This document shows positions 1 to 64,000 of a stretch of DNA of 64,000 bases, in pieces. Within the stretch, counting starts at the first letter, position 1, and each line of letters starts with the position of its first letter. The DNA comes from Amoebophrya sp. A120 (taxonomy: Eukaryota; Protista; Dinoflagellata), in NCBI GenBank assembly GCA_905178155.1, contig CAJINV010000018.1, positions 1,399,776-1,463,775 of the forward strand, written 5' to 3'. The translations under genes and the position numbers were made by a program. A model generated the notes under the pieces. That model was given only the letters and a program-made list of their open reading frames with translations, was not told the origin of the DNA and did not search any database.

Positions 1-198
1 GCGGTGTGCTGGGAAGGCCTTGCATCTTCAGCATGACAGGAGGCAGACGGACTTAAGAAACAGCATGACAAAGTGCCTGCAAACGAGGCCACAACTGCTG
101 CTCTTAGTCTTCTAGCAATGCAAGTCGATTTGTGTCCTCAAATACAGCATGACCAATTTCGTTTTCGATATGGGGAGGGGGGACTTTTCCTTTTGATA
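1..198. mobile_element. Partial introner/TIR element, family C (right end only)
   Basis: Ends TATGGGGAGGGGGGACTTTTCCTTTTGATA, like the right TIR of 23457-23769; contains GCATGACA motifs; truncated by window edge. Confidence 0.75.
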
Positions 199-905
199 TC
201 TACGTGCCGGTCGTCATGTATCGAAAACCGGAAGACTACGCGCAGCAAACGCCGATCCTGGATCGCTAGTAGCGCGGCTTGATGTTGTGATTATATGGGT
301 ACTACTATCCTGTGCAAAAGTATCGTACTCGTAGTAATTGCAATCATGCATCACAAATATCCCTTTTTAGGTAAATCAGCATTAAAAATTCCATTTTTCT
401 TCTTGAAAAAATTTGTGATGCAATTTGTACTAGTACGATACTTTTGCAATGCATACTTACAACACCTGCACTTCACCCACGAAGATGTTGAACGACGTAG
501 ATCCACTCCTTTATTGTCTATGTCCTCTCCACCGCGAGGACCACGACCTCGGCCTCGGGTATCCTGAGTAAAAACGTCCCCACACCAGAGTCAAGCTGGG
601 AAATCTGCTAGACAAATCTGTCAGCTTTTGCTGCTGCGCATGACAGGTTTGGCCTCGCAGCGTAATCCTGTTTAGCTTGTTGAGCGGCATCACAGATCTA
701 GCATATCATGCTGATTGGAGCATCACAAATCCCACAACACGACTAGAGACCGCTTCTCATGGGTCTCCGCATGAGAAACATTTTCAGAGTGCAGATTTGC
801 ATTACAACTCTGGTGTGGGGACGTTTTTACTCACGATATCGGGTCGTGATTTGGCACTGTACATGCACCTACGAAGATCTGAGGTATGGAGAACTACGTG
901 ACTGA
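199..905 (+). CDS. Probable 3' end of an upstream gene interrupted by introners (frame unresolved)
   Basis: One frame stays open to TGA at 903-905 after removing elements 306-455 and 560-838 plus one repeat each; another frame (IYVPVVMYRKPEDY...) stops at 269; no recognisable domain. Confidence 0.3.
306..455. mobile_element. Introner/TIR element, family D
   Basis: TATCCTGTGCAAAAGTATCGTACT ... AGTACGATACTTTTGCAATGCATA; degenerate flanks ACTAC/CTTAC. Confidence 0.85.
560..838. mobile_element. Introner/TIR element, family B
   Basis: ~32-bp TIR TATCCTGAGTAAAAACGTCCCCACACCAGAGT; 5-bp direct repeat TCGGG. Confidence 0.9.
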
Positions 906-1823
906 CACTTAATTTTGACGAGGCAGCCGCTTCATTGGGCCGTTTTTTCTTTTCCGTTCTTGCTTGCATGATGGCACTACTTAGCAGCAATTGTCTCATC
1001 AAGAAACAAAAGCACACACTTGGATGCTTCTTCACACTGCTCAGCGCATGATCGTGGATCATGCTTCTTCACAGTGTTTCCACAAATTCGGTCAAAATTC
1101 AAATGCACGTTCGCCAGAAGTTGCGATAAATTGATCACTTCTCGTCCACCAGAGCAGCCGCAGGATCTTGGCCAAGGTTGTGTGAGTTCGGCTGCAAGCT
1201 ATGCAGCCGAACTTTTCAACAAAAAATTTGTTGATCACGATAAAGTATTATCTATCTATCATTCGGTGAAATTTAGTATTCTCAGTCGGTCGTGCAACCA
1301 CAACAACTTTGGGAACAATTAATATCATCATTCGGTGCAATTTTTGTAGGCTACAGAGTTAGTTTTTCGGTTATAGATTCATTTGATGTTGCGGATGCGG
1401 GATCATGATCAAGTGGAGAGGGAAATGAAAATGATGAAAAAGGAAACACAACGGAAATGGATCTTTTAGGGCCTTGAACTTTTGACGCCATGCCCAGGCA
1501 TGGAAAAAAAGAAAGAAAGATGACCGCGGAGGATTCGTTTTTGTTGATCCAAGAAATCAATGTTCATTCATGTATAGCAAAGTCATGATGAAAACGAAAA
1601 GTGTATAAGGTTTCCAGATCTACTTCACGTTCATGGATCCGTTCGAGAGCAAACGGAAAATCAAAATATTGAAATCTCGTGTTCTACTACCGCCACCAGG
1701 TTTTGAATAAAAGTTTCTAATCGACCTCCACTTTGTTTTGAACGGTTCTTTATTGCTCTCGCGAGAGGTCGTTTTTAAGTTATATTTTTTTCATACATCA
1801 TCGATCTATCATCAATCATTATT

Positions 1824-3347
1824 ATGTCGAAGGCAGCACGAAGAATGGATGTGGAAGACGGGAAGGCGGTCGCGTTTTCTCGCATGCAGGAAAGTGAAGA
1901 TGCCGGCCACGTAGATCTGGAACAACAGGGAGACACCGAGAGCAGCACAACTGCGGCGCTGCTTGGCGAGAATAAGAACATTAACCGCGAAGATAAATAT
2001 GAGCACGACCACGTAGAAGACCACCATTCGTCCTGTATGCAGCGACGGGCCGGGCTTCTGATCACGCTTCTTGCTTGTGCCACGGCTATTTTCGCCGCTG
2101 CTTTCGCTGTTTTTTTGGGTCTCTACGTGCAAGGAGCGAACCAGGTTGAGAGGCTCACGGAGCAGGTCGCGGAACTTAGGAGCGGCGGGGGGCCGAGCGG
2201 TGGCGGTACGGGGCCCAACAACGGTGGCGGTACGGGGCCCAACAACGGTGGCGGTGGCGGCCCCCCCAGCGGCCGCGACCTCAACAAAAACCCGATTCCG
2301 GTCAGTACCGACCAGTTGCCTCTGGACGCGCCGAGTGAGATGGTGGAGGTGTTCCGCGCGACAGACGCCGCCGCTGCCGGCAAGCGGGTCGCAGTATGCA
2401 TGGTCGGCGGCGTGCGGGCGTTGACTTTGCCAAATGTGTACAAGTCCATCGGGGACAACTTGCTTGGAAATTTGAAGGACACGGGCGTAGGCGTCGACCT
2501 GTTTTTCCTCGGATCCCTAACCCCCGCGGGTTGGAATGGTGGAGCGGCCTCCGCGGACACGATTAGCCAGCCGGATGACCCGCGGCTGCTGGCCGGGTTG
2601 GACTACTTGGAATCGAAAGTATCCACTTTTGCGAAGAAGCGGATCGTGCCGGATAGCACCTGCAGTGCCGTCGCAGATGTGATGGCCGACCAGGGGCGGG
2701 GTGTGAGGTCTTCTGCTCCCGGGGAAGCACCACGCTACGACGGTCCGCCCGTGCTGCCCGACTCGCTGTGCACAGACCGGGAGTTTTATAAATCAGCCTG
2801 GTTTCTGCAGATGATGTGGATTGACGCTTGCTTCGCGGACGTGGAAAAACACGCGGCGGCGCACAACGTGACCTACGACTTGGTGGTCCGCGCCCGGCCT
2901 GATACGGGGTTCCTGGAACCTCTGGACTGGAACGCGGCGGCCACGAGCCAGGAGTTTTCGGTCGCGCGAAACTTCCCCACCATGCCGGTGAGGGCATTTG
3001 CGAAGGATACGAACCGCGTCTGGGACTGGTTTTGGACGGCGCCGTTCCATTACATCCCTAAGTTCCGCACCGGGACGGTTGGCTGGTACTTAAAATACGA
3101 CTCTGCCACGAACGAGTTTCGGGACAACCTGAACGGCAAACATGGCCTACCTGACTTCGGCGCCTTCGGAAACTACGCGTTCTCTACCGTCGTCCGCAGG
3201 CCGTTCCCCGTGACGATTGTGCGCACGGCATCGCGCGCGCAGTGTGACTTTTTCCAGGGCTACAAGTTGCAGGGCTTCGAAGAAGTGGGCAGCAGACTGG
3301 TCCGTGACTGCGAGCAGAAGGAGAGAGACGCGTACTGGGGACTGTGA
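1824..3347 (+). CDS. Type II membrane protein, putative glycosyltransferase-like (paralogue 1)
   Basis: Intronless 507-aa ORF; one hydrophobic segment, Gly-rich stalk, luminal domain with RVAVCMVGGVRAL and YDLVVRARPD motifs; function is inference. Confidence 0.85.
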   Translation: MSKAARRMDVEDGKAVAFSRMQESEDAGHVDLEQQGDTESSTTAALLGENKNINREDKYEHDHVEDHHSSCMQRRAGLLITLLACATAIFAAAFAVFLGLYVQGANQVERLTEQVAELRSGGGPSGGGTGPNNGGGTGPNNGGGGGPPSGRDLNKNPIPVSTDQLPLDAPSEMVEVFRATDAAAAGKRVAVCMVGGVRALTLPNVYKSIGDNLLGNLKDTGVGVDLFFLGSLTPAGWNGGAASADTISQPDDPRLLAGLDYLESKVSTFAKKRIVPDSTCSAVADVMADQGRGVRSSAPGEAPRYDGPPVLPDSLCTDREFYKSAWFLQMMWIDACFADVEKHAAAHNVTYDLVVRARPDTGFLEPLDWNAAATSQEFSVARNFPTMPVRAFAKDTNRVWDWFWTAPFHYIPKFRTGTVGWYLKYDSATNEFRDNLNGKHGLPDFGAFGNYAFSTVVRRPFPVTIVRTASRAQCDFFQGYKLQGFEEVGSRLVRDCEQKERDAYWGL

Positions 3348-4351
3348 AAGAGCCGTATTTAGACTGATGCTTTCTACTGATCTACTATTCATGTTTACCG
3401 AAATTACAACCACAAACCGAAACCTTTCTCAAGAATTCTATTGACGGATACTGTTCTGGACTGTTCATCGATTGTACCACTTGCACTACATTCGAATCTC
3501 TACAGAGATTATAAGACTGCGACGAACAACAACAACTACGCGAGCGCGTACGTTGAATGATATACTTATAGTATTTGAGTAGAAGTTTTGCGTGTAACTG
3601 TAAGATAGATTTCTAGCACATCTTCGCGCACGAAAACCCTCGCAGTCTTCATTGCCCCGTGTAGGATTTTTTTTCATCTGGCGAGAGAAGGCCGCGGCCC
3701 CCTCACACATAAAATCAATGTTACATCATGCTTCACCCCCTCATACATAAAATACCGCTTTATCTATGCGACTACTTTTTAAAGGATCAAACCACGACAG
3801 CAGTGCTCCGAGGTGCGTTTTGTTTGGGGTACTATTTTAGTCTGTTTTGGATTAGATCGTATTTTGCGGCATTTTTTTGGTGTTTTGGAGGCTACTTGAG
3901 TCGGATTTTAATGCATTTCTTGGAACCGGACGAGTTTGGGTAAACGAGAAGGCCGAGTTTTGGGATCCCGCAGTTTTTGATGCGCCTCGATGTATTAATT
4001 TTTGGCCCTCGTCAAGTTTTTGTTTTGGGGCCTCGGCCTCGGAGCGATAATTTCAATTTCGGAAGAAAAAACCAGCACAGGTACTTCTGACACGACGTAT
4101 TTATTTCCCATCTCCTTGGAACGAAATAAATGTACTCCTGCATAATTTTTTACGAGTCTTTTTCTGAATGACATGACTTCTGTTGAAAGTAACAGACATA
4201 CTAGCACAAGCACACAACATCAACATCGATATGTATCTAGTATGCACGCACACGGATCTGCCAGGTGGCAACATACGCGAGCGTGAAGGGAAGTGCGATA
4301 GCACATATTTGTGGTTCGAAGCGAAATGAGACAACTTGGGTTGTTGCATAG

Positions 4352-4402
4352 TAAACCTAGATGAAGCAACCACACGAGGTCGCGACCATGAGGACACGAG
4401 CT
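4352..4402 (+). repeat. Dispersed ~55-65-bp motif, copy 1 (others 6120-6180, 7441-7508; diverged copy 15826-15888)
   Basis: TAAACCTAGATGAAGCAACCACACGAGGTCGCGACCATGAGGACACGAGCT is near-identical in three places. Confidence 0.85.
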
Positions 4403-4555
4403 TTAAATTTAGACGAATCCATCTGGGCCTTCGAGTTTATTCTCAAGCGACAGTTTATTCAGATTGGAAAGAAAGTTTTTAAGCAGCTTAAAGGTGCACC
4501 CATGGGATCAAGTCCCGCGCCAAGACTTGCTAACCTAATTTTGTTTTCTCACGTC
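4403..4555 (+). mobile_element. Reverse transcriptase fragment, Penelope-like
   Basis: Translation QFIQIGKKVFKQLKGAPMGSSPAPRLANL matches the Penelope-type RT motif QxxGxPMGSPxSPxLANL; no YVDD motif follows, so it is a remnant. Confidence 0.65.
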
Positions 4556-6180
4556 ATCTCCGGCAGAAACCGCCGGGGCAGCAGCAGCAACTACGCCTAG
4601 TGGCGCTCTAAACAACGATCAGAAAACGATTAATAGTGTCTTCCGGAACAACAAAGATCACGCGTTCAACAAGAGGGGCCGGCCGTTGGCTTCGCCCAAC
4701 CTCAACAATGTGGACGACAAGCCTGCCCCCGCAGTTTCTTCTTCTACATCTTCTGCATTGCCCCCGGGTAATACAGCTCCGGCTTGGGGTGGAAAGGATA
4801 GCAAAGGACAAAAAGCAAACTTCTCCCACCAGCCGCCTGCGCCGAGCAATCACAAAAACAACAAAGGCCATGGAAGCAAGAATCCGAACCATAAACAAGT
4901 GATAGCAACTTCTGCCCCAGCTTCCAGTCCAGTTTTCCATACGCCGAGAGGCGACGGCCATTCTTCCCGCAATTCTAATTACCATTCCAAAGGACAGAAC
5001 CAGCAGGGGGGAGGTAACTTCAAAGGGCAGGGTTCTAGTCGCTATGCCTTCTCCCTTGGCGATAGCCGACCGCAAAACCATTTCAACCTGAATACGCAAG
5101 ATTTTCAGTCGCAAAACTCTTCGCATTCCAACTCCGTTCTGCGTTAGATAGTCACCGTTTCTGCTTCGCTTTTGCTTATGCTTGTCTATCTTACCTCCTT
5201 TTGCTTTCTACATGCGATCCTTGATAGAGGTAGCTCTCACTTTAAAAGTGATTTTTTACAAATTGGGTTCAAATAAAATATAGTCTGCTGATCCGGAAAT
5301 GCAGCTCGCATGTTCGTTTTCTTCATCACGTTTTTCGTTTTTCGTCAGTTTCAATCTTCTGAGAGAAACCAAGCAACGAAGCTGCGCTCTAGTGCACGCA
5401 CTAGATTATTTTTGCATCCGCTATGCCATGAGTCTTCAATGTCAGTCTAGGGCCACCAGCTCTTAAGGTCCACCTTTTATTTTTGCATGACATTTTGAAA
5501 AAAGTGGCAACTCAGCATCAGAAATTTATATTGTGATATGCATTGTTTTAGCTTCATCATAGAAAATGAAATGTAGAAAAGCTTATGTATATTTACTGCC
5601 TCCTGCATGCTTTAGCACTAGTCGATCAAATGGTCGCTAGCCTGCAATTCGTAAAGATCTATTTTCATCTGCGTGTTCTTCTTGCCGTCGTCTTGTGCTT
5701 CTTCATCATCGAGAAAATATCTGAGAGAAAAGTAATCGAGAGAAAATTGTAGCTGCATGCTACAGCGAGTTGCCGCGCCCATCCTGATTTCCGTTTGCAA
5801 GCAAGATATACATGGCTGGAGCCGCAGATCATGATCGATCTGCGCACCGTTGGCACACGGTGTGCAGGTTTAGGCCGGTGCTTAAGGCGCCAGTGAAGAC
5901 GTTCACATTTACCAGCTGACCACCAGAAAATGTACAAGCGAACACTTGCTTGCCTTATCCTCCTCTTCCTCTTCGCGCCCTCTTTAGGTTCCCCAGTTCC
6001 TCATTCCTCTCCAAAATAATGGAAAAAATCAGCGTGTTAGGTGTGCTTTTTTCAATTTTTTATTTTTTAGATTTATAGATAGTTCATGTTTACTTTGCTA
6101 TGCTATTGTTGTTCTTCTCTAAACCTAGATGAAGCTGCAACCACACGAGGTCGCGACCATGAGGACACGAGCTGTAGCAG

Positions 6181-6612
6181 TGAGTGTCAGTGCGTGTCAC
6201 TTTTACAGACCGGGAAGAGGTTTTGCAAAGTTTTGGAAATATCTTTCCCCGACGGTATTGTGTGACACGCACTCACTGCGTGTCAAGTGCGTGTCACTCT
6301 TCACGCCTGTATTCTCGCCACCAGCGATTCGGTAGTGCGTGTCAGTGCGTGTCACCAGATTTAGGTGCAAAAAATGACACGCACTGACACGCACTAGATG
6401 CGTGTCACTACCATACCGCGCAGGAGAGAGACAACGCCTGTTGGGTTTTGGTCTTCCCTGATGGTATACGGTGACACGCACTGAGTGCGTGTCACTTTTT
6501 GCACTATATTCTGGTGACACGCAGTGACACGCAATGCGGTACGCAAGTGACACGCAGTGTGACACGCACTGCGTGTCACTTGCGTATCACTTTGCGTGTC
6601 AACTGCGTGTCA
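6181..6612. repeat. Bidirectional GTGACACGCA/TGCGTGTCAC micro-repeat array
   Basis: Roughly 15-20 copies of the 10-mer in both orientations, within a block bounded by motif copies at 6120 and 7441. Confidence 0.85.
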
Positions 6613-8659
6613 CTTTTTGGACGTTTTGCTTGTCTGAGTGTGTTCATTTTTTTGCGCCTTTTCTTCCCGAATTCGCCTGCCTTTCTTTGCGCCACATTCT
6701 GCTTTTATGAACAACAGAAAATACGGCTTTTTTCTGTACTTTGGCAGCTTCAAGTTGAAGAAAAAGGCCGCGCTGTGTGCTTTGCTGCAGAAAGTACTCA
6801 AGACCGGCGCCCCCGCCCTGCAGGCGGGGGTTGGCCGGCATGGGAGAGAGCACGAAGCGCCCGGAAAAGGGAAAAGAGGCCTTTTCCTGAAACTTGGCGG
6901 CCCGAAGTTGCAGAAAAAGGCCTCCACATGATTGCCGCGAGCAAGTGCGCGCCCTTGTGCTGGCTTGGCTTCTTTGGCTCGGGCGATGCTTCCTCGCTAT
7001 TGTTGGGCGCGCAGCTGGGGGCGCGCTTGGGTGCGAGCCGGCTTCTTTGCTGCGATAGCTGCGAAGAAACGAAAAGAAGAGCTTTTTCTGCAACTTGGCG
7101 GCCCCAACTTGTTGAAAAAGCCTGTCAGGCGAGACTTGTTGAGCAAGACCGCTCCGCCTTTTGCTGCTGTCTGGCCCGAGGGGCCCGGTGACCTTCCGCC
7201 CCAGGCCCCCCCTCGCATTTGTGCCTGGCCGCTAACTGAGTCCTTTTCTGGCAACTTGCAGCTGGGAACTTGTCCAATTTGCGCGTCTTCTTTTTGTGTT
7301 TCTTGATGTGGGCTCTGGGGGCAAAAGGAACACTTCGAAAGCGCCACTCCCTATCGCAAGCGAGCGCCCCATGGCCATGGTAGTGGACATTTTGAGCGCG
7401 TTTGAGAAGCCACCCCGTTGCTAGGCCGATTTGACTCCGATAAACCTAGATGAAGCAACCACACGAGGTCGCGACCATGAGGACACGAGCTGTAGCAGCG
7501 AAACTCGTAACGCGCTTCCCACATAATTACTTTCTGCCATCAGAAACTAGGAACAGAGCTCGCTGGACGAGTGGCGCTCCAGAACGCCGACGGGCTCCTC
7601 TGCAGCTTAGGAGGCACTGCTAGCTTCGATTGGTAGTAGTTGTTCACCGCTTATGTTGGTCGTTGTACTACCACTACGGACCAAAAAGTAGATGAACCAA
7701 GACAGAGGGTCACCGTAGTATGTTGTAAGGAGGTCATGATCTTCATCTTTCTTCGGGTCTGATAACAGAACCACCATGCCGCGAAACCGCAAGCCAGATC
7801 ATAAATCTTGTGATGTGATGAAAGTTGTACAGCGAAAAAGCTCGTTGGAAAGCCACCGCTTGAAAGTACATTAGTCAGAGTTGTGAACACCATCTGTTTT
7901 CGGTTGTGTTTTGGAGCGATGCAGAAGTTCAGTTCTACTTTCAATTTGAATATAATAAATACGAACACGATCTCGCAGTCGCAGCAAGATGAAATGAATC
8001 CAAAGTACTTAGATACAGATTGAATTTCCATCGATCCTAGTGAAAGTGTTGAGCGCATTAACGATCATGGGCGAGGGTTCATCATGGTGTTTCCGTTCTG
8101 TGAAAATTCAAATGCATGTTCGTCCGAAATTGTGGTAAAATGATCATTTGGATTTGCCCACCCGATCAACTACAGGATCTTCGCTAAGATCACGGAGAAT
8201 CAATTTTTCTTGATCCAAAGTATGAAGGTGAGCAGGAACAGATACAGAGCAATGGAATATCATCCATCACCACCAGGGTTGACCACACGAACCGACGAAC
8301 CCGCATTTTTTGCACCGGCGTTTGGAGCTTCCTTCTTGGGAATTATACGCATTTCTTTACAATTAGATTTAAAGTACAACTCTTACACTTTGCCTTTGAT
8401 CTTTTTCTTGGACGGGATGGGAATTAGGTGGTGATTGGCGTTGCCTCTTACCCCAACCCTCGATAGACAGACGTGGGCTTTTCTACTCTTTTGAATAACT
8501 ACTGCTGTTCTTTTACTTATCGTTTTGCCGAGTCTATCAATCGACTTCCCCGTTGTTTTGAACGATTTTAATCCCCTGCCAGAGATCTATCTTTTCAAGT
8601 TAATTTTTATATTTTTTTGTAAATCAAAGTTTTACTTTTGGTTTTATTTCATTACAACA

Positions 8660-10033
8660 ATGTCGGAAGCAGCACGAAGAATGGGCAGCGAGGAGGTAGC
8701 GTTTTCTTCCTTGCAGAAATCTGAAAATGGAACCGGACACGTGGATCTGGAAAAGGGCGATGCTATGTTATTTCGGGACGGGTGCAGCACAACTGCGGCA
8801 CTGCTTGACGAAAACAACGGGGGAAAATATGAGCAAGAAAATCCTGACGAACATGAAGTAGACCACCACTCCTGTATTCAAAGACGTTCCGGGCTTCTGA
8901 TCACGCTTCTTGCTTGTGCCACGGTTATTTTCGCCGCTGCTTTCGCTGTTTTCTTGTGTCTCTACAACAGAGTCCCGATATCGGTCCGGACCGACCAGTT
9001 GCCTCTGGACGCGCCGAGCGAGATGGTGGAGGTGTTCCGCGCGACAGACGCCGCCACTGCCGGCAAGCGGGTCGCGGTGTGCATGGTCGGTGGCGTGCGG
9101 GCGCTGACTTTGCCAAATGTCTACAAGTCCATCGGGGACAACTTGCTTGGCAGGTTGACGGCCACGGGCGTAGGCGTCGACCTGTTTTTCCTCGGATCCC
9201 TAACCCCCCGGGGTTATAATGGTGGAGCGGCCTCCGCGGACACGATTAGCCAGCCGAATGACCCGCGGCTGGTGGCCGGGTTGGACTACTTGGAATCGAA
9301 AGTATCCACTTTTGCGAAGAAGCGGATTGTCCCGGATAGCACCTGCAGTACCGTCGCAGATGTGATGGCCGACCAGGGGCGGGGTGTGAGGTCCTCTTCT
9401 GCTCCGGGGGAAGCACCACGCTACGACGGTCCGCCCGTGCTGCCCGACTCGCTGTGCACAGACCGGGAGTTTTATAAATCAGCCTGGTTTCTGCAGATGA
9501 TGTGGATTGACGCTTGCTTCGCAGACGTGGAAAAACACGCGGCGGCGCACAACGTGACCTACGACTTGGTGGTCCGCGCCCGGCCTGATACGGGGTTCCT
9601 GGAACCTCTGGACTGGAACGCGGCGGCCACGAGCCAGGAGTTTTCGGTCGCGCGAAACTTCCCCACCATGCCGGTGAGGGCATTTGCGAAGGATACGAAC
9701 CGCGTCTGGGACTGGTTTTGGACGGCGCCGTTCCATTACATCCCTAAGTTCCGCACCGGGACGGTTGGCTGGTACTTAAAATACGACTCTGCCACGAACG
9801 AGTTTCGGGACAACCTGAACGGCAAACATGGCCTACCTGACTTCGGCGCCTTCGGAAACTACGCGTTCTCTACCGTCGTCCGCAGGCCGTTCCCCGTGAC
9901 GATTGTGCGCACGGCATCGCGCGCGCAGTGTGACTTTTTCCAGGGCTACAAGTTGCAGGGCTTCGAAAAAGTGGGCAGCAGACTGCTCGGTGACTGCGAG
10001 CAGAAGGAAAGAGACGCGTACTGGGGCCTGTGA
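8660..10033 (+). CDS. Type II membrane protein, paralogue 2 (no Gly-rich stalk)
   Basis: ATG at 8660 (MSEAARRMGSEE) aligns with the paralogue starts; C-terminal domain nearly identical to paralogue 1. Confidence 0.85.
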   Translation: MSEAARRMGSEEVAFSSLQKSENGTGHVDLEKGDAMLFRDGCSTTAALLDENNGGKYEQENPDEHEVDHHSCIQRRSGLLITLLACATVIFAAAFAVFLCLYNRVPISVRTDQLPLDAPSEMVEVFRATDAATAGKRVAVCMVGGVRALTLPNVYKSIGDNLLGRLTATGVGVDLFFLGSLTPRGYNGGAASADTISQPNDPRLVAGLDYLESKVSTFAKKRIVPDSTCSTVADVMADQGRGVRSSSAPGEAPRYDGPPVLPDSLCTDREFYKSAWFLQMMWIDACFADVEKHAAAHNVTYDLVVRARPDTGFLEPLDWNAAATSQEFSVARNFPTMPVRAFAKDTNRVWDWFWTAPFHYIPKFRTGTVGWYLKYDSATNEFRDNLNGKHGLPDFGAFGNYAFSTVVRRPFPVTIVRTASRAQCDFFQGYKLQGFEKVGSRLLGDCEQKERDAYWGL

Positions 10034-10814
10034 TGAACGAGACATACACTGGTGTTTTCTACTGGTCTATGTGTTCATGTCTACTGAAGCGACAACCGCA
10101 AATCTTTCTCAATTATATTGCTCTGGACTGTTCATCGAGATCGATTGCACCACTTGCACTACGTTCGTCTACAGAGATTATAAGGTTATAAGGAACAACT
10201 ACGCGAGCGCATACGTTGAATGGTACATGAGCATAAAAGTTTTGTATGTCAAATTTTGATTTGTAAGACATCTTCGCGCACGAAATCCCTCGCAGTCTTC
10301 ATTGCCCCGTGTAGGATTTTTTTCCATCTGGCGAGAGAAGGCCGCTGCCCCCTCACACATAAAATCAATGTTGCATCATGCTTCATCACCCCCTCATACA
10401 TAAAACGCAGTTTTATCATGCGATTACTTTAGAAAGATAGAAAGGATCAAACCACGACAGCAGTGCTCCTAAGTGCGTTTCGTTTAGGTTACTATTTTAG
10501 GCTGTTTTATTGGTTTAGATAGTATTTTGCGGTATTTTTTTGACGGGATCGAGAAGCAAGTGGTGTTTTGGAACCTACTTGAGTCAAACAAATTTTGGTG
10601 CATTTCTTGGAACGGGACAAGTTTGGATAAACGAGAAGGCCGAGTTTTTGGATCCAGCAGTTTTTGATGTACCTCGATTTTTTACCCTCAACATGTTGAA
10701 GTTTTTCTTTTGGGACGTCGGCCTCAGAGCGACGATTTGGATGGCAAGATAACAAAGATTGTAGAAGTAGTAGACCCACAAAATTTTTTAACTACATCGC
10801 CACCAGCAGCAGCA

Positions 10815-11081
10815 TATCAAATGTAAAAGTGTCTGGGTCTGGAAGAATAGAATGCAACTTGTCATGCTAAATCTGAAGCATGCAAAAATCTGTGTTGCAT
10901 GATTACCAAAAGTCGTGCAGTTTTGACCAAGTCGGGATGGAGTTTCTCATGCAGAATAGGCATGAGAGAGATCGCGCAGAATCTGTCATGCTAGGTCCTG
11001 CATTCCAGACCTCGTGGGTCATGGAAAAGCTGCATGACAAGTCGCGCACTCTTCCAGACCCAGACATTTTTGCATTTGATA
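10815..11081. mobile_element. Introner/TIR element, family A (intergenic)
   Basis: TATCAAATGTAAAAGTGTCTGGGTCTGGAAG ... CTTCCAGACCCAGACATTTTTGCATTTGATA; direct repeat CAGCA. Confidence 0.9.
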
Positions 11082-11834
11082 CAGCAACACGTGGGTCATG
11101 GTTGTATCCAGGTCTTGATGATGTTTTGCAGTCATCGATACGAAGGAAAGGATCACAACAAAAGGACAACCAACCAAGGAACCAGCCACCCCTTCATGGA
11201 TACTTACATCAAACACTTGCGTCGACCAACTTACTATACAGCCCTCAGATGTCGTCCAACATCAAGCACCACCTCGTGGTCCAACAGTTGGACGAGGTGG
11301 CTTTATTTTCGTTCCACATAAGCCCCAGCGTAGCCGCCGCAATACTTTCGTTTTGTGTCTTGGAGGGGAAAAATTGTGAGGGAGTGCATAGCGATATTCC
11401 CATTTTTGCATTGCAAGTCAGCCACCCCCTTTCTGCATCGCAAGTCAGCAATTAATAAATTTGGATTTGTCGGAATATTTCAATACGTGACCTTATAAAG
11501 TGAGCAGTTTCGTTTTTGATGCAGAAAGCCTTCTCAACGCAGCCAGCTGCTTTTTGAGAAAAGCTAGCCCATTTTTTGTTAACAACTCTCTGTGCAAAAA
11601 ATTTGGTGTTGAAGTTTTACGCCCATATCAAGCCTGAGAAGACAGGTTTTGGCCTTGGCGCTTAGCATGACAGACGTCTACGCTGTAGGAACATGAGCAT
11701 GACAAACCGCCTGTAGAATGCGGCGGAGCCTGTGGAGTTGCCTGCATGCAACACAGAGACGATTTGTGGCCACACATCAGCAACTTAATTTCTCGAAAGC
11801 GTACCTTGTCAATATGGGGAGGGGGGCTTTTTCC

Positions 11835-12210
11835 TTGTAGGAGAAAACACGACCGGAGTGCTGCTTGGAGGGCTGAGAAACTTCCAAGTCGTATCCTCAG
11901 TAAAAACGTACCCACACCAGAGTTCCAATGCAGATTTGCAAAGACAGGAAGACTTGTAATGCGCATCCCCATGAGAGCCATTCCCAATCGTGTTTTGGAA
12001 TTTGTAATGCTGTAAACAGGATGAGCAGATGGATTTCTGACGCAGCTGGCCTTGCGAACCTGCACTACGCTACGGACTGCAGCTTGTGATGCGTGACTCA
12101 CAAAACTCCTAGGTTTGTGTTGCAAAATCCCCATCCTGACTCTGGTGTGGGTACGTTTTTACTCAGGATAAGTCGGCGGCTCCTCCTCGTCTTCGTCTTC
12201 TTATCGAAGT
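11835..12210 (+). pseudogene. Duplicated fragment of the second exon of the Rod/KNTC1 gene
   Basis: Once 11892-12170 is removed it matches ~19010-19105 (GGAGAAAACACGACCGGAGTGCTGCTTGGAGG...CAAGTCGGCGGCTCCTCCTCGTCTTCGTCTT); preceded by a family C right end and followed by a truncated family A left end at 12211. Confidence 0.8.
11892..12170. mobile_element. Introner/TIR element, family B
   Basis: TIR TATCCT(C/G)AGTAAAAACGTACCCACACCAGAGT; direct repeat AGTCG; paralogous empty site at 19063-19067. Confidence 0.95.
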
Positions 12211-13106
12211 TATCAAATGTAAAAGTGTCTGGGTCTGGAAACTTGTGATGCTGATGTCCAACATCAAGCACCACCTCGTGGTCCAACAGTTGGACGAGGT
12301 GGCTTTATTCTCGTTCCGAGCTTCGACTTGCGCCTCCTCGTTCTGTCCGATGAGGATTCGTTACTGAAGTTGAAGGAAACAGCCACTGCTTAGAGAACAC
12401 CATCGGTTTTTGGTCGTGTTTTGGAGCGATGCAGAAGTTTAGTTCTTTCAATTTGAATCAGGCAACGAACAGGATCTCGGATCAAATGAATCCAAAGTAG
12501 ATCATACAGATTGAATTTCCATCGATCCTAGTGAAGAAAGTGTTGGGCGCATTAAGGATCATGGGCGAGGGTTCATCATCGTGTTTCCGTTCTGTGAAAA
12601 TTCAAATGCATGCCTCATTTCCCGCCGCATCAGCAACAACCAGCTTCACCCGGTTCAGATCAAATTTCTTCCTTGTATGTAGTTTGGTAAAATGATCATT
12701 TGGATTTGCCCACCCGATCAACTACAGGATCTTCGCTATGATCATTTTTTGTGGATCGTCCAAATGGAAACGTTTGAAGGTGAGCAGAAACAGATAGAGA
12801 GCAATGGAATATCATCCACCACGACCACCAGGGTTGTTGACCACACGAACCGAAGAACACGCATTTTTTGCACCAGTTTTCGGAGATTCTTGGGAATTAT
12901 ACGTGAACAATTCTAGTATAACTACGAGGACTCTTATGCTTTTACTTTGATCTTCTTCTTTTTCTACCCTTTTGAGTAAATACTGCTGTTTTTTTACTTG
13001 TCGTTTTGCCCTAGTCTAATCGACTTCCGCTTTGATGTTTTGAACGATTTAGCCCTGCCAGAGGTCGTCGTTTTATAAATCTGTTTAATTCAACATCATC
13101 ACAACA

Positions 13107-14840
13107 ATGTCGGAAGCAGCTGCGCGAAGAATGGGAAGCGAGGAGGTAGCGTTTTCATCTTCGTTGCAGAAAACTGAAAATGGCACCGGCCACGTGGATC
13201 TGGAACACGGCGACGCCACGTTATTTCGGGACGAGAGCAGCACAACTGCGGCGCTGCTTGACGAAAGCAACGGGGGAAAATATGAGCAAGAAAATCATGA
13301 TGAACATGAAGGAGACCACCACTCTGGTGTTCAACATCGACGCTCCGGGCTACTTCTGACCACACTTCTTGCTAGTGCCACGGTCATTTTCGCTGCTGCT
13401 TTTGCCGTTGTTTTGGGTCTCTACGTGCAAGAAACGATCCAGGTTGAGAGGCTCACGGAGCAGGTCGCGGAACTTAGGAGCGGCGGGGGTCCGAGCGGTG
13501 CTGACGGGGGCCCGACCTGTGGCGGCCCGACTGGTGGTGGGTCCAGCGGTCCCGGGAGTACGGGGCCCAACAACGGTGGCGGTACGGGGCCCAACAACGG
13601 TGGCGGTACGGGGCCCAACAGCGGTGCCGGTACGGGGCCCAACAACGGTGGCGGTACGGGGCCCAACAACGGTAGCGGTACGGGGCCCAACAACGGTGGC
13701 GGTACGGGGCCCAACAACGGTGGCGGTACGGGGCCCAACAACGGTGGCGGTGGCGGTCCGCCCAGCGGCCGCGACCCCAACAGAGACCCGGTTCCGGTCC
13801 GGACCAACCAGTTGCCTCTGGACGTGCCGAGCGAGATGGTGGAGGTGTTCCGCGCGACTGACGCCGCCGCTGCCGGCAAGCGGGTCGCGGTGTGCATGGT
13901 CGGTGGCGTGCGAGCGTTGACTTTGCCAAATGTGTACAAGTCCATCGGAGATAACTTGCTTGGAAATTTGAAGGACACGGGCGTGGGCGTGGACCTGTTT
14001 TTCCTCGGATCCCTAACCCCCCGGGGTCATAATGGTGGAGCGGCCTCCGCGGACACGATTAGCCAGCCGGATGACCCGCGGCTGGTGGCCGGGTTGGACT
14101 ACTTGGAATCGAAAGTATCCACCTTTGCGAAGAAGCGGATCGTGCCGGATAGCACCTGCGGTGCCGTCGCAGATGTGATGGCCGACCAGGGGCGGGGTGT
14201 GAGGTCTTCTGCTCCCGGGGAAGCACCACGCTACGACGGTCCGCCCGTGCTGCCCACCTCGCTGTGCACAGACAGGCAGTTTTATAAATCAGCCTGGTTT
14301 CTGCAGATGATGTGGGTTGACGCTTGCTTTGCGGACGTGGAAAAACACGCGGAGGCGCACAACCTGACCTACGACTTGGTGGTCCGCGCCCGGCCCGATA
14401 CGGGGTTTTTCGAGCCGCTGGACTGGAACGCGGCGGCCGCGAGCCCGGAGTTTTCGGTCGCGCGAAACTTCCCCACCCTGCCGGCGAGGCCGCCGACGAG
14501 TACGAACCGCGTCTGGGACTGGTTCTTTACGGCGCCGTTCCACTATATCCCGAAGTTCCGTGCCGGGACGGTTGGGTGGTACGTAAAATACGACTCTGCC
14601 GCGAATGAGTTTCGGGACAACCTGAACGGCAAACATGGCCTACCCGACTTCGGCGCCTTCGCCAACTACTCATTCACGACCGTCGTTCGCAGGCCGTTCC
14701 CCGTCACGATCGTGCGCACGGCATCGCAGGCGCAATGTAACTTTTTCGAGGGCTACAAGAAGGAGGGCTTCGAACAAGTGGGCAGCAGACTGTTCGGTGA
14801 CTGCGAGCAGAAGCAGAGAGACGCGTACTGGGGGCTATGA
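13107..14840 (+). CDS. Type II membrane protein, paralogue 3 (long GGGTGPNN stalk)
   Basis: Intronless 577-aa ORF with the same architecture and motifs as paralogues 1 and 2. Confidence 0.85.
   Translation: MSEAAARRMGSEEVAFSSSLQKTENGTGHVDLEHGDATLFRDESSTTAALLDESNGGKYEQENHDEHEGDHHSGVQHRRSGLLLTTLLASATVIFAAAFAVVLGLYVQETIQVERLTEQVAELRSGGGPSGADGGPTCGGPTGGGSSGPGSTGPNNGGGTGPNNGGGTGPNSGAGTGPNNGGGTGPNNGSGTGPNNGGGTGPNNGGGTGPNNGGGGGPPSGRDPNRDPVPVRTNQLPLDVPSEMVEVFRATDAAAAGKRVAVCMVGGVRALTLPNVYKSIGDNLLGNLKDTGVGVDLFFLGSLTPRGHNGGAASADTISQPDDPRLVAGLDYLESKVSTFAKKRIVPDSTCGAVADVMADQGRGVRSSAPGEAPRYDGPPVLPTSLCTDRQFYKSAWFLQMMWVDACFADVEKHAEAHNLTYDLVVRARPDTGFFEPLDWNAAAASPEFSVARNFPTLPARPPTSTNRVWDWFFTAPFHYIPKFRAGTVGWYVKYDSAANEFRDNLNGKHGLPDFGAFANYSFTTVVRRPFPVTIVRTASQAQCNFFEGYKKEGFEQVGSRLFGDCEQKQRDAYWGL
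13560..13751 (+). repeat. 24-bp coding tandem repeat x8 (TGPNNGGG)
   Basis: ACGGGGCCCAACAACGGTGGCGGT units; 2 copies in paralogue 1 and none in paralogue 2. Confidence 0.95.
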
Positions 14841-16759
14841 TGACAGAGCCGCAGACTGTTTTGTGATCTTTTCGGGCCGGGGAAACAACCACGAACCACC
14901 TCTGCTGGTTATACGACGGAGAAATTGTTCCGGACTGTTCATCGATTGCACCACTTGCACTACGTTCGAATTTCTACAGAGATTATAAGACTGCAATGAA
15001 CAACTACGCGAGCACGTACGTTGAATGTATGATATATGAGCATATAAGTTTTGCGTGTAAGATAGATTTCTAGCACATTTTCGCGGCGCACGAACCCCAG
15101 CGCAGCTTTCATTGCCCCGTGTAGAATTTTTTTTATCTGGCGCGAGAAGTAGGCCGCAACCCCCGACCACGACGAAGAAGCCTGCGCTATATGAAATGAA
15201 AAATTTTGAAACCCAGATTCTCCATTCGTTTTTCGTGACTTTACAACTAGGAAGATAAGTAGAGTATATTTTTTGAAGATGCAGAAGAGGAAGAACCCTA
15301 AATCCTAAACCCCATAGTAAGAATCTTCGCTAGCCACATGAGATGAAATGGAAAGCTAGCCTCCACATGAGAGAAGGTGAAGGACAACTTCGGTAGCCAC
15401 AAAGTAGAACTATTGAAATAGCGCTAGCCGCATGAGATGAAAGAAAACCTTTCAAGCGGTTCCATGTGACCATCCTAACAAACAACAACAGCTTCAACTT
15501 CACACTGCTAAACTAGAGCGGGAAATGGGCTATTGATTTTTAATTACTCGTACATTCAGACAAGTACAAGTTGGGAGCTAAAGATCATACTGAGAGAGAT
15601 ACGAAACTTTTTCTAAGCCCTGGAACATTTTGATGCCGTCCCCGGGCACGGAAAGAAAGAAAGCCTGCGCTAGGTACTTAAGTAATTAAATGCTTTTTGC
15701 AAGATCGCGCTTTTTCTTTTGATACGAAATTCAGGCAGCAGGATAGCGCGCTAGCCTGCAGAAGTCGCGATCTGCGCGAGGAGCATAGCGTGCCTGTTTT
15801 TTTCTTGCAGTGTGTGGTGGTACAGTAAACCTAAACCGAGGTGGAGCACCGAAAGGGCGAGGACACGAATTGTAGCAGCGAAAGTCGTTTTTGATGACCC
15901 CGGTGGTGCTAGAAGCAGAAACAACGAAAAGAAAGAGCTTGCTGGTTTGGCGCTCCAAGCTGCACCCCCAGTCTAGAAATGCGGCGGTTGTTTTAGAAGT
16001 TGCTCTAGTTCGCTGTAGTTCTCAACAGCTTCGAGTTGTTCGACTTGCGCTTCGTCGTTCTTGATTTTTGTGCCCTTCTAGAAATCTTCGTGGCTGAAGC
16101 TAAATGAAGCCATCGCATGTTCGCGTTTTTCATCTTGAATCGATAAGAAATAAGTGACCGCTTTTGGTACAGTACAGAGTTGTGAACAAAACGACCGTTT
16201 TCGATTGTGTTTTGGAGCGAGGCAGAAGTGCAGTTGTTGTTTCAAATGGCCCAACGGACAAAGTATACACAAAACTGTGGCAAAGTTGTAGCAGGTTTGA
16301 CTATCGATGGACGGTTGTTCGCCAACCCCCAATGACGGCCTATTTATTGAGTCTTTTTTTTCTTTTATGTCTCGTCGCTTTTCGCAAAAGGCTGTCTAGA
16401 AAAAGTGTTGGAGGAGTCGGCCGCAAGAAGTTTGTTGGAGGAGTCGGCCGAAGCTGGACGACAAGAACTTCGAGGCCTATTCCAAGAAGCTGGAGGAATG
16501 GGAAAGCGCGCTCACCAAGATCACGGACCGCAAGGCGGCGCAGAGCCGCGGAATCATCAAAGCCGCGAAGGCCAACGGCAAGTAGGTCAGTGCACTCCGC
16601 TGCCAAACGTCGGGCTTTTGCTTGTAACCCACGCGCGCAGGCAGACAGACCCTTATACTTTACCTGCAAAGAGCTAGAGCAAGGGCCTCGCCGTCCTTTT
16701 TTCGCATCAATCTTTTCACTGTGGGTGAGCGTCCAGCTCCTAGGGGGGCCTGAGCGTCC

Positions 16760-17130
16760 GGCTTCTCGTAGCCGGAGAAGCTGGCCTTCCAGCTTCTCGT
16801 AGACCCAGGGAAGCTGGACTGTCAGCTTCTCGTAGAGCCGGGGAAGCCGGACTTTCAGCTTCTCGTAGAGCCGGGGAAGCTGGACTTTGTTTCAGCTTGT
16901 CGTAGAGCCGGGGAAGCTGGGCTTCCAGCTTCTCGTAGAGCCGGGGAAGCTGGGCTTCCAGCTATTCGTAGAGCCGGGGAAGCTGGGCTTCCAGCTTCTC
17001 GTACAGCCGGGGCAGCTGGACTTCCAGCTTCTCGTAGAGCCGGGGCAGCTGGACTTCCAGCTTCTCGTAGAGCCGGGGAAGCTGAGCTGCCGGCTTCTCG
17101 CAACCAGGGAAGCTGGACTGCCAGCTGCTC
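16760..17130. repeat. 33-bp minisatellite
   Basis: CAGCTTCTCGTAGAGCCGGGGAAGCTGGGCTTC, about 10 copies; followed by TCTAGA-rich repeats; block bounded by ~52-bp direct repeats at 16381 and 17648. Confidence 0.9.
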
Positions 17131-18360
17131 GGAGCAGGAGTGCTGGCGTTTCGGCTGCCAGAATCTAGAAGCTAGATTTCTAGATTTCTAGAACCTAGAA
17201 ATCTAGATTTCCAGACTTCTAGATTTCTAGATTTCTAGAAATCTTGGCCGCCAAAGTCTAGAAATCTAGAGGCTACGGAACCCAGAACCGCTATCCCAAT
17301 AGACGTTCTGGGGTCAGAAGCTCTATTGCAATAGACGTTCTGACTCCAGAACCTCTATTGTGATAGAGGTTCTGGGTCCAGAAGGTACGAGATAGAGCTT
17401 CTCAAGCTAGAAAATGTCAAGAAACAGTGGAAAGATTAGAAAAAAAAACAAAACAATCAAAGAGCAACAAAATCAGTAAGAAAAATAAAGAAAAAAAGAA
17501 AAAAGAAAGATTCTAGAAAATCTAGAAAAAGCTTAGAAATCTAGAAAACCTAGAACATCTATGGAGAAGTTAGAAAATGGCCGAGAACCTCTATCAATAG
17601 AGGTTCTTATAGAAGTTCTTGAATATTTTAACTTAAGTGACCCTTATTTCGCAAAAGGCTGTCTACAAAAAGTGTTGGAGGAGTCGGCCGCAAGAAGTTT
17701 TGCTTACCTTCGCAAAGGAATTTCTTGGCGAAATGAAAATTTAGGCCTGCATATAATTGCGCTACATGCTACAGCTGCTCTGAACATAATCAATCTTGCT
17801 GAAATAAGTTGTGCAGAAAATTTATTGTAGAACAATGCGGAATGAAAACCAAAACAACATGAAGCAGTGATGACCTCCGTCGAGGACCTCGTGGTGTGGA
17901 AAGTGAAGGTTTCAGTTCTTTCTTGTGGAGGTTGACAAAAAAGCTGCACTGCGCCGTCGAATGTGGATCTCGCGAACCACAGCAGGAATTTCTACGTACC
18001 GGAAATCAAGTGACTTACAAGTATGGTGCGCCGGGCAGTTTCGCAGGAGGGCGTGGCTGTTTCACGTGGTATAGGTTCACAGCGATCGACGGAGCTAGCA
18101 GGACCTCCGACAGCACCTCTCATTTCGCCTGCTGTCCGAAGCGGACGGTGTTCATTTGTTGCGGCTATCATAAGGGCTAGTACTCCTGCTCCTGCAGCAT
18201 CGCAAAAATGATCGGTCGAGGTTCACAAGGAAATAAAGCGTGGTGTAGTTGTTGAGATACACACGTCGCGGACGAGAAGTTCACGAGCTCCTCGGTGCCA
18301 CCAGGTGCTGTCTTCACCCCCGCAGCCGCTCTTCATCTCGTTCCACGGACCTTGCTTGCC

Positions 18361-21300
18361 ATGGCAGCAGCTTCTAGCAGCAACAATAACATCAATAATC
18401 TAGTACAACTTCCCGCTGGTGTTGCTGGTACTACTACGTCCTCTTCCAGCACGATGGCTACTGCTCGCGCGGAGCTCGGGCTACTCTCCTTTCCGCCGGA
18501 CGCCGCCTTCCCGATTGCACGCATTCACACGTTGAGGCGCCATGGGTCGCAGGTTTGCGTGCTGGGGCAGAATATGCGTTGCAAATATGTCTGGGTCTGC
18601 AAAGTTGGAACTTGTGATGCTGCATTTGGATTCTGCAAAAATCTGTATTCCATGAACAGCAAAAGAGGTCCAGTTTTTGCCACGGCTAGAGGGCAACATT
18701 TCTCATGCGGTATAGGCATCAGGAAGCTCTCGCTAAATCTGTGATGCTAGGGCATGCATCACAGACAGTAGGAGTCATGCAAAATTTGCATGACAACGAC
18801 AGGCATCCTTCCAGACCCAGACATATTTGCATTTTATACAGAACGAGCTCGCTGTGTGCTCGATCACCGGCGGGAGTGGTGGTTGTGGGCCATCAAACAG
18901 CACCGGTCGGCAGCCGGCTGGAGCTCCTGCAGGCGGTCCGCCTCTTCGCGACCAGCAATCGCACTTATACCCCTTCAAAAATAACGCTGTAGCAGCTGGA
19001 ACAAATGATCTTGCAGGAGAAAACACGACCGGAGTGCTGCTTGGAGGACTGAGAAACTTCCAAGTCGGCGGCTCCTCCTCGTCTTCGTCTTTGTCCTATC
19101 GAAGTGGTCTTGGCGGCAAAGCAAACCAGAACCAATATCCTGAGGAAAAACCACGTCCCCACGCCCCGTAGTCAAGATGGGGAATGATCCGCTACACAAA
19201 TCCGCAAGTTCTTTCGGCTTTCGAGCATGACAAGTTTGGCCCCGTAGTGTAGTCCTGTTTAGCTCTAGCGCAGCGTCGATCGCATTATAAATCGACAGCT
19301 TTATCCTGATTCCAGCGTGACAAGCTCCCAGATTACAGCACTATAAAATGGTCCTCGTGGGGCTGCGCATGCGAAACATAATATGCTTGCAGCTTTGGAT
19401 GAAAAGTCGGATGGGGAAGTTTTATTTCCCCGGGATAAAAACCAAGCCGCGAAGCACGAGCCGGAAGCTTTGTCCGTGGACTTATCAATCGGAAATATCC
19501 CTGAATGTCAGGAAGGTTGCAACTTCTGATGCGGATTCTGGAATAGGCAAAAATTTGCATTGCGACGTGAGATGCGCCAAAACAAACTGGCCACTTCTTG
19601 CTATGCAAATAGGGAATTTCATCTCATGCGGATTTTTAGGCAGCATCAAGAGGCCTCCTCCTGCGCAAAACCTGTATAAGTGCTTTTGCGCGCAATAGAG
19701 ACCAGTCGCGTGATCCAAAAGATACATGTACAAAAAACTCCTGCATTCACCAACCAGACTGAGAGATATTATCTGCAAAAGTGCATAGGACTTTATTCTC
19801 CACGATTTCGCTGTGGACACGGTGACGTGGGAGCCGAGCGGCAAGTTTCTGTTCTGCGGCGACTCGGCGGGCAAGATGCACTGCATCCACGTTGCATCGA
19901 AAGCGGTGATTTGGCAGCAACCGGTGGGCGGGGGAGGAGGTGCAGGAGGGGAGCAGGAAGGCGACATTGGGATGAATCCGAATAGTGCAGCAGCAACTTC
20001 TTCTTCTAGCGGATTCCTGGACATCCAGTGTCACAGAGCCTCTGTTCATCCTGCCGATCTTCCTACGATAAACGCTAGTCATACTAGTAGTGCAGGAGCC
20101 ATGGAGGTGGAGGGAGCTCCTAGTACAAATTCTGTTGATCAATCGTCAAACAAGAAGGACGTCGGTGCTGGAAATAAAGAGCAGGACCACAGCAACACAT
20201 CATCAAGTTGTGCTGGCGGGAACAAGTTTACGCTGTCTTTTTTGCTGCGGTCAAATTCCTTGTGCTGCTTCAACGATTTGGACTTCTCCGAACTGGATCT
20301 CGCTTTGGAAACCGCGCAACCGGAAAAGGCGAAGCAGGCGGTATTACATACAGTTTATTTACGGTCTATTTTGGTTCTAGTACAAGAAAATTTGCAGGGA
20401 AACATCTTCACCAATAGGATGGATGGGTTTATAATTTTTACGCATGTGTAGCTGGTTCTGGTAGCTGGAACAAAAACCCCTTCTTCGCTAAAAGTTTATT
20501 GCTACTCGCGCTGCCGTGTTGGATGGGTGCTAGTAACTCACTGTCAAAAACAAAAGATAAAATCCAAGTGTCAACAAGTACCTTCCCATGCTAGGTTTCT
20601 GCGCTCCACGCGAAAATGCGGAAGACGCAAGTGAAGATTCCGAACGCGCGGCAGTACTCCATCTATGAAATGCAAAAATGTCAGGGTCTGGAAGATTGCC
20701 AGGTTTGTCATGCAGGTTTTATATGGCTCATATGGTTTAGAATGCAGCACCCAGCATGACAAATTCTTTAAGACCTCCATCATGCCCGTCCTGCATGAGA
20801 AATTCCCTCTCAAGTTGGTAAAAAAGCACGGCTGTTGGTAATCACGCAACACAGATTTTCTGCATGATGCAGATTTGGCATGACAAGTTGTGACCTTCCA
20901 GACCCAGACATTTTTGCATTTGATACCATCGTGGAAAACGCGATCGAAAATTCCGCCGACCTCTTCGCAGTCTCGGATTCCGTATCAAATGCAAAAATGT
21001 CTGGGTCTGGAAGGTTGGGACTTGTGATGCTAACTTTGGACTCTAGAAAATTTTGTATTGCGTGACCAGCAAGAGGAGTCTAGTTTGTGCTACGCGGGGA
21101 GGGCGTTTGTCATGCAGGGTAGGCATCAGGAAGCCCTCTCAAAATCTGTGATGCTAGGTGGTGCATTACAGACATCCTGGGTCATGCAAAATATGCATTA
21201 CAAGTCTCAGAATCTTCCAGACCCAGACACTTTTGCATTTGATATTCCGCATTGCTGGCGTACACGAGTTCCGGGCCTTCGCATAATTCATCCAGAACTA

Positions 21301-24300
21301 CACTTATCCTGAGTAAAACCGTACCCACACCAGAGTTGTAATGCAGATTTGCAAAGACAGGAAGACTTGTAATGCGCATCCCCATGAGAGCCATTCCCAA
21401 TCGTGTTTTGGAATTTGTGATGCTGTGAACAGGATGAGGAGGTGGATTTGTTATGCGGCTTCCCTTGCTAAACTGCACTACAATACAGCCTGCAACCTGT
21501 CATGCGTGACTCCCAAAACTCCTCGGTTTGTGTTGCAAAATCTCCATCCTGACCGTTTTTACTCAGGATAACTACACTATACACGACTTCTAGTAGTACC
21601 TCCTCGAGGTCCGGCTTCCACTTTCGCGACAGCGTCCCAATTCGTGCGGAGCCAGTTCTGATTCGGGTGTTCGAGGCGGGGGAGGTCGTCGGGATTCAAT
21701 CCGCCGTGCTAGTGATCTGCTATCCGACGTGCGTCGAGGTCTACGACGCGAAGGCGCTGTTGTTGCTCTCCCGCTGGCAGACCAAGGAACGGATACGCGC
21801 CGCAAGCGTGGTGCCGGAACTAGGTACAGGATCGATTGGTTGTTTATTCATATAGGAATGCCGTTCTAAGTTCTTTCGACGCTTCTTCTTTTTGTAAGGT
21901 CGTACTGTGCACCTGCATCGCAAAGCAGAACAGGTGAAAAAATCCGAAAAGTACATCAAAACAGCCGCTATCACGATTTTGACGGACAAGATGGAGCTGC
22001 GTCGGATGACGAATGGCGAAGTTTTTTACACGTCCGCCGCTGAGGCGGAAGCAGGGCAGCGAGCAGAACTCCTGAATAAAGGAACTACTATGCAGGCGAA
22101 AAAATCTTCCCCAGTAAAGAGCGCGGCCAAGAACTTGGAAAACTTTCTCACGTGTTCCGGCCTCTTCGTAGCGACGGACGACTCGGTTTCGGTTCTGATC
22201 GAGCAACCGAAGGCGAGCGATTTGACTCTGCAGAACAGCCTGGAGAACGATTTTGAGAACAGTTTGCTGCAGCAGAACCTGTCCATTTCGCAACTGCGCC
22301 GGCAGATGGAGATCGCGATCGAGCGGTCCATTACCGGGGAGCTGCACCTGCAAGTGTCCCTGATCGTGAACCTGGCGAAAAAGATGTCCACGCAAATCCC
22401 GAGCTTTGTGGCGAACTCTGCGTTGAGGTGCGTCTTGCAGTCGATCAAGGAGACAAGGCAGCTGCTGACCGAGGTCGTCGCACTGTTGGAAAGCAGCAGC
22501 AACAGCACAAGCAAGGCCTACGACCTGAAGCGCGGGCTGCAGACGATAACCGAGGCGTTGGCGCGACTCGCAACCTTCGAGCAATTGGGGGAATTGCGCC
22601 AGATTCTGGACAGTTTGTCGATCGGAAAGACCGCGCAGCGCGCGAGCTTGTCCGGGAGCCGAGGGGGGAACAAGGGCGGCCTGTGCGTGGGCGCGGCGAA
22701 ACTGAAGGAACTGGGCATGATTTGGAACAAAAACGCGGATCGCTTAAGCTTCGGCAGCCGCCAGAAAATGCTGCAGAACCAAAACAACAACAATAGTAAC
22801 GGTGCTGCAACAGGGTCACTCTCACTAAACGATGGAAGTGCATCAACTAGCACCAACTGGAACCCGGCGATTTGGCAGCAATTTCGGCTGACCTCGCTGC
22901 CGCAGCTGTGTATCCAGCTCGCCCAAGCGGAGAGGATTTCCGACATGCTGACGATTTTCGCGCGGCACGGCACGAAGTTCACCCAACAAGAGGTGATGCA
23001 GTTGCTCGAGGCAATCCCCTTTTGCTCCCTCGCGGAGGACGAAGCGAGGCTGCCCGATTGGGTGGGGTCGCAAGTGTTACCCTTGTTGTCGCACGCGACC
23101 GAGAAGCACGACGCGCGCAGGCGACTGGTGAACTGGCTGACGAGCCGCGCGCTGGACCTGGAGCAGGCGAAGGGGTGCGACAAGGCGTTGCAGTTGCTGA
23201 AAGCGGTCCTGACCCCCCACAACCGCATGCTGTTTCCCGACGCTTTTGTCTGTCGCGCGAACTTGTGGGCCGGGGTGGCGTTGCACCACAAGCAGCAGGT
23301 CCGGGGGTGCAACAAGAACGAGGAGAAGCTGCGGCGGTTGTTTCAGGAATTATCCGAGATGATCGTTTTGCGCGATCTGCACTGCTTCCCCCTGCGGTTG
23401 AGGGATTTGCAACAACTCTCCCACACGGACATTGTCTCCAAATTCCTGCAGCGGGTTATCGAAAGGAAAAATCACCCCTCCCCATATCAAAACGAAATTT
23501 CTGAGGCTGGATTTGTGTACACAAATGCTGTCTTGCTGGAGAGCACTGCAGGCCCATACTAAGTGTGAGCAGCGAGGTTTTGAGCTAGGCACTTAGCATG
23601 AAAAACATCCGCACTGTAGGCCCAACGGCATGACAAACCGCCTGCACAATAGGCGGAGCCTGCGAGGTTGCCTTCTTGCAAGACAGACACGATTTGTGAC
23701 CACAGACCAGCGTCGCAAATTTCCAAAAAACCTTTGCAGTATGGGGAGGGGGGATTTTTCCTTACTATACGGATCGGCGCCGCGGCGTTGCTGAAGGACG
23801 AGATTCTGTTTCACGTCAAAAGCTACTGCGAGCGGCACGAGCTGGATTTGGACACGGTGCTGTTCGACTACGTAAGGACAAACCTCGTGACTTCTTCTGG
23901 CACTCCCGAGGGCGGCAGGTATCAGGACAATAACTTCCAGCTCGGGACGGGCTTCGGTGCAGCGAAGCAAAACACAGCAGCGGGATATCAAGTGCAAAAA
24001 TGGTCGGGTCTGGAAGAATTCATGTTTGTCATGCTTGTCTGGCATGACTCTTAAATCTGTCATGCACGTTACCCAAGAGATCCGTTTTTCTGTGATCCAG
24101 AAGCGCAGTTTGGCATGCAGAATATGCAACACCTAGGAGCTCAGAAACTTGTCATGCTAAGCCAGTATTTGTAGCATCATGATGAGACGCCACCCAGCGT
24201 CACAAGTTTCCAGACCCAGACGCTTTTGTTTTTGATACGGGAGCAAGTAGTGCAACATCAGGCAACAACCCTGCGGAGAACGGCCGGAAATTGGAGCGGG

Positions 24301-27300
24301 CGATCGAGTATCCCGTGCACAAGTATCGCATTCGTAGTGATCGCAATCATGCATGAGAAATCTTCTTCTAAGTACTCAATTTTTGTACCTGAATCAGCAT
24401 AAGAAATTTTCCTTTTGGAAATAAAGTTTGTAATGCATGTGCTACTAGTGCGATGTTTTTGCAATGCATATCGAGGTTCTAAAGTGCATCACCGACCCGA
24501 CGACGAAGGCCAAAGCGCTGCTTATCAAATGCAAAAATGTCTGGGTCTGGAAGAATGCAAGAGTTGTCATGCATATTTCTCATGACCCATGATGCCTGCA
24601 ATGCTTGACTTAGCATCGCAGACTTGTAGAGGGCTTCCTGATCATGTACCTTCCGCATGAGAAGTGCCCTGTCCGTGTAGCAAAAACTGTACCCCTCTTG
24701 CTGGTCATGCAATACAAATTTTTTTTGAGTCCAAAAACAGCATGACAAGTTGCAATCTTCCAGACCCAGACATTTTTAGAATCCATACTGCTGCACATCT
24801 TGCAACTGAGCAACACAAACTCGCAACTGCAGGAAGTGGTAAAAGACTGCAAGGAAAATCCAGACGTGCCGCAGGACCTGAAAGACGAGATTGACGGGCA
24901 GATTCGGCTGTTAGACGCCTACGACGTGCTGTCGAAGCACAATTTGTCCCAGAAAGTCATGATCAACCCGGTCTACGCGCAGCGGGTGTGCATGTACCTG
25001 CTGTCCAATATTCACAGCGGGACCTCTGCCGAATCCACCCTCGACGACGCGTTGGTGTTGCTGCGGGTTTTCCCGGGGGCGATTCTCTCCCCGCTGGACG
25101 CCCGAATCCTCCGTGCGACGAAGATCGTGTCGGCGGACCGCTATGAGAGTCAGGTTTTAGACCTGAAAAGCGTGCTTTCCTCGGCGGGCGAGCAGTGTTT
25201 GGAAGTGTGTGACGGGGTGGTGGAGTTTTGCTGTTCGTTTTTAAAAACGATTTACGACAACGAAAAAACGGAGGAACGGGTGTTGTCCTGGTTGCATTTT
25301 CGGAACAAGAAGAATCAAGAAAATCTGGAAAGCGAAAACGCGGACCAGTTTTTGGGAAAGTTAGGTGGAGGAGCAGCAAAGAACCAAAAGCAAAATGATC
25401 ATAATGCGCAGAAGAATAGTAATAAGCCCGATTCGCAGCAGTCGAACGAGCAGCTGATGAACCCAGATCCTTTGAAAGAGACGACGGGGGCGTATGCAGC
25501 TTTATCCCCGCAAAAGAAGCAGAGAGCGGACCAGCACTGCGACTTGGCTATCATCTCCATCCGGCACGTGTTCGCCATGAAAAATTGGCACGACGTGAAC
25601 TTTTACCACCGAAAGAGGAGACGATCCAGTGACAGCCGGAACTCTGGCGGGTTGTTCTCTGCGACCGCGCAAAGTCGGAAAAGAAGCACCAGCTTGGATA
25701 ACATCGTAAGCCAGCCAGGTGGTATCGCCGCGGGGGTGGTTCCGACAGCGCTGACCACCGGCGACCAGGCGATCAGTACGACCCAAATTTCTTCCTATCA
25801 GATCGACGAGGAGGAGGAGGAAGCGGCCTACGGGTCCGGTTGGTCCACCTTCGGCATGTTGGACGCACTGCAGCGGCTGTCGAAACTGCAGAAGCAGTTC
25901 AAACTGTACGGGATAGACCCGGTGTATGGATGTGTCAGAGTTGAAATCGACAAAGTTGAAATAATTTGTCATGCATATAAATGGATGCCAGTTGGAACCC
26001 AGTTTCCAAGTGGCGCAAGACAAATTTCGGTGGTCCCTGAAACCACTTTGTCGTGCTGTGTAGGCAAAGAAGGGCGACTTTCTCATGCTACTTTAGCAGC
26101 TCGAGCTGTAACCCCAAACAGGCTTACAATCGGCCTCACTTGCCTGCTCTGCAACACACGTGCCGCGGGTCATGCATTTTATGCATTACAAATGATTTCA
26201 ACTTTGTCGATTTCAAACCTGACGCTTCCATACGGTGCTGCTGCTCGGCAACCGGGCCGACCACGTTCTTTCCGCGCTGTTCGAGCGGCACGCCAGCTCT
26301 GAGGTACACGCCTTTCTCGACCAGGCGGAGCAGATACGAGAGTGCACAACTACCCCTTACCCTCAGTTGTATAGCGTGAGCAGCAAGACAAACACCAGCA
26401 ACAGCATACGTGGAGCCTATGCATGACAAATTTTGTGTGCCCAATGTAGAAGAAGTACTGTTTGGGCTTCGGAAGTTGTCATGCAAACCGTGCCACAGAG
26501 CAGCGACTGGATTTGGGATTTTGCATGACAAATGAGGGGGGAGGGGGAGTTGTGCACTGTCATAACAGGCCGCGGCGGCGAGAGCGGCCAGTTTCAGGAA
26601 AGAGCACGAGGAGGAGGAGGAGATGTTCGTTGGGATGAATAATTCATCTGGAGGTGCTTTTCGTGGTCAACAACATGACGGCCTTGCTGTACAACCGGCA
26701 GCAACCTCCACCAGCACAACGACCACCTCCGCGCTTTTCACACGCCTACTCCACCTCGCGGACCTGCTCGGGTTGGGCCGCACCTACGTCTGGCAGCTGA
26801 TCGTCCGGGAAGCGTCGTCGAAGGGACAGGTGGCGAGTTTGCGGTTGACGATGGACTTGGTGCCCAAAGACCACACGTTGCGAGAAACGAGCGGGGAGCT
26901 CCTCGACCTGGTTCGGTCCGTCGTGAGCCACTTCCGGGCGAATCTGGGCCGGAACCAGAAGAATTGCGCAGCATTGATCTTCCACTTGGCGCACCTGCTC
27001 GATTTGCTGACCTATTGCTTGGACTGGTGCGGGGCGCGCCCGGAATCTTCCATGATGCAGCAGCAACACCACCAGCTAATGGGAGCGAATTACAACAACA
27101 GCAATGGGTTTATGTTGGGCAACAATGCCCTCACACCAGCTCCCACCAATCCCAACGCGGCGATCGAGGCTCAGAATCTCCTCCCGCTCGTCACTTACGC
27201 GGGGGATCTCCACTTTGCCGTGAACTTGCTCCTGTCCAGCGACTTGCTGGACACGGATGCGCACGTGCGGAAAACGGCGCCGCGGAAGCACTTGTCCGTC

Positions 27301-30300
27301 GTGCACGCGCACATCATCGAGAATCTGCACGAGAACGACCCGTACGAGCAGTTGTTCTCGAACCAATTCAAGGAAGTCGCGAGTCTGCTCCCCGGTCCGG
27401 CGGCACTGAAACTGGTGTTGGAATTTCTGACCGAGCCCCAGTACTTGGAATCGCCCGGAGTGCTGGAACACGGCGGAAGCGGTCTGCGGGGCGGCAACGG
27501 AACAAACGGTTTTTTCATGCCGGTTCGCACGGCTCCGTATCGACTGTCGAACACGCCCACGAGGTTGTCGGCTGGCCGGTCCCACCCCTACAGACGGATT
27601 TCCAACGGAACTACGGGGAGAAATTTGATAGGTATGAACACTGGTGCCACCTCCAGAATGAACTCCATGCCCGCAAGGTTCAATACAGGTGCGGGAGGAC
27701 AAGATAGCCAACATGGGACGACGAGTGCAAATCATGCAACTACTGCAAGCAACCACGGAATAAACAACACTAAGCTTTCCCTCCCGGCGCACCACCCACA
27801 CCACAACCTCTTCTCTCCGCACACGACGCCGCAGAAAAATCGGTCGACTTCGTTGAAGGAAATTTACGACATGCTACGGACCAGCCGGTGCTTGGACTGG
27901 GCGAAACAGGCCATCGCGAGGGGCTTGTGGGACAACAGCATCGACGTTTTATCAAATGCAAAAATGTCTGGGTCTGGATCTGGAAGAATGCATGTTTGTC
28001 ATGCTTGTCTGGTATGACTCGTAAATCTGTCATGCACGTTACCCAAGAGCTCCGTTTTTCTGTGATGCAGGAACGCAGTTTGTAATGCAGAATAGGCAAC
28101 ACCTAGAAGCTCAGCCTCAGAGACTTGTGATGCTGAGCCAGCATTTTTGGCCTCATCATGAGACGCCACCCAGCATCACAAGTTTCCAGACCCAGACATT
28201 TTTATATTTGATACGCTTCCCCCCGAAACAACTGCAGCTCAAACAGCCACCTGTACCAGGAGCTCTGCCAGGAATCCGCACTTTCCCTGATTTTCGGCAC
28301 CTCCCGCGGCTCCACCCTCGACGCGTTGCTGTTCCTCGGGTACATGGGGTGTTTGTCCCACGAAGTGTGCCGAGACGTGTACCAGCAGGCCATCACCCAG
28401 ATCGAGCAGGAGGGCGCCAGCTTGAAAATGCAGGAGCTGTGTACCTTGGGGCGGGTGCTTGGCTTCCTGCTGAAGAAAGACGACCTGAAGATCCGGATGG
28501 AGAAGTCGGAAACCACCTGGAAGTGGTCAACCCGGTTGAAAGGGTTCGATCTGCCCTTCGATCTGCTGCAAAACACGAAAGAGGACCAGCGGCTCACGAA
28601 CGATTTGTTGCCGGAAATCATCCAGAAATCCCAGTTTTCTTTGCCGATCGTTTTGGAATTCGCGTCGGATTTCAAGCTGAACAAACCGGAGGTGTTGGCG
28701 CTGTGGGTGAAGTTGATGCTCCTGCGGCCGACCGCGCCGGCAAAAAACCGGTGCTGGATCTTGCAGGTGTCGAGTGAGGGCCAGGAAGTGTTTAAGCAGG
28801 TGTTTGACCAGAGCTACCAGCACAAAATCCCCCCGCATTTACCCTTTCTGGACGATCCCACGCTGGTGTTGCAGACGGTTCTGTCGGGCATTTCTCCCTA
28901 CGACTACGAGCGGATCCGCTTCGTGTTGCGCTTCCTCTGCGAAAAGTCGGCGAACAAAGGAGCGGGCGGCCGCGGGGGAGACACTGGCACAACTGCTGGT
29001 GGCAAGTTAGACAGCAGCCGGCTTGGCCCGGGATTGGAGGATCTGAATCATATGATTGATGGGGATGAGGGAGTAGAACATCAAATGCGAGGGAACATGA
29101 ACCAGCGAGGAGCTACAACTGGCGGCGACTTGACAGAAATGCTCGCCAGGGCATCCACCAGCGCGGCGCGAAACCCCCCCGGGTCGGCAGCTTCGCGAGG
29201 TTTAGGTAGTGGGATGAAGAAGCAACCACGAGAATTTTTAAACCACCAGCAGGAAGAAGAAGATAATCTGGTGTTGCAGGATCACCCTGGCCGTGACGGT
29301 ACCATACGGCAACCAGGCGGTACGGGCACCCCCGTGTCCTCTCGAAACAACAACAACAAGTCCGGCCAGCAAGTGCCCAGCTCGCAGAAGAAGTTCCAGC
29401 AAACAAACCACTCCGGGTCCAAACCGAATTCCGCCGCTCGGCCAAGTTCCCCGCACCCTTTCCCCCGCGCGTTGCAGCAAACCACGATCAAACGAGAAGC
29501 GTCGGCGCTGGAGCGGGTTTTGGAGGTTTTGCAGCGGTACCACCGGTTCTCGCCGCCTTCCGACCGGGAAAAAAAGGAGATCACGAAGTGGCGCAAAGAG
29601 AAGGGTTTGTCCGTCGAGGTCGAACACATTGTGCTCCAACTCGCGGAGTCTCGTCTTCCCTGGCACTACTTGCTGCAGAACGAGACGAGATGGACCTTTC
29701 TCCGGCCGGAGCTCGCCGCGCGAAGTGAGGACGGGGTGAAGCGATTGCTGCCCATCACCTGCTACCTCCCCGGGATATCGCCCGACGACGTGCATTTGGA
29801 ATATTTGAAGCACCTGTTGACCACAAGTTGCGTGTCCTCCTCTTCAAAATCGCTTGGGCTCGCGGCGTCGTCAGGCGCGGCAGGAGGAGCATCTAGTACA
29901 ACTTCCGCATCGAGTAGCTCCTCGAGCGGGACATCAACTTCCTCGTCGAAGAATAAAATCGCGGAGCATCTCCGCCTGATTCAGGATAAAGACAAGGCAG
30001 AGCGCGCCGCGGCAGAGATCCAGAAGCAACTGAAACTGTCCCCCGAGCTCTGCGAAGTAGCGGCTTTCCGGGCGGAGCGCGCGTCCCAGGCGGTGCTGGC
30101 GCAAATCCAGGATTTGGACAAAAATCCGGACCGCGATCCAAAAAGACGGCAGAAACTGCGCCAGTTGCAGGAGGAGAAAGCGAAACTGGTCAAGAACTCG
30201 CTAATCTTGAAGTCCCGCCTGGATTTGCGGGATTGGGGCTGGGAAATGTTCGAAAACGTCTTGATCCGGTGCGGCGCGGTCACTTTTATGACCTGTGTGT

Positions 30301-33300
30301 ACTACTATTTGGCGCCCCGGACCGCGAAGATTCCTTTGTCTGAGTTCCACAATCGGGTGGACATCATTCTCCGACGGCACGGCTCCGACCCGAAGAAAGA
30401 AAAGATCGCGCTGATGCGCACCTTATGCTCTGCAAAAGTATCGTACCCGTACTTCTAATTGCAATCATGCATGACAAATCCCCCTCCCCGGGGGGGATAT
30501 AAATTCGGACGCACTGACAAAAATAGAGGCGGAACGCAGTGAGGAGAGTTGCCTCGCTGTCGTTACCGACCCAAGAAAGATCCGTATCGTAAACGTGCGC
30601 ACACTGTGCAACAGATCCGATAGATTTTTTTTTTTCCGGCTGTCCCCCACATATTAGAAGATTGTCGTCAAAGATTAGTGATCTGATTGTGTTACTCCAT
30701 AGACGCCTTCGCGATATTTTTTTAGCGGACCCCGCACGATATCCCTGATGCGTTTCCCGCATAGTATTGAACGTCTTTGACTCAAACACATAGACACCCC
30801 TCGCTACGGCACACCTCATCTGCCTAGTCGCCCCTAGGTAGGTGCAGGAATTTTCTGTGTGGGCTTTTTGTGCTTAATTATTCCAACAGGGGCTGAGTCT
30901 TTTTTTTCTGCCTTGCCAGCAGAGTTGTATGGATGGGGGGGAATTGACGGAAGTGGCGCGAGACCTTGGTGACGAAGCAGACGACAAGCGCGGGAATGGT
31001 ACAAATCAAAAAAAAGAGATGGCATAAACGTGCTCTGCTTAACTGTGTGAAAGGTGTCGGCCCTGTGTAACCTGCTGCGGCAGGCAGGTGAATTCGTAGA
31101 ACTGCATCACATGTTAGGCAACATCCACCGGCCTCCTAGCTAAGTGATGAATTTATATGCGCACATCCGAATCCGAATCCGTAAACAGAGCGGGGCCCAA
31201 TGAAAAAAAAAATCATGCATGACAAATCTTGTTTCTTAGCCAAATTAGCATTACAAACTCCATTGATTTTTCCCCTCTGAAAAAACTTGTATTGCGATTT
31301 ATACTAGAACGATGCTTTTGCAATGCATACACGTGGCTGACATCCGGGTCCTGGACGCCGACCGAGTTGGTGAAAAACGACCCGGCCGGGCAAGTGGAAA
31401 TTGCGGAGTTGGAAAAAATCTTCTCTAGCAGCTCCGGCAGATTTTCAGCAGGCGGCGTGAGTGGGGACAATCTGCAGCTGCAGCCGAGTGGTAGTAAGAA
31501 GGACCACCAGCACGGAGCGCTTGGCGGAGCATCGTCCACCTCTGAGGCAGAGATCATGTTAACAGATGTGAAGCAAGCCATCACTGGTAACTCCGCCGCT
31601 TCGTCCTCAACCGGGGCAGCTTCGGGTGGCAACGGTAACAGCAATAGTGCGACAGGAGTTCCGTTCGCGGCCCTAACCGAGCTGTGGTGCCAATCGCCGA
31701 ACGAGAGACAGATGATCGCGAGGATTGCGTTAGTCGCAGCGCCGGGCGTGACGAAACAAAAATTGAGTGCGAAACCAAGTGACGACATGGTGGGCTCCGT
31801 GTTTGGAGATGATCACATCAAGGATGTTGACGGAATAAATGAGCACAGTCAAAGCAGGACGACACAGCACCAGCATGGGGATGATAGTAATACGAAAGGA
31901 GCCAACTCTACTTCTTTGAAGCGCCATCGGAACATTTCTCCCGAGCGAGCAGATCAGGGTGGAGACAACAACAAGTCCTCTGGGGGTCATGTGTCCTCCT
32001 CCTCCGCCACGGAACAAACTACCGTGCAAGAAAACCTCCAGCAGGACAGAAATAAGAAGAAACTGAAAAGACAAAACACGACCAGTTCCGCCGACAATGA
32101 AAATGGTGAAAATAACAATCACAATCCCTCTGCCGACGAAACTTCCACAGCGCTCCGGTCGGTGATCCGCCTGTACCTTCACTGGCTTTTACGGGACTCC
32201 CTCACCACCAACGCGTGCTGCCGCTGTTTCTGCGTGTTGCTGCAGGTCGCGACGGTGCAGGAGATTCTCACCGTCTACCACCACCCACCCGAGGAGCTGT
32301 GGGACTATTTCCGGACTTTCCTCTACTTGAACGCGTTAGAGAAGCTCCGCGTGGTATTACAATGAAAAATGCCCCGACCCCCGAGCTTCGGAGCATTTGT
32401 ATTCCGCAAACCTTTCCAAAAGAAACATTCGCCCTCTTGCATCTATCAGCATCACAGATTTCCCATCGTGAATAGCAAGAATTTGTATTGCAGAAGATCC
32501 CAGCAAGAGCGGCCCTGTCATGCAAGCGATGCGATATACAGCTAGACCCTGCATCAGAAAGATTCATATTCCTTTCATGCATGACAAAAAGACTTCATTT
32601 GGAAACTTCGCATCACATATTTTTGCAACTTTGGGGGTGGGGGCATAATTTTTCACTGTAATACGTGGGGCACATCGACCTAACCACTTTCCGCGACACA
32701 GACAAGGAGGGGTTGGCGCGGAGCTACTGGCGGCAGCAGCACAAGGATCCGCTGTTGGTTGCGGTGATTACAGGCTTGGTGCTGGATTTTCAAGTGTATG
32801 ATCCGAAGTTTCTCTCGCAGATTTTGCTGAGATTGCTCCAATTGCAAATGTCCACGTTTTATCAAGTGCAAATATGTCTGGGTCTGGAAAGAATGGAATT
32901 TGTGATGCTAACTCTCGATGATACAAAAACCTGTATTGCATGAGCAGCAAACGGCACTCAGATTTTTGCTATTCTGAGAAGGCATTTCTCATGCGGTATA
33001 GGCATGAGAAAGCCTTCACAAAGCCTGTAATGCCAAAGCATGCATCACCGACATCGCAGGCCATGTGAAATTTGCATGACAAACTCGTCCCCCAATCTTC
33101 CAGACCCAGGCATACTTTCAGTTGATACGTTCCTCCAAGACGCGCTGCTCCACATGCACAACTCTGGGTTTCTGTTGGAAATGCCGCTAGATAACGAGCT
33201 GGGGACGGCGTTTCAAAAGATCTTGCTGGATCACTCGTGTCAACTCGTGCAGCAAGGGTTAAACAAGATCGACTTGGACCAACTCAACCACGCCATCGAC

Positions 33301-34590
33301 TGGCTCAAGCTCGTCCCGCAGCTGCTGAAAAGATCCCCCTACGTGACGCACCTGAAGATTCTGGAAGCCGCGAGGCAGATACTGGAATCACTGCTGAACG
33401 CCTCGGTGGTCGGGAGACAATTACTGTCAAAGCACGCGAACTTTGGGAAGGAGCTCGATGCTTCGGGCAATTACATCGGCAGTGGTGGAACTTCAACGGG
33501 ACACATGACAACCAATGCGAGGACCACAACCTTCGGCATGGTTGCGAGCGCGAGCACGACTATATCAAGTACTACTGGCACTAGTGCTGGTCAGAACACG
33601 ATAATAGCCGCCGCGGAACGGATTTTTCTGTTGACCTTGGAGCTCGCTTACTGCACACCCCAAGCGAATTCTCTGCTAGACGACTTTGTGGTGAAGAAGT
33701 ATCCGGTTTTGCTACCACTGTGCTTATCCGGACTCCCGCCAGGGGCGCTGAGACCCGGGCTGTTTCACGCGGTGCTGCAGCAGAACTTTGTCAAGGTAAT
33801 TCACTATGATAGAGCGCTGCTAAGGGCGTGCTGCGCATAGAGAAAATCTGTTTTGTCAATCAGTGCTTGCGATGCTGTTTCCTTGTGCAACTCAACGACG
33901 TATTCTCACAAAAAAAAAAACAGGAAGTACGTGCCTACACCTCTTCCACTACCGATTCTGTCACGACAACGCGCACGACCGACTCCCAGCTGTTTTCCGA
34001 GCTTGTCATTTACGCGGTAAAGCAATCGCAGATCAAAAACTTGCTGGACGCGGCGATCGATCAGAATCTGCTGGAAGACGCGGTGAATCTGGTCTTTTTG
34101 TACGCTAGACACCACGGCATCCTCCACGTGTGGCAAACCGAAACGACGGCAACGCTTATCAAGGTGAAAAATGCCCACGCCCCCGAACTTGGGAGCATTT
34201 GTATTGCAAACTTTTCCAAATGAAACATTCGCCCTCTTGCATCTATCAGCATCACAGATTTCCAATCGTGAATAGCAAAAATTTGTATTGCAAAAGACCC
34301 CAGCAAGAGTAGCGCTTGTCATGCAAGCGATGCGATACACGCCTAGACTCTGCATCAGAAAGATTCATACTTCTTTCATGCATGACAAAAAGTTTGCATT
34401 TGGAAACGTCGCATCACAAGTTTTTGCGACTTTCGGGGTGGGGGCATTTTTCACTGTAATAATGCTGACCAGCTCCACCGTGGTAAACTCGGAAAAAGCG
34501 AAGTTTCTGCAGAATTTGGTTTCGCAGTACGAACATTCAAAAGAGACGGCCGGCCGGGAATTCGCCAGGCTCTGCAGGATGAAACAGTGA
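18361..34590 (+). CDS. KNTC1: Kinetochore-associated protein 1 / Rough deal (Rod) homologue, RZZ complex subunit
   Basis: Motifs recognisably like KNTC1: GKFLFCGDSAGKMHCIHVASK (N-terminal propeller), ISPYDYE...YHRFSPP...SRLPWH (Rod C-terminal region), KEGLARSYW...LDFQVYD. Removing 17 TIR elements (plus one repeat each) and GT-AG introns 20341-20594, 21824-21898 and 33796-33923 gives one open frame of about 3,480 aa; start codon uncertain. Confidence 0.85.
18573..18838. mobile_element. Introner family A in KNTC1
   Basis: Direct repeat CAGAA; removal joins VLGQN-ELAV in frame. Confidence 0.92.
19136..19437. mobile_element. Introner family B (degenerate) in KNTC1
   Basis: TATCCTGAGGAAAAA...CCCGGGATA; 8-bp imperfect repeat AGAACCAA/AAAACCAA. 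Confidence 0.8.
19483..19787. mobile_element. Introner family A (degenerate) in KNTC1
   Basis: TAT...ATA ends; direct repeat GGACT; removal joins LSVD-FILHDFAVDTV. Confidence 0.85.
20664..20925. mobile_element. Introner family A in KNTC1
   Basis: TIRs; direct repeat CCATC; frame restored. Confidence 0.92.
20983..21244. mobile_element. Introner family A in KNTC1
   Basis: TIRs; direct repeat TTCCG; frame restored. Confidence 0.92.
21305..21570. mobile_element. Introner family B in KNTC1
   Basis: TATCCTGAGTAAAA...TTTTACTCAGGATA; perfect 8-bp direct repeat ACTACACT. Confidence 0.92.
23457..23769. mobile_element. Introner family C in KNTC1
   Basis: TATCGAAAGGAAAAATCACCCCTCCCCATA / TATGGGGAGGGGGGATTTTTCCTTACTATA; repeat CGGGT/CGGAT. 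Confidence 0.9.
23986..24237. mobile_element. Introner family A in KNTC1
   Basis: TIRs; direct repeat CGGGA; body similar to 27950-28213. Confidence 0.92.
24309..24470. mobile_element. Introner family D in KNTC1
   Basis: TIRs; direct repeat TCGAG; removal joins RAIE-VLKCI. Confidence 0.92.
24523..24787. mobile_element. Introner family A in KNTC1
   Basis: TIRs; direct repeat CTGCT; frame restored. Confidence 0.92.
25925..26232. mobile_element. Introner family E in KNTC1
   Basis: ~50-bp imperfect TIR TATGGATGTGTCAGAGTTGAAATCGACAAAGTTGAAAT; direct repeat CGGTG. Confidence 0.92.
26335..26564. mobile_element. Introner family F in KNTC1
   Basis: TACGAGAGTGCACAACT...AGTTGTGCACTGTCATA; degenerate repeat GCAGA/ACAGG; frame restored. 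Confidence 0.88.
27950..28213. mobile_element. Introner family A in KNTC1
   Basis: TIRs; repeat CGTTT/CGCTT; frame restored. Confidence 0.9.
30424..31329. mobile_element. Introner family D in KNTC1 carrying a nested insertion
   Basis: Family D ends; repeat CACCT/CACGT; 158 bp after removing the nested element and one TSD copy. Confidence 0.9.
30481..31210 (+). mobile_element. Nested non-coding retroposon-like insertion
   Basis: Flanked by 18-bp direct repeat AATCATGCATGACAAATC (30463-30480, 31211-31228); ends in an A-run. Confidence 0.75.
32355..32663. mobile_element. Introner family G in KNTC1
   Basis: TATTACAATGAAAAATGCCCC...GGGGCATAATTTTTCACTGTAATA; direct repeat CGTGG. Confidence 0.92.
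32860..33127. mobile_element. Introner family A in KNTC1
   Basis: TIRs; repeat CGTTT/CGTTC; removal joins QMSTF-LQDALL. Confidence 0.9.
34157..34461. mobile_element. Introner family G in KNTC1
   Basis: Close copy of 32355-32663; repeat ACGCT/ATGCT. Confidence 0.9.
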
Positions 34591-35736
34591 AGATTTGCTA
34601 TACGTGCTTCACTGACACTGTTCGACTTCGAGGGCCTGCTCACTTGTACATCCAGCTGGCGGGCAGGCGTGTGTAAAAAGCTTTTTTTCAATCAGGATCG
34701 ATGGCGCGTATTTTTGCGTGGCTTTTACAGTCTTGTGCCTTGACACCTCAATCGATATAGTAATTCTCAAGTACAAGAAAAGGAAAAGTGCTTCACTAGT
34801 AACCAAGTCCAATACATACTTATTCTAAGGTCTGAGCATTTAGGTTCAACACCAATCGATGAATGATATGCAATAGCAAAGTCAGAAATGGAACGCGTTT
34901 TCACTTTTCAGGTTGTTTCGGTTCAAGACAAAAGCAAGAGCTCTTTCGTTGCTCTTCGATATGGATTTCCGGTTTTATTGCAAAGAATAAGAAATAAGCA
35001 GCCTCTCATGCTCAGTTCTCATTTCAGATTTTCTTCCAGAACTCATCAAATTCAGAGGACGTGGGCCTCGTTGTGAAAAAAGCGACCGTGGCAGGACGGA
35101 AATGCAATTACAAGGGTAAAACCAGAAGAGATTGTTTCCGCGACTCGATTTGCTTGATGTTCACGTCGTCCCGGTGGACGAGGGGTCGTCTGTGTGAGTC
35201 CAAAAACCGCTGTCACAACTCTTCATCGTGCCTAGCTTTGACAAAAATCTTACAGATAAAAATTTCGTGAAAGTAGTGACTGTCGTGCCGAATGACTGGT
35301 TCTTGATAACATACTTAGCAAGCCAAAGTGCAAGAAATCGACGTTGTATGAGTGAATAGTTCGTGGAACAACTTGTATCCGTCGTGGATCAAGAGATAAC
35401 TTTCTCACTTTGCACTCCCTTGAGTCGTCGTACCTACGTTGGCTGCTTGATGAAAAGCCCGATGCTCCTCTCGGAACCATTCCCTTCGGCTTCTATGATC
35501 GTGGCACGCACAGATGTTTATCTTGTACAGATCGTAAAAATTGTATGTGTCGTGGGCAGCAAGAACAGTATTCTACGTACTATCTATCGTTTCGTATCTA
35601 CATACTGTTACTCTCTGTTCCTCGAAAACCGCAATCGATTCACCTTCAGCGGCTTTCGATTTTTTTTCGAACAAAAACGACACCTCACCAAGGGGAAGTT
35701 TTTTGATCAAAGACACCAACGAGACACCGAGAAAAG

Positions 35737-37454
35737 ATGTTGGCGACAGGAGGAAGTAGTGGTCCTGACGCATCGAACATGTGCTGGAGATTTACGCGAA
35801 TAGTAACAGCGGCCACGAAGTCATTGTTGCTGTTCTACTGCCTTGCCGGATCGTCCGGCATCGTCACGGTTGCTGGTGGGACGAACAAGGTTCTTACGAA
35901 GAACACAGCCCCTGCGCTCGCCGATCGCGCGGAAGAAGAAGGGAACCAGGACGGAGTTACAACAACAATCGGGTACGACGACGCTTACAACTACAAGCAA
36001 GCAAGCAACCAGGGCAGCACAGGCGTGGAGTCGCTGAGCAGTGAAGATGCGGGTGGTGAAAAACTTACCGACGTCGACGTGGTCGAACAGCACGAGTTGG
36101 CGTTTTTGCAGCCACCGGAAGCGACAGACGTGACGACGACCGGCCCCGGTGTCAGCGAGAAGGAGGCGTCCACGTTTGTCCAGCCGTGGTCGCAAGTATT
36201 CAATCGGGTCGGGAATGCTGCGAGTTCAATCATGAACAGGGCTGTGCGTTCACTATGATTCGGAAAAGCGTACCACCGCAAAAGTGAAATAAAGATTGAA
36301 TGTTTGTGTTGCAGAACTCCCCTACTGAGACTCCTGCATATACCAATACAAATTTTCGGGGCAGGAGATCTAGTGCAAAACAACTAACGTACCATCATCA
36401 AGAGACGCACTTCTCATAGAAAGATTACTTTGCGTGCCTATAATATTCCGGAGGGAGAAAAAGGACGCGTCGTAGTCCGCTTCTCTGAGAGGACTACTGC
36501 TAAGCAAAGCGTTTCTATTTGGAAACACTGCAAGTGCAACCTAATAAAGATTTGGCACTTTCGGTGACCGCGCGCTTTTCAGCCGAATATCTTCAGCACC
36601 CAGACTCTTCGGCATCAACACCAGCTTTTTCATCAGGCTCCAGAATCTTCGGCGGCTCCAGAATCTTGGCGGCTCCAGTCGGCGCCCAGCGGGATTTCGA
36701 CACGGAATTGAACGAAGCGATCGAGAGGGTGCAAGGGTCTGGATATCTCCAAGTATGCTCAACATGAAAATGCAAATGTGCGTAGAGCTGACCTACATTC
36801 TGAACTTGCGAATCTTCAAGAACCAAGACCAGAATGAGCGCGCGATGTCGGAGTTGAATCATCAACTACGGCTCCCCGACAACTTTACGTGGACGTACAA
36901 TCCTCGTGTTTTCCCAAAGCAGTTTATGGCGAGCCCAATCATTCCGCTTGAATCCGAGATCGTTTCCCTGAAACACTGGAACAAACGTGGGAACAGCTTC
37001 CTCAACATCCTCGCACCGCGGCAGCCGGAATCAAACAGTCATGCCGCCGCGTCCAAGACCGCGATCCAGCAGACTGCCTTCTCCCATGGCCGCGACTCGC
37101 ACGCTTTCGGCGACTCCATCGTTACTGTTGGCGCTGAAGTGGCGGGTACTTCTAGATTACGTTTTTTTTTTCTGTGATATTTATTTGTTTAGATACTTAC
37201 TTTATTCAAAGAGAAAGTTCACCTCTTTTCAACCATCAATTCTGAATCGCCAAGGTGCCTCGACTCGCAGTACGACGATCACCGCGGATGGGACCGACGC
37301 TGGTGTGTCGGAAGATTTGCTGGAGATCGGGGGCGATGAAGTGGCTGCCTTCGAAGCTGGTGATTCCATCGCGACCACGGGGAAGCCGGCGTCGTTCAAC
37401 GCGGTGCAGGCCAGTGAGCCAGTTTCTGCGGAGACGGCGCAGAAGTCATTGTGA
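35737..37454 (+). CDS. Hypothetical, probably secreted protein (multi-exon; structure only partly resolved)
   Basis: Series of + strand ORFs (35737-36258, 36519-36767, 36755-37177, ending 37454) with a hydrophobic N-terminal stretch and plausible GT-AG junctions; no known domain. Confidence 0.45.
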
Positions 37455-38534
37455 GGAGCAAACAGCATTGTCGGTGTGTACCGGAGGTGGTGCGCAGTGG
37501 GTGTTGTAGAATGGGGTTGAGAGGTGCAGTAAATTGTACGCAAGAAATGAATCACAAACACAAGGCAGAGCAACAGACTATGAATACCAACTCATTTTGT
37601 TTCGTCTCAATCAATGTTTCACTTTGATAAACATATGGAATATGAATACAGCCTCTGAGCACTCGTGAATCAATACAACAATTTTTAAGAAGAAGAGTAA
37701 AAATCTATGTTTATCCTATGCGAGCACCCGAAGAAATGTATGTAACAACCAGGAATTTTCATCAAAACGCGCAAAAGAGTGCAACGGATAGGCGTTAACT
37801 GCTTGATATGACTGTCAATGTATATTTTCAAAGAGCAGACACCTGTAAGTACCGAGAGCCGCTGAGTCGCTTATTTTAACTTTTGTACCCACCGGAGCAA
37901 CGAGAAGGAACGTATGTATATGCTCAAATAATTTCAAATATTTCTATTTGTACAGAAAGATGAAAAAATCACCGAAGGCAAGGTAACCGTAACTTCAGTA
38001 GAATCGTGTATCCAAGATGAAGGTGCCTTCGTCTAACTCTAAGGGGCACCTCACCTCCATTCTATTTGTCGTCGTCGACGTCATTGAAATTTTGAGAGTG
38101 AAAAAGTGTAGTTCTTTTGAATGCGGATGAGGATATTGTCGCGATCGAGGGACGAGCACGCTCGTGTCAGTGAAATGGGAGGTGTCGTCGTAAATGAGCT
38201 GCGTAAAAACTCGTTTACGTTCGCTTTCTTGAGTCTCAGTTGAGGTCGAGCTTATTCGTCTTGTTTGCCGCATAATTAAAGGTTTATTTTGCAAATCGAG
38301 AACCTCTCTAGCGACAGAAAAATAGGCGCTGACATCGAGGACAAAGTAGGAAACCAAAAGGACTAGAAAATTATATCAGCCCGAGGAGGCGGCGCTGTGA
38401 GTGCGGGCGCTGTTCTTGTCTGTGGCTAGGCTGAGAAACACGCACTCCAAGGATAAGTAACAAGGCGACTCTTCCGGTTCCGGTGGAACCAGCGAAACGA
38501 CAGAAGTGATAAACCTCCACTACAGCCACTCAAG

Positions 38535-41500
38535 ATGTCGCATCAAAGCTACCAGCGAAAATGGGCGGAGGCCATGCAGGAGCTCATGGAGCAAGTGCAG
38601 ATAGAGTACCTGCCCGTCGAGTCAGCAGATTTTCAGGTATATTTGACTTTGTCATGTCAGTACACGCAAGGCAGCGGTTGTTTGTGATGTGATGTTTCCC
38701 ATTCCTTTCCCTTTGTCATGTATCAAGCACAAAAGCAAAACTCAAACACTTCTACAGGTCGACTTCAAGCACTTCGCCCTCTTGTACATAAAGTACCTCC
38801 AGATCTACAAGAAGCTCGAGGACTGCTACGACCAAATCATCCACCCGCAGAAGAGGCGGAGTATCAAGGAGGTTTTGGAGACGGTCATCGTGAGGCTACT
38901 CGAGGTGAAGCAGCAATTAGTGCACTTCAACCCGCGGCCGCAGAACCGGTTTGTCGCGCTCGACGAAGCGCTCACGAACTTCAAACTGAACCCGGAAATA
39001 GTGGACTGGCACATACCAAGGTATATGCGGGATGACCGGGATCGGGCAGACGAAATTGAGGTAAGTATAACGTATAATGTTTTATTGTAGCAACAACTAC
39101 AGCTCCGGATTCGAGGGCTGCAACACTACTTTGAAATGCGGTTACGCTCTGCGAATATGTTGTGTGAATGCAAAAAATTTCCCATCCACAGGTTAAATCC
39201 GAGCGTCTGGACCACTGGCTGAAAGCGTTCGGTATGTCCACCATAGCGGAGGATCTGTGCGACAAGAAGGATCCCTTTCAGGTCGACCTGACCGTCGAGC
39301 ACGCGATTCGGCTGCTGCAGAAAAACGAGCGCGGGAGAATAGGAATCCAGCGCGCGATGATGATCGCGAACTTTAGGAAAGAATCGATGAAAAAGGAAAA
39401 AAAGGGGCCCGGGCAAGAGGAAATGAGTGAAAAGGTACATGATAGTACATAGGCGCTGTAATCGGATTTTTGGTTGCCGCGATGGAAGATATACGCTTCG
39501 TGCAGCACCATCTCGTGTGGCTGTATTTTTTTCTTGTGTTGCTTGGAAAAGAGAAACCTTGAAAACCAACAATCCCTATCCCAGGTCCTCCTCGAGAAGC
39601 AAGCCATGTGCGCAAGTTTAATCGCGGCGCATTGGAGGAGAAAACTGGTCCAGCGAAAATTCCAGCGCATGAAGCAAGAGGAATTCGTCTTCCTTGGTAA
39701 ATGAAAATCTTTCAGTTCTTCGATTCTCATGGACGCCTGGGCATGGCATCAAAAGCGCTTCGCTTCTGCGTGACTTTTTCGCATGTTGACTAAAACCGTC
39801 ACAAATAATGTTATCAGGTATGGTCCTCCCGACCGACGCTAGTCAGACCACCGGAGTCGACCACCGAGCTATCGCAGAGGAAGTTAGGCAGAAGAGAAAA
39901 AGAAGACAAGTTGATGCGGATAGCGATTACGATAATGCGCTGCTGGACGAACTGGAGTGGGTGAAGAAAAAGAAGGTATGGAACTTGCTTGTACATTTTT
40001 AAGAATGCTAGTAGGCGTGCATGAAAAGAAAGTCATAGGTGGCTGTTTTCAAGCATAATATGAACTACAACTACATTCCATGCAACACGACACCACAGGG
40101 GCCCGACATTCGCGCCGACTTGTTAGAGGAGAGACGGCAATTCCTAGTGGAAGCCCGAAAGAAGAAGGGCACTTTTCCCGCCTCCATAGACGAATTTTAC
40201 AAGCGGTTCGACGCGTTAGAGAAGGACGACGCCGCCGCACCAGCGGACGACGGAAAGGGGAAAAAAGACGACAAGAAAAAAGACGATAAGAAAAAGGACG
40301 ACAAAAAGGACAAGAAAAAGAAGGGCGATAAGGCAGAACCGGAAGAGAGTATAGTAGACACGTAGTTCTTTATGGATATTTCGTCGTGGTCGTTTGCATA
40401 TGACCGGGTATTAGCTGAGAATGCTTCATGTTGTGTTGGTTGCCACATGTAGTCGAACATCATCCGATTTCAATTCACCTAAAACAGCCGAGGAGCACCA
40501 GGCCGGTCCTACCGCGATAGTCCAGTCTTTCGTCGATTTGATCAACGATTACTCGGAAGTGTGGGAAGACCGAGAAGAGTCCCACAACTTCGACCAGAAG
40601 CACGACGCGGAGCTCACGCGAAAACTGGTGTTCCCCATGGTGGAAGCGAGGTTGCGAGAGCAGGTCGACGCGCAAATGCAGGAGGAGCTGATGAATTTGA
40701 AGTCGATGTACGATAAGGCAAAAAAGAAAAAAGAGAAAAAAAAAAAGGGGAAAAAGGGAAAAAAGGACAAGGGAAAAAAAGCAAAGAAGTGGTGCGTCGC
40801 GGTCGGAATGATCTCAAACGTGCAGGACTGCTTTCCCGATCTAGTGGAGCAAGGTATAAAGAAGTATTTAAGTAGATCTATTTCTGCGGTTAGTTACGCA
40901 CCACCACGAATGCGTTTGCAATTGCATCCCATTGCGAACATCTTCTACTCGGCCCGTTGCACGAGTCCAAAACATTTTTAAATCAAAACAGAAATGATCA
41001 AGAAGATCGAGCCGTGCAGACTAGACGACATAGTCGGGGACTTCCACTACCTGGGCGCGTACCAGAGGACACAGGAGACCTACTGTCCGCCGCCATCAAT
41101 ACAGATGGTGAAGTCGTTAGTAGTGGAGCACTGCATCTTACCCTTGTCCTCCCTTTCCATACGACAGAAGATCCCCTACGCAGCCAGATCAATACTCTTC
41201 TACGGCCCAAAGGGAAGCGGGAAGACCATGGTACAGCTCAGACAGACTGGCGCGTTCTATTTCTGCATCAGAAAAATGTTTCATTTGTTTTTGTTTTTGG
41301 ATTTATTATGCAGAAATTTTCGTTCATCAAGTTCAAGTTGGGGAAGTGTTGCAGCGAATCAACACCCGAATCGAACTCACTTTCCAGTTCGCCCGCGCCA
41401 TCGCGTCCGAGATCGGCGCAACCTTCTTTGACATCTCGCCGTCGGTGATAGAAGGGAAGTACACCATGGCCAAGACCGGAGCAGCGCTGCTCATCTACAA

Positions 41501-42481
41501 GGTTTTCCTCGTCGCCCAAGACTGCGCGCCCTCGGTCATCTACATCGACCAAATTGACCAGATATTTCAAGCGAAGAAGAAAAAGAAAGGTGGAGACCCG
41601 GATGCGCCAGACAGGATAAAGAAAGACTTGGTGTCGGCAATAAAACAGGTACTAACCTAGCTGCAGATCTTTATGTGGAATTACTAGGAGCGAGTGAACT
41701 GTGACTGTGTAGTACGTAGTTTTTTTGAGGTTCAGCCTAAGCGTATGAAATTTTTTTTGTCATGCTTCTTTTCGCCACAGCCCAAACTTGTGACGCCTTC
41801 TCTCGCATATCACGGCCAAACTCTTATCAGATCAAAACCGGAGCCGATTCCACGAACGGAGACCGTGTGCTCTTCGTGGGCTGCACCTCCAAACCGCACG
41901 GCGAGGGCGTGGATCTCAAGGGTTTGAAGGACATCTTTGACGAGTTCGTCTACCTCTCCTTCCCCGACTACGGGTCATCCCTGAGGCTGTGGAGGCACTT
42001 CATCGAGAGGAAGGGAGTCACAGTCGATCCGATCAAATTCAATTTGAGCAACTTGGCGAAGGTATGATTTTCTTAGATAGTCGTCGCGATGATCGTGTTT
42101 TCGTCATGCAGAAAACCCGTTCTCTTTCTCTTGCTGTGTAGTCTAGTGCGAGGCATATTTCCCTCTAGCTTTATTTACGGGAGATGACGATAAGCAATAG
42201 CTGCGTTCGTCCGAAAAAATAAACAAAACGAAAAACTCTATCAGGTTTCCGTCGGCTACACGGCCGGTTCCATAAAGCAGTCCGTCGACCGTGTGCTGAC
42301 CAACAGGAGGGTCCAGCAACTTTCGCTGCGACAATTGCAACTGCAGGAGTTCCTCGGCCCCCTTTCCCGCACACAGTACACGTGGCCCGAGGAGTGGCAC
42401 GCGGTCAGGGAATTCGACCATGTCATCACGGACGAAAAGGACCGCAGGGAAAAGGCGCTCGCGGCACTGGCTGCGCAGTGA
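38535..42481 (+). CDS. IQCA1: IQ and AAA domain-containing protein 1 (dynein regulatory complex subunit DRC11)
   Basis: LYIKYLQIYKKLEDCYDQIIHPQKR N-terminus, Lys-rich segments, Walker A YGPKGSGKT, PSVIYIDQ Walker B-like motif. Ten GT-AG introns (e.g. 38637-38757, 39061-39191, 39435-39584, 39697-39817, 39976-40098) and no TIR elements. Confidence 0.9.
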
Positions 42482-43697
42482 GGGGTGAAGATGTGGTGCT
42501 AGTCGTGGACTAGGATCGACGCTGGGCTTCGGCGTGGTTGTCTTTCCAAAAAATTTCAAATGTACCCTTATGCAAGTATGAAACCATCTTAACCTTAAGC
42601 AAATACAAATTAAAGGCAAATTTCATTGCCACCGAAGTTCTTGTAGAACTTGTTCTCATCTCTTGTCACTTTACTTTTCAGAAAAATCAAACAGACACTG
42701 CAATTATCGCTCGATGCTTGCAGGACAACTAAGACAAAACTAAGACATTTAAGCGTATGTGCATCCATATTGATGCATGAATGTTGCAGAAGCGTATGTG
42801 AATATTAATAGGACTTGTGTAACTAAGAATACAGAAAATCAGCAGAAGCGTATGTGAATATTGACGACTCTTAGCGAAATACTTTCAGATCGATTTGTTA
42901 CGTTCACTCTTACTTGATTTTTGCGCGCAGAGAGGTAGAGGAACTGCTTTAGCAGCGAGCGACCGCGACCCCCGCGGTGAAGGACGACAGATTATGTGGA
43001 GTTTCTGTTGCATCGTGCCAAGTGGGCCATAGCGAATCGGTTGTTGAAGATGCTCAGGTCGTTTATCTGGACGACTGTTGCTGATCCGCTGTGGCTGCGA
43101 AGCGCGTGTCAGCTTGAAATTTGACCTCTGCACAGTTTTGTACAGTAAAAATGTCGCAAGTTGTTTGGCCCAATGTTGATCGAACACGAACACGAAGAAG
43201 GCACTTAAACGAATCCGCCAGCCACGCGAGCCGGAGTTCTTGCAGCTGCAAGTCGACAACTACCGCTTATGATGTAGCGCGGCTGGCTATTTGTATTTCA
43301 GTACCCGGTCGTGTAGTCCACGTCATCTTCGTCTTTCGTAATACACTCTCGTTGGGTCTGTCATTGGTCGCCGTCGTTCCAGTTGTAGGCAAAGTTGTGT
43401 GGTTGGTCGTCTTTTATTTGGATGGAGGACGAGAGCTACCGCATCTCGTTGAGTGTCAGCAAAGTAGCATGTTACAGACTTCGTCGCTGAGAGGTAGAGC
43501 AGTGGCACAGCGCGCACAGAAGGAGCTTTAGGTTCGAACAGTCGTGGAGGTCGTAAATTCATGTAAAAGTCGTGATCGAACTCGAAAAACTAAAACATGT
43601 AAACGTCTTGTATATTGACTCAAAATCAGAGGCGAGCGTGAACTTGTTTAATATCTGGCAATGAAGTAGACAATGACAAAAATCAACAAATGAACAA

Positions 43698-46600
43698 ATG
43701 TTGAATTCCAAGACTAAAATGTCCTGTTTCACCATGCGCACTATCGGGCGTGCAACTCGATCACCCCGGGTGCTTAAAAATGTTTTCACCTTCGCTGCTG
43801 GTGTCCTTTTGGTTTTGGTCACAATCACCCCACTGACCTCCTCGATCACACCGCCGCATTCTGTACTCCCGGGACAACACAGCACCTCCCACGACCCGCA
43901 GTTAAACCAGGACAAGCACCAGGAGCAGCTTGGCTTCACGCAGGACCAAACAGACGAAAACGCCGTGGTGGACGCGGGTGGTGGACGAAACAGAAATAGC
44001 GGTGGTGTTCCAATCATCCCGCTGGATAGTACTACCAGGACGACGCACACGCATCAAGCCGCAGGCGCCAGAACTACGACCGAACAACACGTACACCAGC
44101 ACAGCAAGTGTTTGAGCGATCCCACGAGCGCGAACTGCTTCGTGAAACAAACTGAGTTCGCAGATGAGGAGGAAAGTTCCAGCTCCTTTTTAGCGGATGG
44201 CGCGTCGAATGCCATTCCAGAAAATAATAAACCAGGGGCTGAACAACAAGATATTATTGCCCCTGATCCGAAGGGAAAGCCTTCCGCCAAAGCTGGACCA
44301 GATGGCACGTTGTTCTTACGGGGAACAAGTAAGCAGCAGCGCAGCAGTCCTAACCACCGGCCGGCAAACTTCAACTGGCCGCAGGGCGACAGTGGACCAC
44401 GCGCGGCCCCGAATAAACACACACCCTCCACTGCCAAAGCGAAAGCGGGCGGCGCGTACTACAACAATATGGTCGTACAAAAGTCGGAGATGAAAGAGGA
44501 AAGGATCATTATCCCGACTCGGATTATCGGCGTGAACGAAAACGGCCGGTTTTCCAGTGATGATCTCCGCGAAGACGAGAACGATGATGACGATGCGGAT
44601 AATTTATCTCACCACGACAGCGCCACTCCAAACGATGATGCGACGAAAATGAAGGAGCAGGAGAAATTGGAACACAAACAGCAGGAACTGATGCGGAAGT
44701 GGGGGAAGTACCAGGTCACCACACTCGAGGACTGGCGCAACCGAACCGAGACCGACCCCTTCGCGTTCTGCGGGGTGTTTTTCCGCGTGAACGTGTCCTT
44801 TTCGGAGATCCAGCGCGGGACGGACATCTGCCCCGAGGCCTGCCCCTACCTACAGCAGGACGGGATCTACCCCTGCTTGCTCAGCTGCGTGACCAGAAAA
44901 TGGTGCCGCTACGAAATGTACCAGGATATCTACAACTACAATTTGTCGTCGGCGGCGGAAGCGGATGTGCTCGGCGAGCATAAGAATGTAGATAAAAAGG
45001 GTCCACCGAGCACTAGTACTAGCACGAGCAGTAGGGCGGCGCCAACTACTTCTACTTCTTTTTCTTCTTTCGTACAAGAGAACATTTTGCGGAGTTCATC
45101 CTGGACTGGTATTGGAAAAATCACCGGGGGTGTTTGGAACAGGTTGTTCGGCCGCCATGTTGAAGTTGATGTAGAAGTTTCCCTTTCGAGTTCCGGTTCT
45201 CTACTCCAAACGGCGGAGTCGGAAGATCATTCCGCCGGCGCGATGACAAGAAAACGCTCTGCCGCACCGGATGATGACTTCGATCCCGACGCAGATGACG
45301 ATGACAATCCTCTTGGTGATATGGGGGGCGGGGAACAACGTGGAACAGCAGCAGCTGCACCCAGCGGAAGCACTGAGGAGAACGATCAGCTTCAACCTCC
45401 TGAGTCGCTTCCAGGACCTCGTACTTCCTCGTTGTCCGACCACGCACCGGCGGGGGCAGCGGAACACCCCTGGAACAAATTGATGGCAAACGCGGACGAG
45501 GCGCACGAGAATTTGCTGGGGCACGAGATCAACAACAGGATGGGCACGACGAGCACACGTCGGAGTCAGCGAAAGAACCGGGACGACGATTTTTCCGATC
45601 ATCAGGAGGAGCAGCTGCAGCAAGAGGAACGGGCTAAAACTCCAGCACTCAGTGGAAAAAATCTCACGGAAGGTGGAACCGCAGCACAGAAAAATCTCCC
45701 TGATGAAGCAATAACAACCACTACAGGTGGAGGAACGCCTCACAAAGATAATGGCACCAAGAAAAAGCCGAAAGAGGAAGTACGGGTACCGCGGCAAGGT
45801 AACAAGCAAGAAACCACCACCTCCAAGAAGACCCACTGGGCCGGGCCGCCGTCCAACCTGTTCGCGCGGCACCCGAACAGGCGCGCGTACAACTCGACGG
45901 AGCTGAAGTGCGACTCGTGCGAGGTGAAGGGGTGCGTGAAGTGCCAGAAAGATCGGCACAGTTGCGAGGAATGTTCCGAAGATTTTCAGTTGAACTGGGG
46001 CGTCTGCTGGTACGCGTGGCACAAAAATATCGAGTACACGATTTTCTTCTCGGGGTTGTTGGTCCTGGCGATTGCGACCTTGATTTTTTCCTACTGTCGC
46101 AAGCCCACGAACGAAAACTACGACAGACACTATGCGCTCGCTCTGCAGCATCGGGGCCGGTGCTTCCACCGGCCGCAGGGGTATCCCAACGAGTACTACA
46201 GCTACTGCGGCACGGCCGTGCGGACGGAGGAGATTGCGGGCGTGGGGTTCAACTTGTACTTCACCAACCTGGTCTGGCTTCTCCTGTACGCTGTAGGCGC
46301 CGCCCTGATGCTGTACTTGTTTTTCGGCAGTGCGGACTTCTCGACCATGTTCTCCCTGGGGAACATGCTGGAGCTCTCGCTGTCGCCGCAGCGAATGAAG
46401 GATATGTGCACGGTGCTGCCGGGCAGTCCGGAGTTCGCCGCTGCAGTAGGAGCGACGGGACGACCGGGATCTGCGCCCCCCATCGTCGCGCAAACGCTCG
46501 CGCCCGGAGGCAATCCTCTACTGTTCTTTCCCACCTCCAGCACATTGCCGCCCAGCTACCAAAATAGTAAAGAGTCCCATGAGCAGCAGCAGCAGACAGC

Positions 46601-49600
46601 CGCCCAACATGGTGGAGCTCCCCCTGGTGTAGACGGCACCGCTGAAAACAAACCTCCCTCGAAGACGAGTTCAGAAATTGTTTCCTCCGTTCTTCAGAAG
46701 TTCGCCGAACTGGTGTCTGTCCGTGTGAACGACGAAGTAGACGACAGCCTGGTCCCGGAGTTCTTCAAAGACACACTGCAGATGATCCACACCCACAATT
46801 TCAGAGCGTGGCTCGGCGTTTGCATCCTGTTTGTCTACACACTAGTCGCGATTTTGCTGCTGGAAGTGTACCAGCGGGGCAAGGCCATGAAGCACCAAGA
46901 GTCTCCGGAAAATGTGACCATGGACCGCTTCGCGATCCGAATGACCGTATGCATGGCAAATATGTCTGGGTCTGGAACAATGCAGTTTGTGATGCTACCT
47001 CTGGACTCTACATAAAAATCTGTATTGCGCGAACAGCAAAAGAAGCGCAGTTTGTGCTACGCGGAGAGGGCATTTCTCATGCGGCATGAGCATCAGAAAG
47101 CCCCCGCAGAATCTCTGATGCTAGGGCATTCATCACAGACCTCACGGGTCACGCAAAATCTGCATGACAAACTCCTGCATTCTCCCAGACCCAGACATGT
47201 TTGCATTTGATAGACCGGATTTACGCCGGAAATCACGGACCCGAGTGAGATCCAGAAGTGGCTGTATGACCTGCTCAGATGTTACAATCTCAAACGTTGC
47301 AATAGAATCTGGAATTTTCCTCGCATGACGAACATGACAGACTCGCAGAGCGTTCCACTTTCTGCAATACAAATTTCGGCAGATGATTCTAGCGCGGTTT
47401 GGGACTCGAGAACTTGTCATGCGCAATCCTGTGGGAGTAGGCTAGATCATGCACTCTTGCATGACAGATTTCCATATTCTATTGTAAAACGTTTGAGATA
47501 GTAACGTTTGAGCGGTTCATAGGCTGCAAGAGGATATTTTGGAGTTTGAAGACCACTACGAGCACTTCCGCCACGAAGAAGCAGACAATCTCATGAACAG
47601 CCGAGCCACGGTGGCGAGCGCGCTGTCGACCGCTTCGAAGCAAAGCAAGGATCCCCACAACGACCACCGGACCAAAATTCTGTACTGTTCTATCGCGTAC
47701 GATTTTTTCGCGGCCGATTCACACGTCTTGTACGGGTCGGATTACACCAAGACGCTGCTGGACCGCTTTGTGCTGATCAAAGACAGCGAATACGGCAGCT
47801 TCCCGCTGTCCGAGGCCTACGGGAAAAAGGGAAAGCCGCCGCGGTTCGATCAGAACGGGGACTACATCCCGGACGAAGACAGCGCCGACGACACGCCCTG
47901 GTGGCAACCGACCGGCATGTACTCGCGCATTACCGCACCTCTATTGCGCCGGGACAGCAAACATAAAACGCAACTGAACCGGGGACAACGGAGAAGAGGA
48001 CCGGAGGGCGAAGGAACTCATGGCTCGCCTCCCCATCTTCACCCGGACATGGTGATCGATAGAAAAGACCAAACGCGAGCGAGTACTATCGACGACGAGA
48101 GGCAGACCCAGACCACCGGTGCTGCCAGGATGAACAACAGTAGTTTGGGGACTTTCGCGAGTGAGGCCAGCTACGGATCGATCACCGCGAAAATTGAGAT
48201 AAACGACCGACAGGGAATATCCTGGGTAAAAAAGTCTCGACACCAGAGTCAAGATGGGAAGTCTGCTAGACAAATCAGCCAGCTTTGGCTGTTTCGCATG
48301 ACAAGTTTATTCTCCTCGTAGTGTGATCCTGTTTAGGTAGTTCAGAAGCATCACAGACCTAGCGCATCATGCTGATTCTAGCATCGCAAATTTCACGACA
48401 CGACTAGAAACGCTTCCCATGGGGCTTCGCATGAGAAACATTTGAGCATGCAGATTTGCATGACAGCTCTGGGGTGGGGACGTTTTTGCTCAGGATAGGG
48501 AACGACCGCAGCCAGTGGTAAGCGCAGACCGCTACGAGGAACAAACTTGTTTACCAGTACGTACTATCAAGTGCAAATATGTCTGGGTCTGGAAGATCTG
48601 TCATGCTACTCCGGCATGACCCTGCACTCTGTATTGCGTGGCCACAAACAGCTTCTCTCGCCTTTCATGCAAAGCCGCAGTTTCTCATGCGAAATACGCA
48701 GCACAGAAGCGCGAAAAAACTTGTCGTGCTTGGCTGCGCATTACAGTCCACTTATTGTTCACTGACTTGCATGACAAGTTTCGGTTTCCAGACCCAGACA
48801 TATTTGCAATGCATACGTACGAGACGGAGGACTCCGAGGTTCCGCCCGAGCAACTGATTTATCTCTTCGCCGATGAGAACGAACGCCACAACCCGCGCCA
48901 CCCCGAGGTCTTCCAGGCGCGCGAGTTTGTGAAAAAGCTGGAAAATTCGGGCACGGTGTTCGTGGTTTGCCACAGTGAAAAGGACCGGTGGAAACTGGTG
49001 CAGGCCATGATGCGGCACAGCCTGAAATCTTCGACGGAGAAGGGCAAGAAAGCTTCAGGAGAACAAGTAGAAACCGGCGGGGGCCATCCTTCTGGCCAGA
49101 TGATCCCGCTCCGCTGGAACCGCTACGTCGGCGGCAAACTCGTGCAAAAGCTAAAAATCCGGGCCCATCCTGGGACGAACGCGGACTTGCCGCCGGTTGT
49201 GGGCTGGTTTGCCTACGGCGCCACGTGGAGAGGGTTCATGGAGTCGTTCTTCGTCTGGGTTTATGCATTGCAAATGAAATATGTCTGGGTCGGGATCTGG
49301 AAGGATGCAAGGTTTGTCATGCCTGTCTGGCATGATTGAAGAGTTTGTAATGCGTGTCTAAGAAGAGAGCCTTTTGCTTGTCATGCAAGAAACGCAGTCT
49401 GTCATGCGGAAAGCGCAACACGAAGCTGCGCAAATATTTCTCATGCTTGGCTGTGCATTACAGAGCACTCACTATTCACAGCTGAGCATTACAAGTTTCC
49501 AGACCCAGACATAAGTACTTATTTGCATTCGATACCGTTGCGATTTTAACGGCGTCGATTCTCGTGTACGTGTATGGCGTATTCATGCCCTACATCCACT

Positions 49601-52600
49601 ACGTCACCGGGTACATCAAGGTAAGTACTATGAGCTCTTTGACAATACCAAAAATACAGAGCATTTATTTCGTTTGCTTGAGAAGAGCTGATACTGAAGG
49701 CAGCAGTTCTGCTTCTGCTCCTGCTGCTGGAGTGTACTGAAAGGTTGTTTTCTGTTGACCCAAGGATGAATACACAGTGTACAATTGAGAGTCACATCGT
49801 GCCAGAAAAATCTTTGAAGATTTGAATTGACAAAAATTGCAAAAAATCCTCAGGGCATCGGCGCGGAGCCGGGCATTTTTGAGGCGGGTATTTCCCTGCA
49901 GACGCTGTCCACCTTCCCGGGGTACATCATGTCGGTGGCTTACTATGCATTGCAAATATGTTGTCTGGGTCTGGAAAGATGTAACTTGTCATGCTGCATT
50001 TGCATACTACAAAAATTTGTATTCCATGGACAGCAAAACAAGGGTCCAGCTTTTGCCACGGCGAGAGGGCATTTCTCATGCGGTATAGGCATCAGGAAGC
50101 CCTCGCAAAATCTGTGATGCTAGGGCGTGCATCACTGACATCACGAGTCATGCAAAATGTGCCTGACAAACCTTGCATCCTTCGAGACCCAGACACATTT
50201 ACACTCGATACTTACGGGGGCATGTTGATCCTGGTCCAGGCCATGTCCACGATTATTTCCCGCATGATGCGGTTCACGCGAGAAGGGAAACGGATCGAGT
50301 TCGAGATTTTTTTCAACGTTTTTGCGCTGGTTTTCACGGTGTTGCTCCAGTACTACTTTACGCTACCCGTTTCCGTTGTCGGCACGGAACTGACACCCAC
50401 ACCCTTATCAAGTACAAATATGTCTGGGTCTGGAAATTTGTGATGCTAAATTGCGCACGATGAAAACACTTCCTCATGCAGGAAAGCATGACAAGTCTGC
50501 ACAGCGCTTTGTCATACGAACTCCGCATCAGAAATTGCGTTTTTGTATAACCACGCGCGAGGCTGCCACTTTTGTTGGTCATGCAACACAGATTTCACAG
50601 GAATGCAAGACCAGCATTACAAGTTCCAACTTTCCAGACCCAGACATATTTGCATTTGATAACCCTGGCTGGTCGACCACATGGCCCCGTTGAGCTTTCT
50701 GCACGAGTGGTGGCAGATATGAGAGTGCACAGCTCCCCCTCCCCCTCATTTGTATGGCATGAGCAGCAATACAAACGCTAGCGCGCATGAAGTCTATGCA
50801 TGACAAATCTACTTATGGTTCTAATGTAGTGCTGTTTGCTGGGCTTCCGGACTTTGTCATGCAAACAGTGCCAGCACAAGGCAGCGACTGGATTCGGCAA
50901 CTTGCATGACAAATGAGGGGGGGTGGAATTATGCACTGTCATAGCAGAGTTACGACATGGAAATGGTCCGGTTGATCTACGAAATCACCTTCTCCCAGTT
51001 CGTGGTTCTCGCCGTGATTCCTGTCGGCTCCTACGACTGCGTTTTCTACCTCGGCTATCCTGAGTAAAAACGTACCCACACCAGAGTCAGGATGGGGATT
51101 TTGCAACACAAACCTAGGAGTTTTGTGAGTCACGCATGACAAGTTGCGTTCTGCAGTGTAGTGCAGGTTAGCAAGTGCAGCCGCATCACAGATTCATCTG
51201 CTCATCCTGTTCACAGCATCACAAATTCCAAAACACGACTGGAGATGGCTCTCATAGGGATGCGCATTACAAGTCTTCCTGTCTTTGCAAATCTGCATTA
51301 CAACTCTGGTGTGGGGACGTTTTTACTCAGGATATCGGCAGGTTCGTGACCCGCCTGTTCAGCACGAAAACCTGGTCGGTCCGCGACGTGGAGGCGTTCT
51401 TCGACTATGACCGTGCACAACTCCCCCTCCCGCTCATTTGGCATGCAGAAGCCCAAAGCCAGTCGCTTCCTTGTGGCACTGTTTGCATGACAAATTTTGG
51501 AAGCCCGAACAGTACTGCACTAGACACACAAATTTGTCATTCATAGACTCCACGCGTGGTGGTATTTGTATTGCTGTTCATGCTATACAAATGAGGAGGA
51601 GGGGGAGTAATGCACTGTTATATCGAGCCGACCGAGTGCAGCATCCCGCAGGACTACGCACAGAACACGTTCTTCCTCGTTTGTGTCTTTCTCCAGCTGT
51701 TTATGGCGGGCGCGAACTCGTACACGGTACTGATCTTTATCGCGATGTATGCTTTGTGGGAGCTCGTTTCCCAGCGCTACTGCTATCTGCGGATGGCGAT
51801 GCCCTTGCCCATCGCTTCCTCCAGTGTGGACTCCGCGGCGCAGTTTAATCTCGGCGTCTGGGTGTCCATCATCTTAGGCGCAGTGCTCGGGCGGTGGGCC
51901 CAGAAGCTGCGGCGGAACGGCCGGTCCCGGTTGTATCCTGTGCAAAAGTATCGTACTCGTAGCAATCGCAGTCATGCATTACGAATTTCTCTCTCAAGTC
52001 AAATCCGCATTACAAATCGCATTTCTCACCACGCCGAGGAAACTTGTCATGCGATTACTTATACATTATATTAATGCGAAAAAAGAGGTAGACAGAGGGT
52101 CCCAGAGAGGTGGCCGAGAGGTAAAAAAGAGGTCGACAGAGGTAGAAAAGAGGTCGACAGAGGTGGAGAGGTGGCGCGGGACCCCGTTCGAGAGGGTCCG
52201 CGAGAGGGCGCGCGAATAAGGCCCGCAGTAAGGGCCCACCCTTAGGCGCCGCCTAAGTGGCACAGAGGGTGCAGAGAGGTCAAAAAGAGGGGGCGCGAGA
52301 GGTCGACAGAGGTGGCGAGAGGTGGCGCGAATAGGGGGCGACCTCTCGCGGACCCTCTTGGCCACCTCTCGGCCACCTCTGTCGACCTCTACCCGCGAGT
52401 ATAGCCGGACTATTAGCGGGGACCCCCAAAAGAGGTCAAAAAGAGGGTCTGCGAGAGGTCTGCGAGAGGGTAAAACACAAAGAAGCGGGCGCGAATCCGC
52501 ATGGCACTGCCCATATTTGGCACTGCAGGCCATTCCTTCGCGGAGCTGTTTTGTTCGGCGCCTTTCCGCGCCATCCTCTCGCGCACCCTCTCGCGCCACC

Positions 52601-55600
52601 CTCTTGCGCCACCCTCTCGCGCACCCTCTCGCGCCACCCTCTCGCGCTACCCTCTCCCGCCGGGCGGCTTCTGTTCGCCCCCGGTGTTCTTTGCAGCTGC
52701 TCCCTGCGCAGAGCGCCCACAGGCGCGGGAAGCGCGCAAGTGGTCCTGCGGGTTGGCGAGGCGCAATATGTTTCGTTGTGCATAGGCCCGCGGGGTTGTG
52801 GTCCGATCGGCAAACAGTCTTGCCCCGGCCCAACAGCCTTGCGCTCCGGCGGCAGCCGGAGCATGGCTAGTTATATACTAGTGCGATGCTTTTGCATTTC
52901 ATAGGTTGTGCTACGACGCCAAAATTGATACCGAGCACGGGAGCAGGGACAACAGCTACTGCAACGACGCGGGAAACGCGTTCTGGGACCAGGTGTGGCT
53001 GTATGTTGCCGGGTCGGCTCTGTGCGTGGCGTTGTTTGTGTTCTCGTGGACTTATTTGCAGCAAAAAATTCTCCGCAACTGGGGTCAACGGAAGTTGGTG
53101 GAAAAAATCTCGGCCGAGATTATGGAGGAGCAACTCGACATTGATTCTGGGGAAGATGAAACGATAACTACGAACAACAAGAACACCTTTATTTCTCGTC
53201 GGCAGACGGCGAGTACTAGAAATAAAGCTTCTTCATCTCCCAGCAACGTAACGGTGTTGAAACTTCAAAAGAACCTCACGGCAATATCCTGTGTAAAAAC
53301 GTCCCCACCCCATAGTCAAGATGGGGATCTCGCAACACAAATCGAAAAGTTTTGGGAGTCAAGCATGACAAGTTCGTCTCCGTATCGTAGTGCAGTTTAG
53401 CAAGTACAGCCGCAACACAAATACATCTACTCATCCTGTTTACAGTATTACAAAGTCCAAAACGCCATTGGAAATGACTCTCATGGAGATACGCATATAC
53501 AAATCTTCCTGTAACTGCAAATCTGCATGACAAGTATGGGGTGGGGACGTTTTTACTTGGGATAGGCGAAAAAAAGTAGTAAAGAAAATACGGTTAGCAC
53601 ACCATTCCCATTGCCGTCGCCGGGCCGAGCTAGTGCGGAGGGCGAGGCGGGTCCATTTTTCGGAATGGTGGAAAGTGGCTACGACCCACGAGAGTCGGAA
53701 AACAACGAGGTGGAAGATGTGCAAGAGATCAATGAACAGCGAGCTGCAGGGGACGACCCCTCGGCCTCCAGTGCAGGTAGCAGGATCATAAGAGACAAGA
53801 ATGTCACTAAGCCTCACACTCGGCATTCCTGGATTCCAGAGTACTTGCTCGACGGCGATGAAACAGATGTTGAAGTGATCGACGACAACGATGAAGCGAC
53901 CGATTTTGAGAACAACAGCGACGGGGGGAGAAACGAAGATTCGAAACAGACCAATCGGAAAATGATAAACAGCAAGAAACGCCCGATAATCGGCACAGCA
54001 GAAGGATCCTCATCCTCTCCTTCACGGGTGGACCAAAGCGCTAGCAATGCCATCACTTCCACGCTTGCCAAGGTGAAAAACTTCACCCATACCACCATTT
54101 TTGCGGGACGAGGGCCCAACAAAAATCTTCCGCACGGAAAGAGACATCGCGCTACGCACAACGATGTTGAGCGACACGTGTCCTACAACTACCTGAACGC
54201 CAATCCGGGACACTGCTTGAAAGCCTGGTTTGGCTTGCTGGAGGAGGAATTGCAATTTTGCGACAACCGGAACACGGAGTTTTACAAGTCCCACATTTCC
54301 TTCAAGCGCTACAGTGACGTTCCCTGTTACTTCCAGCGCGGCAAGGAGTACCTGTTTGACCAGTACCATCAACGGGGGTACATGCAGTCGCGCAAGTACC
54401 ACATCGGTCAGGAGCACGAGGATTTCTGTCCGTGTTACCCCTGCAGGCGGAAGGAAGACATGATAACCACGGGGCGAGAGGCGGTGGCCATCGGGGGGTA
54501 TTTCAACGATCAGCGGGTGGTCGTGGGGAATGTGGTCGAAGCCGGAGAAGACAACGAAAACGATCTCGCGAGGAGAAACAACATCGTCGATAATGCGGGA
54601 TTGCTGGGAGCGCAGACGTATGACGAGGCAATCGACGACTTGGAGCGAATGAGTATTTCCTCCGGAGGGGGCGAAAACAGTGACGCTATGGATTTGAAAC
54701 TTGCCGAATTGAACGAGAAGCGCACGACTTCGCGGTTGTCGTCTCTGGCGAAGGCTGGTGGAAGTGGTTCCCCGCCGAGCGGCGGGGCGCTTGTGGACTG
54801 GTTCACAAAGACCCTTGGAGCTGCCGGTTTATCTTCTGCAAGCTCAAGTAGACCACCGCCCAAAGGGAGGCAGGGGAGAGGGACGCGACTATTTGCGACG
54901 CGTGGAACTGAGGCGCCAGCCGCGCCAGCAGGTGGAGGTGCAACGACGGGAGGTAACACTGACAGGAGCAATGACGAGGACCCGCCGAATACTTCTTCTA
55001 GTAGTGCTGCTGCTAAAGCAAAAGCGAAAGCTCCCTCTCTTGCTGCCGGGAAGGAAAAAGTTCTTGACGGCGCTACTTCGGATTCCGCAGCGAAGTTGTC
55101 TGCACAGGCCAGAGCAGCGGACTTTTATCGAGCTGCTTCATCTCAGCAACGGAAAGAAAAGGGAGGGGAAATAAAGGTAAAGAAAACTTCATCACCAGCA
55201 GCGGCAAACCAAAAAGAGAAACTTCTGACGAAGAATAAAGTCGTGCCAGGTGTTGAAGCTGATGCAGCGCTCGCAAGAGCCGACGAAGAGGAGCAAGATC
55301 CTGACCAAGTATCAAATGTAAAAATGTCTGGGTCTGGAAACTTGTGATGCTGGGTGGCGTCTCATGATGAGGCGACAAATGCTGGCTCAGCATCACAAGT
55401 TTCTGCGCGTCCCGGTGTTGCCTATTCTGCATGACAAACTGCGTTTCTGCATCACAGAAAAATGGAGCTCTTGGGTAACGTGCATGACAAATTTAAGAGT
55501 CATGCCAGACAAGCATGACAAACATGCATTCTCCCAGACCCAGACATTTTCACATTTGATACCAAGGCAGTAGCGGTGATCGTCTGCACCAGACTCCGCA

Positions 55601-56825
55601 AGCGCAGGGCAATGCTACAGGTGCGAAGAGCGAAAAGAACACTTCTAGCAGCAAAAACTCGACGTCCGGTAAAAAAAATGAAAATACTAGCAGCAGTTCC
55701 TACCTCTACTACCAGCGGACTGCGACAGTGTCCTCTGTCTCTGCGATGACGACGCCACGACCACCTTTCTCAACCAGCACCACACCGCGACAGACTGCAG
55801 ATGGGGGCGTTCTTTCAACCAGCGATACACCACGAACCAAGAACATGATGACTGCAGAGGAAACGAATCATGTTTCACCTGCACCAGAACAAGAGATTCC
55901 GCACGAGCAGGAAGGTTCATCTCTAGTACAAGCATCCCCAATTACATCCGAGAGAAGTACTACAAATAAACCGCGACAAGATCACCGGCCCTTGCCTATC
56001 GACCTGGTGAATCACGGAGTTTTGAAGTCGGAAAAGAACAACGTCGGTAGGAAAAATTTCCCCGGAGTGGAAGTGCCACTGCCACCAAAAGCAGCTCCAG
56101 GAGGTCGAGCTGCGCCGAACAGGAGCAATGTGCAGCAGCAGCAACAGCAGCAGCAGCAAGGGACCACGACTCACCTTCACGAGGACCACCACGAGCAGCT
56201 TTTGCACTCGGAATCTTCTGGAAACGAAGCCACGAGGGAGAAGATTATTCACCTGGACCATCACCTGAATAGCGACCCGGAAGAGCAGGAGGTCCATCTG
56301 GACAGTCATATCGATAGCGACGAGCATGGTCACTTGCGCGTTCTTCGTCGTGCTGCAACGAACAAAAACCGCGAGGATCACCCGGAAGTCGTGCACTTGG
56401 ATCAGCACATCGACAGTGACGAACACCAGTATCTCCGCGTTGGAGGCGGTGATGTCGGTGTGAAGAAAAGTAACTCGAAGGGCGTGGCTTTGGCTAAGCC
56501 TAAGACTTCGCCTCCTTCGCCGTCATCGAGTCGTCCCAACAACAAGGTTGGTGGTAACAAAGAACTGGCTGGCAGATTGCAGGGGTTCGCGGCCGCAAGT
56601 AGTACAGCCGCAGGCAGTTCTGCTAAAAACAGGAACAGGAACGAGGCCGCAACTGCTGCGTCAGTAGGTGCACAAGGAGTTTTGACAGAACCCCCACTTC
56701 TAGGGGCTGGTGGCGGTGGCAACTACAGTAAGGCCAGCGCACCCGCTGCAGAACAGGGGCCAAGAAGCGCGGCGTTTGGCCAAGAAGGGTCGCAAGGCTC
56801 GAGCGTGGAAACGCTGGAAGAGTGA
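43698..56825 (+). CDS. Large multipass membrane protein, OSCA/CSC1/TMEM63-like
   Basis: Signal-like N-terminus, CxxC-rich extracellular segment, GVGFNLYF, TMDRFAIRMTGF, SIAYDF and SGTVFVV motifs, many TM segments, long low-complexity tail. Removing 13 TIR elements and GT-AG intron 49621-49853 gives one frame of about 2,930 aa. Confidence 0.65.
46948..47212. mobile_element. Introner family A
   Basis: TIRs; direct repeat GACCG; removal joins IRMT-GFTPE. Confidence 0.92.
47280..47506. mobile_element. Introner family H (TGT-starting)
   Basis: TGTTACAATCTCAAACGTT...AACGTTTGAGATAGTAACG; degenerate repeat TCAGA/TTTGA; frame restored. Confidence 0.85.
48218..48497. mobile_element. Introner family B
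   Basis: TIRs; direct repeat GGGAA; body like 560-838. Confidence 0.92.
48565..48815. mobile_element. Introner family A
   Basis: TIRs; direct repeat CGTAC. Confidence 0.92.
49262..49534. mobile_element. Introner family A
   Basis: TIRs; degenerate repeat GGGTT/CCGTT; frame restored. Confidence 0.88.
49944..50210. mobile_element. Introner family A
   Basis: TIRs; direct repeat CTTAC; body like 18573-18838. Confidence 0.92.
50406..50661. mobile_element. Introner family A
   Basis: TIRs; direct repeat ACCCT. Confidence 0.92.
50718..50943. mobile_element. Introner family F
   Basis: TATGAGAGTGCA...TGCACTGTCATA; direct repeat GCAGA. Confidence 0.92.
51056..51334. mobile_element. Introner family B (inverted relative to 21305-21570)
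   Basis: TIRs; direct repeat TCGGC. Confidence 0.93.
51406..51622. mobile_element. Introner family F (inverted relative to 50718-50943)
   Basis: TIRs; repeat TCGAC/TCGAG. Confidence 0.9.
51934..52903. mobile_element. Introner family D carrying a nested insertion
   Basis: Family D ends; direct repeat GGTTG; removal joins RSRL-CYDAK. Confidence 0.9.
52057..52870 (+). mobile_element. Nested non-autonomous Helitron-like element
   Basis: 3' hairpin GCTCCGGC-GGCA-GCCGGAGC (52843-52862) then CTAG|T; AT-rich 5' end; internal AGAGGT/ACCTCT repeat arrays; left boundary uncertain by a few bp. Confidence 0.65.
53285..53564. mobile_element. Introner family B
   Basis: TIRs; repeat GGCAA/GGCGA; frame restored. 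Confidence 0.9.
55310..55561. mobile_element. Introner family A (inverted relative to 23986 and 27950 copies)
   Basis: TIRs; direct repeat CCAAG. Confidence 0.93.
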
Positions 56826-57461
56826 AAATAGAGCTGCAAGAACTTTGTAGTTTCCAAGAACTGCTGGCAACACTCGTCTATTGAACTTGTTTCAAAATCA
56901 AACACACTATGCTTGTGTTTCTTGTTTTTCCACTTGCTATGGAACTGTAGGATTGACATCCATTCTCAAGAACAACTCAACAAAATGAAAGATAAAGATG
57001 ACCGCTGCCGCGAACAGATGTAGAAGTTGCGGGTACTGTAGAATCGTTCTAGTACTCGTGTACGAGGACCACGGAGTAGCATCGTCGAAGCAGCGGCTGC
57101 CTCATTTCGTTGCCCTGTTCTCAAGTCACAAAGCAAAAAATCTCGCGGTTCTGGATCTCTTTTTTAAAGCATGATCACCAAAAAGTAGAAAAAGCTGTGG
57201 ATGAATTGTTTTGCTGCGGCGCAGCACGAGATCCTGATCGAAAGGTTCGCTCGATCGCGGTGTTTCTGTTTCCTTTCCTGGTGCTGTTTGTGCTTTTTTC
57301 GGTTCTGCCTTTTCTGGTTCCGGTACCTACCTAACAAAGTGCATTCAAGTAAGTACTTTATTCACTTTTCCGAGGACTTGATACCGTCTCACAGAAGGTG
57401 TTTATCTTCTGGAAGACTTCGGCATCAGCATCAGGCTCAAGAGCCACTGCTTTACTGCGAC

Positions 57462-59517
57462 ATGATGCGAAATAAAGAACAAACTTTGCGCGCTGCAACA
57501 AGCGTGTGGCTGTGGTTGACACCCCGACACTTCTTACCGCCGCACGAAATATTTGAACCAGGTGCAGGAGGTCTCAATGCCGTCGCTGCGTACCGAGGGG
57601 CAGATGTGCGGTCGATGGACGTCACAGGAGATGAAGAAGTAGACTACGAAGCGCAACAAGGGCAAGACCCGTGGCTCGAAGAGGACCAAGCGCGCGAGCA
57701 CTCACAAGCCGCAAGAAAGGCTGCAGGGCGTGAAGACGATAAAAGCCACACTGGTACTAGCGCCCCCCTTGATCAACAGCAGCACAAAAACGAGGAATTA
57801 TTCGGCGAAGTTTCCGGGGAGCTGCGTCAAGCACTGCTCAGACGCAGGGTCAGGGCGGATTCGACAAACCCGGAAGTAGAGTGTCCTGTAACTACTGGCA
57901 CACGACGACCAGGAGATAGCACAACGGACGGCGCAGCTGTCGATGAATCTTCAACAGCATTTTCCTCCTGTAACAAGAAGACCTCCTACTTTTGCTCGTC
58001 CCCATCTGATGTACAACTCCTAGCTACGCCAACTGCATCCGGCGACGACGAAGCACACCATCGTCAGCTCCGCCTCCAGAACTACCCGCACCAAGACGAA
58101 ATCACGCCGGAACTACAACTCCGTTTACAAAAACAGCTGGACCGGGCAAGAACTCTAGGACCCCAAACGGGGACGCACAACTGTCTCGCAAAACTGTACG
58201 ACAAAGACGAGATCGTGCAGGGTGACCGGCCCAGTGCCAAGGTGGTACTCGGGGAGGAAGCGTCTTCGGAATTGAAGCAGAAATTAAACGCGCGGAAAGC
58301 GGTGATGGGAGAATTGTTGTCGAATATTAAGGGGACTAAGGATAGAAATGATGGTGTAGAAGTTGTAGCAAGTGCACGCAGCTGCAAAGAGGAAGAGCAA
58401 CACAAGGAGGTAGAAGACTCAGAAATGGTCGAGCAAGATAGAAATTCTCGTGCTGTTGAAGATCATACAACTTTTTCTCCGCCAGCTCGTCTTCACTTTT
58501 CGCTTACACAAGAAGAAGCACGGGCGGAAATCATGGAAAAACACACAACTTCTGTTGGTCCACATACGTCGGCGCTTTCTACTTCTTCTCTTTCATCGAA
58601 GAAACCTCCAGTAGCAGCAGTTTCTCCAACAGCACCGTCTTGTTCTACCGACGTACGGTCGTTGGCTTTGCTGTCCAGAGATGATTCTACTCGTAGTAAT
58701 CGACTGCATAAAAACTACTCAGGGAAAGAAACCAGCTCGTCAGAAACGACCACGACGGGGCTTGTTCTCCCGAGTGGGAGAACGAAGGGCCGCTCGGTTT
58801 CCTTTCAAATTCAAACCGTTGAAGATGCGAAGAAAAGCAGCTCGTCTACTAGTACTCCTGCTGCACGAGAACTTGTAAGCGCGGAGCATCTGGCCCCTTC
58901 TTCACCCTCCACTTCGGATATTAAAGGTAGCGCAAGAACCAGCAGTCCAACGAACGCCGTTGCATTTTCGCCTGACGGTTCCGGTTGCTACCACCTCGTT
59001 GACCCTGGGTATGTGGAAAACGTGAAACGGCAGATGCACGATTTGGAATCCGCGGGCGAACCCTGGACGGAATTGATGAATCTGTTGACGTATCCTGTGC
59101 AAAAGTATCGTATTCGTATAAATGCAAGTCTTGCATTACAAATTTTTTTCTCAAGGTAAATCCGCATTACAAATTTTAATTCTCATGCTGAGGGAATTTG
59201 TCATGCATTTATACGAGTGCGATACTTTTGCAGTCCATATTCCGGCTTTCAAACAGGCGGAGCAATTGCGGAAGATAAAGGAGTTCGCGACGATTCCGGA
59301 AGAGCACAAAAAGCTGCAATTTCTCTACATCGTGCACCGGGAGCGGTTTTCGGATCTGCGGCTTCAGTTTTTAGACGAAGAGATGGAGAAATTGATCGAA
59401 AAATGCGTCAAGGGCGAAGAGCAGACAGCTGGTGGTTCACGCGCAGTAGACAAGCGAAGACTACAGTTACAAGACGAGGAGCACATGATCCTCGGGAAGG
59501 ATAGAGAAAAAAAGTGA
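57462..59517 (+). CDS. Hypothetical protein (low-complexity, one introner)
   Basis: Long ORF joined in frame to the terminal exon by removing 59091-59239 plus 5 nt; true start uncertain (ORF open from 57201). Confidence 0.65.
59091..59239. mobile_element. Introner family D
   Basis: TATCCTGTGCAAAAGTATCG...CGATACTTTTGCAGTCCATA; degenerate repeat TGACG/TTCCG. Confidence 0.88.
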
Positions 59518-60478
59518 TCTTTTCTACTTTCTCAAAAGAGAAAGAGTTCATGATGTTGTCCGAGTTCGCATTCGCTTTCTGACGAGGACCTACTTTTCCG
59601 GCTCTTCCTTGTGTTGCAGACATATCATATTAGACGTGCGTTAATCGGATAGACCGATGACTCGATGATTTTTGGTTTTTTGGAAAATTGTCGCAGCGCG
59701 TACCGGTGGTCTTTTTGTGCACGACGCCTGACGTGTGCTTTCCACACTGACTTTGATACAGCGTTAAGGAAAGCATCTTCAAAAAAAGACGCAAGCGCAT
59801 GCGTTCAATGTGAGATCAAATTCAAAAAGCCACGAGTTTGTTGTTCTTATCGTAGAATAGACTGGAGCTAAGAAAGAAGTTTTTGCTCCTGTAATGGCAG
59901 CCTTCAACATCGGTCACGAATGTCGTCCGCGCACTCGCTGCTGTGTATCCAAGTATAAAACCCATAAAGAAAAAGTCGCATTTGCATTTCAGCACTAGTG
60001 CCAGCGCTACACTACGACTCCTGCTCGGTGGGGAAATAAAAGGAAAAAGAAAGTCACTAAAGTAAGCATACTTTTCCGAAACGAAAGGAAGCTCGTATGG
60101 TTCTTTTGGGTTAACACTCGACTAGTCGTGCAATTCATTAGTTGTATCAACGTGCAGGAAACTGAGCAGACAAAGCAGACGAAAGCGCAACATCGTACAA
60201 CAGGAGAGCAGGGCGTCGAAGTTTTTAGCAATTCATCGTTCATCTCAGTAGACATAGAGATAGAGCCTAAACAAGAAAGCCGTATCTTCAAGAGTCTTTT
60301 CCGGGCAAAAAAACTGATGCAGGTCTACAACTCGTCAAGGTCAAACTCCCAGTGAGAACACGACAGTATTGTTGTTTACAAATAAACGCTTAGGTGGACG
60401 ACTCCATTGTAATATTAAATCCCAAACGCCTTTTAGTTTTTTTTTCTGACCAGCAAGACCTCCCAAAAATCCACAAAC

Positions 60479-61402
60479 ATGGCCGAAGAGGAGCAAGTGG
60501 AGGTGCCCGTGCCGGCTGCCCCGCTGGCCGAGGACGCGCTCCCTGTCCGCGAGGAGTTTCACTCGTCCCTGTTCACCGAGCTGAGCACTGCCGAGGCCAA
60601 GTTTCGCGCCGGCGTGGAGAAAAAGGCGGCAAAGGACGCGGAGAGCGAGGGGGGAGACGGGCTGCCGGTCGCGGAGTCCAACCTGGTGTACGGCGAGCTG
60701 GGGCTGAAAAACCTGTGCGAGGTGCTCAACTGCTGCAAGATATCCACAGTAAATTTCCCGTACACGTGCAAATGCAGTCTCTGCATGACAAAACTTGCCT
60801 TCAATCCTAGTCCAGCATGACAAGTTGGACTCTGCAAGGTAGCGCAATTTGTCATGCATTTTATTGTACATGTACAGGAAATTTACATTGCATACAAGAC
60901 CGTGGGGCGCGTCTTCCCCGAGACCTGCACCTTCGTGGACTGTGGCAGCGGGCTGGGCAAGCAGGTGCTGGGCGCGGCGGTGTTGGAGCCCAAATTCGCC
61001 AAAATCGTCGGTATCGAGCTGCTCGAGGCCTACGACAGCATGGCGCAGCAGGCCGTCGCGAAGTACACCGGCCTCGAGGAGCTTCCGGACGAGAGCATCA
61101 CGAAGGCGGCGGACGTGAGCTGTGTGAAGGGCAACTTTATCGACGAGGCCGCGGCGTTTTGCACTCCGGACAACCAGGTCCTCCTCGCCGCGCTGTCCCC
61201 GTGCTACTCGGAAGAAACGCTGACGGGTCTGTGTGAGGCCGCGAAGAACGCGCAGGTGGGGAGTCTGCTGGTAACCCTAACCCGGGCCGCGCCGGACATC
61301 ACGCTGTGGGAGCCGCTGCACATCGCCCCGCTCGAGTGCCCCTGGGGAATCGCCACAATGTTCGTGCAGGAAAAAATCGCCATGCCGCCGGCGGAGGAAT
61401 AA
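60479..61402 (+). CDS. Class I SAM-dependent methyltransferase, DOT1-like domain
   Basis: LVYGEL, FVDCGSGLGK and GIELL motifs; 254 aa after removing the introner. Confidence 0.8.
60741..60894. mobile_element. Introner family I
   Basis: TATCCACAGTAAATTTCCCGTACA...TGTACAGGAAATTTACATTGCATA; direct repeat CAAGA; removal joins NCCK-TVGR. Confidence 0.92.
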
Positions 61403-63179
61403 GTGTCGTCGCGTGGTGGACGAGGAGAAGACAGACCGAGTTGATGTGAAAGATCGTGCTGTCTGACGAAATACTTTTACCTCGAAAAGAATCAGAATCA
61501 GAAATTTTTCGCAAAATTTTTTCGAACCAAACTTCGCGCCGAAGTTGCAATAAACCATGAAAAAATGCATTTGTTTCGACGACGTTTCGATCTGTTGGCT
61601 CACTATTTTACGACTGCACTCAGTAACACTAGAAATACCTTATCCTGCTACCCCAACTCCTGTTTCAAATCAATGTCGCAACTAAAAATCTAAATAATCG
61701 CAAATTGACTACTGTTACAACTGTTACTCACTTACTACTACTACTAAATAAGTCGCACCAAAATATTAAAACCCAAGTTCCTGGGCTAGAATCTTGGGAC
61801 TACACTAAGTCGCAACTACTCGAGTGTCTGACGCAGGCCGCTAATAGCAAACGATAGCTGCAAGGCTCATGACACCAACATGACAACGGCACTCGGACGT
61901 CAAACAACTTGAGACACCTTTATATCATTCACGCAAACGTTTACCCCGATAGCGATACAGAAAGACTGTCGAAGCGACAGATGGGCTTATGGGAAGCTCG
62001 TCCAGGTCCATTGGATGGCATCGCGGATGGCTTGCACTTCTACGCTGAACACTATTCGAAGTTTGCACATTGATACGCAATACAATTCCGACATATCAAG
62101 AAGAACAACTGAATATTCGAAGATTGGGATTCACGAATGATATTGCCATCTGATATTGATTCGAATTTTATTTTCTTCATCGTCTGAATCTGATTCAAAA
62201 TTGTTATATTTCATTCTCTCTCGATGGATCTATCTTGGATCTTTCATGCTCCAGAATTTTGATTTTTCCCCAAGACAAATTTGGATTTTCTGTTATTATT
62301 GGAGGGATATGAATTCAATGATTTCCCAATGATTTCCTGATATGGATGAAGAAATCGAAGAAAAAAAAAATGAGGAAAAAAAGAATCGATAATGGGATGA
62401 AATATCATCTCGATGGGTAGAAAAAAAAATTTTTCTGGAAAAAATGGTCATCGAGAATTCGGTAGGAGAAATAATCTATCGATGAATTCAGATTTGGGGG
62501 GGGGGGGAAAACAAGAAGTTTTTTTTCTGTCATTCGGTGATCATCTGAAATATCAATTTCCTGATTTTGGGAATAATTTTCATCAAATTTCTTCTTTCTG
62601 GAAACAAATATTTTGCATGTCATATCTTGACATTATAATTTCATCTGAATTCTCGAATTCAAATTCTTTCAAATTTTTCTTCCATGTAATTTCATAAAAA
62701 TAGGATGGGATTTATATGATTTCAATGACACTTCAACCAGAATAAAAATCGAATCGATCTATTCCGGAAGTGCAAAAAACTATTCGAAAACTGTGAAAAT
62801 TCTTTATCGATTTCGACGCCGGATTTGCAATCTAATCGACTATTTCTTGCATCACAAATCAACTATAAATCAGAAAAATCAAAACCAAAAACAGAAAAAA
62901 TCGATAATTATTTTCTGGAAATAAATCCTGTTTATTGATTCGATCCGTGGTTTCTCGTCGTGGGGGCTCGCGTTCGCGGGATTTCTGGTGCAAATCCTGG
63001 GAAACCGAGCTTCACCCACTGAAAAAGGGCACTTCGATAGATGAAAAAATGTCTACTTCTATTCCAAAACCATACGAAATCAATCCGAATCACGATGGGA
63101 CTACACAATCAATGGGGTAGACCGATTCGACCGGTGCATCCGGATTTTTAACCGCGATTCAGATAATCTAAAATCTATA

Positions 63180-63900
63180 AAATCGATTCTATTTCTATCT
63201 TCTATCCTGATTCCCGATCAGAATCTGGATTCGCTCGGGATTCGAAAGCAAACAAATGAAATTATCTAAAATCCACCTCTGATTCTCGATCAGGTTCCAC
63301 CCTGATTCGATGGGAAAAACTAAAGGGATAAAATCTATTCGGATTCCGAATCTTCGAAGGTGGTGATTAGCGCGCGCCAATCACCATCAATTTATTTGCT
63401 TCCGATTACTCCCCGAATTCCTCGATGGATTTCGATGAAGGAATAAATATATCTAGGATGATTCGATTCGGATTCCCATTGGGATTCTCGAAAATCAAAA
63501 TCAAATAAACCTAATCGATTCCGATTCTCGATGGGGACACCCTGACTCGATGATAAAAACTTCGATTCTGATTCGAATTCCGGACTTCTCGATGGGATTC
63601 ACGAGAAACAAATAAAAGAATAAATCTAATCTCTACCACTTCTGATCCGAATTCCGGATGGGATTCGATCACGAAATAAATCTACTCTATTCGACCATCG
63701 AATGAAAATCTAGATAATATCGATTCCGATTACGATTCGGATTTTCGATGGGATTCGATAAAAGGAAATAAACCTATTCTGATCCCGATTCGATTCTCCG
63801 ATGGGATTCGATTCGGAATAGAAATAGAAATCAATTCCCGATGGGATTCGATAAAAGGAAATAAATGGATTTTAGATAGGAGAAGAAAACAACTACTCGA
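63180..63900. repeat. Degenerate AT-rich satellite-like region
   Basis: Recurrent CGATGGGATTC and GATTCGATTC motifs; GATGGGATTCGATAAAAGGAAATAAA occurs twice; no credible ORF from ~61400 to the end. Confidence 0.6.
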
Positions 63901-64000
63901 CCAAAAATCGCATTACAGATTCGATATTTTTCTATGCTTGAGATCCGACCGAGGCTACAGATGAACACAACTATTTTCGATAAAGAATAGAGTGCTTACA

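Follow-up and report, generated by a model that had tools for sequence, protein, structure and literature searches.

The elements of the window, by which we mean the whole 64-kb stretch of DNA analysed here, match those of strain A120, for which the available part of the genome paper reports no transposase and no signal unifying the roughly 2,000 introner families, describes splice sites as varying in position with respect to the hairpin, and makes a case against mobilisation by a transposase (PMC7789003, Farhat et al. 2021). The A120-type introner elements themselves are already known; what is added here is an internal word, the geometry of its pairs and a fixed excision cut. A near-universal word with a set geometry would unite the families under one mobiliser, and would supply a 41-bp bait for pull-down as well as a search key for an autonomous element.

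An internal word in TAT…ATA introners

The introners are non-coding TIR elements with TAT…ATA ends, TIRs of ~25-55 bp and a 5-bp TSD, which was exact in 331 of 474 full-length copies and had at most two mismatches in 443. In a TIR profile of 17 groups, for which the TAT start was fixed by the search itself, A predominated at positions 11-15 (frequency 0.69-0.88). As far as the available text of the genome paper describes the A120-type introners, the two share a TAT start, seven variable bases and an A run (here at least three A), short direct repeats at non-canonical boundaries, a length of about 240 nt, many families and removal from transcripts, here outside the GT-AG rule (PMC7789003). That text describes no shared internal motif, whereas here we find a near-universal internal word and a cut fixed at -1/+4. 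Short, non-coding, multi-copy and bounded by TIR and TSD, the elements are also MITE-like.

We defined 36 window elements without reference to the motif, by their TAT..ATA ends, TIR and 5-bp TSD, with a few added by eye through family likeness. An earlier note on this DNA had claimed that a shared 9-mer, TTGTCATGC/GCATGACAA, is enriched in introners and marks every family. The enrichment was borne out: 48 of the 50 window copies lie inside elements (10,487 bp) and 2 in the remaining 53,513 bp, an enrichment of ~120-fold, and element DNA resampled by a first-order Markov model held a mean of 0.29 copies (maximum 3 in 200 resamples). For TGT[ACG]ATGC the counts are 110 inside and 7 outside. De novo EM on element interiors, a search of the MEME or k-mer type that the note had proposed, recovered the motif as both the top 10-mer and the top 12-mer; the full word has 10 letters, YYTGTVATGC, and its sites reach 14.2 per kb in elements against 0.37 per kb outside. 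Among held-out elements from metagenome loci, 344/345 have at least one PWM site, 337/345 have TGTVATGC and 234/345 have the exact 9-mer. The motif is real and nearly universal across TAT…ATA introners. We found no published description of it in the literature searched; it may resemble the Oct/Sox composite and ApiAP2 TGCATGCA words.

Near-universal as the motif is, the exact 9-mer occurs in only 31/36 window elements. The note's picture of each family carrying several copies that point both ways is also overstated: elements have about 2-6 sites, at least two TGTVATGC in 32/36 cases and both orientations in 22/36, and in each window copy of the 280-bp family all sites share one direction. The four elements originally offered as examples do have 2-5 strict copies each. 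These are 25925-26232 (310-bp family; five sites, pair at element positions 123/155), 32355-32663 (305-310-bp family; pairs 128/160 and 225/256) and 60741-60894 (154-bp family; pair 43/75 and a site at 108), all three skipped in transcript contigs, and a four-site introner at 47265-47521, of which the interval first reported, 47280-47506, is the inner part only.

The word is indeed rare outside elements (2 strict copies, 7 of TGT[ACG]ATGC), but the near-matches at about 38650 and 38713, listed in the note, look like relics rather than noise. They belong to three motif-like sites (TTTGTSATGT) on the forward strand of a GT-AG intron (38648-38721; sites at 38648, 38681 and 38712, 33 and 31 bp apart), which are likely a relic, as is a forward-strand pair spaced at 31 bp within a GT-AG intron at 41756-41796. 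Decayed elements can also be recognised. A degenerate 320-bp-family copy lies at 11599-11840 (nhmmer E 1.7e-54), and its pair, 11665/11697, is one of the two "outside" 9-mers; a truncated element end at 12211-12274 has one site, at element position 32. The 260-bp GTCTGGG-TIR family includes introners at 10815-11081 and 18573-18838 and a degenerate copy at 19483-19787 with a pair at 19523/19554.

Paired sites in helical phase

We found that sites tend to occur as tandem pairs 31-33 bp apart, or about three turns of B-DNA. Such a pair is present in 19/32 clusters (permutation mean 1.2, maximum 5) and in 13/17 TIR-merged groups; with one copy per cluster, 18.1 pairs were counted where the best-window null gave 5.9. 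In 13/32 clusters most members lack the pair. The sequence between paired sites is unconserved (mostly <0.35 bit), and the smallest elements, of 109-113 bp, consist of TIR, one pair and TIR. In the window, an introner truncated at the window edge, with its right part at 1-198, has two pairs 32 bp apart (31/63 and 115/147), the 150-bp-family introner at 306-455 has pairs at element positions 43/74 and 107/138, the last site falling in the TIR, and a second member of that family (59091-59239, skipped by a transcript contig) has a pair at 43/74. The introner at 23986-24237, which transcript contigs skip, has a pair at 40/71.

In long elements, strong sites keep to the outer parts: across six such elements, 24 were counted there and 0 in the interior, so that the word, like a subterminal repeat, recurs near the ends and is absent from cargo. 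For example, a 906-bp introner with cargo (30424-31329, skipped in transcript contigs) has strong sites only near its ends, and a 970-bp introner with repeat-rich cargo (51934-52903) has sites only in its first 120 bp. With respect to spacing from the termini, a check that the earlier note had recommended, inward-pointing sites lie 31-33 or 41-42 bp from an element end. Several periodicity tests were run: a phase of ~10 bp emerged for inward sites at 20-60 bp (R 0.68, p<0.001), and one of 10.5 bp for convergent pairs (p about 0.01). Sites beyond 60 bp, outward sites and element lengths showed no significant phasing, no convincing periodicity was seen in tandem spacings outside 31-33 bp, and pair spacers showed no depletion of indels (7.6 length changes per kb versus 7.4 in other spacers).

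Site position and orientation differ between families, layouts also vary within them, and sites have no common orientation relative to either element end. The last of these bears on the idea that the word is an internal promoter, from which elements are transcribed and then copied through RNA. Repeated factor-like sites at a set spacing and the LTR-like 5-bp TSD would suit a promoter, but it would not account for the free orientation of the sites, nor for elements that have TIRs, no poly(A) tail, no LTR and apparent DNA-level footprints, and we consider it very unlikely.

Conservation, ageing and removal from transcripts

Among copies, the motif core departs from consensus at 4.9% of positions and the spacers at 18.0%, with the core lower in 22/22 subfamilies. 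This 3.6-fold constraint does not extend past the motif and is absent from the V position (19.7% mismatch). When families are compared, and relative to the TIR average (8.8%), the word is indeed more conserved than the TIRs, but it is surpassed by the terminal TAT/ATA and by TIR positions 11-13.

Common ancestry of the families is probable, given the TAT…AAAA ends and 5-bp TSD found in all of them, and the word could in principle be a functionless leftover of that ancestry or a by-product of composition. Neither would produce a constraint bounded by the motif edges and sparing V, flanks that cannot be aligned, layouts that differ between and within families, or 48 copies where dinucleotide controls give 0.3; this explanation is already refuted at the level tested here, and we give it almost no credence. 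A lack of enrichment, or neutral decay explained by common ancestry, had been named in advance as what would undo the original claim. With the core constrained in every subfamily, and with motif-masked interiors of different families aligning to one another at about the level of shuffled sequence, a shared cis-code under selection, rather than ancestry alone, is supported.

With TSD mismatches as the clock, the ratio of core to spacer decay slopes was 1.07 (95% CI 0.57-2.45), a test with wide limits that is blind to a redundant role in which one or two sites out of five would be enough, whichever they are. The stratified increase in mismatch with age was 0.024 for core and spacer alike, and in exonic copies core mismatch climbs with age (5.2, 7.0, 7.7%). 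The motif in old copies shows no sign of mutating less than its neighbours, a comparison that the note had proposed: after insertion it decays about as fast as the spacers, and host selection does not visibly keep it, though redundancy could hide a role.

The contigs used to examine removal are only guessed to be RNA, but the same runs also skip a GT-AG intron; a 2026 raw-read RNA run yielded only 7 reads here and no evidence of use. In the contigs, the cuts lie 1 nt ahead of TAT and 4 nt beyond ATA (-1/+4), and 18/18 readable junctions skip the element length plus 5. Both introners at 20664-20925 and 20983-21244 are skipped in this way, and the rule is fixed by the 280-bp-family introner at 21305-21570, whose unambiguous junction, 21303/21575, has zero homology. 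Because this junction follows the same rule, template switching by reverse transcriptase was rejected as an explanation for the skips. At 32860-33127 the place of the cut is limited by a mismatch at TSD position 5. Transcript contigs also skip 23457-23769 (320-bp family), 24309-24470 (150-160-bp type), 24523-24787, 26335-26564 (230-bp family, with TAC..ATA ends), 27950-28213, 34157-34461 (305-310-bp family), 53285-53564 (280-bp family) and 55310-55561. Skips were inferred from contig coordinates for 46948-47212, 48218-48497 and 48565-48815, and from the length of the transcript contig for 49262-49534, 49944-50210, 50406-50661, 50718-50943 and 51406-51622 (both 230-bp family), 51056-51334 and the 970-bp introner. 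Applying the rule restores an open frame of 2,906 codons that runs across 14 elements plus one GT-AG intron, and so allows gene models to be corrected directly.

The 280-bp family, with its single site orientation, is skipped in either orientation: the six sites of 21305-21570 all read TTGTVATGC on the transcript strand, and those of 48218-48497 all read GCATBACAA. Elsewhere in this family, 51056-51334 has six same-orientation sites (48/79, 128/161, 209/240), 560-838 (TSD TCGGG) and 11892-12170 have opposite orientations, and an older introner at 19136-19437 has one strict and four weak sites. More generally, sites show no bias with respect to transcription (711 vs 674) and are not confined to the transcript strand as an intronic splicing signal such as a branch point or enhancer would be; single-orientation elements are likewise balanced (24 vs 23). 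TIR-stem mismatches were G-U or A-C in 163 and 135 cases (p=0.12), so no RNA-pairing signature is seen in the stems.

These observations bear on a redundant splicing or excision code, in which a factor on the DNA or on folded RNA would mark the element for co-transcriptional removal and one or two sites would be enough. The 306/306 exonic elements that keep at least one site would agree with such a code, as would precise removal without GT-AG and the absence of U1 that the available part of PMC7789003 reports for these organisms. Against it, sites show no strand bias, the core decays at the spacer rate and does so in exonic copies too, core mismatch is similar in exonic and non-coding copies (5.7 vs 6.6%), same-orientation sites cannot pair with each other, and cuts stay fixed to the TAT/ATA ends while motif positions vary. 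We consider this code improbable, and infer that RNA removal does not appear to need the motif. The lack of strand bias, splicing either way round and decay after insertion together point to a site in double-stranded DNA, most likely needed for transposition, through a transposase or its partner. Mobility, served by the internal pair, would then be separate from splicing, served by the TAT/ATA ends and the -1/+4 cut.

Candidate binding proteins and the search for a mobiliser

We propose that YYTGTVATGC is probably a double-stranded DNA binding site for the protein that mobilises introners, most likely the DNA-binding domain of the transposase itself. Copies of the protein seated on the phased pair, on one face of the helix, would help to assemble a paired-end complex, and only elements that keep at least about one pair would for that reason go on being copied. 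TIR interiors and spacers would meanwhile drift into many "families", all served by one machine, and RNA excision would be a separate job, measured from the TAT and ATA ends. The weak resemblance of TIR positions 4-13 to the motif is what would be expected if one protein reads both. Of the factors that the earlier note had suggested, a transposase or other DNA-binding protein fits best and a splicing or RNA factor is not supported; binding by a single factor is our inference.

Alternatively, the elements might recruit for transposition a DNA-binding or architectural protein of the host (a bending factor, for instance, or a chromatin protein), much as a recombinational enhancer does, with the transposase itself reading only TAT…AAAA. 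This predicts the same pattern of selection, and sequence data alone cannot separate the two binders. Sites that are free in orientation and vary in position resemble those of an enhancer, the same word occurs in families whose TIR interiors are very unlike, and no transposase was found in 112 long ORFs; yet the word is rare and unpaired outside elements, giving no sign of ordinary host use, and the weak likeness of TIR positions 4-13 to it also counts against a host protein. We regard a host protein as rather unlikely.

We also searched for a transposase. Pfam identified a transposase family in 0/112 long ORFs (the 112 longest of 369 filtered, from ~0.6 Mb of loci) and in none of 13 window ORFs; none was seen in the window's long elements, and none emerged from a motif search of 241 ORFs in element-stripped loci or from the ORFs of ten long elements read by eye, and no integrase-like DDE transposase was found in the ~0.6 Mb. 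An apparent 6.2-kb element proved to be two separate short ones. No Rfam match was obtained, and the family TIR was absent from viral contigs. Searching with the motif pair brought up 44 matches in viruses and 57 in prokaryotes, of which none resembled the elements by blastn, so a viral or bacterial source is unsupported; among the matches listed, most lie in ORFs, tandem repeats or palindromes that we take to be REP-like.

Several known systems offer parallels. The hAT elements (Ac/Ds AAACGG, Hermes) and the Emigrant MITE, whose repeats Lemi1 binds, have subterminal repeats that are likewise short words inside the TIRs, variable in number and orientation, bound by the transposase and common to otherwise unrelated non-autonomous elements such as Ds1 (PMC3260210, PMC6188088, PMC1636448), and titles cited in PMC3260210 indicate that Ds1 can also be spliced. 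Unlike these, the introners have a 5-bp rather than an 8-bp TSD, other termini and a three-turn pair, and binding is here proposed from an indirect pattern of selection. IS607/IS1535 have helically phased direct repeats of ~9-10 bp that begin 20-60 bp from the end and nucleate a paired-end complex, but IS607 has neither TIR nor TSD, relies on a serine recombinase and sets its motifs at intervals of one turn (PMC6188088). Euglenid nonconventional introns, as described in the available text of PMC11282704, are bounded by TIRs and have non-canonical junctions at set stem offsets and TSD-like repeats; they differ in a CAG/CTG TIR core and other offsets, and that text mentions no internal phased motif.

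IS3EU/GingerRoot elements (PMC10045372, PMC6839031) share TA..TA termini with the introners (here TAT..ATA), but their TSD is usually 6 bp, against 5 bp here in both the DNA and the length-plus-5 transcript skips, and GingerRoot TIRs span 100-150 bp against about 25-55 bp. As a broader and tentative proposal, rather unlikely as a whole, the introner "families" could be one undescribed integrase-type cut-and-paste system adapted to be invisible to genes. In it the phased pair would license DNA mobilisation, RNA excision at -1/+4, blind to sequence and in register with the 5-bp TSD, would be measured from the bare TAT/ATA ends, and excision at the DNA level or abortive cutting would leave in-frame 3- and 6-bp footprints that steadily add residues to proteins; if true, such footprints would help to explain the host's rapid protein evolution. 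An integrase-like mover would fit the Copia/Gypsy-like ORFs reported inside TIR introners of Amoebophrya (PMC12130899).

Introner anatomy and removal from transcripts

The window is eukaryotic DNA whose long plus-strand genes, KNTC1-like, AAA-ATPase and DOT1-like frames among them, are broken by a few GT-AG introns and by many elements of 150-970 bp. These elements start with TAT, end with ATA, carry imperfect TIRs of 25-55 bp and have a 5-bp direct repeat (the TSD) on either side, an anatomy that fits the published A120-type Amoebophrya introner elements as described in parts of PMC7789003. This likeness suggests that the host is an Amoebophrya-like dinoflagellate parasite. We defined 36 window elements without using the motif, mostly by TIR and TSD searches and in a few cases by eye from family likeness. 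Elsewhere in the window lie three paralogous intronless genes in tandem, each with a transmembrane segment (1824-3347, 8660-10033 and 13108-14840); two of them hold a 21-bp Gly/Asn-rich repeat, and the first has a weak match to DUF7796. The extragenic stretches 16780-17400 and 62100-63900 contain tandem and palindromic arrays (AGCTTCTCGTAGAGCCGGGGA units, TCTAGA palindromes) and an AT-rich GATTCG-repeat region.

Evidence from transcripts comes from contigs of sequencing runs X3-X6, which are presumed to be RNA and represent two samples of one study. Between 18000 and 34800 these contigs skip, among the joints listed, a GT-AG intron and 14 elements, and four further junctions are readable between 43500 and 61500. 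At all 18 readable element junctions the skip equals the element length plus 5, and the sole cut that fits every one lies 1 nt before TAT and 4 nt after ATA. Junction 21303/21575, which has zero homology, sets this -1/+4 cut exactly, and TSD mismatches limit it at other sites. Excision by this rule (20658-34464, 46942-60895) removes exactly the element and one TSD, whatever the junction sequence, and the intron then starts N-U-A-U, like GUAU with its first base free. One X3 contig runs for 1,269 nt over eight elements and one GT-AG intron exactly as the rule predicts, and applying the rule to 43733-56826 gives an open frame of 2,906 codons. That DNA carries the elements follows from contigs of a different run, X1, which pass from unique sequence into them. 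Folding of TIR stems was good in each orientation tested (z -9.0 and -2.8), but G-U had no significant excess over A-C in the stems; an RNA hairpin is plausible.

A motif shared by unrelated families

The exact 9-mer TTGTCATGC/GCATGACAA is the most frequent 9-mer of the window, and 48 of its 50 copies fall within 10,487 bp of element DNA, against two in the remaining 53,513 bp. Of these two, one lies within a degenerate element and the other within a 31-bp pair of sites in a GT-AG intron. Markov resamples of element DNA contain a mean of 0.29 copies, and EM on element interiors (minus 28 nt per end) returned YYTGTVATGC. We also scanned a metagenome with the TIR of one family, obtaining 152 stretches that represent 147 loci and 602 kb. 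All contigs among the 80 stretches listed share one accession prefix, so these loci add no independent taxon, and the scanned family supplies a disproportionate 177 of 371 clustered copies. A site scoring at least 10 with the window-trained matrix is present in 344 of the 345 elements called in these loci by TIR and TSD alone, and site density is 14.2/kb in elements versus 0.37/kb outside, overlapping loci being counted separately.

These results bear out the claim of the earlier note that the motif marks introners and is rare elsewhere, both by k-mer enrichment and by de novo motif finding. Its statement that every family carries several copies in both orientations was too strong: at least two strict copies (TGTVATGC) occur in 32 of 36 window elements, but both orientations in only 22 of 36, and in one window family the sites point uniformly in one direction. 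Motif-like sites spaced 31-33 bp are also seen in the GT-AG introns 38637-38758 and 41648-41830, possibly old introners converted to canonical introns. The window also holds a distinct dispersed repeat with the start AAACCTAGATGAAGC (4353-4400, 6121-6620, 7441-7500, 15827-15880), which is not picked up by scoring for the introner motif; after one of its copies come many GTGACACGCA-type repeats in both orientations. Palindromic repeats at five bacterial loci (L196, L206, L223, L240, L244), which we take to be REP-like, share the initial letters TTTGTCATGC with the motif, probably by coincidence.

Common ancestry of the families could also have produced a shared motif. After trimming of the TIRs and masking of the motifs, interiors from different families align about as well as shuffled sequence does (null mean 18, maximum 36), and their comparison yields 32 clusters, or 17 groups once merged by TIR. 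In alignments of 22 subfamilies, with 274 copies in all, each scored against a leave-one-out consensus, the seven positions of the core mismatch in 472 of 9,547 cells (4.9%) and the spacers in 6,665 of 37,000 (18.0%), the core being lower in all 22 subfamilies. The free V position mismatches at 19.7% and the bases flanking the motif at 14-21%. The motif is therefore more than shared ancestry, and is a real feature under selection. It had further been called more conserved than the TIRs. This holds against the TIR mean (8.8%, in copies selected for good TIRs) and across groups, where the motif is near-universal and the TIR past position 15 has little information in common, but not against TAT and TIR positions 11-13, which are tighter than the motif core.

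Selection during copying or during splicing

An excision or splicing factor was among the trans factors that the earlier note proposed. Codon scoring classed 306 elements as exonic. Their sites split 711 to 674 between the two readings on the transcript strand, single-form elements divide 24 to 23, and almost every subfamily is found in either orientation to the transcript. A window family with single-orientation sites is excised either way round (21305 versus 53285 and, by skipped length, 48218 and 51056). The lack of strand bias and the either-way removal argue against a single-stranded RNA code. A redundant splicing role is conceivable given that at least one site is left in every exonic copy, and the same balance of strands speaks against it.

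Decay after insertion also weighs against the splicing option. We used TSD mismatches as an age clock for 474 full-length copies identified by homology, 31 of which, with at least three mismatches, were kept outside the slopes. Core mismatch climbs with TSD age (5.2, 7.0, then 9.4%), and the stratified rise is 0.024 in core and spacer alike. Using a leave-one-out consensus (424 copies, 19 subfamilies), the core/spacer slope ratio is 1.07 (CI 0.57-2.45) for conserved columns and 1.49 (0.71-4.9) for all columns; the TAT/ATA slope is smaller, with an interval that spans zero. Motif positions, then, do not mutate detectably less than their neighbours in old copies, which suggests that the motif is guarded during copying and not site by site once in a gene.

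Private insertions, scored in copies from the metagenome loci and the window (for example in the right TSD of 21305-21570), likewise climb with TSD age, at 0.27, 0.38 and 0.70 per copy. Of 232, 98 are 3 bp and 43 are 6 bp long; in 66 of the 98 a 2-bp repeat is joined by a single free base, against about 15 expected, and 25 of the 43 hold a repeat of at least 5 bp (about 1 expected). In the 5+1 form the repeat is as long as the TSD, which suggests in-frame DNA-cutting footprints. Both forms are possibly in-frame excision or repair footprints; alternatively, a general repair bias may have generated insertions of 3 and 6 bp.

Site geometry and candidate movers

Same-orientation sites show a sharp spacing peak at 31-33 bp, or three turns of B-DNA, which points to a protein on double-stranded DNA. 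Such pairs occur in 19 of 32 clusters (permutation maximum 5) and, under a less strict threshold at which TIR sites also count, in 13 of 17 TIR-merged groups; taking one copy per cluster, 18.1 pairs fall at 31-33 bp versus 5.9 in the best null window. The spacer is free in sequence, and length changes are no rarer there than elsewhere. Spacing to the termini, suggested earlier as a check, is also ordered: inward sites concentrate at end distances of 31-33 and 41-42 bp, with a period of about 10 (p<0.001). Convergent pairs have a period of 10.5 bp (p ~0.01, one of several periodicity tests), and the tests gave no significant phasing for outward sites, sites >60 bp or element lengths. The TIR itself bears a weak motif likeness, best in the register of positions 4-13, with scores of at least 9 in 83 of 740 ends. 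At the lower end of the size range, 109-113 bp, an element consists of two TIRs enclosing one pair, and we found no convincing element below 109 bp. Minimal introners of 109-112 bp with two long TIRs and one pair (metagenome loci L144:380-488, L016:1259-1367, L020:7805-7913 and L041:1008-1119) are ideal test substrates.

We consider it fairly probable that the mobilising transposase binds the motif as a site of the subterminal type, and that phased pairs help the paired-end complex form. The main rival, in which a host architectural partner binds the motif, seems unlikely to us. We found no transposase in ORFs of the metagenome loci, the long elements or the window; integrase-like ORFs reported with TIR introners of Amoebophrya (PMC12130899, in part) are the obvious candidate movers. 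The transposase-site reading parallels, in the sections of these papers concerned, the Ac/Ds subterminal hexamers common even to Ds1 (PMC3260210), the subterminal motifs of the Emigrant MITE bound by Lemi1 (PMC1636448) and the phased motifs of IS1535 (PMC6188088). The motif may well belong with subterminal binding repeats, a known kind. IS3EU/GingerRoot is the nearest superfamily by termini (TA..TA; PMC10045372 and PMC6839031, each in part), and the introners are not filed there because they lack its 6-bp TSD. We found no report of the motif, the 31-33-bp spacing or the -1/+4 rule in the portions concerned of PMC7789003, PMC11282704, PMC12130899 and bioRxiv 10.1101/2020.10.14.339549; figures, other supplements and subscription papers may hold one.

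In six long cargo elements, strong sites are end-proximal in 24 cases and interior in none. Two long introners of differing TIR families, window 51934-52903 and L019:505-1608 from the metagenome, have in common an AGAGG-rich cargo of ~81-84% identity, which suggests cargo exchange or capture.

What the first reader, a model, noticed from the sequence alone, without database searches (positions are those of the whole stretch)
18573..60894. Multi-family TIR introner system: 32 non-GT-AG elements whose exact removal (element plus one 5-bp repeat) rebuilds four genes
Seen: 32 elements of 149-313 bp (two expanded by nested inserts), from at least 9 TIR families, interrupt the CDS of KNTC1 (17), the OSCA-like gene (13), a hypothetical gene (1) and the DOT1-like gene (1). 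Nineteen have perfect 5-bp direct repeats, 11 have degenerate 5-bp repeats and 2 have 8-bp repeats. Removing the element plus one repeat restores the frame every time, with no consistent GT/GC-AG ends available. Known: introners are transposon-derived introns, and non-canonical IR/DR-flanked ones have been reported in Amoebophrya (recalled), so the class is probably not new. Inference: these conserved genes are functional, so a precise non-canonical removal machinery coexists with normal GT-AG splicing in the same transcripts. No transposase is encoded in this window.
Basis: partly seen in the sequence, partly recalled or inferred. Interest (0 to 1): 0.92.

Follow-up and report, generated by a model that had tools for sequence, protein, structure and literature searches.

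The report
Transposon introns cut by fixed ruler
In the marine parasite Amoebophrya A120, small jumping-gene copies sit inside genes and are missing from transcript-derived sequence, a system already published, but the cut here falls at one fixed spacing (one base before and four bases after the element) whatever the flanking letters are, which likely narrows down the unknown cutting machinery.

Summary
All 32 TAT...ATA elements are present, plus a 33rd. The window is Amoebophrya sp. A120: my spliced KNTC1 model equals the public A120 protein at 3458 of 3458 residues. The class is published (Farhat 2021, PMC7789003), so the finding is already known.

RNA-type contigs lack all 17 KNTC1 elements and three GT-AG introns in the same contigs; DNA-type contigs run into the elements.

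The unit removed is not 'element plus one repeat' but element plus 5 nt, cut 1 nt before TAT and 4 nt after ATA. Eight junctions with imperfect repeats share only that register. At a perfect 8-bp repeat, 271 nt are removed, not 274, in 4 of 4 runs. An element with almost no repeat obeys it too. The paper calls these borders variable or unknown.

The cut puts N-T-A in register with this organism's canonical G-T-A donors, so I favour a relaxed major spliceosome (about 0.55) over a separate hairpin-guided cutter (0.35). No transposase was found.

The parts
18361..34590 (+). KNTC1/Rod gene, 3458 aa, 17 element introns and 3 GT-AG introns; equals A120 protein CAD7971141.1
18573..18838 (+). TIR element, repeat CAGAA/CAGAA; intron 18572-18842 (271 nt)
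   Evidence: RNA joint skips 271 in 3 of 4 runs
19136..19437 (+). TIR element, 8-bp repeat 7 of 8 alike; intron 19135-19441 (307 nt), informative
   Evidence: RNA joint 19133>19441 in 3 of 4 runs
19483..19787 (+). TIR element, GGACT/GGACT; intron 19482-19791 (310 nt)
   Evidence: 4 of 4 runs
20341..20594 (+). canonical GT-AG intron
20664..20925 (+). TIR element, CCATC/CCATC; intron 20663-20929 (267 nt)
20983..21244 (+). TIR element, TTCCG/TTCCG; intron 20982-21248 (267 nt)
21305..21570 (+). TIR element with perfect 8-bp repeat ACTACACT; intron 21304-21574 (271 nt, TT..TA), the uniquely placed junction
   Evidence: joint 21303>21575, no ambiguity, 4 of 4 runs
21824..21964 (+). canonical GT-AG intron
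23457..23769 (+). TIR element, CGGGT/CGGAT; intron 23456-23773 (318 nt), informative
   Evidence: 4 of 4 runs
23986..24237 (+). TIR element, CGGGA/CGGGA; intron 23985-24241
24309..24470 (+). TIR element, TCGAG/TCGAG; intron 24308-24474
24523..24787 (+). TIR element, CTGCT/CTGCT; intron 24522-24791
25925..26232 (+). TIR element, CGGTG/CGGTG; intron 25924-26236
   Evidence: contig length accounting
26335..26564 (+). TIR element TAC...ATA, GCAGA/ACAGG; intron 26334-26568, informative
27950..28213 (+). TIR element, CGTTT/CGCTT; intron 27949-28217, informative
   Evidence: adjacent contig pieces 27947>28217
30424..31329 (+). TIR element expanded by a nested insert (906 bp), CACCT/CACGT; intron 30423-31333, informative
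   Evidence: adjacent pieces 30422>31334 in X3 and X6
32355..32663 (+). TIR element, CGTGG/CGTGG; intron 32354-32667
   Evidence: contig length accounting
32860..33127 (+). TIR element, CGTTT/CGTTC; intron 32859-33131, informative
33796..33923 (+). canonical GT-AG intron
34157..34461 (+). TIR element, ACGCT/ATGCT; intron 34156-34465, informative
36254..36589 (+). 33rd element, not in the finding; flanks TTCAC/TCTTC (2 of 5); intron 36253-36593 (341 nt) in a 229-aa gene starting at 35737
   Evidence: only 341-nt removals reproduce A120 protein CAD7971143.1; no RNA laid
43698..56826 (+). OSCA/TMEM63-like membrane protein gene, 13 element introns and 1 GT-AG intron; A120 protein CAD7971152.1
   Evidence: no RNA laid
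46948..47212 (+). TIR element, GACCG/GACCG; predicted intron 46947-47216
47265..47521 (+). TIR element, GGCTG/GGCTG; predicted intron 47264-47525
48218..48497 (+). TIR element, GGGAA/GGGAA; predicted intron 48217-48501
48565..48815 (+). TIR element, CGTAC/CGTAC; predicted intron 48564-48819
49262..49534 (+). TIR element, GGGTT/CCGTT; predicted intron 49261-49538
49621..49853 (+). canonical GT-AG intron
49944..50210 (+). TIR element, CTTAC/CTTAC; predicted intron 49943-50214
50406..50661 (+). TIR element, ACCCT/ACCCT; predicted intron 50405-50665
50718..50943 (+). TIR element, GCAGA/GCAGA; predicted intron 50717-50947
51056..51334 (+). TIR element, TCGGC/TCGGC; predicted intron 51055-51338; the public protein has 3 extra residues here
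51406..51622 (+). TIR element, TCGAC/TCGAG; predicted intron 51405-51626
51934..52903 (+). TIR element expanded by a nested repeat (970 bp), GGTTG/GGTTG; predicted intron 51933-52907
53285..53564 (+). TIR element, GGCAA/GGCGA; predicted intron 53284-53568
55310..55561 (+). TIR element, CCAAG/CCAAG; predicted intron 55309-55565
59091..59239 (+). TIR element, TGACG/TTCCG, in a hypothetical gene; predicted intron 59090-59243
   Evidence: open frame only
60741..60894 (+). TIR element, CAAGA/CAAGA, in the DOT1-like gene 60479-61402; predicted intron 60740-60898
   Evidence: open frame only
11892..12170 (.). further copy inside a duplicated piece of KNTC1 exon; filled partner of the empty site at about 19062-19066, showing a 5-bp target-site duplication (AGTCG)

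Best explanation
These are the introner elements of Amoebophrya A120: non-coding TAT...ATA inverted-repeat elements with 5-bp target-site duplications, which the KNTC1 transcript lacks as element plus 5 nt at a fixed register (N-TAT...ATA-NNNN), likely because the paired ends fold into a hairpin that presents both cut sites to a relaxed major spliceosome. Shown: the elements, the 5-bp duplication, their absence from RNA-type contigs, the -1/+4 register, and that the repeat and GT/AG letters are not needed. Inferred: a DDE-type transposase elsewhere made the insertions; the hairpin forms in the pre-mRNA; the spliceosome reads U and A at intron positions +2 and +3 as it does in canonical G-U-A donors, ignores +1, and finds the 3' site by distance from the element end. 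Because one base of the left duplicate and four of the right go with the intron, an ordinary 5-bp insertion is erased exactly, in either orientation and at any target sequence. My odds: identity with the published elements 0.97; fixed register as the general A120 rule 0.9; spliceosome as the catalyst 0.55.
For: Identity: the -1/+4 model has 0 differences from the A120 protein over 3458 aa, while the five other registers give 6, 6, 4, 2 and 3; the paper's A120 repeat motif is TAT, seven bases, AAA. Removal: 10 of 10 elements and 2 of 2 GT-AG introns in 18300-24900 appear as joints; the other 7 follow from adjacent pieces (2) or contig length (5). Register: of 15 junctions scored, 8 are informative and their only common register is -1/+4; about 0.007 if the cut were uniform in the repeat. 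At the perfect 8-bp repeat the joint is unique and removes 271, not 274. At 36254, with 2 of 5 flank matches, only 341-nt removals fit the public protein; my repeat-based guess of 343 failed. Polarity follows the transcript: 21305 and 19136 are one family in opposite orientations. Elsewhere 68 of 79 oriented elements fit plus 5 mod 3. Hairpin: ends pair in the predicted fold of 32 of 33. Spliceosome hint: 13 of 13 canonical donors listed start GTA and 33 of 33 ruler introns start NTA; in the paper's Table S4 all 9 main A120 non-canonical donors are NT and all 9 A25 ones are TT; the paper found 83 of 89 spliceosome proteins but no U1 snRNA.
Against: No call tests the catalyst. G at +1 (31 of 101, p 0.74) and AG at the 3' end (10 of 101, p 0.16) are not enriched, so there is no trace of spliceosomal preference at those positions. 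The NTA register has roughly a 1 in 6 chance of arising by coincidence, and TA ends are also a transposon signature. The +2 to +4 bases are predicted to be paired, and 4 nt leave no room for an ordinary branch-to-AG stretch. The register rests on one gene in RNA (two samples, one study, contigs only, RNA status guessed by the tool) plus annotations that probably derive from related data. One of 13 OSCA-like junctions (51056) is not reproduced: the public protein has an extra GRF that no single intron in the searched range gives. Eleven of 79 oriented elements did not fit plus 5 (phase calls are noisy). The 19483 ends do not pair in the predicted fold, yet it is removed.
Confidence: 0.55

Rival explanations
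1. A second, spliceosome-independent RNA cut-and-join system recognises the UAU...AUA hairpin base and cuts at -1 and +4, as proposed for Euglena nonconventional introns.
For: No base preference at either cut. The geometry is of the Euglena type, a short 5' spacer and longer 3' spacer around a paired motif (N3-CDG...CH'G-N5-6; abstract and discussion of PMC12501133). Canonical introns in the same genes stay strictly GT-AG.
Against: No such enzyme was identified. The NTA register matches canonical donors in two Amoebophrya species. A spliceosome with changed U2AF and snRNA handles non-canonical transposon introns in Fritillaria (abstract of PMC13326754).
Confidence: 0.35
2. The elements splice themselves out as ribozymes.
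For: They fold strongly (z -7.9 for 23440-23790, z -2.2 for 21290-21590).
Against: Eleven unrelated bodies and both orientations are removed at one register; no Rfam family at gathering threshold in the window.
Confidence: 0.04
3. The elements are cut out of the DNA before transcription, or are absent in part of the population.
For: They have transposon ends and target duplications. The joint list for the DNA-type run was truncated, so a rare joined DNA form is not excluded.
Against: DNA-type contigs at even depth (22-31) run into the elements and through canonical introns. The cut is asymmetric and follows transcript direction, not element direction.
Confidence: 0.03
4. The joints are reverse-transcriptase template switches across hairpins at the direct repeats.
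For: Hairpins flanked by short repeats are the usual setting for such artefacts (general knowledge).
Against: The joint at 21305 has no shared letters and ignores an 8-nt perfect repeat. Retention of any element breaks the frame, and the spliced protein is colinear with a 67% identical relative at 8 of 11 element junctions in range.
Confidence: 0.02

Closest known systems
Introner elements (IEs) of Amoebophrya sp. A120 (Farhat et al. 2021, PMC7789003)
   Same: Same organism and gene models; TAT-N7-AAA inverted repeats; short direct repeats (5 bp in the legend of Fig. S19); RNA-supported non-GT-AG introns; genes mixing both intron types; no transposase inside.
   Different: The paper reports no clear splicing signature, splice sites 'variable' relative to the hairpin, repeats 1-5 nt from the sites, and direct repeats of 3-5 nt. 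Here the cut resolves to -1/+4 and does not need the repeat. I saw legends, not figures; Figs 3 and S21-S23 may already show peaks at these offsets.
A120 introner families in Gozashti et al. 2025 (PMC12130899, supplementary file 8)
   Same: 58 families listed for A120; of the 22 rows seen most are TIR DNA elements of unknown superfamily with many non-canonical ends.
   Different: Automated calls vary by family (co-opt both, co-opt 5', carry 5'; TSD 2-5 bp) and state no single register in the rows seen.
Euglenid nonconventional introns (PMC12501133; review PMC11282704)
   Same: Inverted repeats pair the ends; cut sites lie at set spacers from the paired motif; coexist with GT-AG introns; machinery unknown.
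   Different: Motif CDG...CH'G with spacers 3 and 5-6 and a purine preference at the exon start, against TAT...ATA with spacers 1 and 4 and no preference seen. Circular excision products are reported there and untested here.
Fritillaria borealis non-canonical introns (PMC13326754 abstract; review PMC11282704)
   Same: MITE-derived introns with TIRs and TSDs that escape GT-AG.
   Different: They have preferred ends (AG-AC, AG-AT), keep U1 and use duplicated U2AF; A120 ends are free and U1 snRNA was not found.
IS3EU/GingerRoot DNA transposons (PMC10045372)
   Same: TA..TA termini.
   Different: Their TSDs are usually 6 bp; here 5 bp. No transposase is available to compare.

Membership tests
Amoebophrya A120 introner elements | In the A120 genome | tested here: met
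   Three window proteins are named A120 proteins; KNTC1 identical over 3458 aa
Amoebophrya A120 introner elements | Inverted repeats starting TAT, seven bases, then AAA | tested here: met
   32 of 33 start TAT, one TAC; the A run is weaker in a few (25925, 47265, 26335 group)
Amoebophrya A120 introner elements | Short direct repeat at the exon-intron borders | tested here: met
   20 perfect, 10 degenerate, 2 of 8 bp; nearly absent at 36254
Amoebophrya A120 introner elements | Absent from mRNA at non-GT-AG ends | tested here: met
Amoebophrya A120 introner elements | Repeated in the genome | tested here: met
   families within the window; copies at up to 95% identity in loci L001-L164
Non-autonomous TIR DNA transposon (MITE) | Target-site duplication made on insertion | tested here: met
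   empty/filled pair, AGTCG once and twice; 240 of 297 perfect 5-bp repeats
Non-autonomous TIR DNA transposon (MITE) | Autonomous partner with matching ends and a transposase | tested here: inconclusive
   none in the window or among 5 long TIR pairs in 596 kb; whole genome not available
IS3EU/GingerRoot | TA..TA termini | tested here: met
   33 of 33; feature
IS3EU/GingerRoot | 6-bp TSD | tested here: not met
   0 of 297 with a perfect 6-bp repeat; not filed in this family
IS3EU/GingerRoot | IS3-like DDE transposase | not testable with these tools
   no autonomous copy found
Major-spliceosome intron | GT/GC...AG ends | tested here: not met
   0 of 33 GT-AG at the resolved register; 2 of 68 in other loci
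Major-spliceosome intron | Lariat intermediate, U2/U5/U6 dependence | not testable with these tools
   only assembled contigs mapped; raw reads of X9 did not
Euglenid nonconventional intron | N3-CDG...CH'G-N5-6|R signature | tested here: not met
   ends are N-TAT...ATA-N4; analogous at most
Euglenid nonconventional intron | Excised as full-length circle | not testable with these tools
   no suitable reads

The most novel reading that the evidence does not exclude
Amoebophrya A120 runs a second mRNA splicing machine, separate from the spliceosome, that is blind to splice-site letters and cuts by ruler at -1/+4 from a UAU...AUA hairpin base. Being matched to a 5-bp target duplication, it makes any insertion of these transposons invisible, in either orientation and at any site, converging on the Euglena system.
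Probability: 0.35. Interest if true: 0.9.

Novelty: already known. Interest (0 to 1): 0.5.

Why it matters
The elements are known, but how tens of thousands of them are removed is open, and the published description leaves their borders undefined. A fixed register turns 'no splicing signature' into one rule, N|TAT...ATA-NNNN read from the element ends. It tells experimenters exactly which lariat, circle or linear ends to look for, lets annotators place junctions inside repeats, and explains why a 5-bp duplication is harmless while an 8-bp one adds a codon. I did not find the rule stated in 5 literature searches on the organism; subscription papers such as Roy et al. 2023 and all figures were not visible.

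Tried and rejected
No whole genome was held, so no genome-wide junction count or transposase search. No holder was on record as RNA; X3-X6 are guessed RNA and are treated as such because they skip canonical introns. The first protein search missed the full protein because of its length limit. The TIR pattern is absent from viral contigs. Long TIR pairs in the loci held no Pfam-recognised frame in the one scanned (L022); the 253 frames of 200 aa or more in the loci were not scanned. 'Element plus one repeat' was rejected at 21305 and 19136. Cryptic GT-AG use was rejected for 18573, 19483, 24309 and 26335 by joint length, and for 46948, 47265 and 51934 by annotation only. My reading of 36254 as ending at 36591 with an offset repeat was wrong; the row for it carries that error, which changes neither the G nor the AG count. 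I expected 8-bp duplications to be enriched over 6 and 7 bp; none of the three lengths occurred among 297 elements, so that test is empty. G at +1 and AG at the 3' end are not enriched. Rfam found nothing.
Full report
Observation. A scan for TAT...ATA pairs with matching arms recovered 31 of the elements; the 32nd starts TAC at 26335 and was read from the sequence. Repeat classes are 20 perfect 5-bp, 10 degenerate and 2 of 8 bp. The 32 form 10 groups by body similarity, the largest with 13 members, and three groups occur in both orientations. A 33rd element lies at 36254-36589, and four more copies lie before position 12200. Removing each element plus 5 nt, with four GT-AG introns, gives 3458 aa and 2910 aa open frames. 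For KNTC1 plus 2 and plus 8 are also open, so frame alone fixes the length only modulo 3 there; for the OSCA-like gene only plus 5 is open.

Organism and prior work. The KNTC1 exon retrieves an Amoebophrya sp. A120 protein at 100% identity, as do two more genes. Farhat et al. 2021 (PMC7789003; I read the abstract, passages, sections 10, 11, 12 and 16, and supplement parts 1-3) describe these elements: over 60% of RNA-supported introns non-canonical, A120 repeats starting TAT-N7-AAA, direct repeats of 3-5 nt, no U1 snRNA found, no transposase found in A120. They state that no clear splicing signature exists and that borders relative to the hairpin are variable or unknown. The finding as written is therefore known.

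Removal from RNA. On 18300-24900, contigs of four RNA-type runs (two samples, one study) show 12 joints: all 10 elements, each skipping element plus 5 nt, and both GT-AG introns. Ten joints are in 4 of 4 runs and two in 3 of 4. On 18000-35000 a 10,067-nt contig of X3 gives adjacent pieces across 27950 and 30424, and gaps of 98, 190 and 232 nt that account for the other five elements and the third canonical intron. Contigs of the DNA-type run X1 run into the elements. No RNA was laid on the other four genes.

The duplication is real. A 96-nt copy of KNTC1 exon at 11834-12211 carries an element where the gene has none; AGTCG occurs once in the empty site and twice around the insert. A pattern scan fetched 164 loci (596 kb) from one other assembly with the same families. 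Of 297 elements detected without using the repeat, 240 have a perfect 5-bp repeat and none has 6, 7 or 8. Of 297, 99 had confident frame calls on both flanks, 79 on the same strand, and 68 of those fit plus 5 modulo 3.

Where the cut falls. In a perfect repeat the cut cannot be placed; in an imperfect one it can. Eight of 15 junctions scored are informative, and the number of left-repeat bases kept is 3-4, 4, 4-5, 1-4, 3-5, 4-5, 0-4 and 2-5. Only 4 is common to all (for three of these the left end comes from contig length arithmetic). The intron is thus N-TAT...ATA-NNNN. This register gives 0 differences from the public KNTC1 protein; the others give 2-6. Two cases show that the repeat is not the guide. 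At 21305 the 8-bp repeat is perfect, yet the joint 21303>21575 removes 271 nt with no shared letters, leaving three extra bases in the message. At 36254 the flanks match at 2 of 5; I predicted 343 nt from an offset repeat, but only 341-nt removals at -2/+3, -1/+4 or 0/+5 reproduce the public protein. Elements 21305 and 19136 are one family in opposite orientations and are cut alike in transcript direction, which points to an RNA-level event. Against: in the OSCA-like gene 12 of 13 junctions agree with the public protein, but at 51056 it has an extra GRF; a short exon inside the element could give it (32 solutions), and I suspect an annotation artefact but could not test it.

Mechanism. The ends pair in the predicted fold of 32 of 33 elements. 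At the resolved register every intron starts N-T-A, and 13 of 13 canonical donors that I listed start G-T-A. The paper's Table S4 shows the same unremarked signal: all 9 main A120 non-canonical donors are NT and all 9 in A25 are TT. From my own knowledge of spliceosome structures, G+1 pairs with the last G of the intron while +2 and +3 contact U6, so losing the first pair and keeping U-A is coherent; this is recalled, not tested. I give the relaxed spliceosome 0.55. The ends carry no residual preference (G at +1 in 31 of 101, AG in 10 of 101), and the spacer geometry resembles Euglena's code (PMC12501133, abstract and discussion), so a separate cutter gets 0.35. Fritillaria is the precedent for a spliceosome route (PMC13326754, abstract only; review PMC11282704, section 6 and passages).

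Mobiliser. No transposase family was hit in the window. TA..TA ends match IS3EU/GingerRoot but the 6-bp duplication does not (PMC10045372, passages). Gozashti et al. 2025 (PMC12130899, passages and 22 of 58 A120 rows of a supplementary table; files 13 and 14 not searched) class most rows seen as TIR elements of unknown superfamily and report one family with an integrase-like frame. PMC11453091 was seen as passages and adds nothing on the register.

Verdict. That detail was not found in the searches run but could be visible in figures I could not see. Interest 0.5.

Noticed in passing
window 11834-12211: A 96-nt copy of KNTC1 exon 19010-19105 sits in a patch of element fragments (about 10800-12330) and has gained its own insertion; looks like a captured or duplicated gene fragment.
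   Followed up: partly
window 52065-52874; L022:773-1562: The insert inside element 51934 is itself a repeat, 77% identical to an insert inside a different TAT family in L022; no obvious inverted ends and no Pfam hit.
   Followed up: partly
window 30464-31228: The insert inside element 30424 is flanked by an 18-bp direct repeat (AATCATGCATGACAAATC) and ends in an A run, as a retro-insertion would.
   Followed up: no
window 51056-51334: The public protein CAD7971152.1 has a duplicated GRF here that no single intron in the searched range gives.
   Followed up: partly
window 38530-42480: AAA ATPase gene with about ten GT-AG introns and no TIR element, between two genes full of them.
   Followed up: no
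window 1779-3344, 8495-10030, 13089-14837: Three paralogous uninterrupted frames with a weak DUF7796 match, below cut-off; the third has a tandem repeat expansion.
   Followed up: no
loci L001-L164: TIR positions 4, 5 and 7 pair in only 50-63% of 68 elements while 11-13 pair in 99-100%; TAT and AA were required by the detector, so part of this is built in. The duplication starts at codon phase 2 in 39 of 68.
   Followed up: no
window 6256-6610, 16740-17620, 62100-64000: Palindromic TGACACGCA repeats, tandem arrays and an AT-rich repeat region.
   Followed up: no
protein P0003: A 2417-aa relative of KNTC1 (67% identical) on a 7,663-nt contig, so probably uninterrupted there; at 23457 and 27950 it has the residue given by the -1/+4 register.
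   Followed up: partly

What the first reader, a model, noticed from the sequence alone, without database searches (positions are those of the whole stretch)
21305..55561. The same element is tolerated in both orientations in sense-strand CDS: structure-based splicing or DNA-level excision
Seen: family B at 21305 vs 51056, family A at 23986/27950 vs 55310, and family F at 50718 vs 51406 are reverse complements of each other, yet all lie in + strand genes and restore the frame identically. Known: spliceosomal signals (donor, branch point, acceptor) are strand-polar. Inference: removal relies on symmetric features (TAT...ATA ends, TIR stem, direct repeat). This fits either structure-guided RNA cleavage and ligation, or programmed DNA excision analogous to ciliate IESs, which leave one direct-repeat copy. 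The DNA alternative is speculative.
Basis: partly seen in the sequence, partly recalled or inferred. Interest (0 to 1): 0.82.

Follow-up and report, generated by a model that had tools for sequence, protein, structure and literature searches.

The report
Two-way introns cut by fixed ruler
These are the already described transposon-derived introns of the marine parasite Amoebophrya A120: copies sit either way round in genes, stay in the DNA-type data, and are missing from transcript-type data with cuts one base before and four bases after their mirror-image ends, most likely made by an altered spliceosome rather than by cutting DNA.

Summary
Observation confirmed. The window is Amoebophrya sp. 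A120 and the elements are its published introner elements (Farhat 2021). All three cited pairs are reverse complements inside + strand genes. Transcript-type contigs drop both orientations: 14 of 14 junctions seen remove element + 5 nt, and ordinary GT-AG introns are gone from the same contigs; a DNA-type run keeps them. Among 122 family-A copies in another assembly both orientations are common (58:64; stricter calls lean about 1:2). Not found in the text I read: the cut is fixed 1 nt before TAT and 4 nt after ATA, follows the direction of transcription in both orientations, and ignores longer direct repeats (an 8-bp duplication leaves one extra codon). This argues against ciliate-type DNA excision and against repeat-guided removal. 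The machine is untested: altered spliceosome about 0.5, separate cut-and-ligate enzyme about 0.4.

The parts
18361..34590 (+). Host gene A, KNTC1/ROD kinetochore protein orthologue, 17 elements and 3 GT-AG introns
   Evidence: Pfam PF24520/PF24515; model equals deposited P0001 over the 3338 aa compared; end coordinate read from the sequence
43677..56825 (+). Host gene B (open frame from 43677), 13 elements and 1 GT-AG intron
   Evidence: 2925-codon frame after removal; spliced length 6460 nt equals contig X3 record 10; deposited P0003
21305..21570 (.). Family B element, orientation 1; perfect 8-bp duplication; junction fixes the cut at -1/+4 (removed 21304-21574)
   Evidence: joint 21303/21575, no ambiguity, in X3, X5, X6
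51056..51334 (.). Family B element, opposite orientation, 5-bp duplication
   Evidence: removal by length accounting only; deposited model has 3 extra aa here
53285..53564 (.). Family B element, opposite orientation to 21305; imperfect duplication allows only offsets -1 or 0
   Evidence: X6 pieces join 53283/53569
19136..19437 (.). Family B relative, opposite orientation to 21305; 8-bp duplication with one mismatch; offsets -2 or -1
48218..48497 (.). Family B relative
   Evidence: piece end 48211
23986..24237 (.). Family A element, orientation 2
   Evidence: joint 23980/24238
27950..28213 (.). Family A element, orientation 2; imperfect duplication, offsets -2..0
   Evidence: joint 27947/28217
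55310..55561 (.). Family A element, orientation 1
   Evidence: pieces join 55303/55561 in X3 and X6
20664..20925 (.). Family A element, orientation 1
   Evidence: joint 20658/20926
20983..21244 (.). Family A element, orientation 2, 57 nt from an oppositely oriented copy
   Evidence: joint 20976/21244
24523..24787 (.). Family A element, orientation 1
   Evidence: joint 24517/24788
18573..18838 (.). Family A element, orientation 2
19483..19787 (.). Family A relative, orientation 2
32860..33127 (.). Family A element, orientation 2
46948..47212 (.). Family A element, orientation 2
48565..48815 (.). Family A element, orientation 2
49262..49534 (.). Family A element, orientation 2, imperfect duplication (3 of 5)
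49944..50210 (.). Family A element, orientation 2
50406..50661 (.). Family A element, orientation 1
50718..50943 (.). Family F element, orientation 1
   Evidence: removal by length accounting and P0003
51406..51622 (.). Family F element, opposite orientation; mismatch at base 5 of the duplication
   Evidence: prediction (Glu, not Asp) written, met by P0003
26335..26564 (.). Family F element, orientation 1, starts TAC; offsets -4..-1
   Evidence: joint 26330/26566
23457..23769 (.). Element of another family; offsets -1 or 0
   Evidence: joint 23455/23774
24309..24470 (.). Short-family element
   Evidence: joint 24302/24470
25925..26232 (.). Element of another family
   Evidence: joint 25919/26233
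30424..31329 (.). Short-family element enlarged by inner sequence (906 nt)
   Evidence: model equals P0001
32355..32663 (.). Element of another family
34157..34461 (.). Same family and orientation as 32355
47265..47521 (.). Element of another family
51934..52903 (.). Short-family element with a nested repeat (970 nt)
   Evidence: X6 piece starts at 52904
59091..59239 (.). Short-family element, duplication 3 of 5; offsets -2..0
   Evidence: X6 pieces join 59088/59243
60741..60894 (.). Element in a downstream gene with a weak DOT1 hit
   Evidence: pieces join 60735/60895 in X3, X6
21824..21964 (+). Canonical GT-AG intron removed in the same contigs as the elements
   Evidence: joint 21821/21963
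49621..49853 (+). Canonical GT-AG intron, present in the DNA-type contig, absent by length from transcript-type contigs
11892..12170 (.). Family B element in a stray copy of gene A exon sequence: filled site; the gene itself (near 19063) has the 5-mer once
10815..11081 (.). Family A element outside a recognised gene
306..455 (.). Short-family element; host gene not worked out
560..838 (.). Family B relative; host gene not worked out

Best explanation
These are non-autonomous inverted-repeat elements of Amoebophrya A120 that sit in exons in either orientation and are missing from transcript-type contigs with cuts 1 nt before the opening TAT and 4 nt after the closing ATA, most likely made on the pre-mRNA by an altered U2-type spliceosome. 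Step 1 (inferred): a transposase-like enzyme inserts a copy with a 5-bp target duplication, blind to gene direction. Step 2 (shown): both ends read the same either way round, TAT-[CG]-N6-A-tract in front and its mirror behind, so the transcript always shows N-UAU at its start and U-tract...AUA-NNNN at its end. Step 3 (shown): the piece removed is N-TAT...ATA-NNNN, which takes out exactly 5 duplicated bases and restores the mRNA; the distance is measured from the element ends, not found by matching the repeat, so an 8-bp duplication leaves one extra codon. Step 4 (inferred, about 0.95): removal happens on RNA. Step 5 (inferred, about 0.5): the catalyst is the spliceosome, which has kept U and A at intron positions +2 and +3 but no longer needs the first G or the last AG, with the terminal stem or proteins on the two end motifs holding the ends together in place of U1.
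For: 14 of 14 element junctions seen in X3/X5/X6 remove element + 5 nt and the only offset common to all is -1. It is fixed by 21305 alone and again by 26335 with 23457 or 53285. Family B gives -1 in one orientation (21305) and -1/0 (53285) or -2/-1 (19136, deposited protein) in the other; the mirror offset -4 is excluded. A prediction written beforehand was met: P0003 reads FFEPTE at the 51406 junction. GT-AG introns are removed in the same contigs. DNA-type run X1: 8 listed unique contigs at depth 19-33 run into element ends at 14 boundaries, 5 of them with 31 or more letters on both sides, and one holds the GT-AG intron. By end motif alone 287 of 308 elements have a 5-bp duplication with at most one mismatch, 3 have 8 bp, none of the rest 6 or 9. 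For the spliceosome: +2 U and +3 A match the 4 of 4 GT-AG introns of the two genes (GTA); all 9 predominant A120 non-canonical motifs and all 9 A25 motifs in Farhat Table S4 have T at +2; 83 of 89 spliceosomal proteins and U2, U4, U5, U6 are reported in A120, U1 not found, while strain Kv has U1 and canonical introns; Fritillaria splices TIR-derived non-canonical introns with its spliceosome (review passage).
Against: Nothing here tests the catalyst. 0 of 32 window introns are GT-AG under this register; only 7 of 206 perfect duplications would give GT-AG, G at +1 is no commoner than its mirror (69 vs 69) and terminal AG is only weakly up (23 vs mirror 13). No branch point was identified, and the predicted terminal stem (z -2.2 and -6.1) would bury the U-tract. 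No G-U over A-C excess in the arms (148 vs 159, p 0.57), so stem pairing on RNA is not shown. X3, X5, X6 are only guessed to be RNA, come from 2 samples of 1 study, are contigs without strand, and the two raw-read RNA runs gave 8 and 0 reads. The deposited proteins are annotations, not independent data, and P0003 has 3 extra residues at the 51056 junction. Table S4 motifs may reflect aligner preference for GT, CT and AT starts. All informative junctions are in + strand genes of this one window.
Confidence: 0.55

Rival explanations
1. A separate, non-spliceosomal machine cuts the pre-mRNA at set distances (1 and 4 nt) from the terminal stem and ligates the exons, as proposed for euglenid nonconventional introns.
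For: No sequence need at +1, -1 or -2; long terminal stem predicted in both orientations; Euglena introns use the same kind of ruler, 3 nt before and 5-6 nt after a pairing motif, shown by knock-in and leave as circles (review passage); U1 not found in A120.
Against: Invariant U at +2 and A at +3 as in the canonical introns; no wobble asymmetry, and position 4 of the arms is often a non-pairing mismatch (82 of 237), which suits motif reading more than pairing; the cuts lie outside the predicted duplex, unlike RNase III (own knowledge); no candidate enzyme was looked for, since no genome was held.
Confidence: 0.38
2. Programmed DNA excision, like ciliate IESs, removes the elements from the genome of the transcribing stage.
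For: TIRs, a direct repeat and orientation blindness are what a DNA transposase leaves; one filled/empty pair exists in the window DNA (11892 vs about 19063); the stage of the DNA-type run is unknown and contigs drop rare variants.
Against: The junction is 4+1 in the direction of transcription for both orientations of family B, which a two-fold symmetric DNA cut would not give; GT-AG introns are lost from the same contigs; elements are kept in the window, in X1 and in a second assembly; the empty site is a separate copy of the sequence, not the same locus. Only 15 of 1708 joint rows were shown; none was an exact skip in X1.
Confidence: 0.03
3. The elements self-splice as ribozymes.
For: They fold stably and share a mirrored inner motif (268 and 263 copies in 249 elements against 1 and 0 in 18.8 kb of exon).
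Against: An element and its reverse complement are both removed; interiors differ between families and tolerate 700-nt nested inserts; no Rfam match in the window.
Confidence: 0.02
4. Removal is guided by the direct repeat (template switching during library making, or homology-guided joining), so the junctions are artefacts or repeat-defined.
For: Most junctions lie in a perfect 5-bp repeat next to a hairpin, a setting prone to reverse-transcriptase skipping (own knowledge).
Against: 21305 ignores a perfect 8-bp repeat and joins at a point with no shared base, in three runs; 59091 joins with 3 of 5 matching; 19 of 32 elements would shift the frame and 12 of the other 13 hold stops in all three frames if kept.
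Confidence: 0.02

Closest known systems
Amoebophrya A120 introner elements (Farhat et al. 2021, PMC7789003; read: abstract, sections 10, 11, 12, 16, passages, supplement legends and Table S4; figures not seen)
   Same: Same organism. Ends TAT + 7 nt + at least three A, inverted repeats, 3-5 nt direct repeats, mean length 240 nt, RNA-supported, hairpin model.
   Different: The text I read has no statement on element orientation ('strand' 0 hits, 'orientation' only for gene blocks) and calls the border position variable or unknown (Fig. S23 legend gives 1-5 nt). The -1/+4 register, its tie to transcription direction, independence from the repeat and the 8-bp cases were not found there; Figs 3, 4 and S19-S25, which I could not see, may bear on this.
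Polarella glacialis and Aureococcus introners (Roy et al., bioRxiv 10.1101/2020.10.14.339549; passages read)
   Same: TIR and TSD elements that create introns in either orientation, with some bias.
   Different: They need G-started donors and AG acceptors taken from the element or TSD; the A120 elements show no such need.
Euglenid nonconventional introns (Nomura et al. 2025, PMC12501133: abstract, section 8, passages; review PMC11282704 section 6)
   Same: No GT-AG, pairing ends, direct repeats, fixed spacers from the pairing motif, short at the 5' side and longer at the 3' side; machinery unknown.
   Different: Motif CAG/CTG with spacers 3 and 5-6 and a purine after the junction, against TAT/ATA with 1 and 4; unrelated lineage; circles shown there, untested here.
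Fritillaria borealis non-canonical introns (Henriet 2019; known to me only through review PMC11282704)
   Same: MITE-derived, TIR and TSD, non-canonical ends, attributed to a changed spliceosome.
   Different: Preferred AG-AC/AG-AT ends and a preferred TAC target; here the terminal bases are nearly free.
Ciliate internal eliminated sequences (recalled, no call)
   Same: Transposon-derived, exon-interrupting, precisely removed, orientation-blind.
   Different: Removed from DNA with germline/soma separation and a symmetric cut; here the DNA-type data keep them and the junction follows transcription.

Membership tests
Amoebophrya A120 introner elements | Genome of strain A120 | tested here: met
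   Two exons are 100% identical to proteins named Amoebophrya sp. A120
Amoebophrya A120 introner elements | Inverted repeats starting TAT + 7 nt + at least three A | tested here: met
   Profile of 249 elements: T, A, T at 100, 100, 99%, A 90-96% at element positions 11-13 (the first two bases were fixed by the detector); paper text
Amoebophrya A120 introner elements | Direct repeats of 3-5 nt at the borders | tested here: met
   287 of 308 elements found by end motif alone have a 5-bp repeat with at most one mismatch
Amoebophrya A120 introner elements | Repeated genome-wide and absent from transcripts | tested here: met
   X1 depth 19-40 in unique bins, thousands to 228,000 in element bins; 14 junctions; RNA nature of X3/X5/X6 inferred
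Canonical U2 spliceosomal intron | GT(GC)-AG termini | tested here: not met
   0 of 32
Spliceosomal intron (any type) | Lariat intermediate and snRNP dependence | not testable with these tools
   No informative raw RNA reads (8 and 0 laid)
U12-type intron | RTATCCTT donor, U12 branch site, U11/U12/U6atac | tested here: not met
   Under the register family B starts N-TATCCT, like the U12 donor (motif recalled), but across 249 elements +6 is C in 30% and +7 is T in 18%; minor snRNAs reported absent
Euglenid nonconventional intron | N3-CDG ... CH'G-N5-6 then purine | tested here: not met
   Ends are N-TAT ... ATA-N4; works alike, not a member
Ciliate-type IES | Empty junction in somatic DNA | tested here: inconclusive
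   One DNA-type run keeps the elements; stage unknown, rare variants not visible
Ciliate-type IES | Junction symmetric, independent of transcription | tested here: not met
   4+1 junction in transcript direction for both orientations of family B
MITE (non-autonomous TIR transposon) | TIR, constant TSD, filled/empty pair, no coding capacity | tested here: met
MITE (non-autonomous TIR transposon) | Cognate transposase with the same ends | not tested
   No whole genome held; Farhat reports none in A120; Gozashti 2025 reports TIR-flanked A120 introners with integrase-like frames (passages)

The most novel reading that the evidence does not exclude
A120 removes most of its introns with a dedicated non-spliceosomal machine that measures one and four bases from a mirror-symmetric terminal stem, needs no particular base at either splice site, and so makes any insertion with a 5 (or 8) bp duplication harmless in either orientation: a second, independent origin of the Euglena-type ruler and a licence for unlimited transposon invasion of exons.
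Probability: 0.35. Interest if true: 0.85.

Novelty: already known. Interest (0 to 1): 0.45.

Why it matters
How about 65% of A120 introns are removed without GT-AG and without a detectable U1 is an open question since 2021. The elements are known, but the border was left undefined because the direct repeats blur it. Pinning it at -1/+4, showing that it follows transcription and not the element or the repeat, removes the DNA-excision idea, tells where to look for a branch or a circle junction, and gives a one-line rule that reproduced two deposited proteins (one without a difference, one apart from 3 residues). It also explains why the invasion is tolerated: the ruler cancels exactly a 5-bp duplication.

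Tried and rejected
No whole genome was held, so no genome-wide count in A120 and no search for a transposase, nuclease, ligase or U1. No RNA holder was listed on record; raw RNA runs X9 and X10 laid 8 and 0 reads, no test. The joint table was swamped by paralogous copies (15 of 1708 rows shown). G-U versus A-C test for RNA-level pairing: null overall (148 vs 159); one subset leaned the wrong way (26 vs 44, p 0.04). Splice-site enrichment in the duplications: none for G at +1, weak for terminal AG. Orientation bias: none at the loosest strand call (58:64, p 0.65), but of 12 stricter cuts tried all leaned the same way and three reached p below 0.05 (5:19, 20:40, 20:36), while short loci leaned the other way (25:16); adjacent copies were 20 alike and 11 opposite; a mild bias is not excluded. 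Rows dropped: of 310 elements, 218 passed the strand-call filter and 122 of these are family A; the strand caller was right in 94 of 98 confident cross-validation calls. U12-type reading of the N-TATCCT start: rejected. Rfam scan of the window: 0 matches. Protein search found nothing because its length window stopped at 2905 aa. Earlier scan notes: none for this genome. Literature searches for a prior statement on orientation or register in A120; none found; subscription papers (Huff 2016, Henriet 2019, Roy 2023, Guminska 2021) were not readable.

Full report
Observation. The window holds 36 complete elements of 149-970 nt that begin TAT (one TAC) and end ATA, with inverted arms of about 25-30 nt and a 5-bp direct repeat on either side. 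Thirty of the elements lie in two long + strand genes. Removing each with 5 more bases, plus a few GT-AG introns, gives frames of 2925 and at least 3389 codons. Gene A is a KNTC1/ROD orthologue. Kept in place, 19 of 32 elements would shift the frame and 12 of the other 13 have stops in all three frames.

What it is. Exons of both genes are 100% identical to proteins named Amoebophrya sp. A120. Farhat et al. 2021 (PMC7789003; abstract, sections 10-12 and 16, passages, supplement legends and Table S4 read; figures not seen) describe in A120 29,850 introner elements with inverted repeats that start with TAT, seven looser bases and at least three A, flanked by 3-5 nt direct repeats. The profile of 249 elements here fits. 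So the elements are known.

RNA or DNA. Contigs of runs X3, X5 and X6 skip the elements. On 20560-28500 all 11 listed joints occur in all three runs: 10 elements and one GT-AG intron. On 45500-61500 four more junctions are seen as adjoining pieces, and one 6460-nt contig has exactly the length and piece ends predicted when 13 elements and one GT-AG intron are removed. Both orientations are among the junctions seen directly: family A 20664, 24523, 55310 against 20983, 23986, 27950; family B 21305 against 53285. These runs are only guessed to be RNA, from 2 samples of 1 study; loss of GT-AG introns and gene-specific depth say they behave as mRNA. Run X1 behaves as genomic DNA: depth 19-40 in unique bins, thousands to 228,000 in element bins; its 8 listed unique contigs run into element ends at 14 boundaries (5 with 31 or more letters on both sides) and one holds the GT-AG intron. 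X1 may be the source of the assembly, its stage is unknown, contigs hide rare variants, and only 15 of 1708 joint rows were shown. The raw-read RNA runs gave 8 and 0 reads: no test.

Where the cut falls. Perfect repeats blur the junction, imperfect ones do not. All 14 junctions remove element + 5 nt, and the only offset that fits all is 1 nt before TAT and 4 nt after ATA. Element 21305 fixes it alone: it has a perfect 8-bp repeat, yet only 5 extra bases go and the join shares no base. Elements 26335 (-4 to -1) and 23457 or 53285 (-1, 0) fix it a second time. The rule reproduces deposited P0001 with 0 differences over the 3338 residues compared, including a second 8-bp case at 19136. I wrote down beforehand that the 51406 junction should read Glu, not Asp; P0003 reads Glu. 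Against: P0003 has three extra residues at 51056, which the contig lengths do not support and which I take for an annotation slip; deposited proteins are not independent of the same kind of RNA data. Found by end motif alone, 287 of 308 elements have a 5-bp repeat with at most one mismatch, 8 have two mismatches, 3 have 8 bp, 1 has 7 or 4 bp and 9 have none. All nine predominant A120 non-canonical motifs in Table S4 start N-T, as the rule predicts, though aligner preference may contribute.

The key argument. The element is symmetric but the junction is lopsided, four bases from the upstream copy and one from the downstream copy. In family B this holds in both orientations; the mirrored offset (-4) is excluded at 53285 and 19136. 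So the polarity comes from the transcript, not from the element, which fits RNA processing and not a two-fold symmetric DNA cut. All informative junctions are in + strand genes of one window, so the test should be repeated on - strand genes.

Orientation count. A pattern scan of the metagenome collection gave 156 stretches, 153 loci, the 80 listed ones all from one assembly with elements up to 95% identical to the window's. They hold 310 distinct elements, none in shuffled copies. With host strand called from the flanks (94 of 98 right in cross-validation), 218 passed. With the window's 31, family A splits 62:74, family B 8:11, two other families 7:10 and 7:5, with no inconsistent orientation link. 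Loci alone give 58:64; stricter calls lean one way, up to about 1:2 or more in small subsets (5:19, 20:40, 20:36), and the window has 4:10. Both orientations are common; a mild bias is possible.

Mechanism. Insertion by a transposase-like enzyme with a 5-bp duplication is inferred from the repeats and one filled/empty pair. The transcript always begins the intron with N-UAU-[CG]-N6-A-tract and ends it with the mirror plus four free bases. For an altered spliceosome: U and A at +2 and +3 as in the 4 of 4 canonical introns of the two genes, T at +2 in all 18 motifs of Table S4, a nearly complete spliceosome without detectable U1 while strain Kv has U1 and canonical introns (PMC12005148, passages), and the Fritillaria precedent (review PMC11282704, section 6). 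For a separate machine: no base need at +1, -2 or -1, a predicted terminal stem in both orientations, and the Euglena ruler of 3 and 5-6 nt shown by knock-in (PMC12501133, abstract and section 8). My test for RNA pairing was null (G-U 148, A-C 159). I put the spliceosome at about 0.5 and a separate nuclease-ligase route at about 0.4; DNA excision, self-splicing and artefact at 0.02-0.03 each.

Novelty. The elements and the hairpin idea are published. Two-way introners are published for other species. I did not find a statement of orientation independence, of the -1/+4 register, or of independence from the repeat for A120 in searches or in the papers read (also PMC12130899, PMC9860276, PMC10228655, PMC8469720, PMC12621601, PMC11453091: passages only); Farhat's Figs 3, 4 and S19-S25 and several subscription papers were not visible and may bear on it. 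Verdict: real, already known in kind and in instance, with a sharper rule that makes the open question of the catalyst testable. Interest 0.45.

Noticed in passing
window 11834-12210 vs 19010-19105: A stray copy of about 100 nt of gene A exon (97% and 91% alike) carries a family B element with a 5-bp duplication where the gene has the 5-mer once; it lies among truncated elements (11621-11836, 12211-12253) in an apparently non-genic patchwork.
   Followed up: partly
window 51056-51334: Deposited protein P0003 repeats three residues (GRF) at this junction; a 7-nt look-alike inside the element could have been taken for a mini-exon. Contig lengths fit the model without it.
   Followed up: partly
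window 30424-31329 and 51934-52903: Two short-family elements swollen to 906 and 970 nt by inner sequence are still removed by the same rule; the second insert is itself repeated in the genome.
   Followed up: partly
all elements: An inner motif CAT[GCT]ACAA and its reverse complement occur about once each per element in mirror arrangement (268 and 263 in 249 elements; 1 and 0 in 18.8 kb of exon), so symmetry goes beyond the terminal repeats; perhaps binding sites of the mobiliser.
   Followed up: partly
L067 3329-3608; L140 74-328: A third 8-bp duplication (L067) and one element with a 7- or 4-bp repeat in a CTT run (L140), which the ruler would not restore in frame; 9 of 308 had no repeat.
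   Followed up: no
window 1779-3347, 8495-10033, 13089-14840: Three paralogous single-frame genes of 512-583 codons, 88-99% alike, two with a 24-nt repeat array; no element was detected in them; sub-threshold DUF7796 hit.
   Followed up: no
window 16737-17122: 33-nt tandem array, followed by a palindrome at 17264-17393.
   Followed up: no
window 63263-63878: AT-rich stretch with nested inverted arms, unlike the introner families; a self-comparison at E 1e-5 showed no long arm.
   Followed up: partly
window 60321-61500: Gene with a sub-threshold DOT1 methyltransferase hit; its contig depth is about ten times that of gene B in X3.
   Followed up: no
L001-L153: The 80 listed of 156 metagenome hits all come from one public assembly whose elements are up to 95% identical to those of the window, so a close relative or the same lineage occurs in a metagenome collection.
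   Followed up: partly
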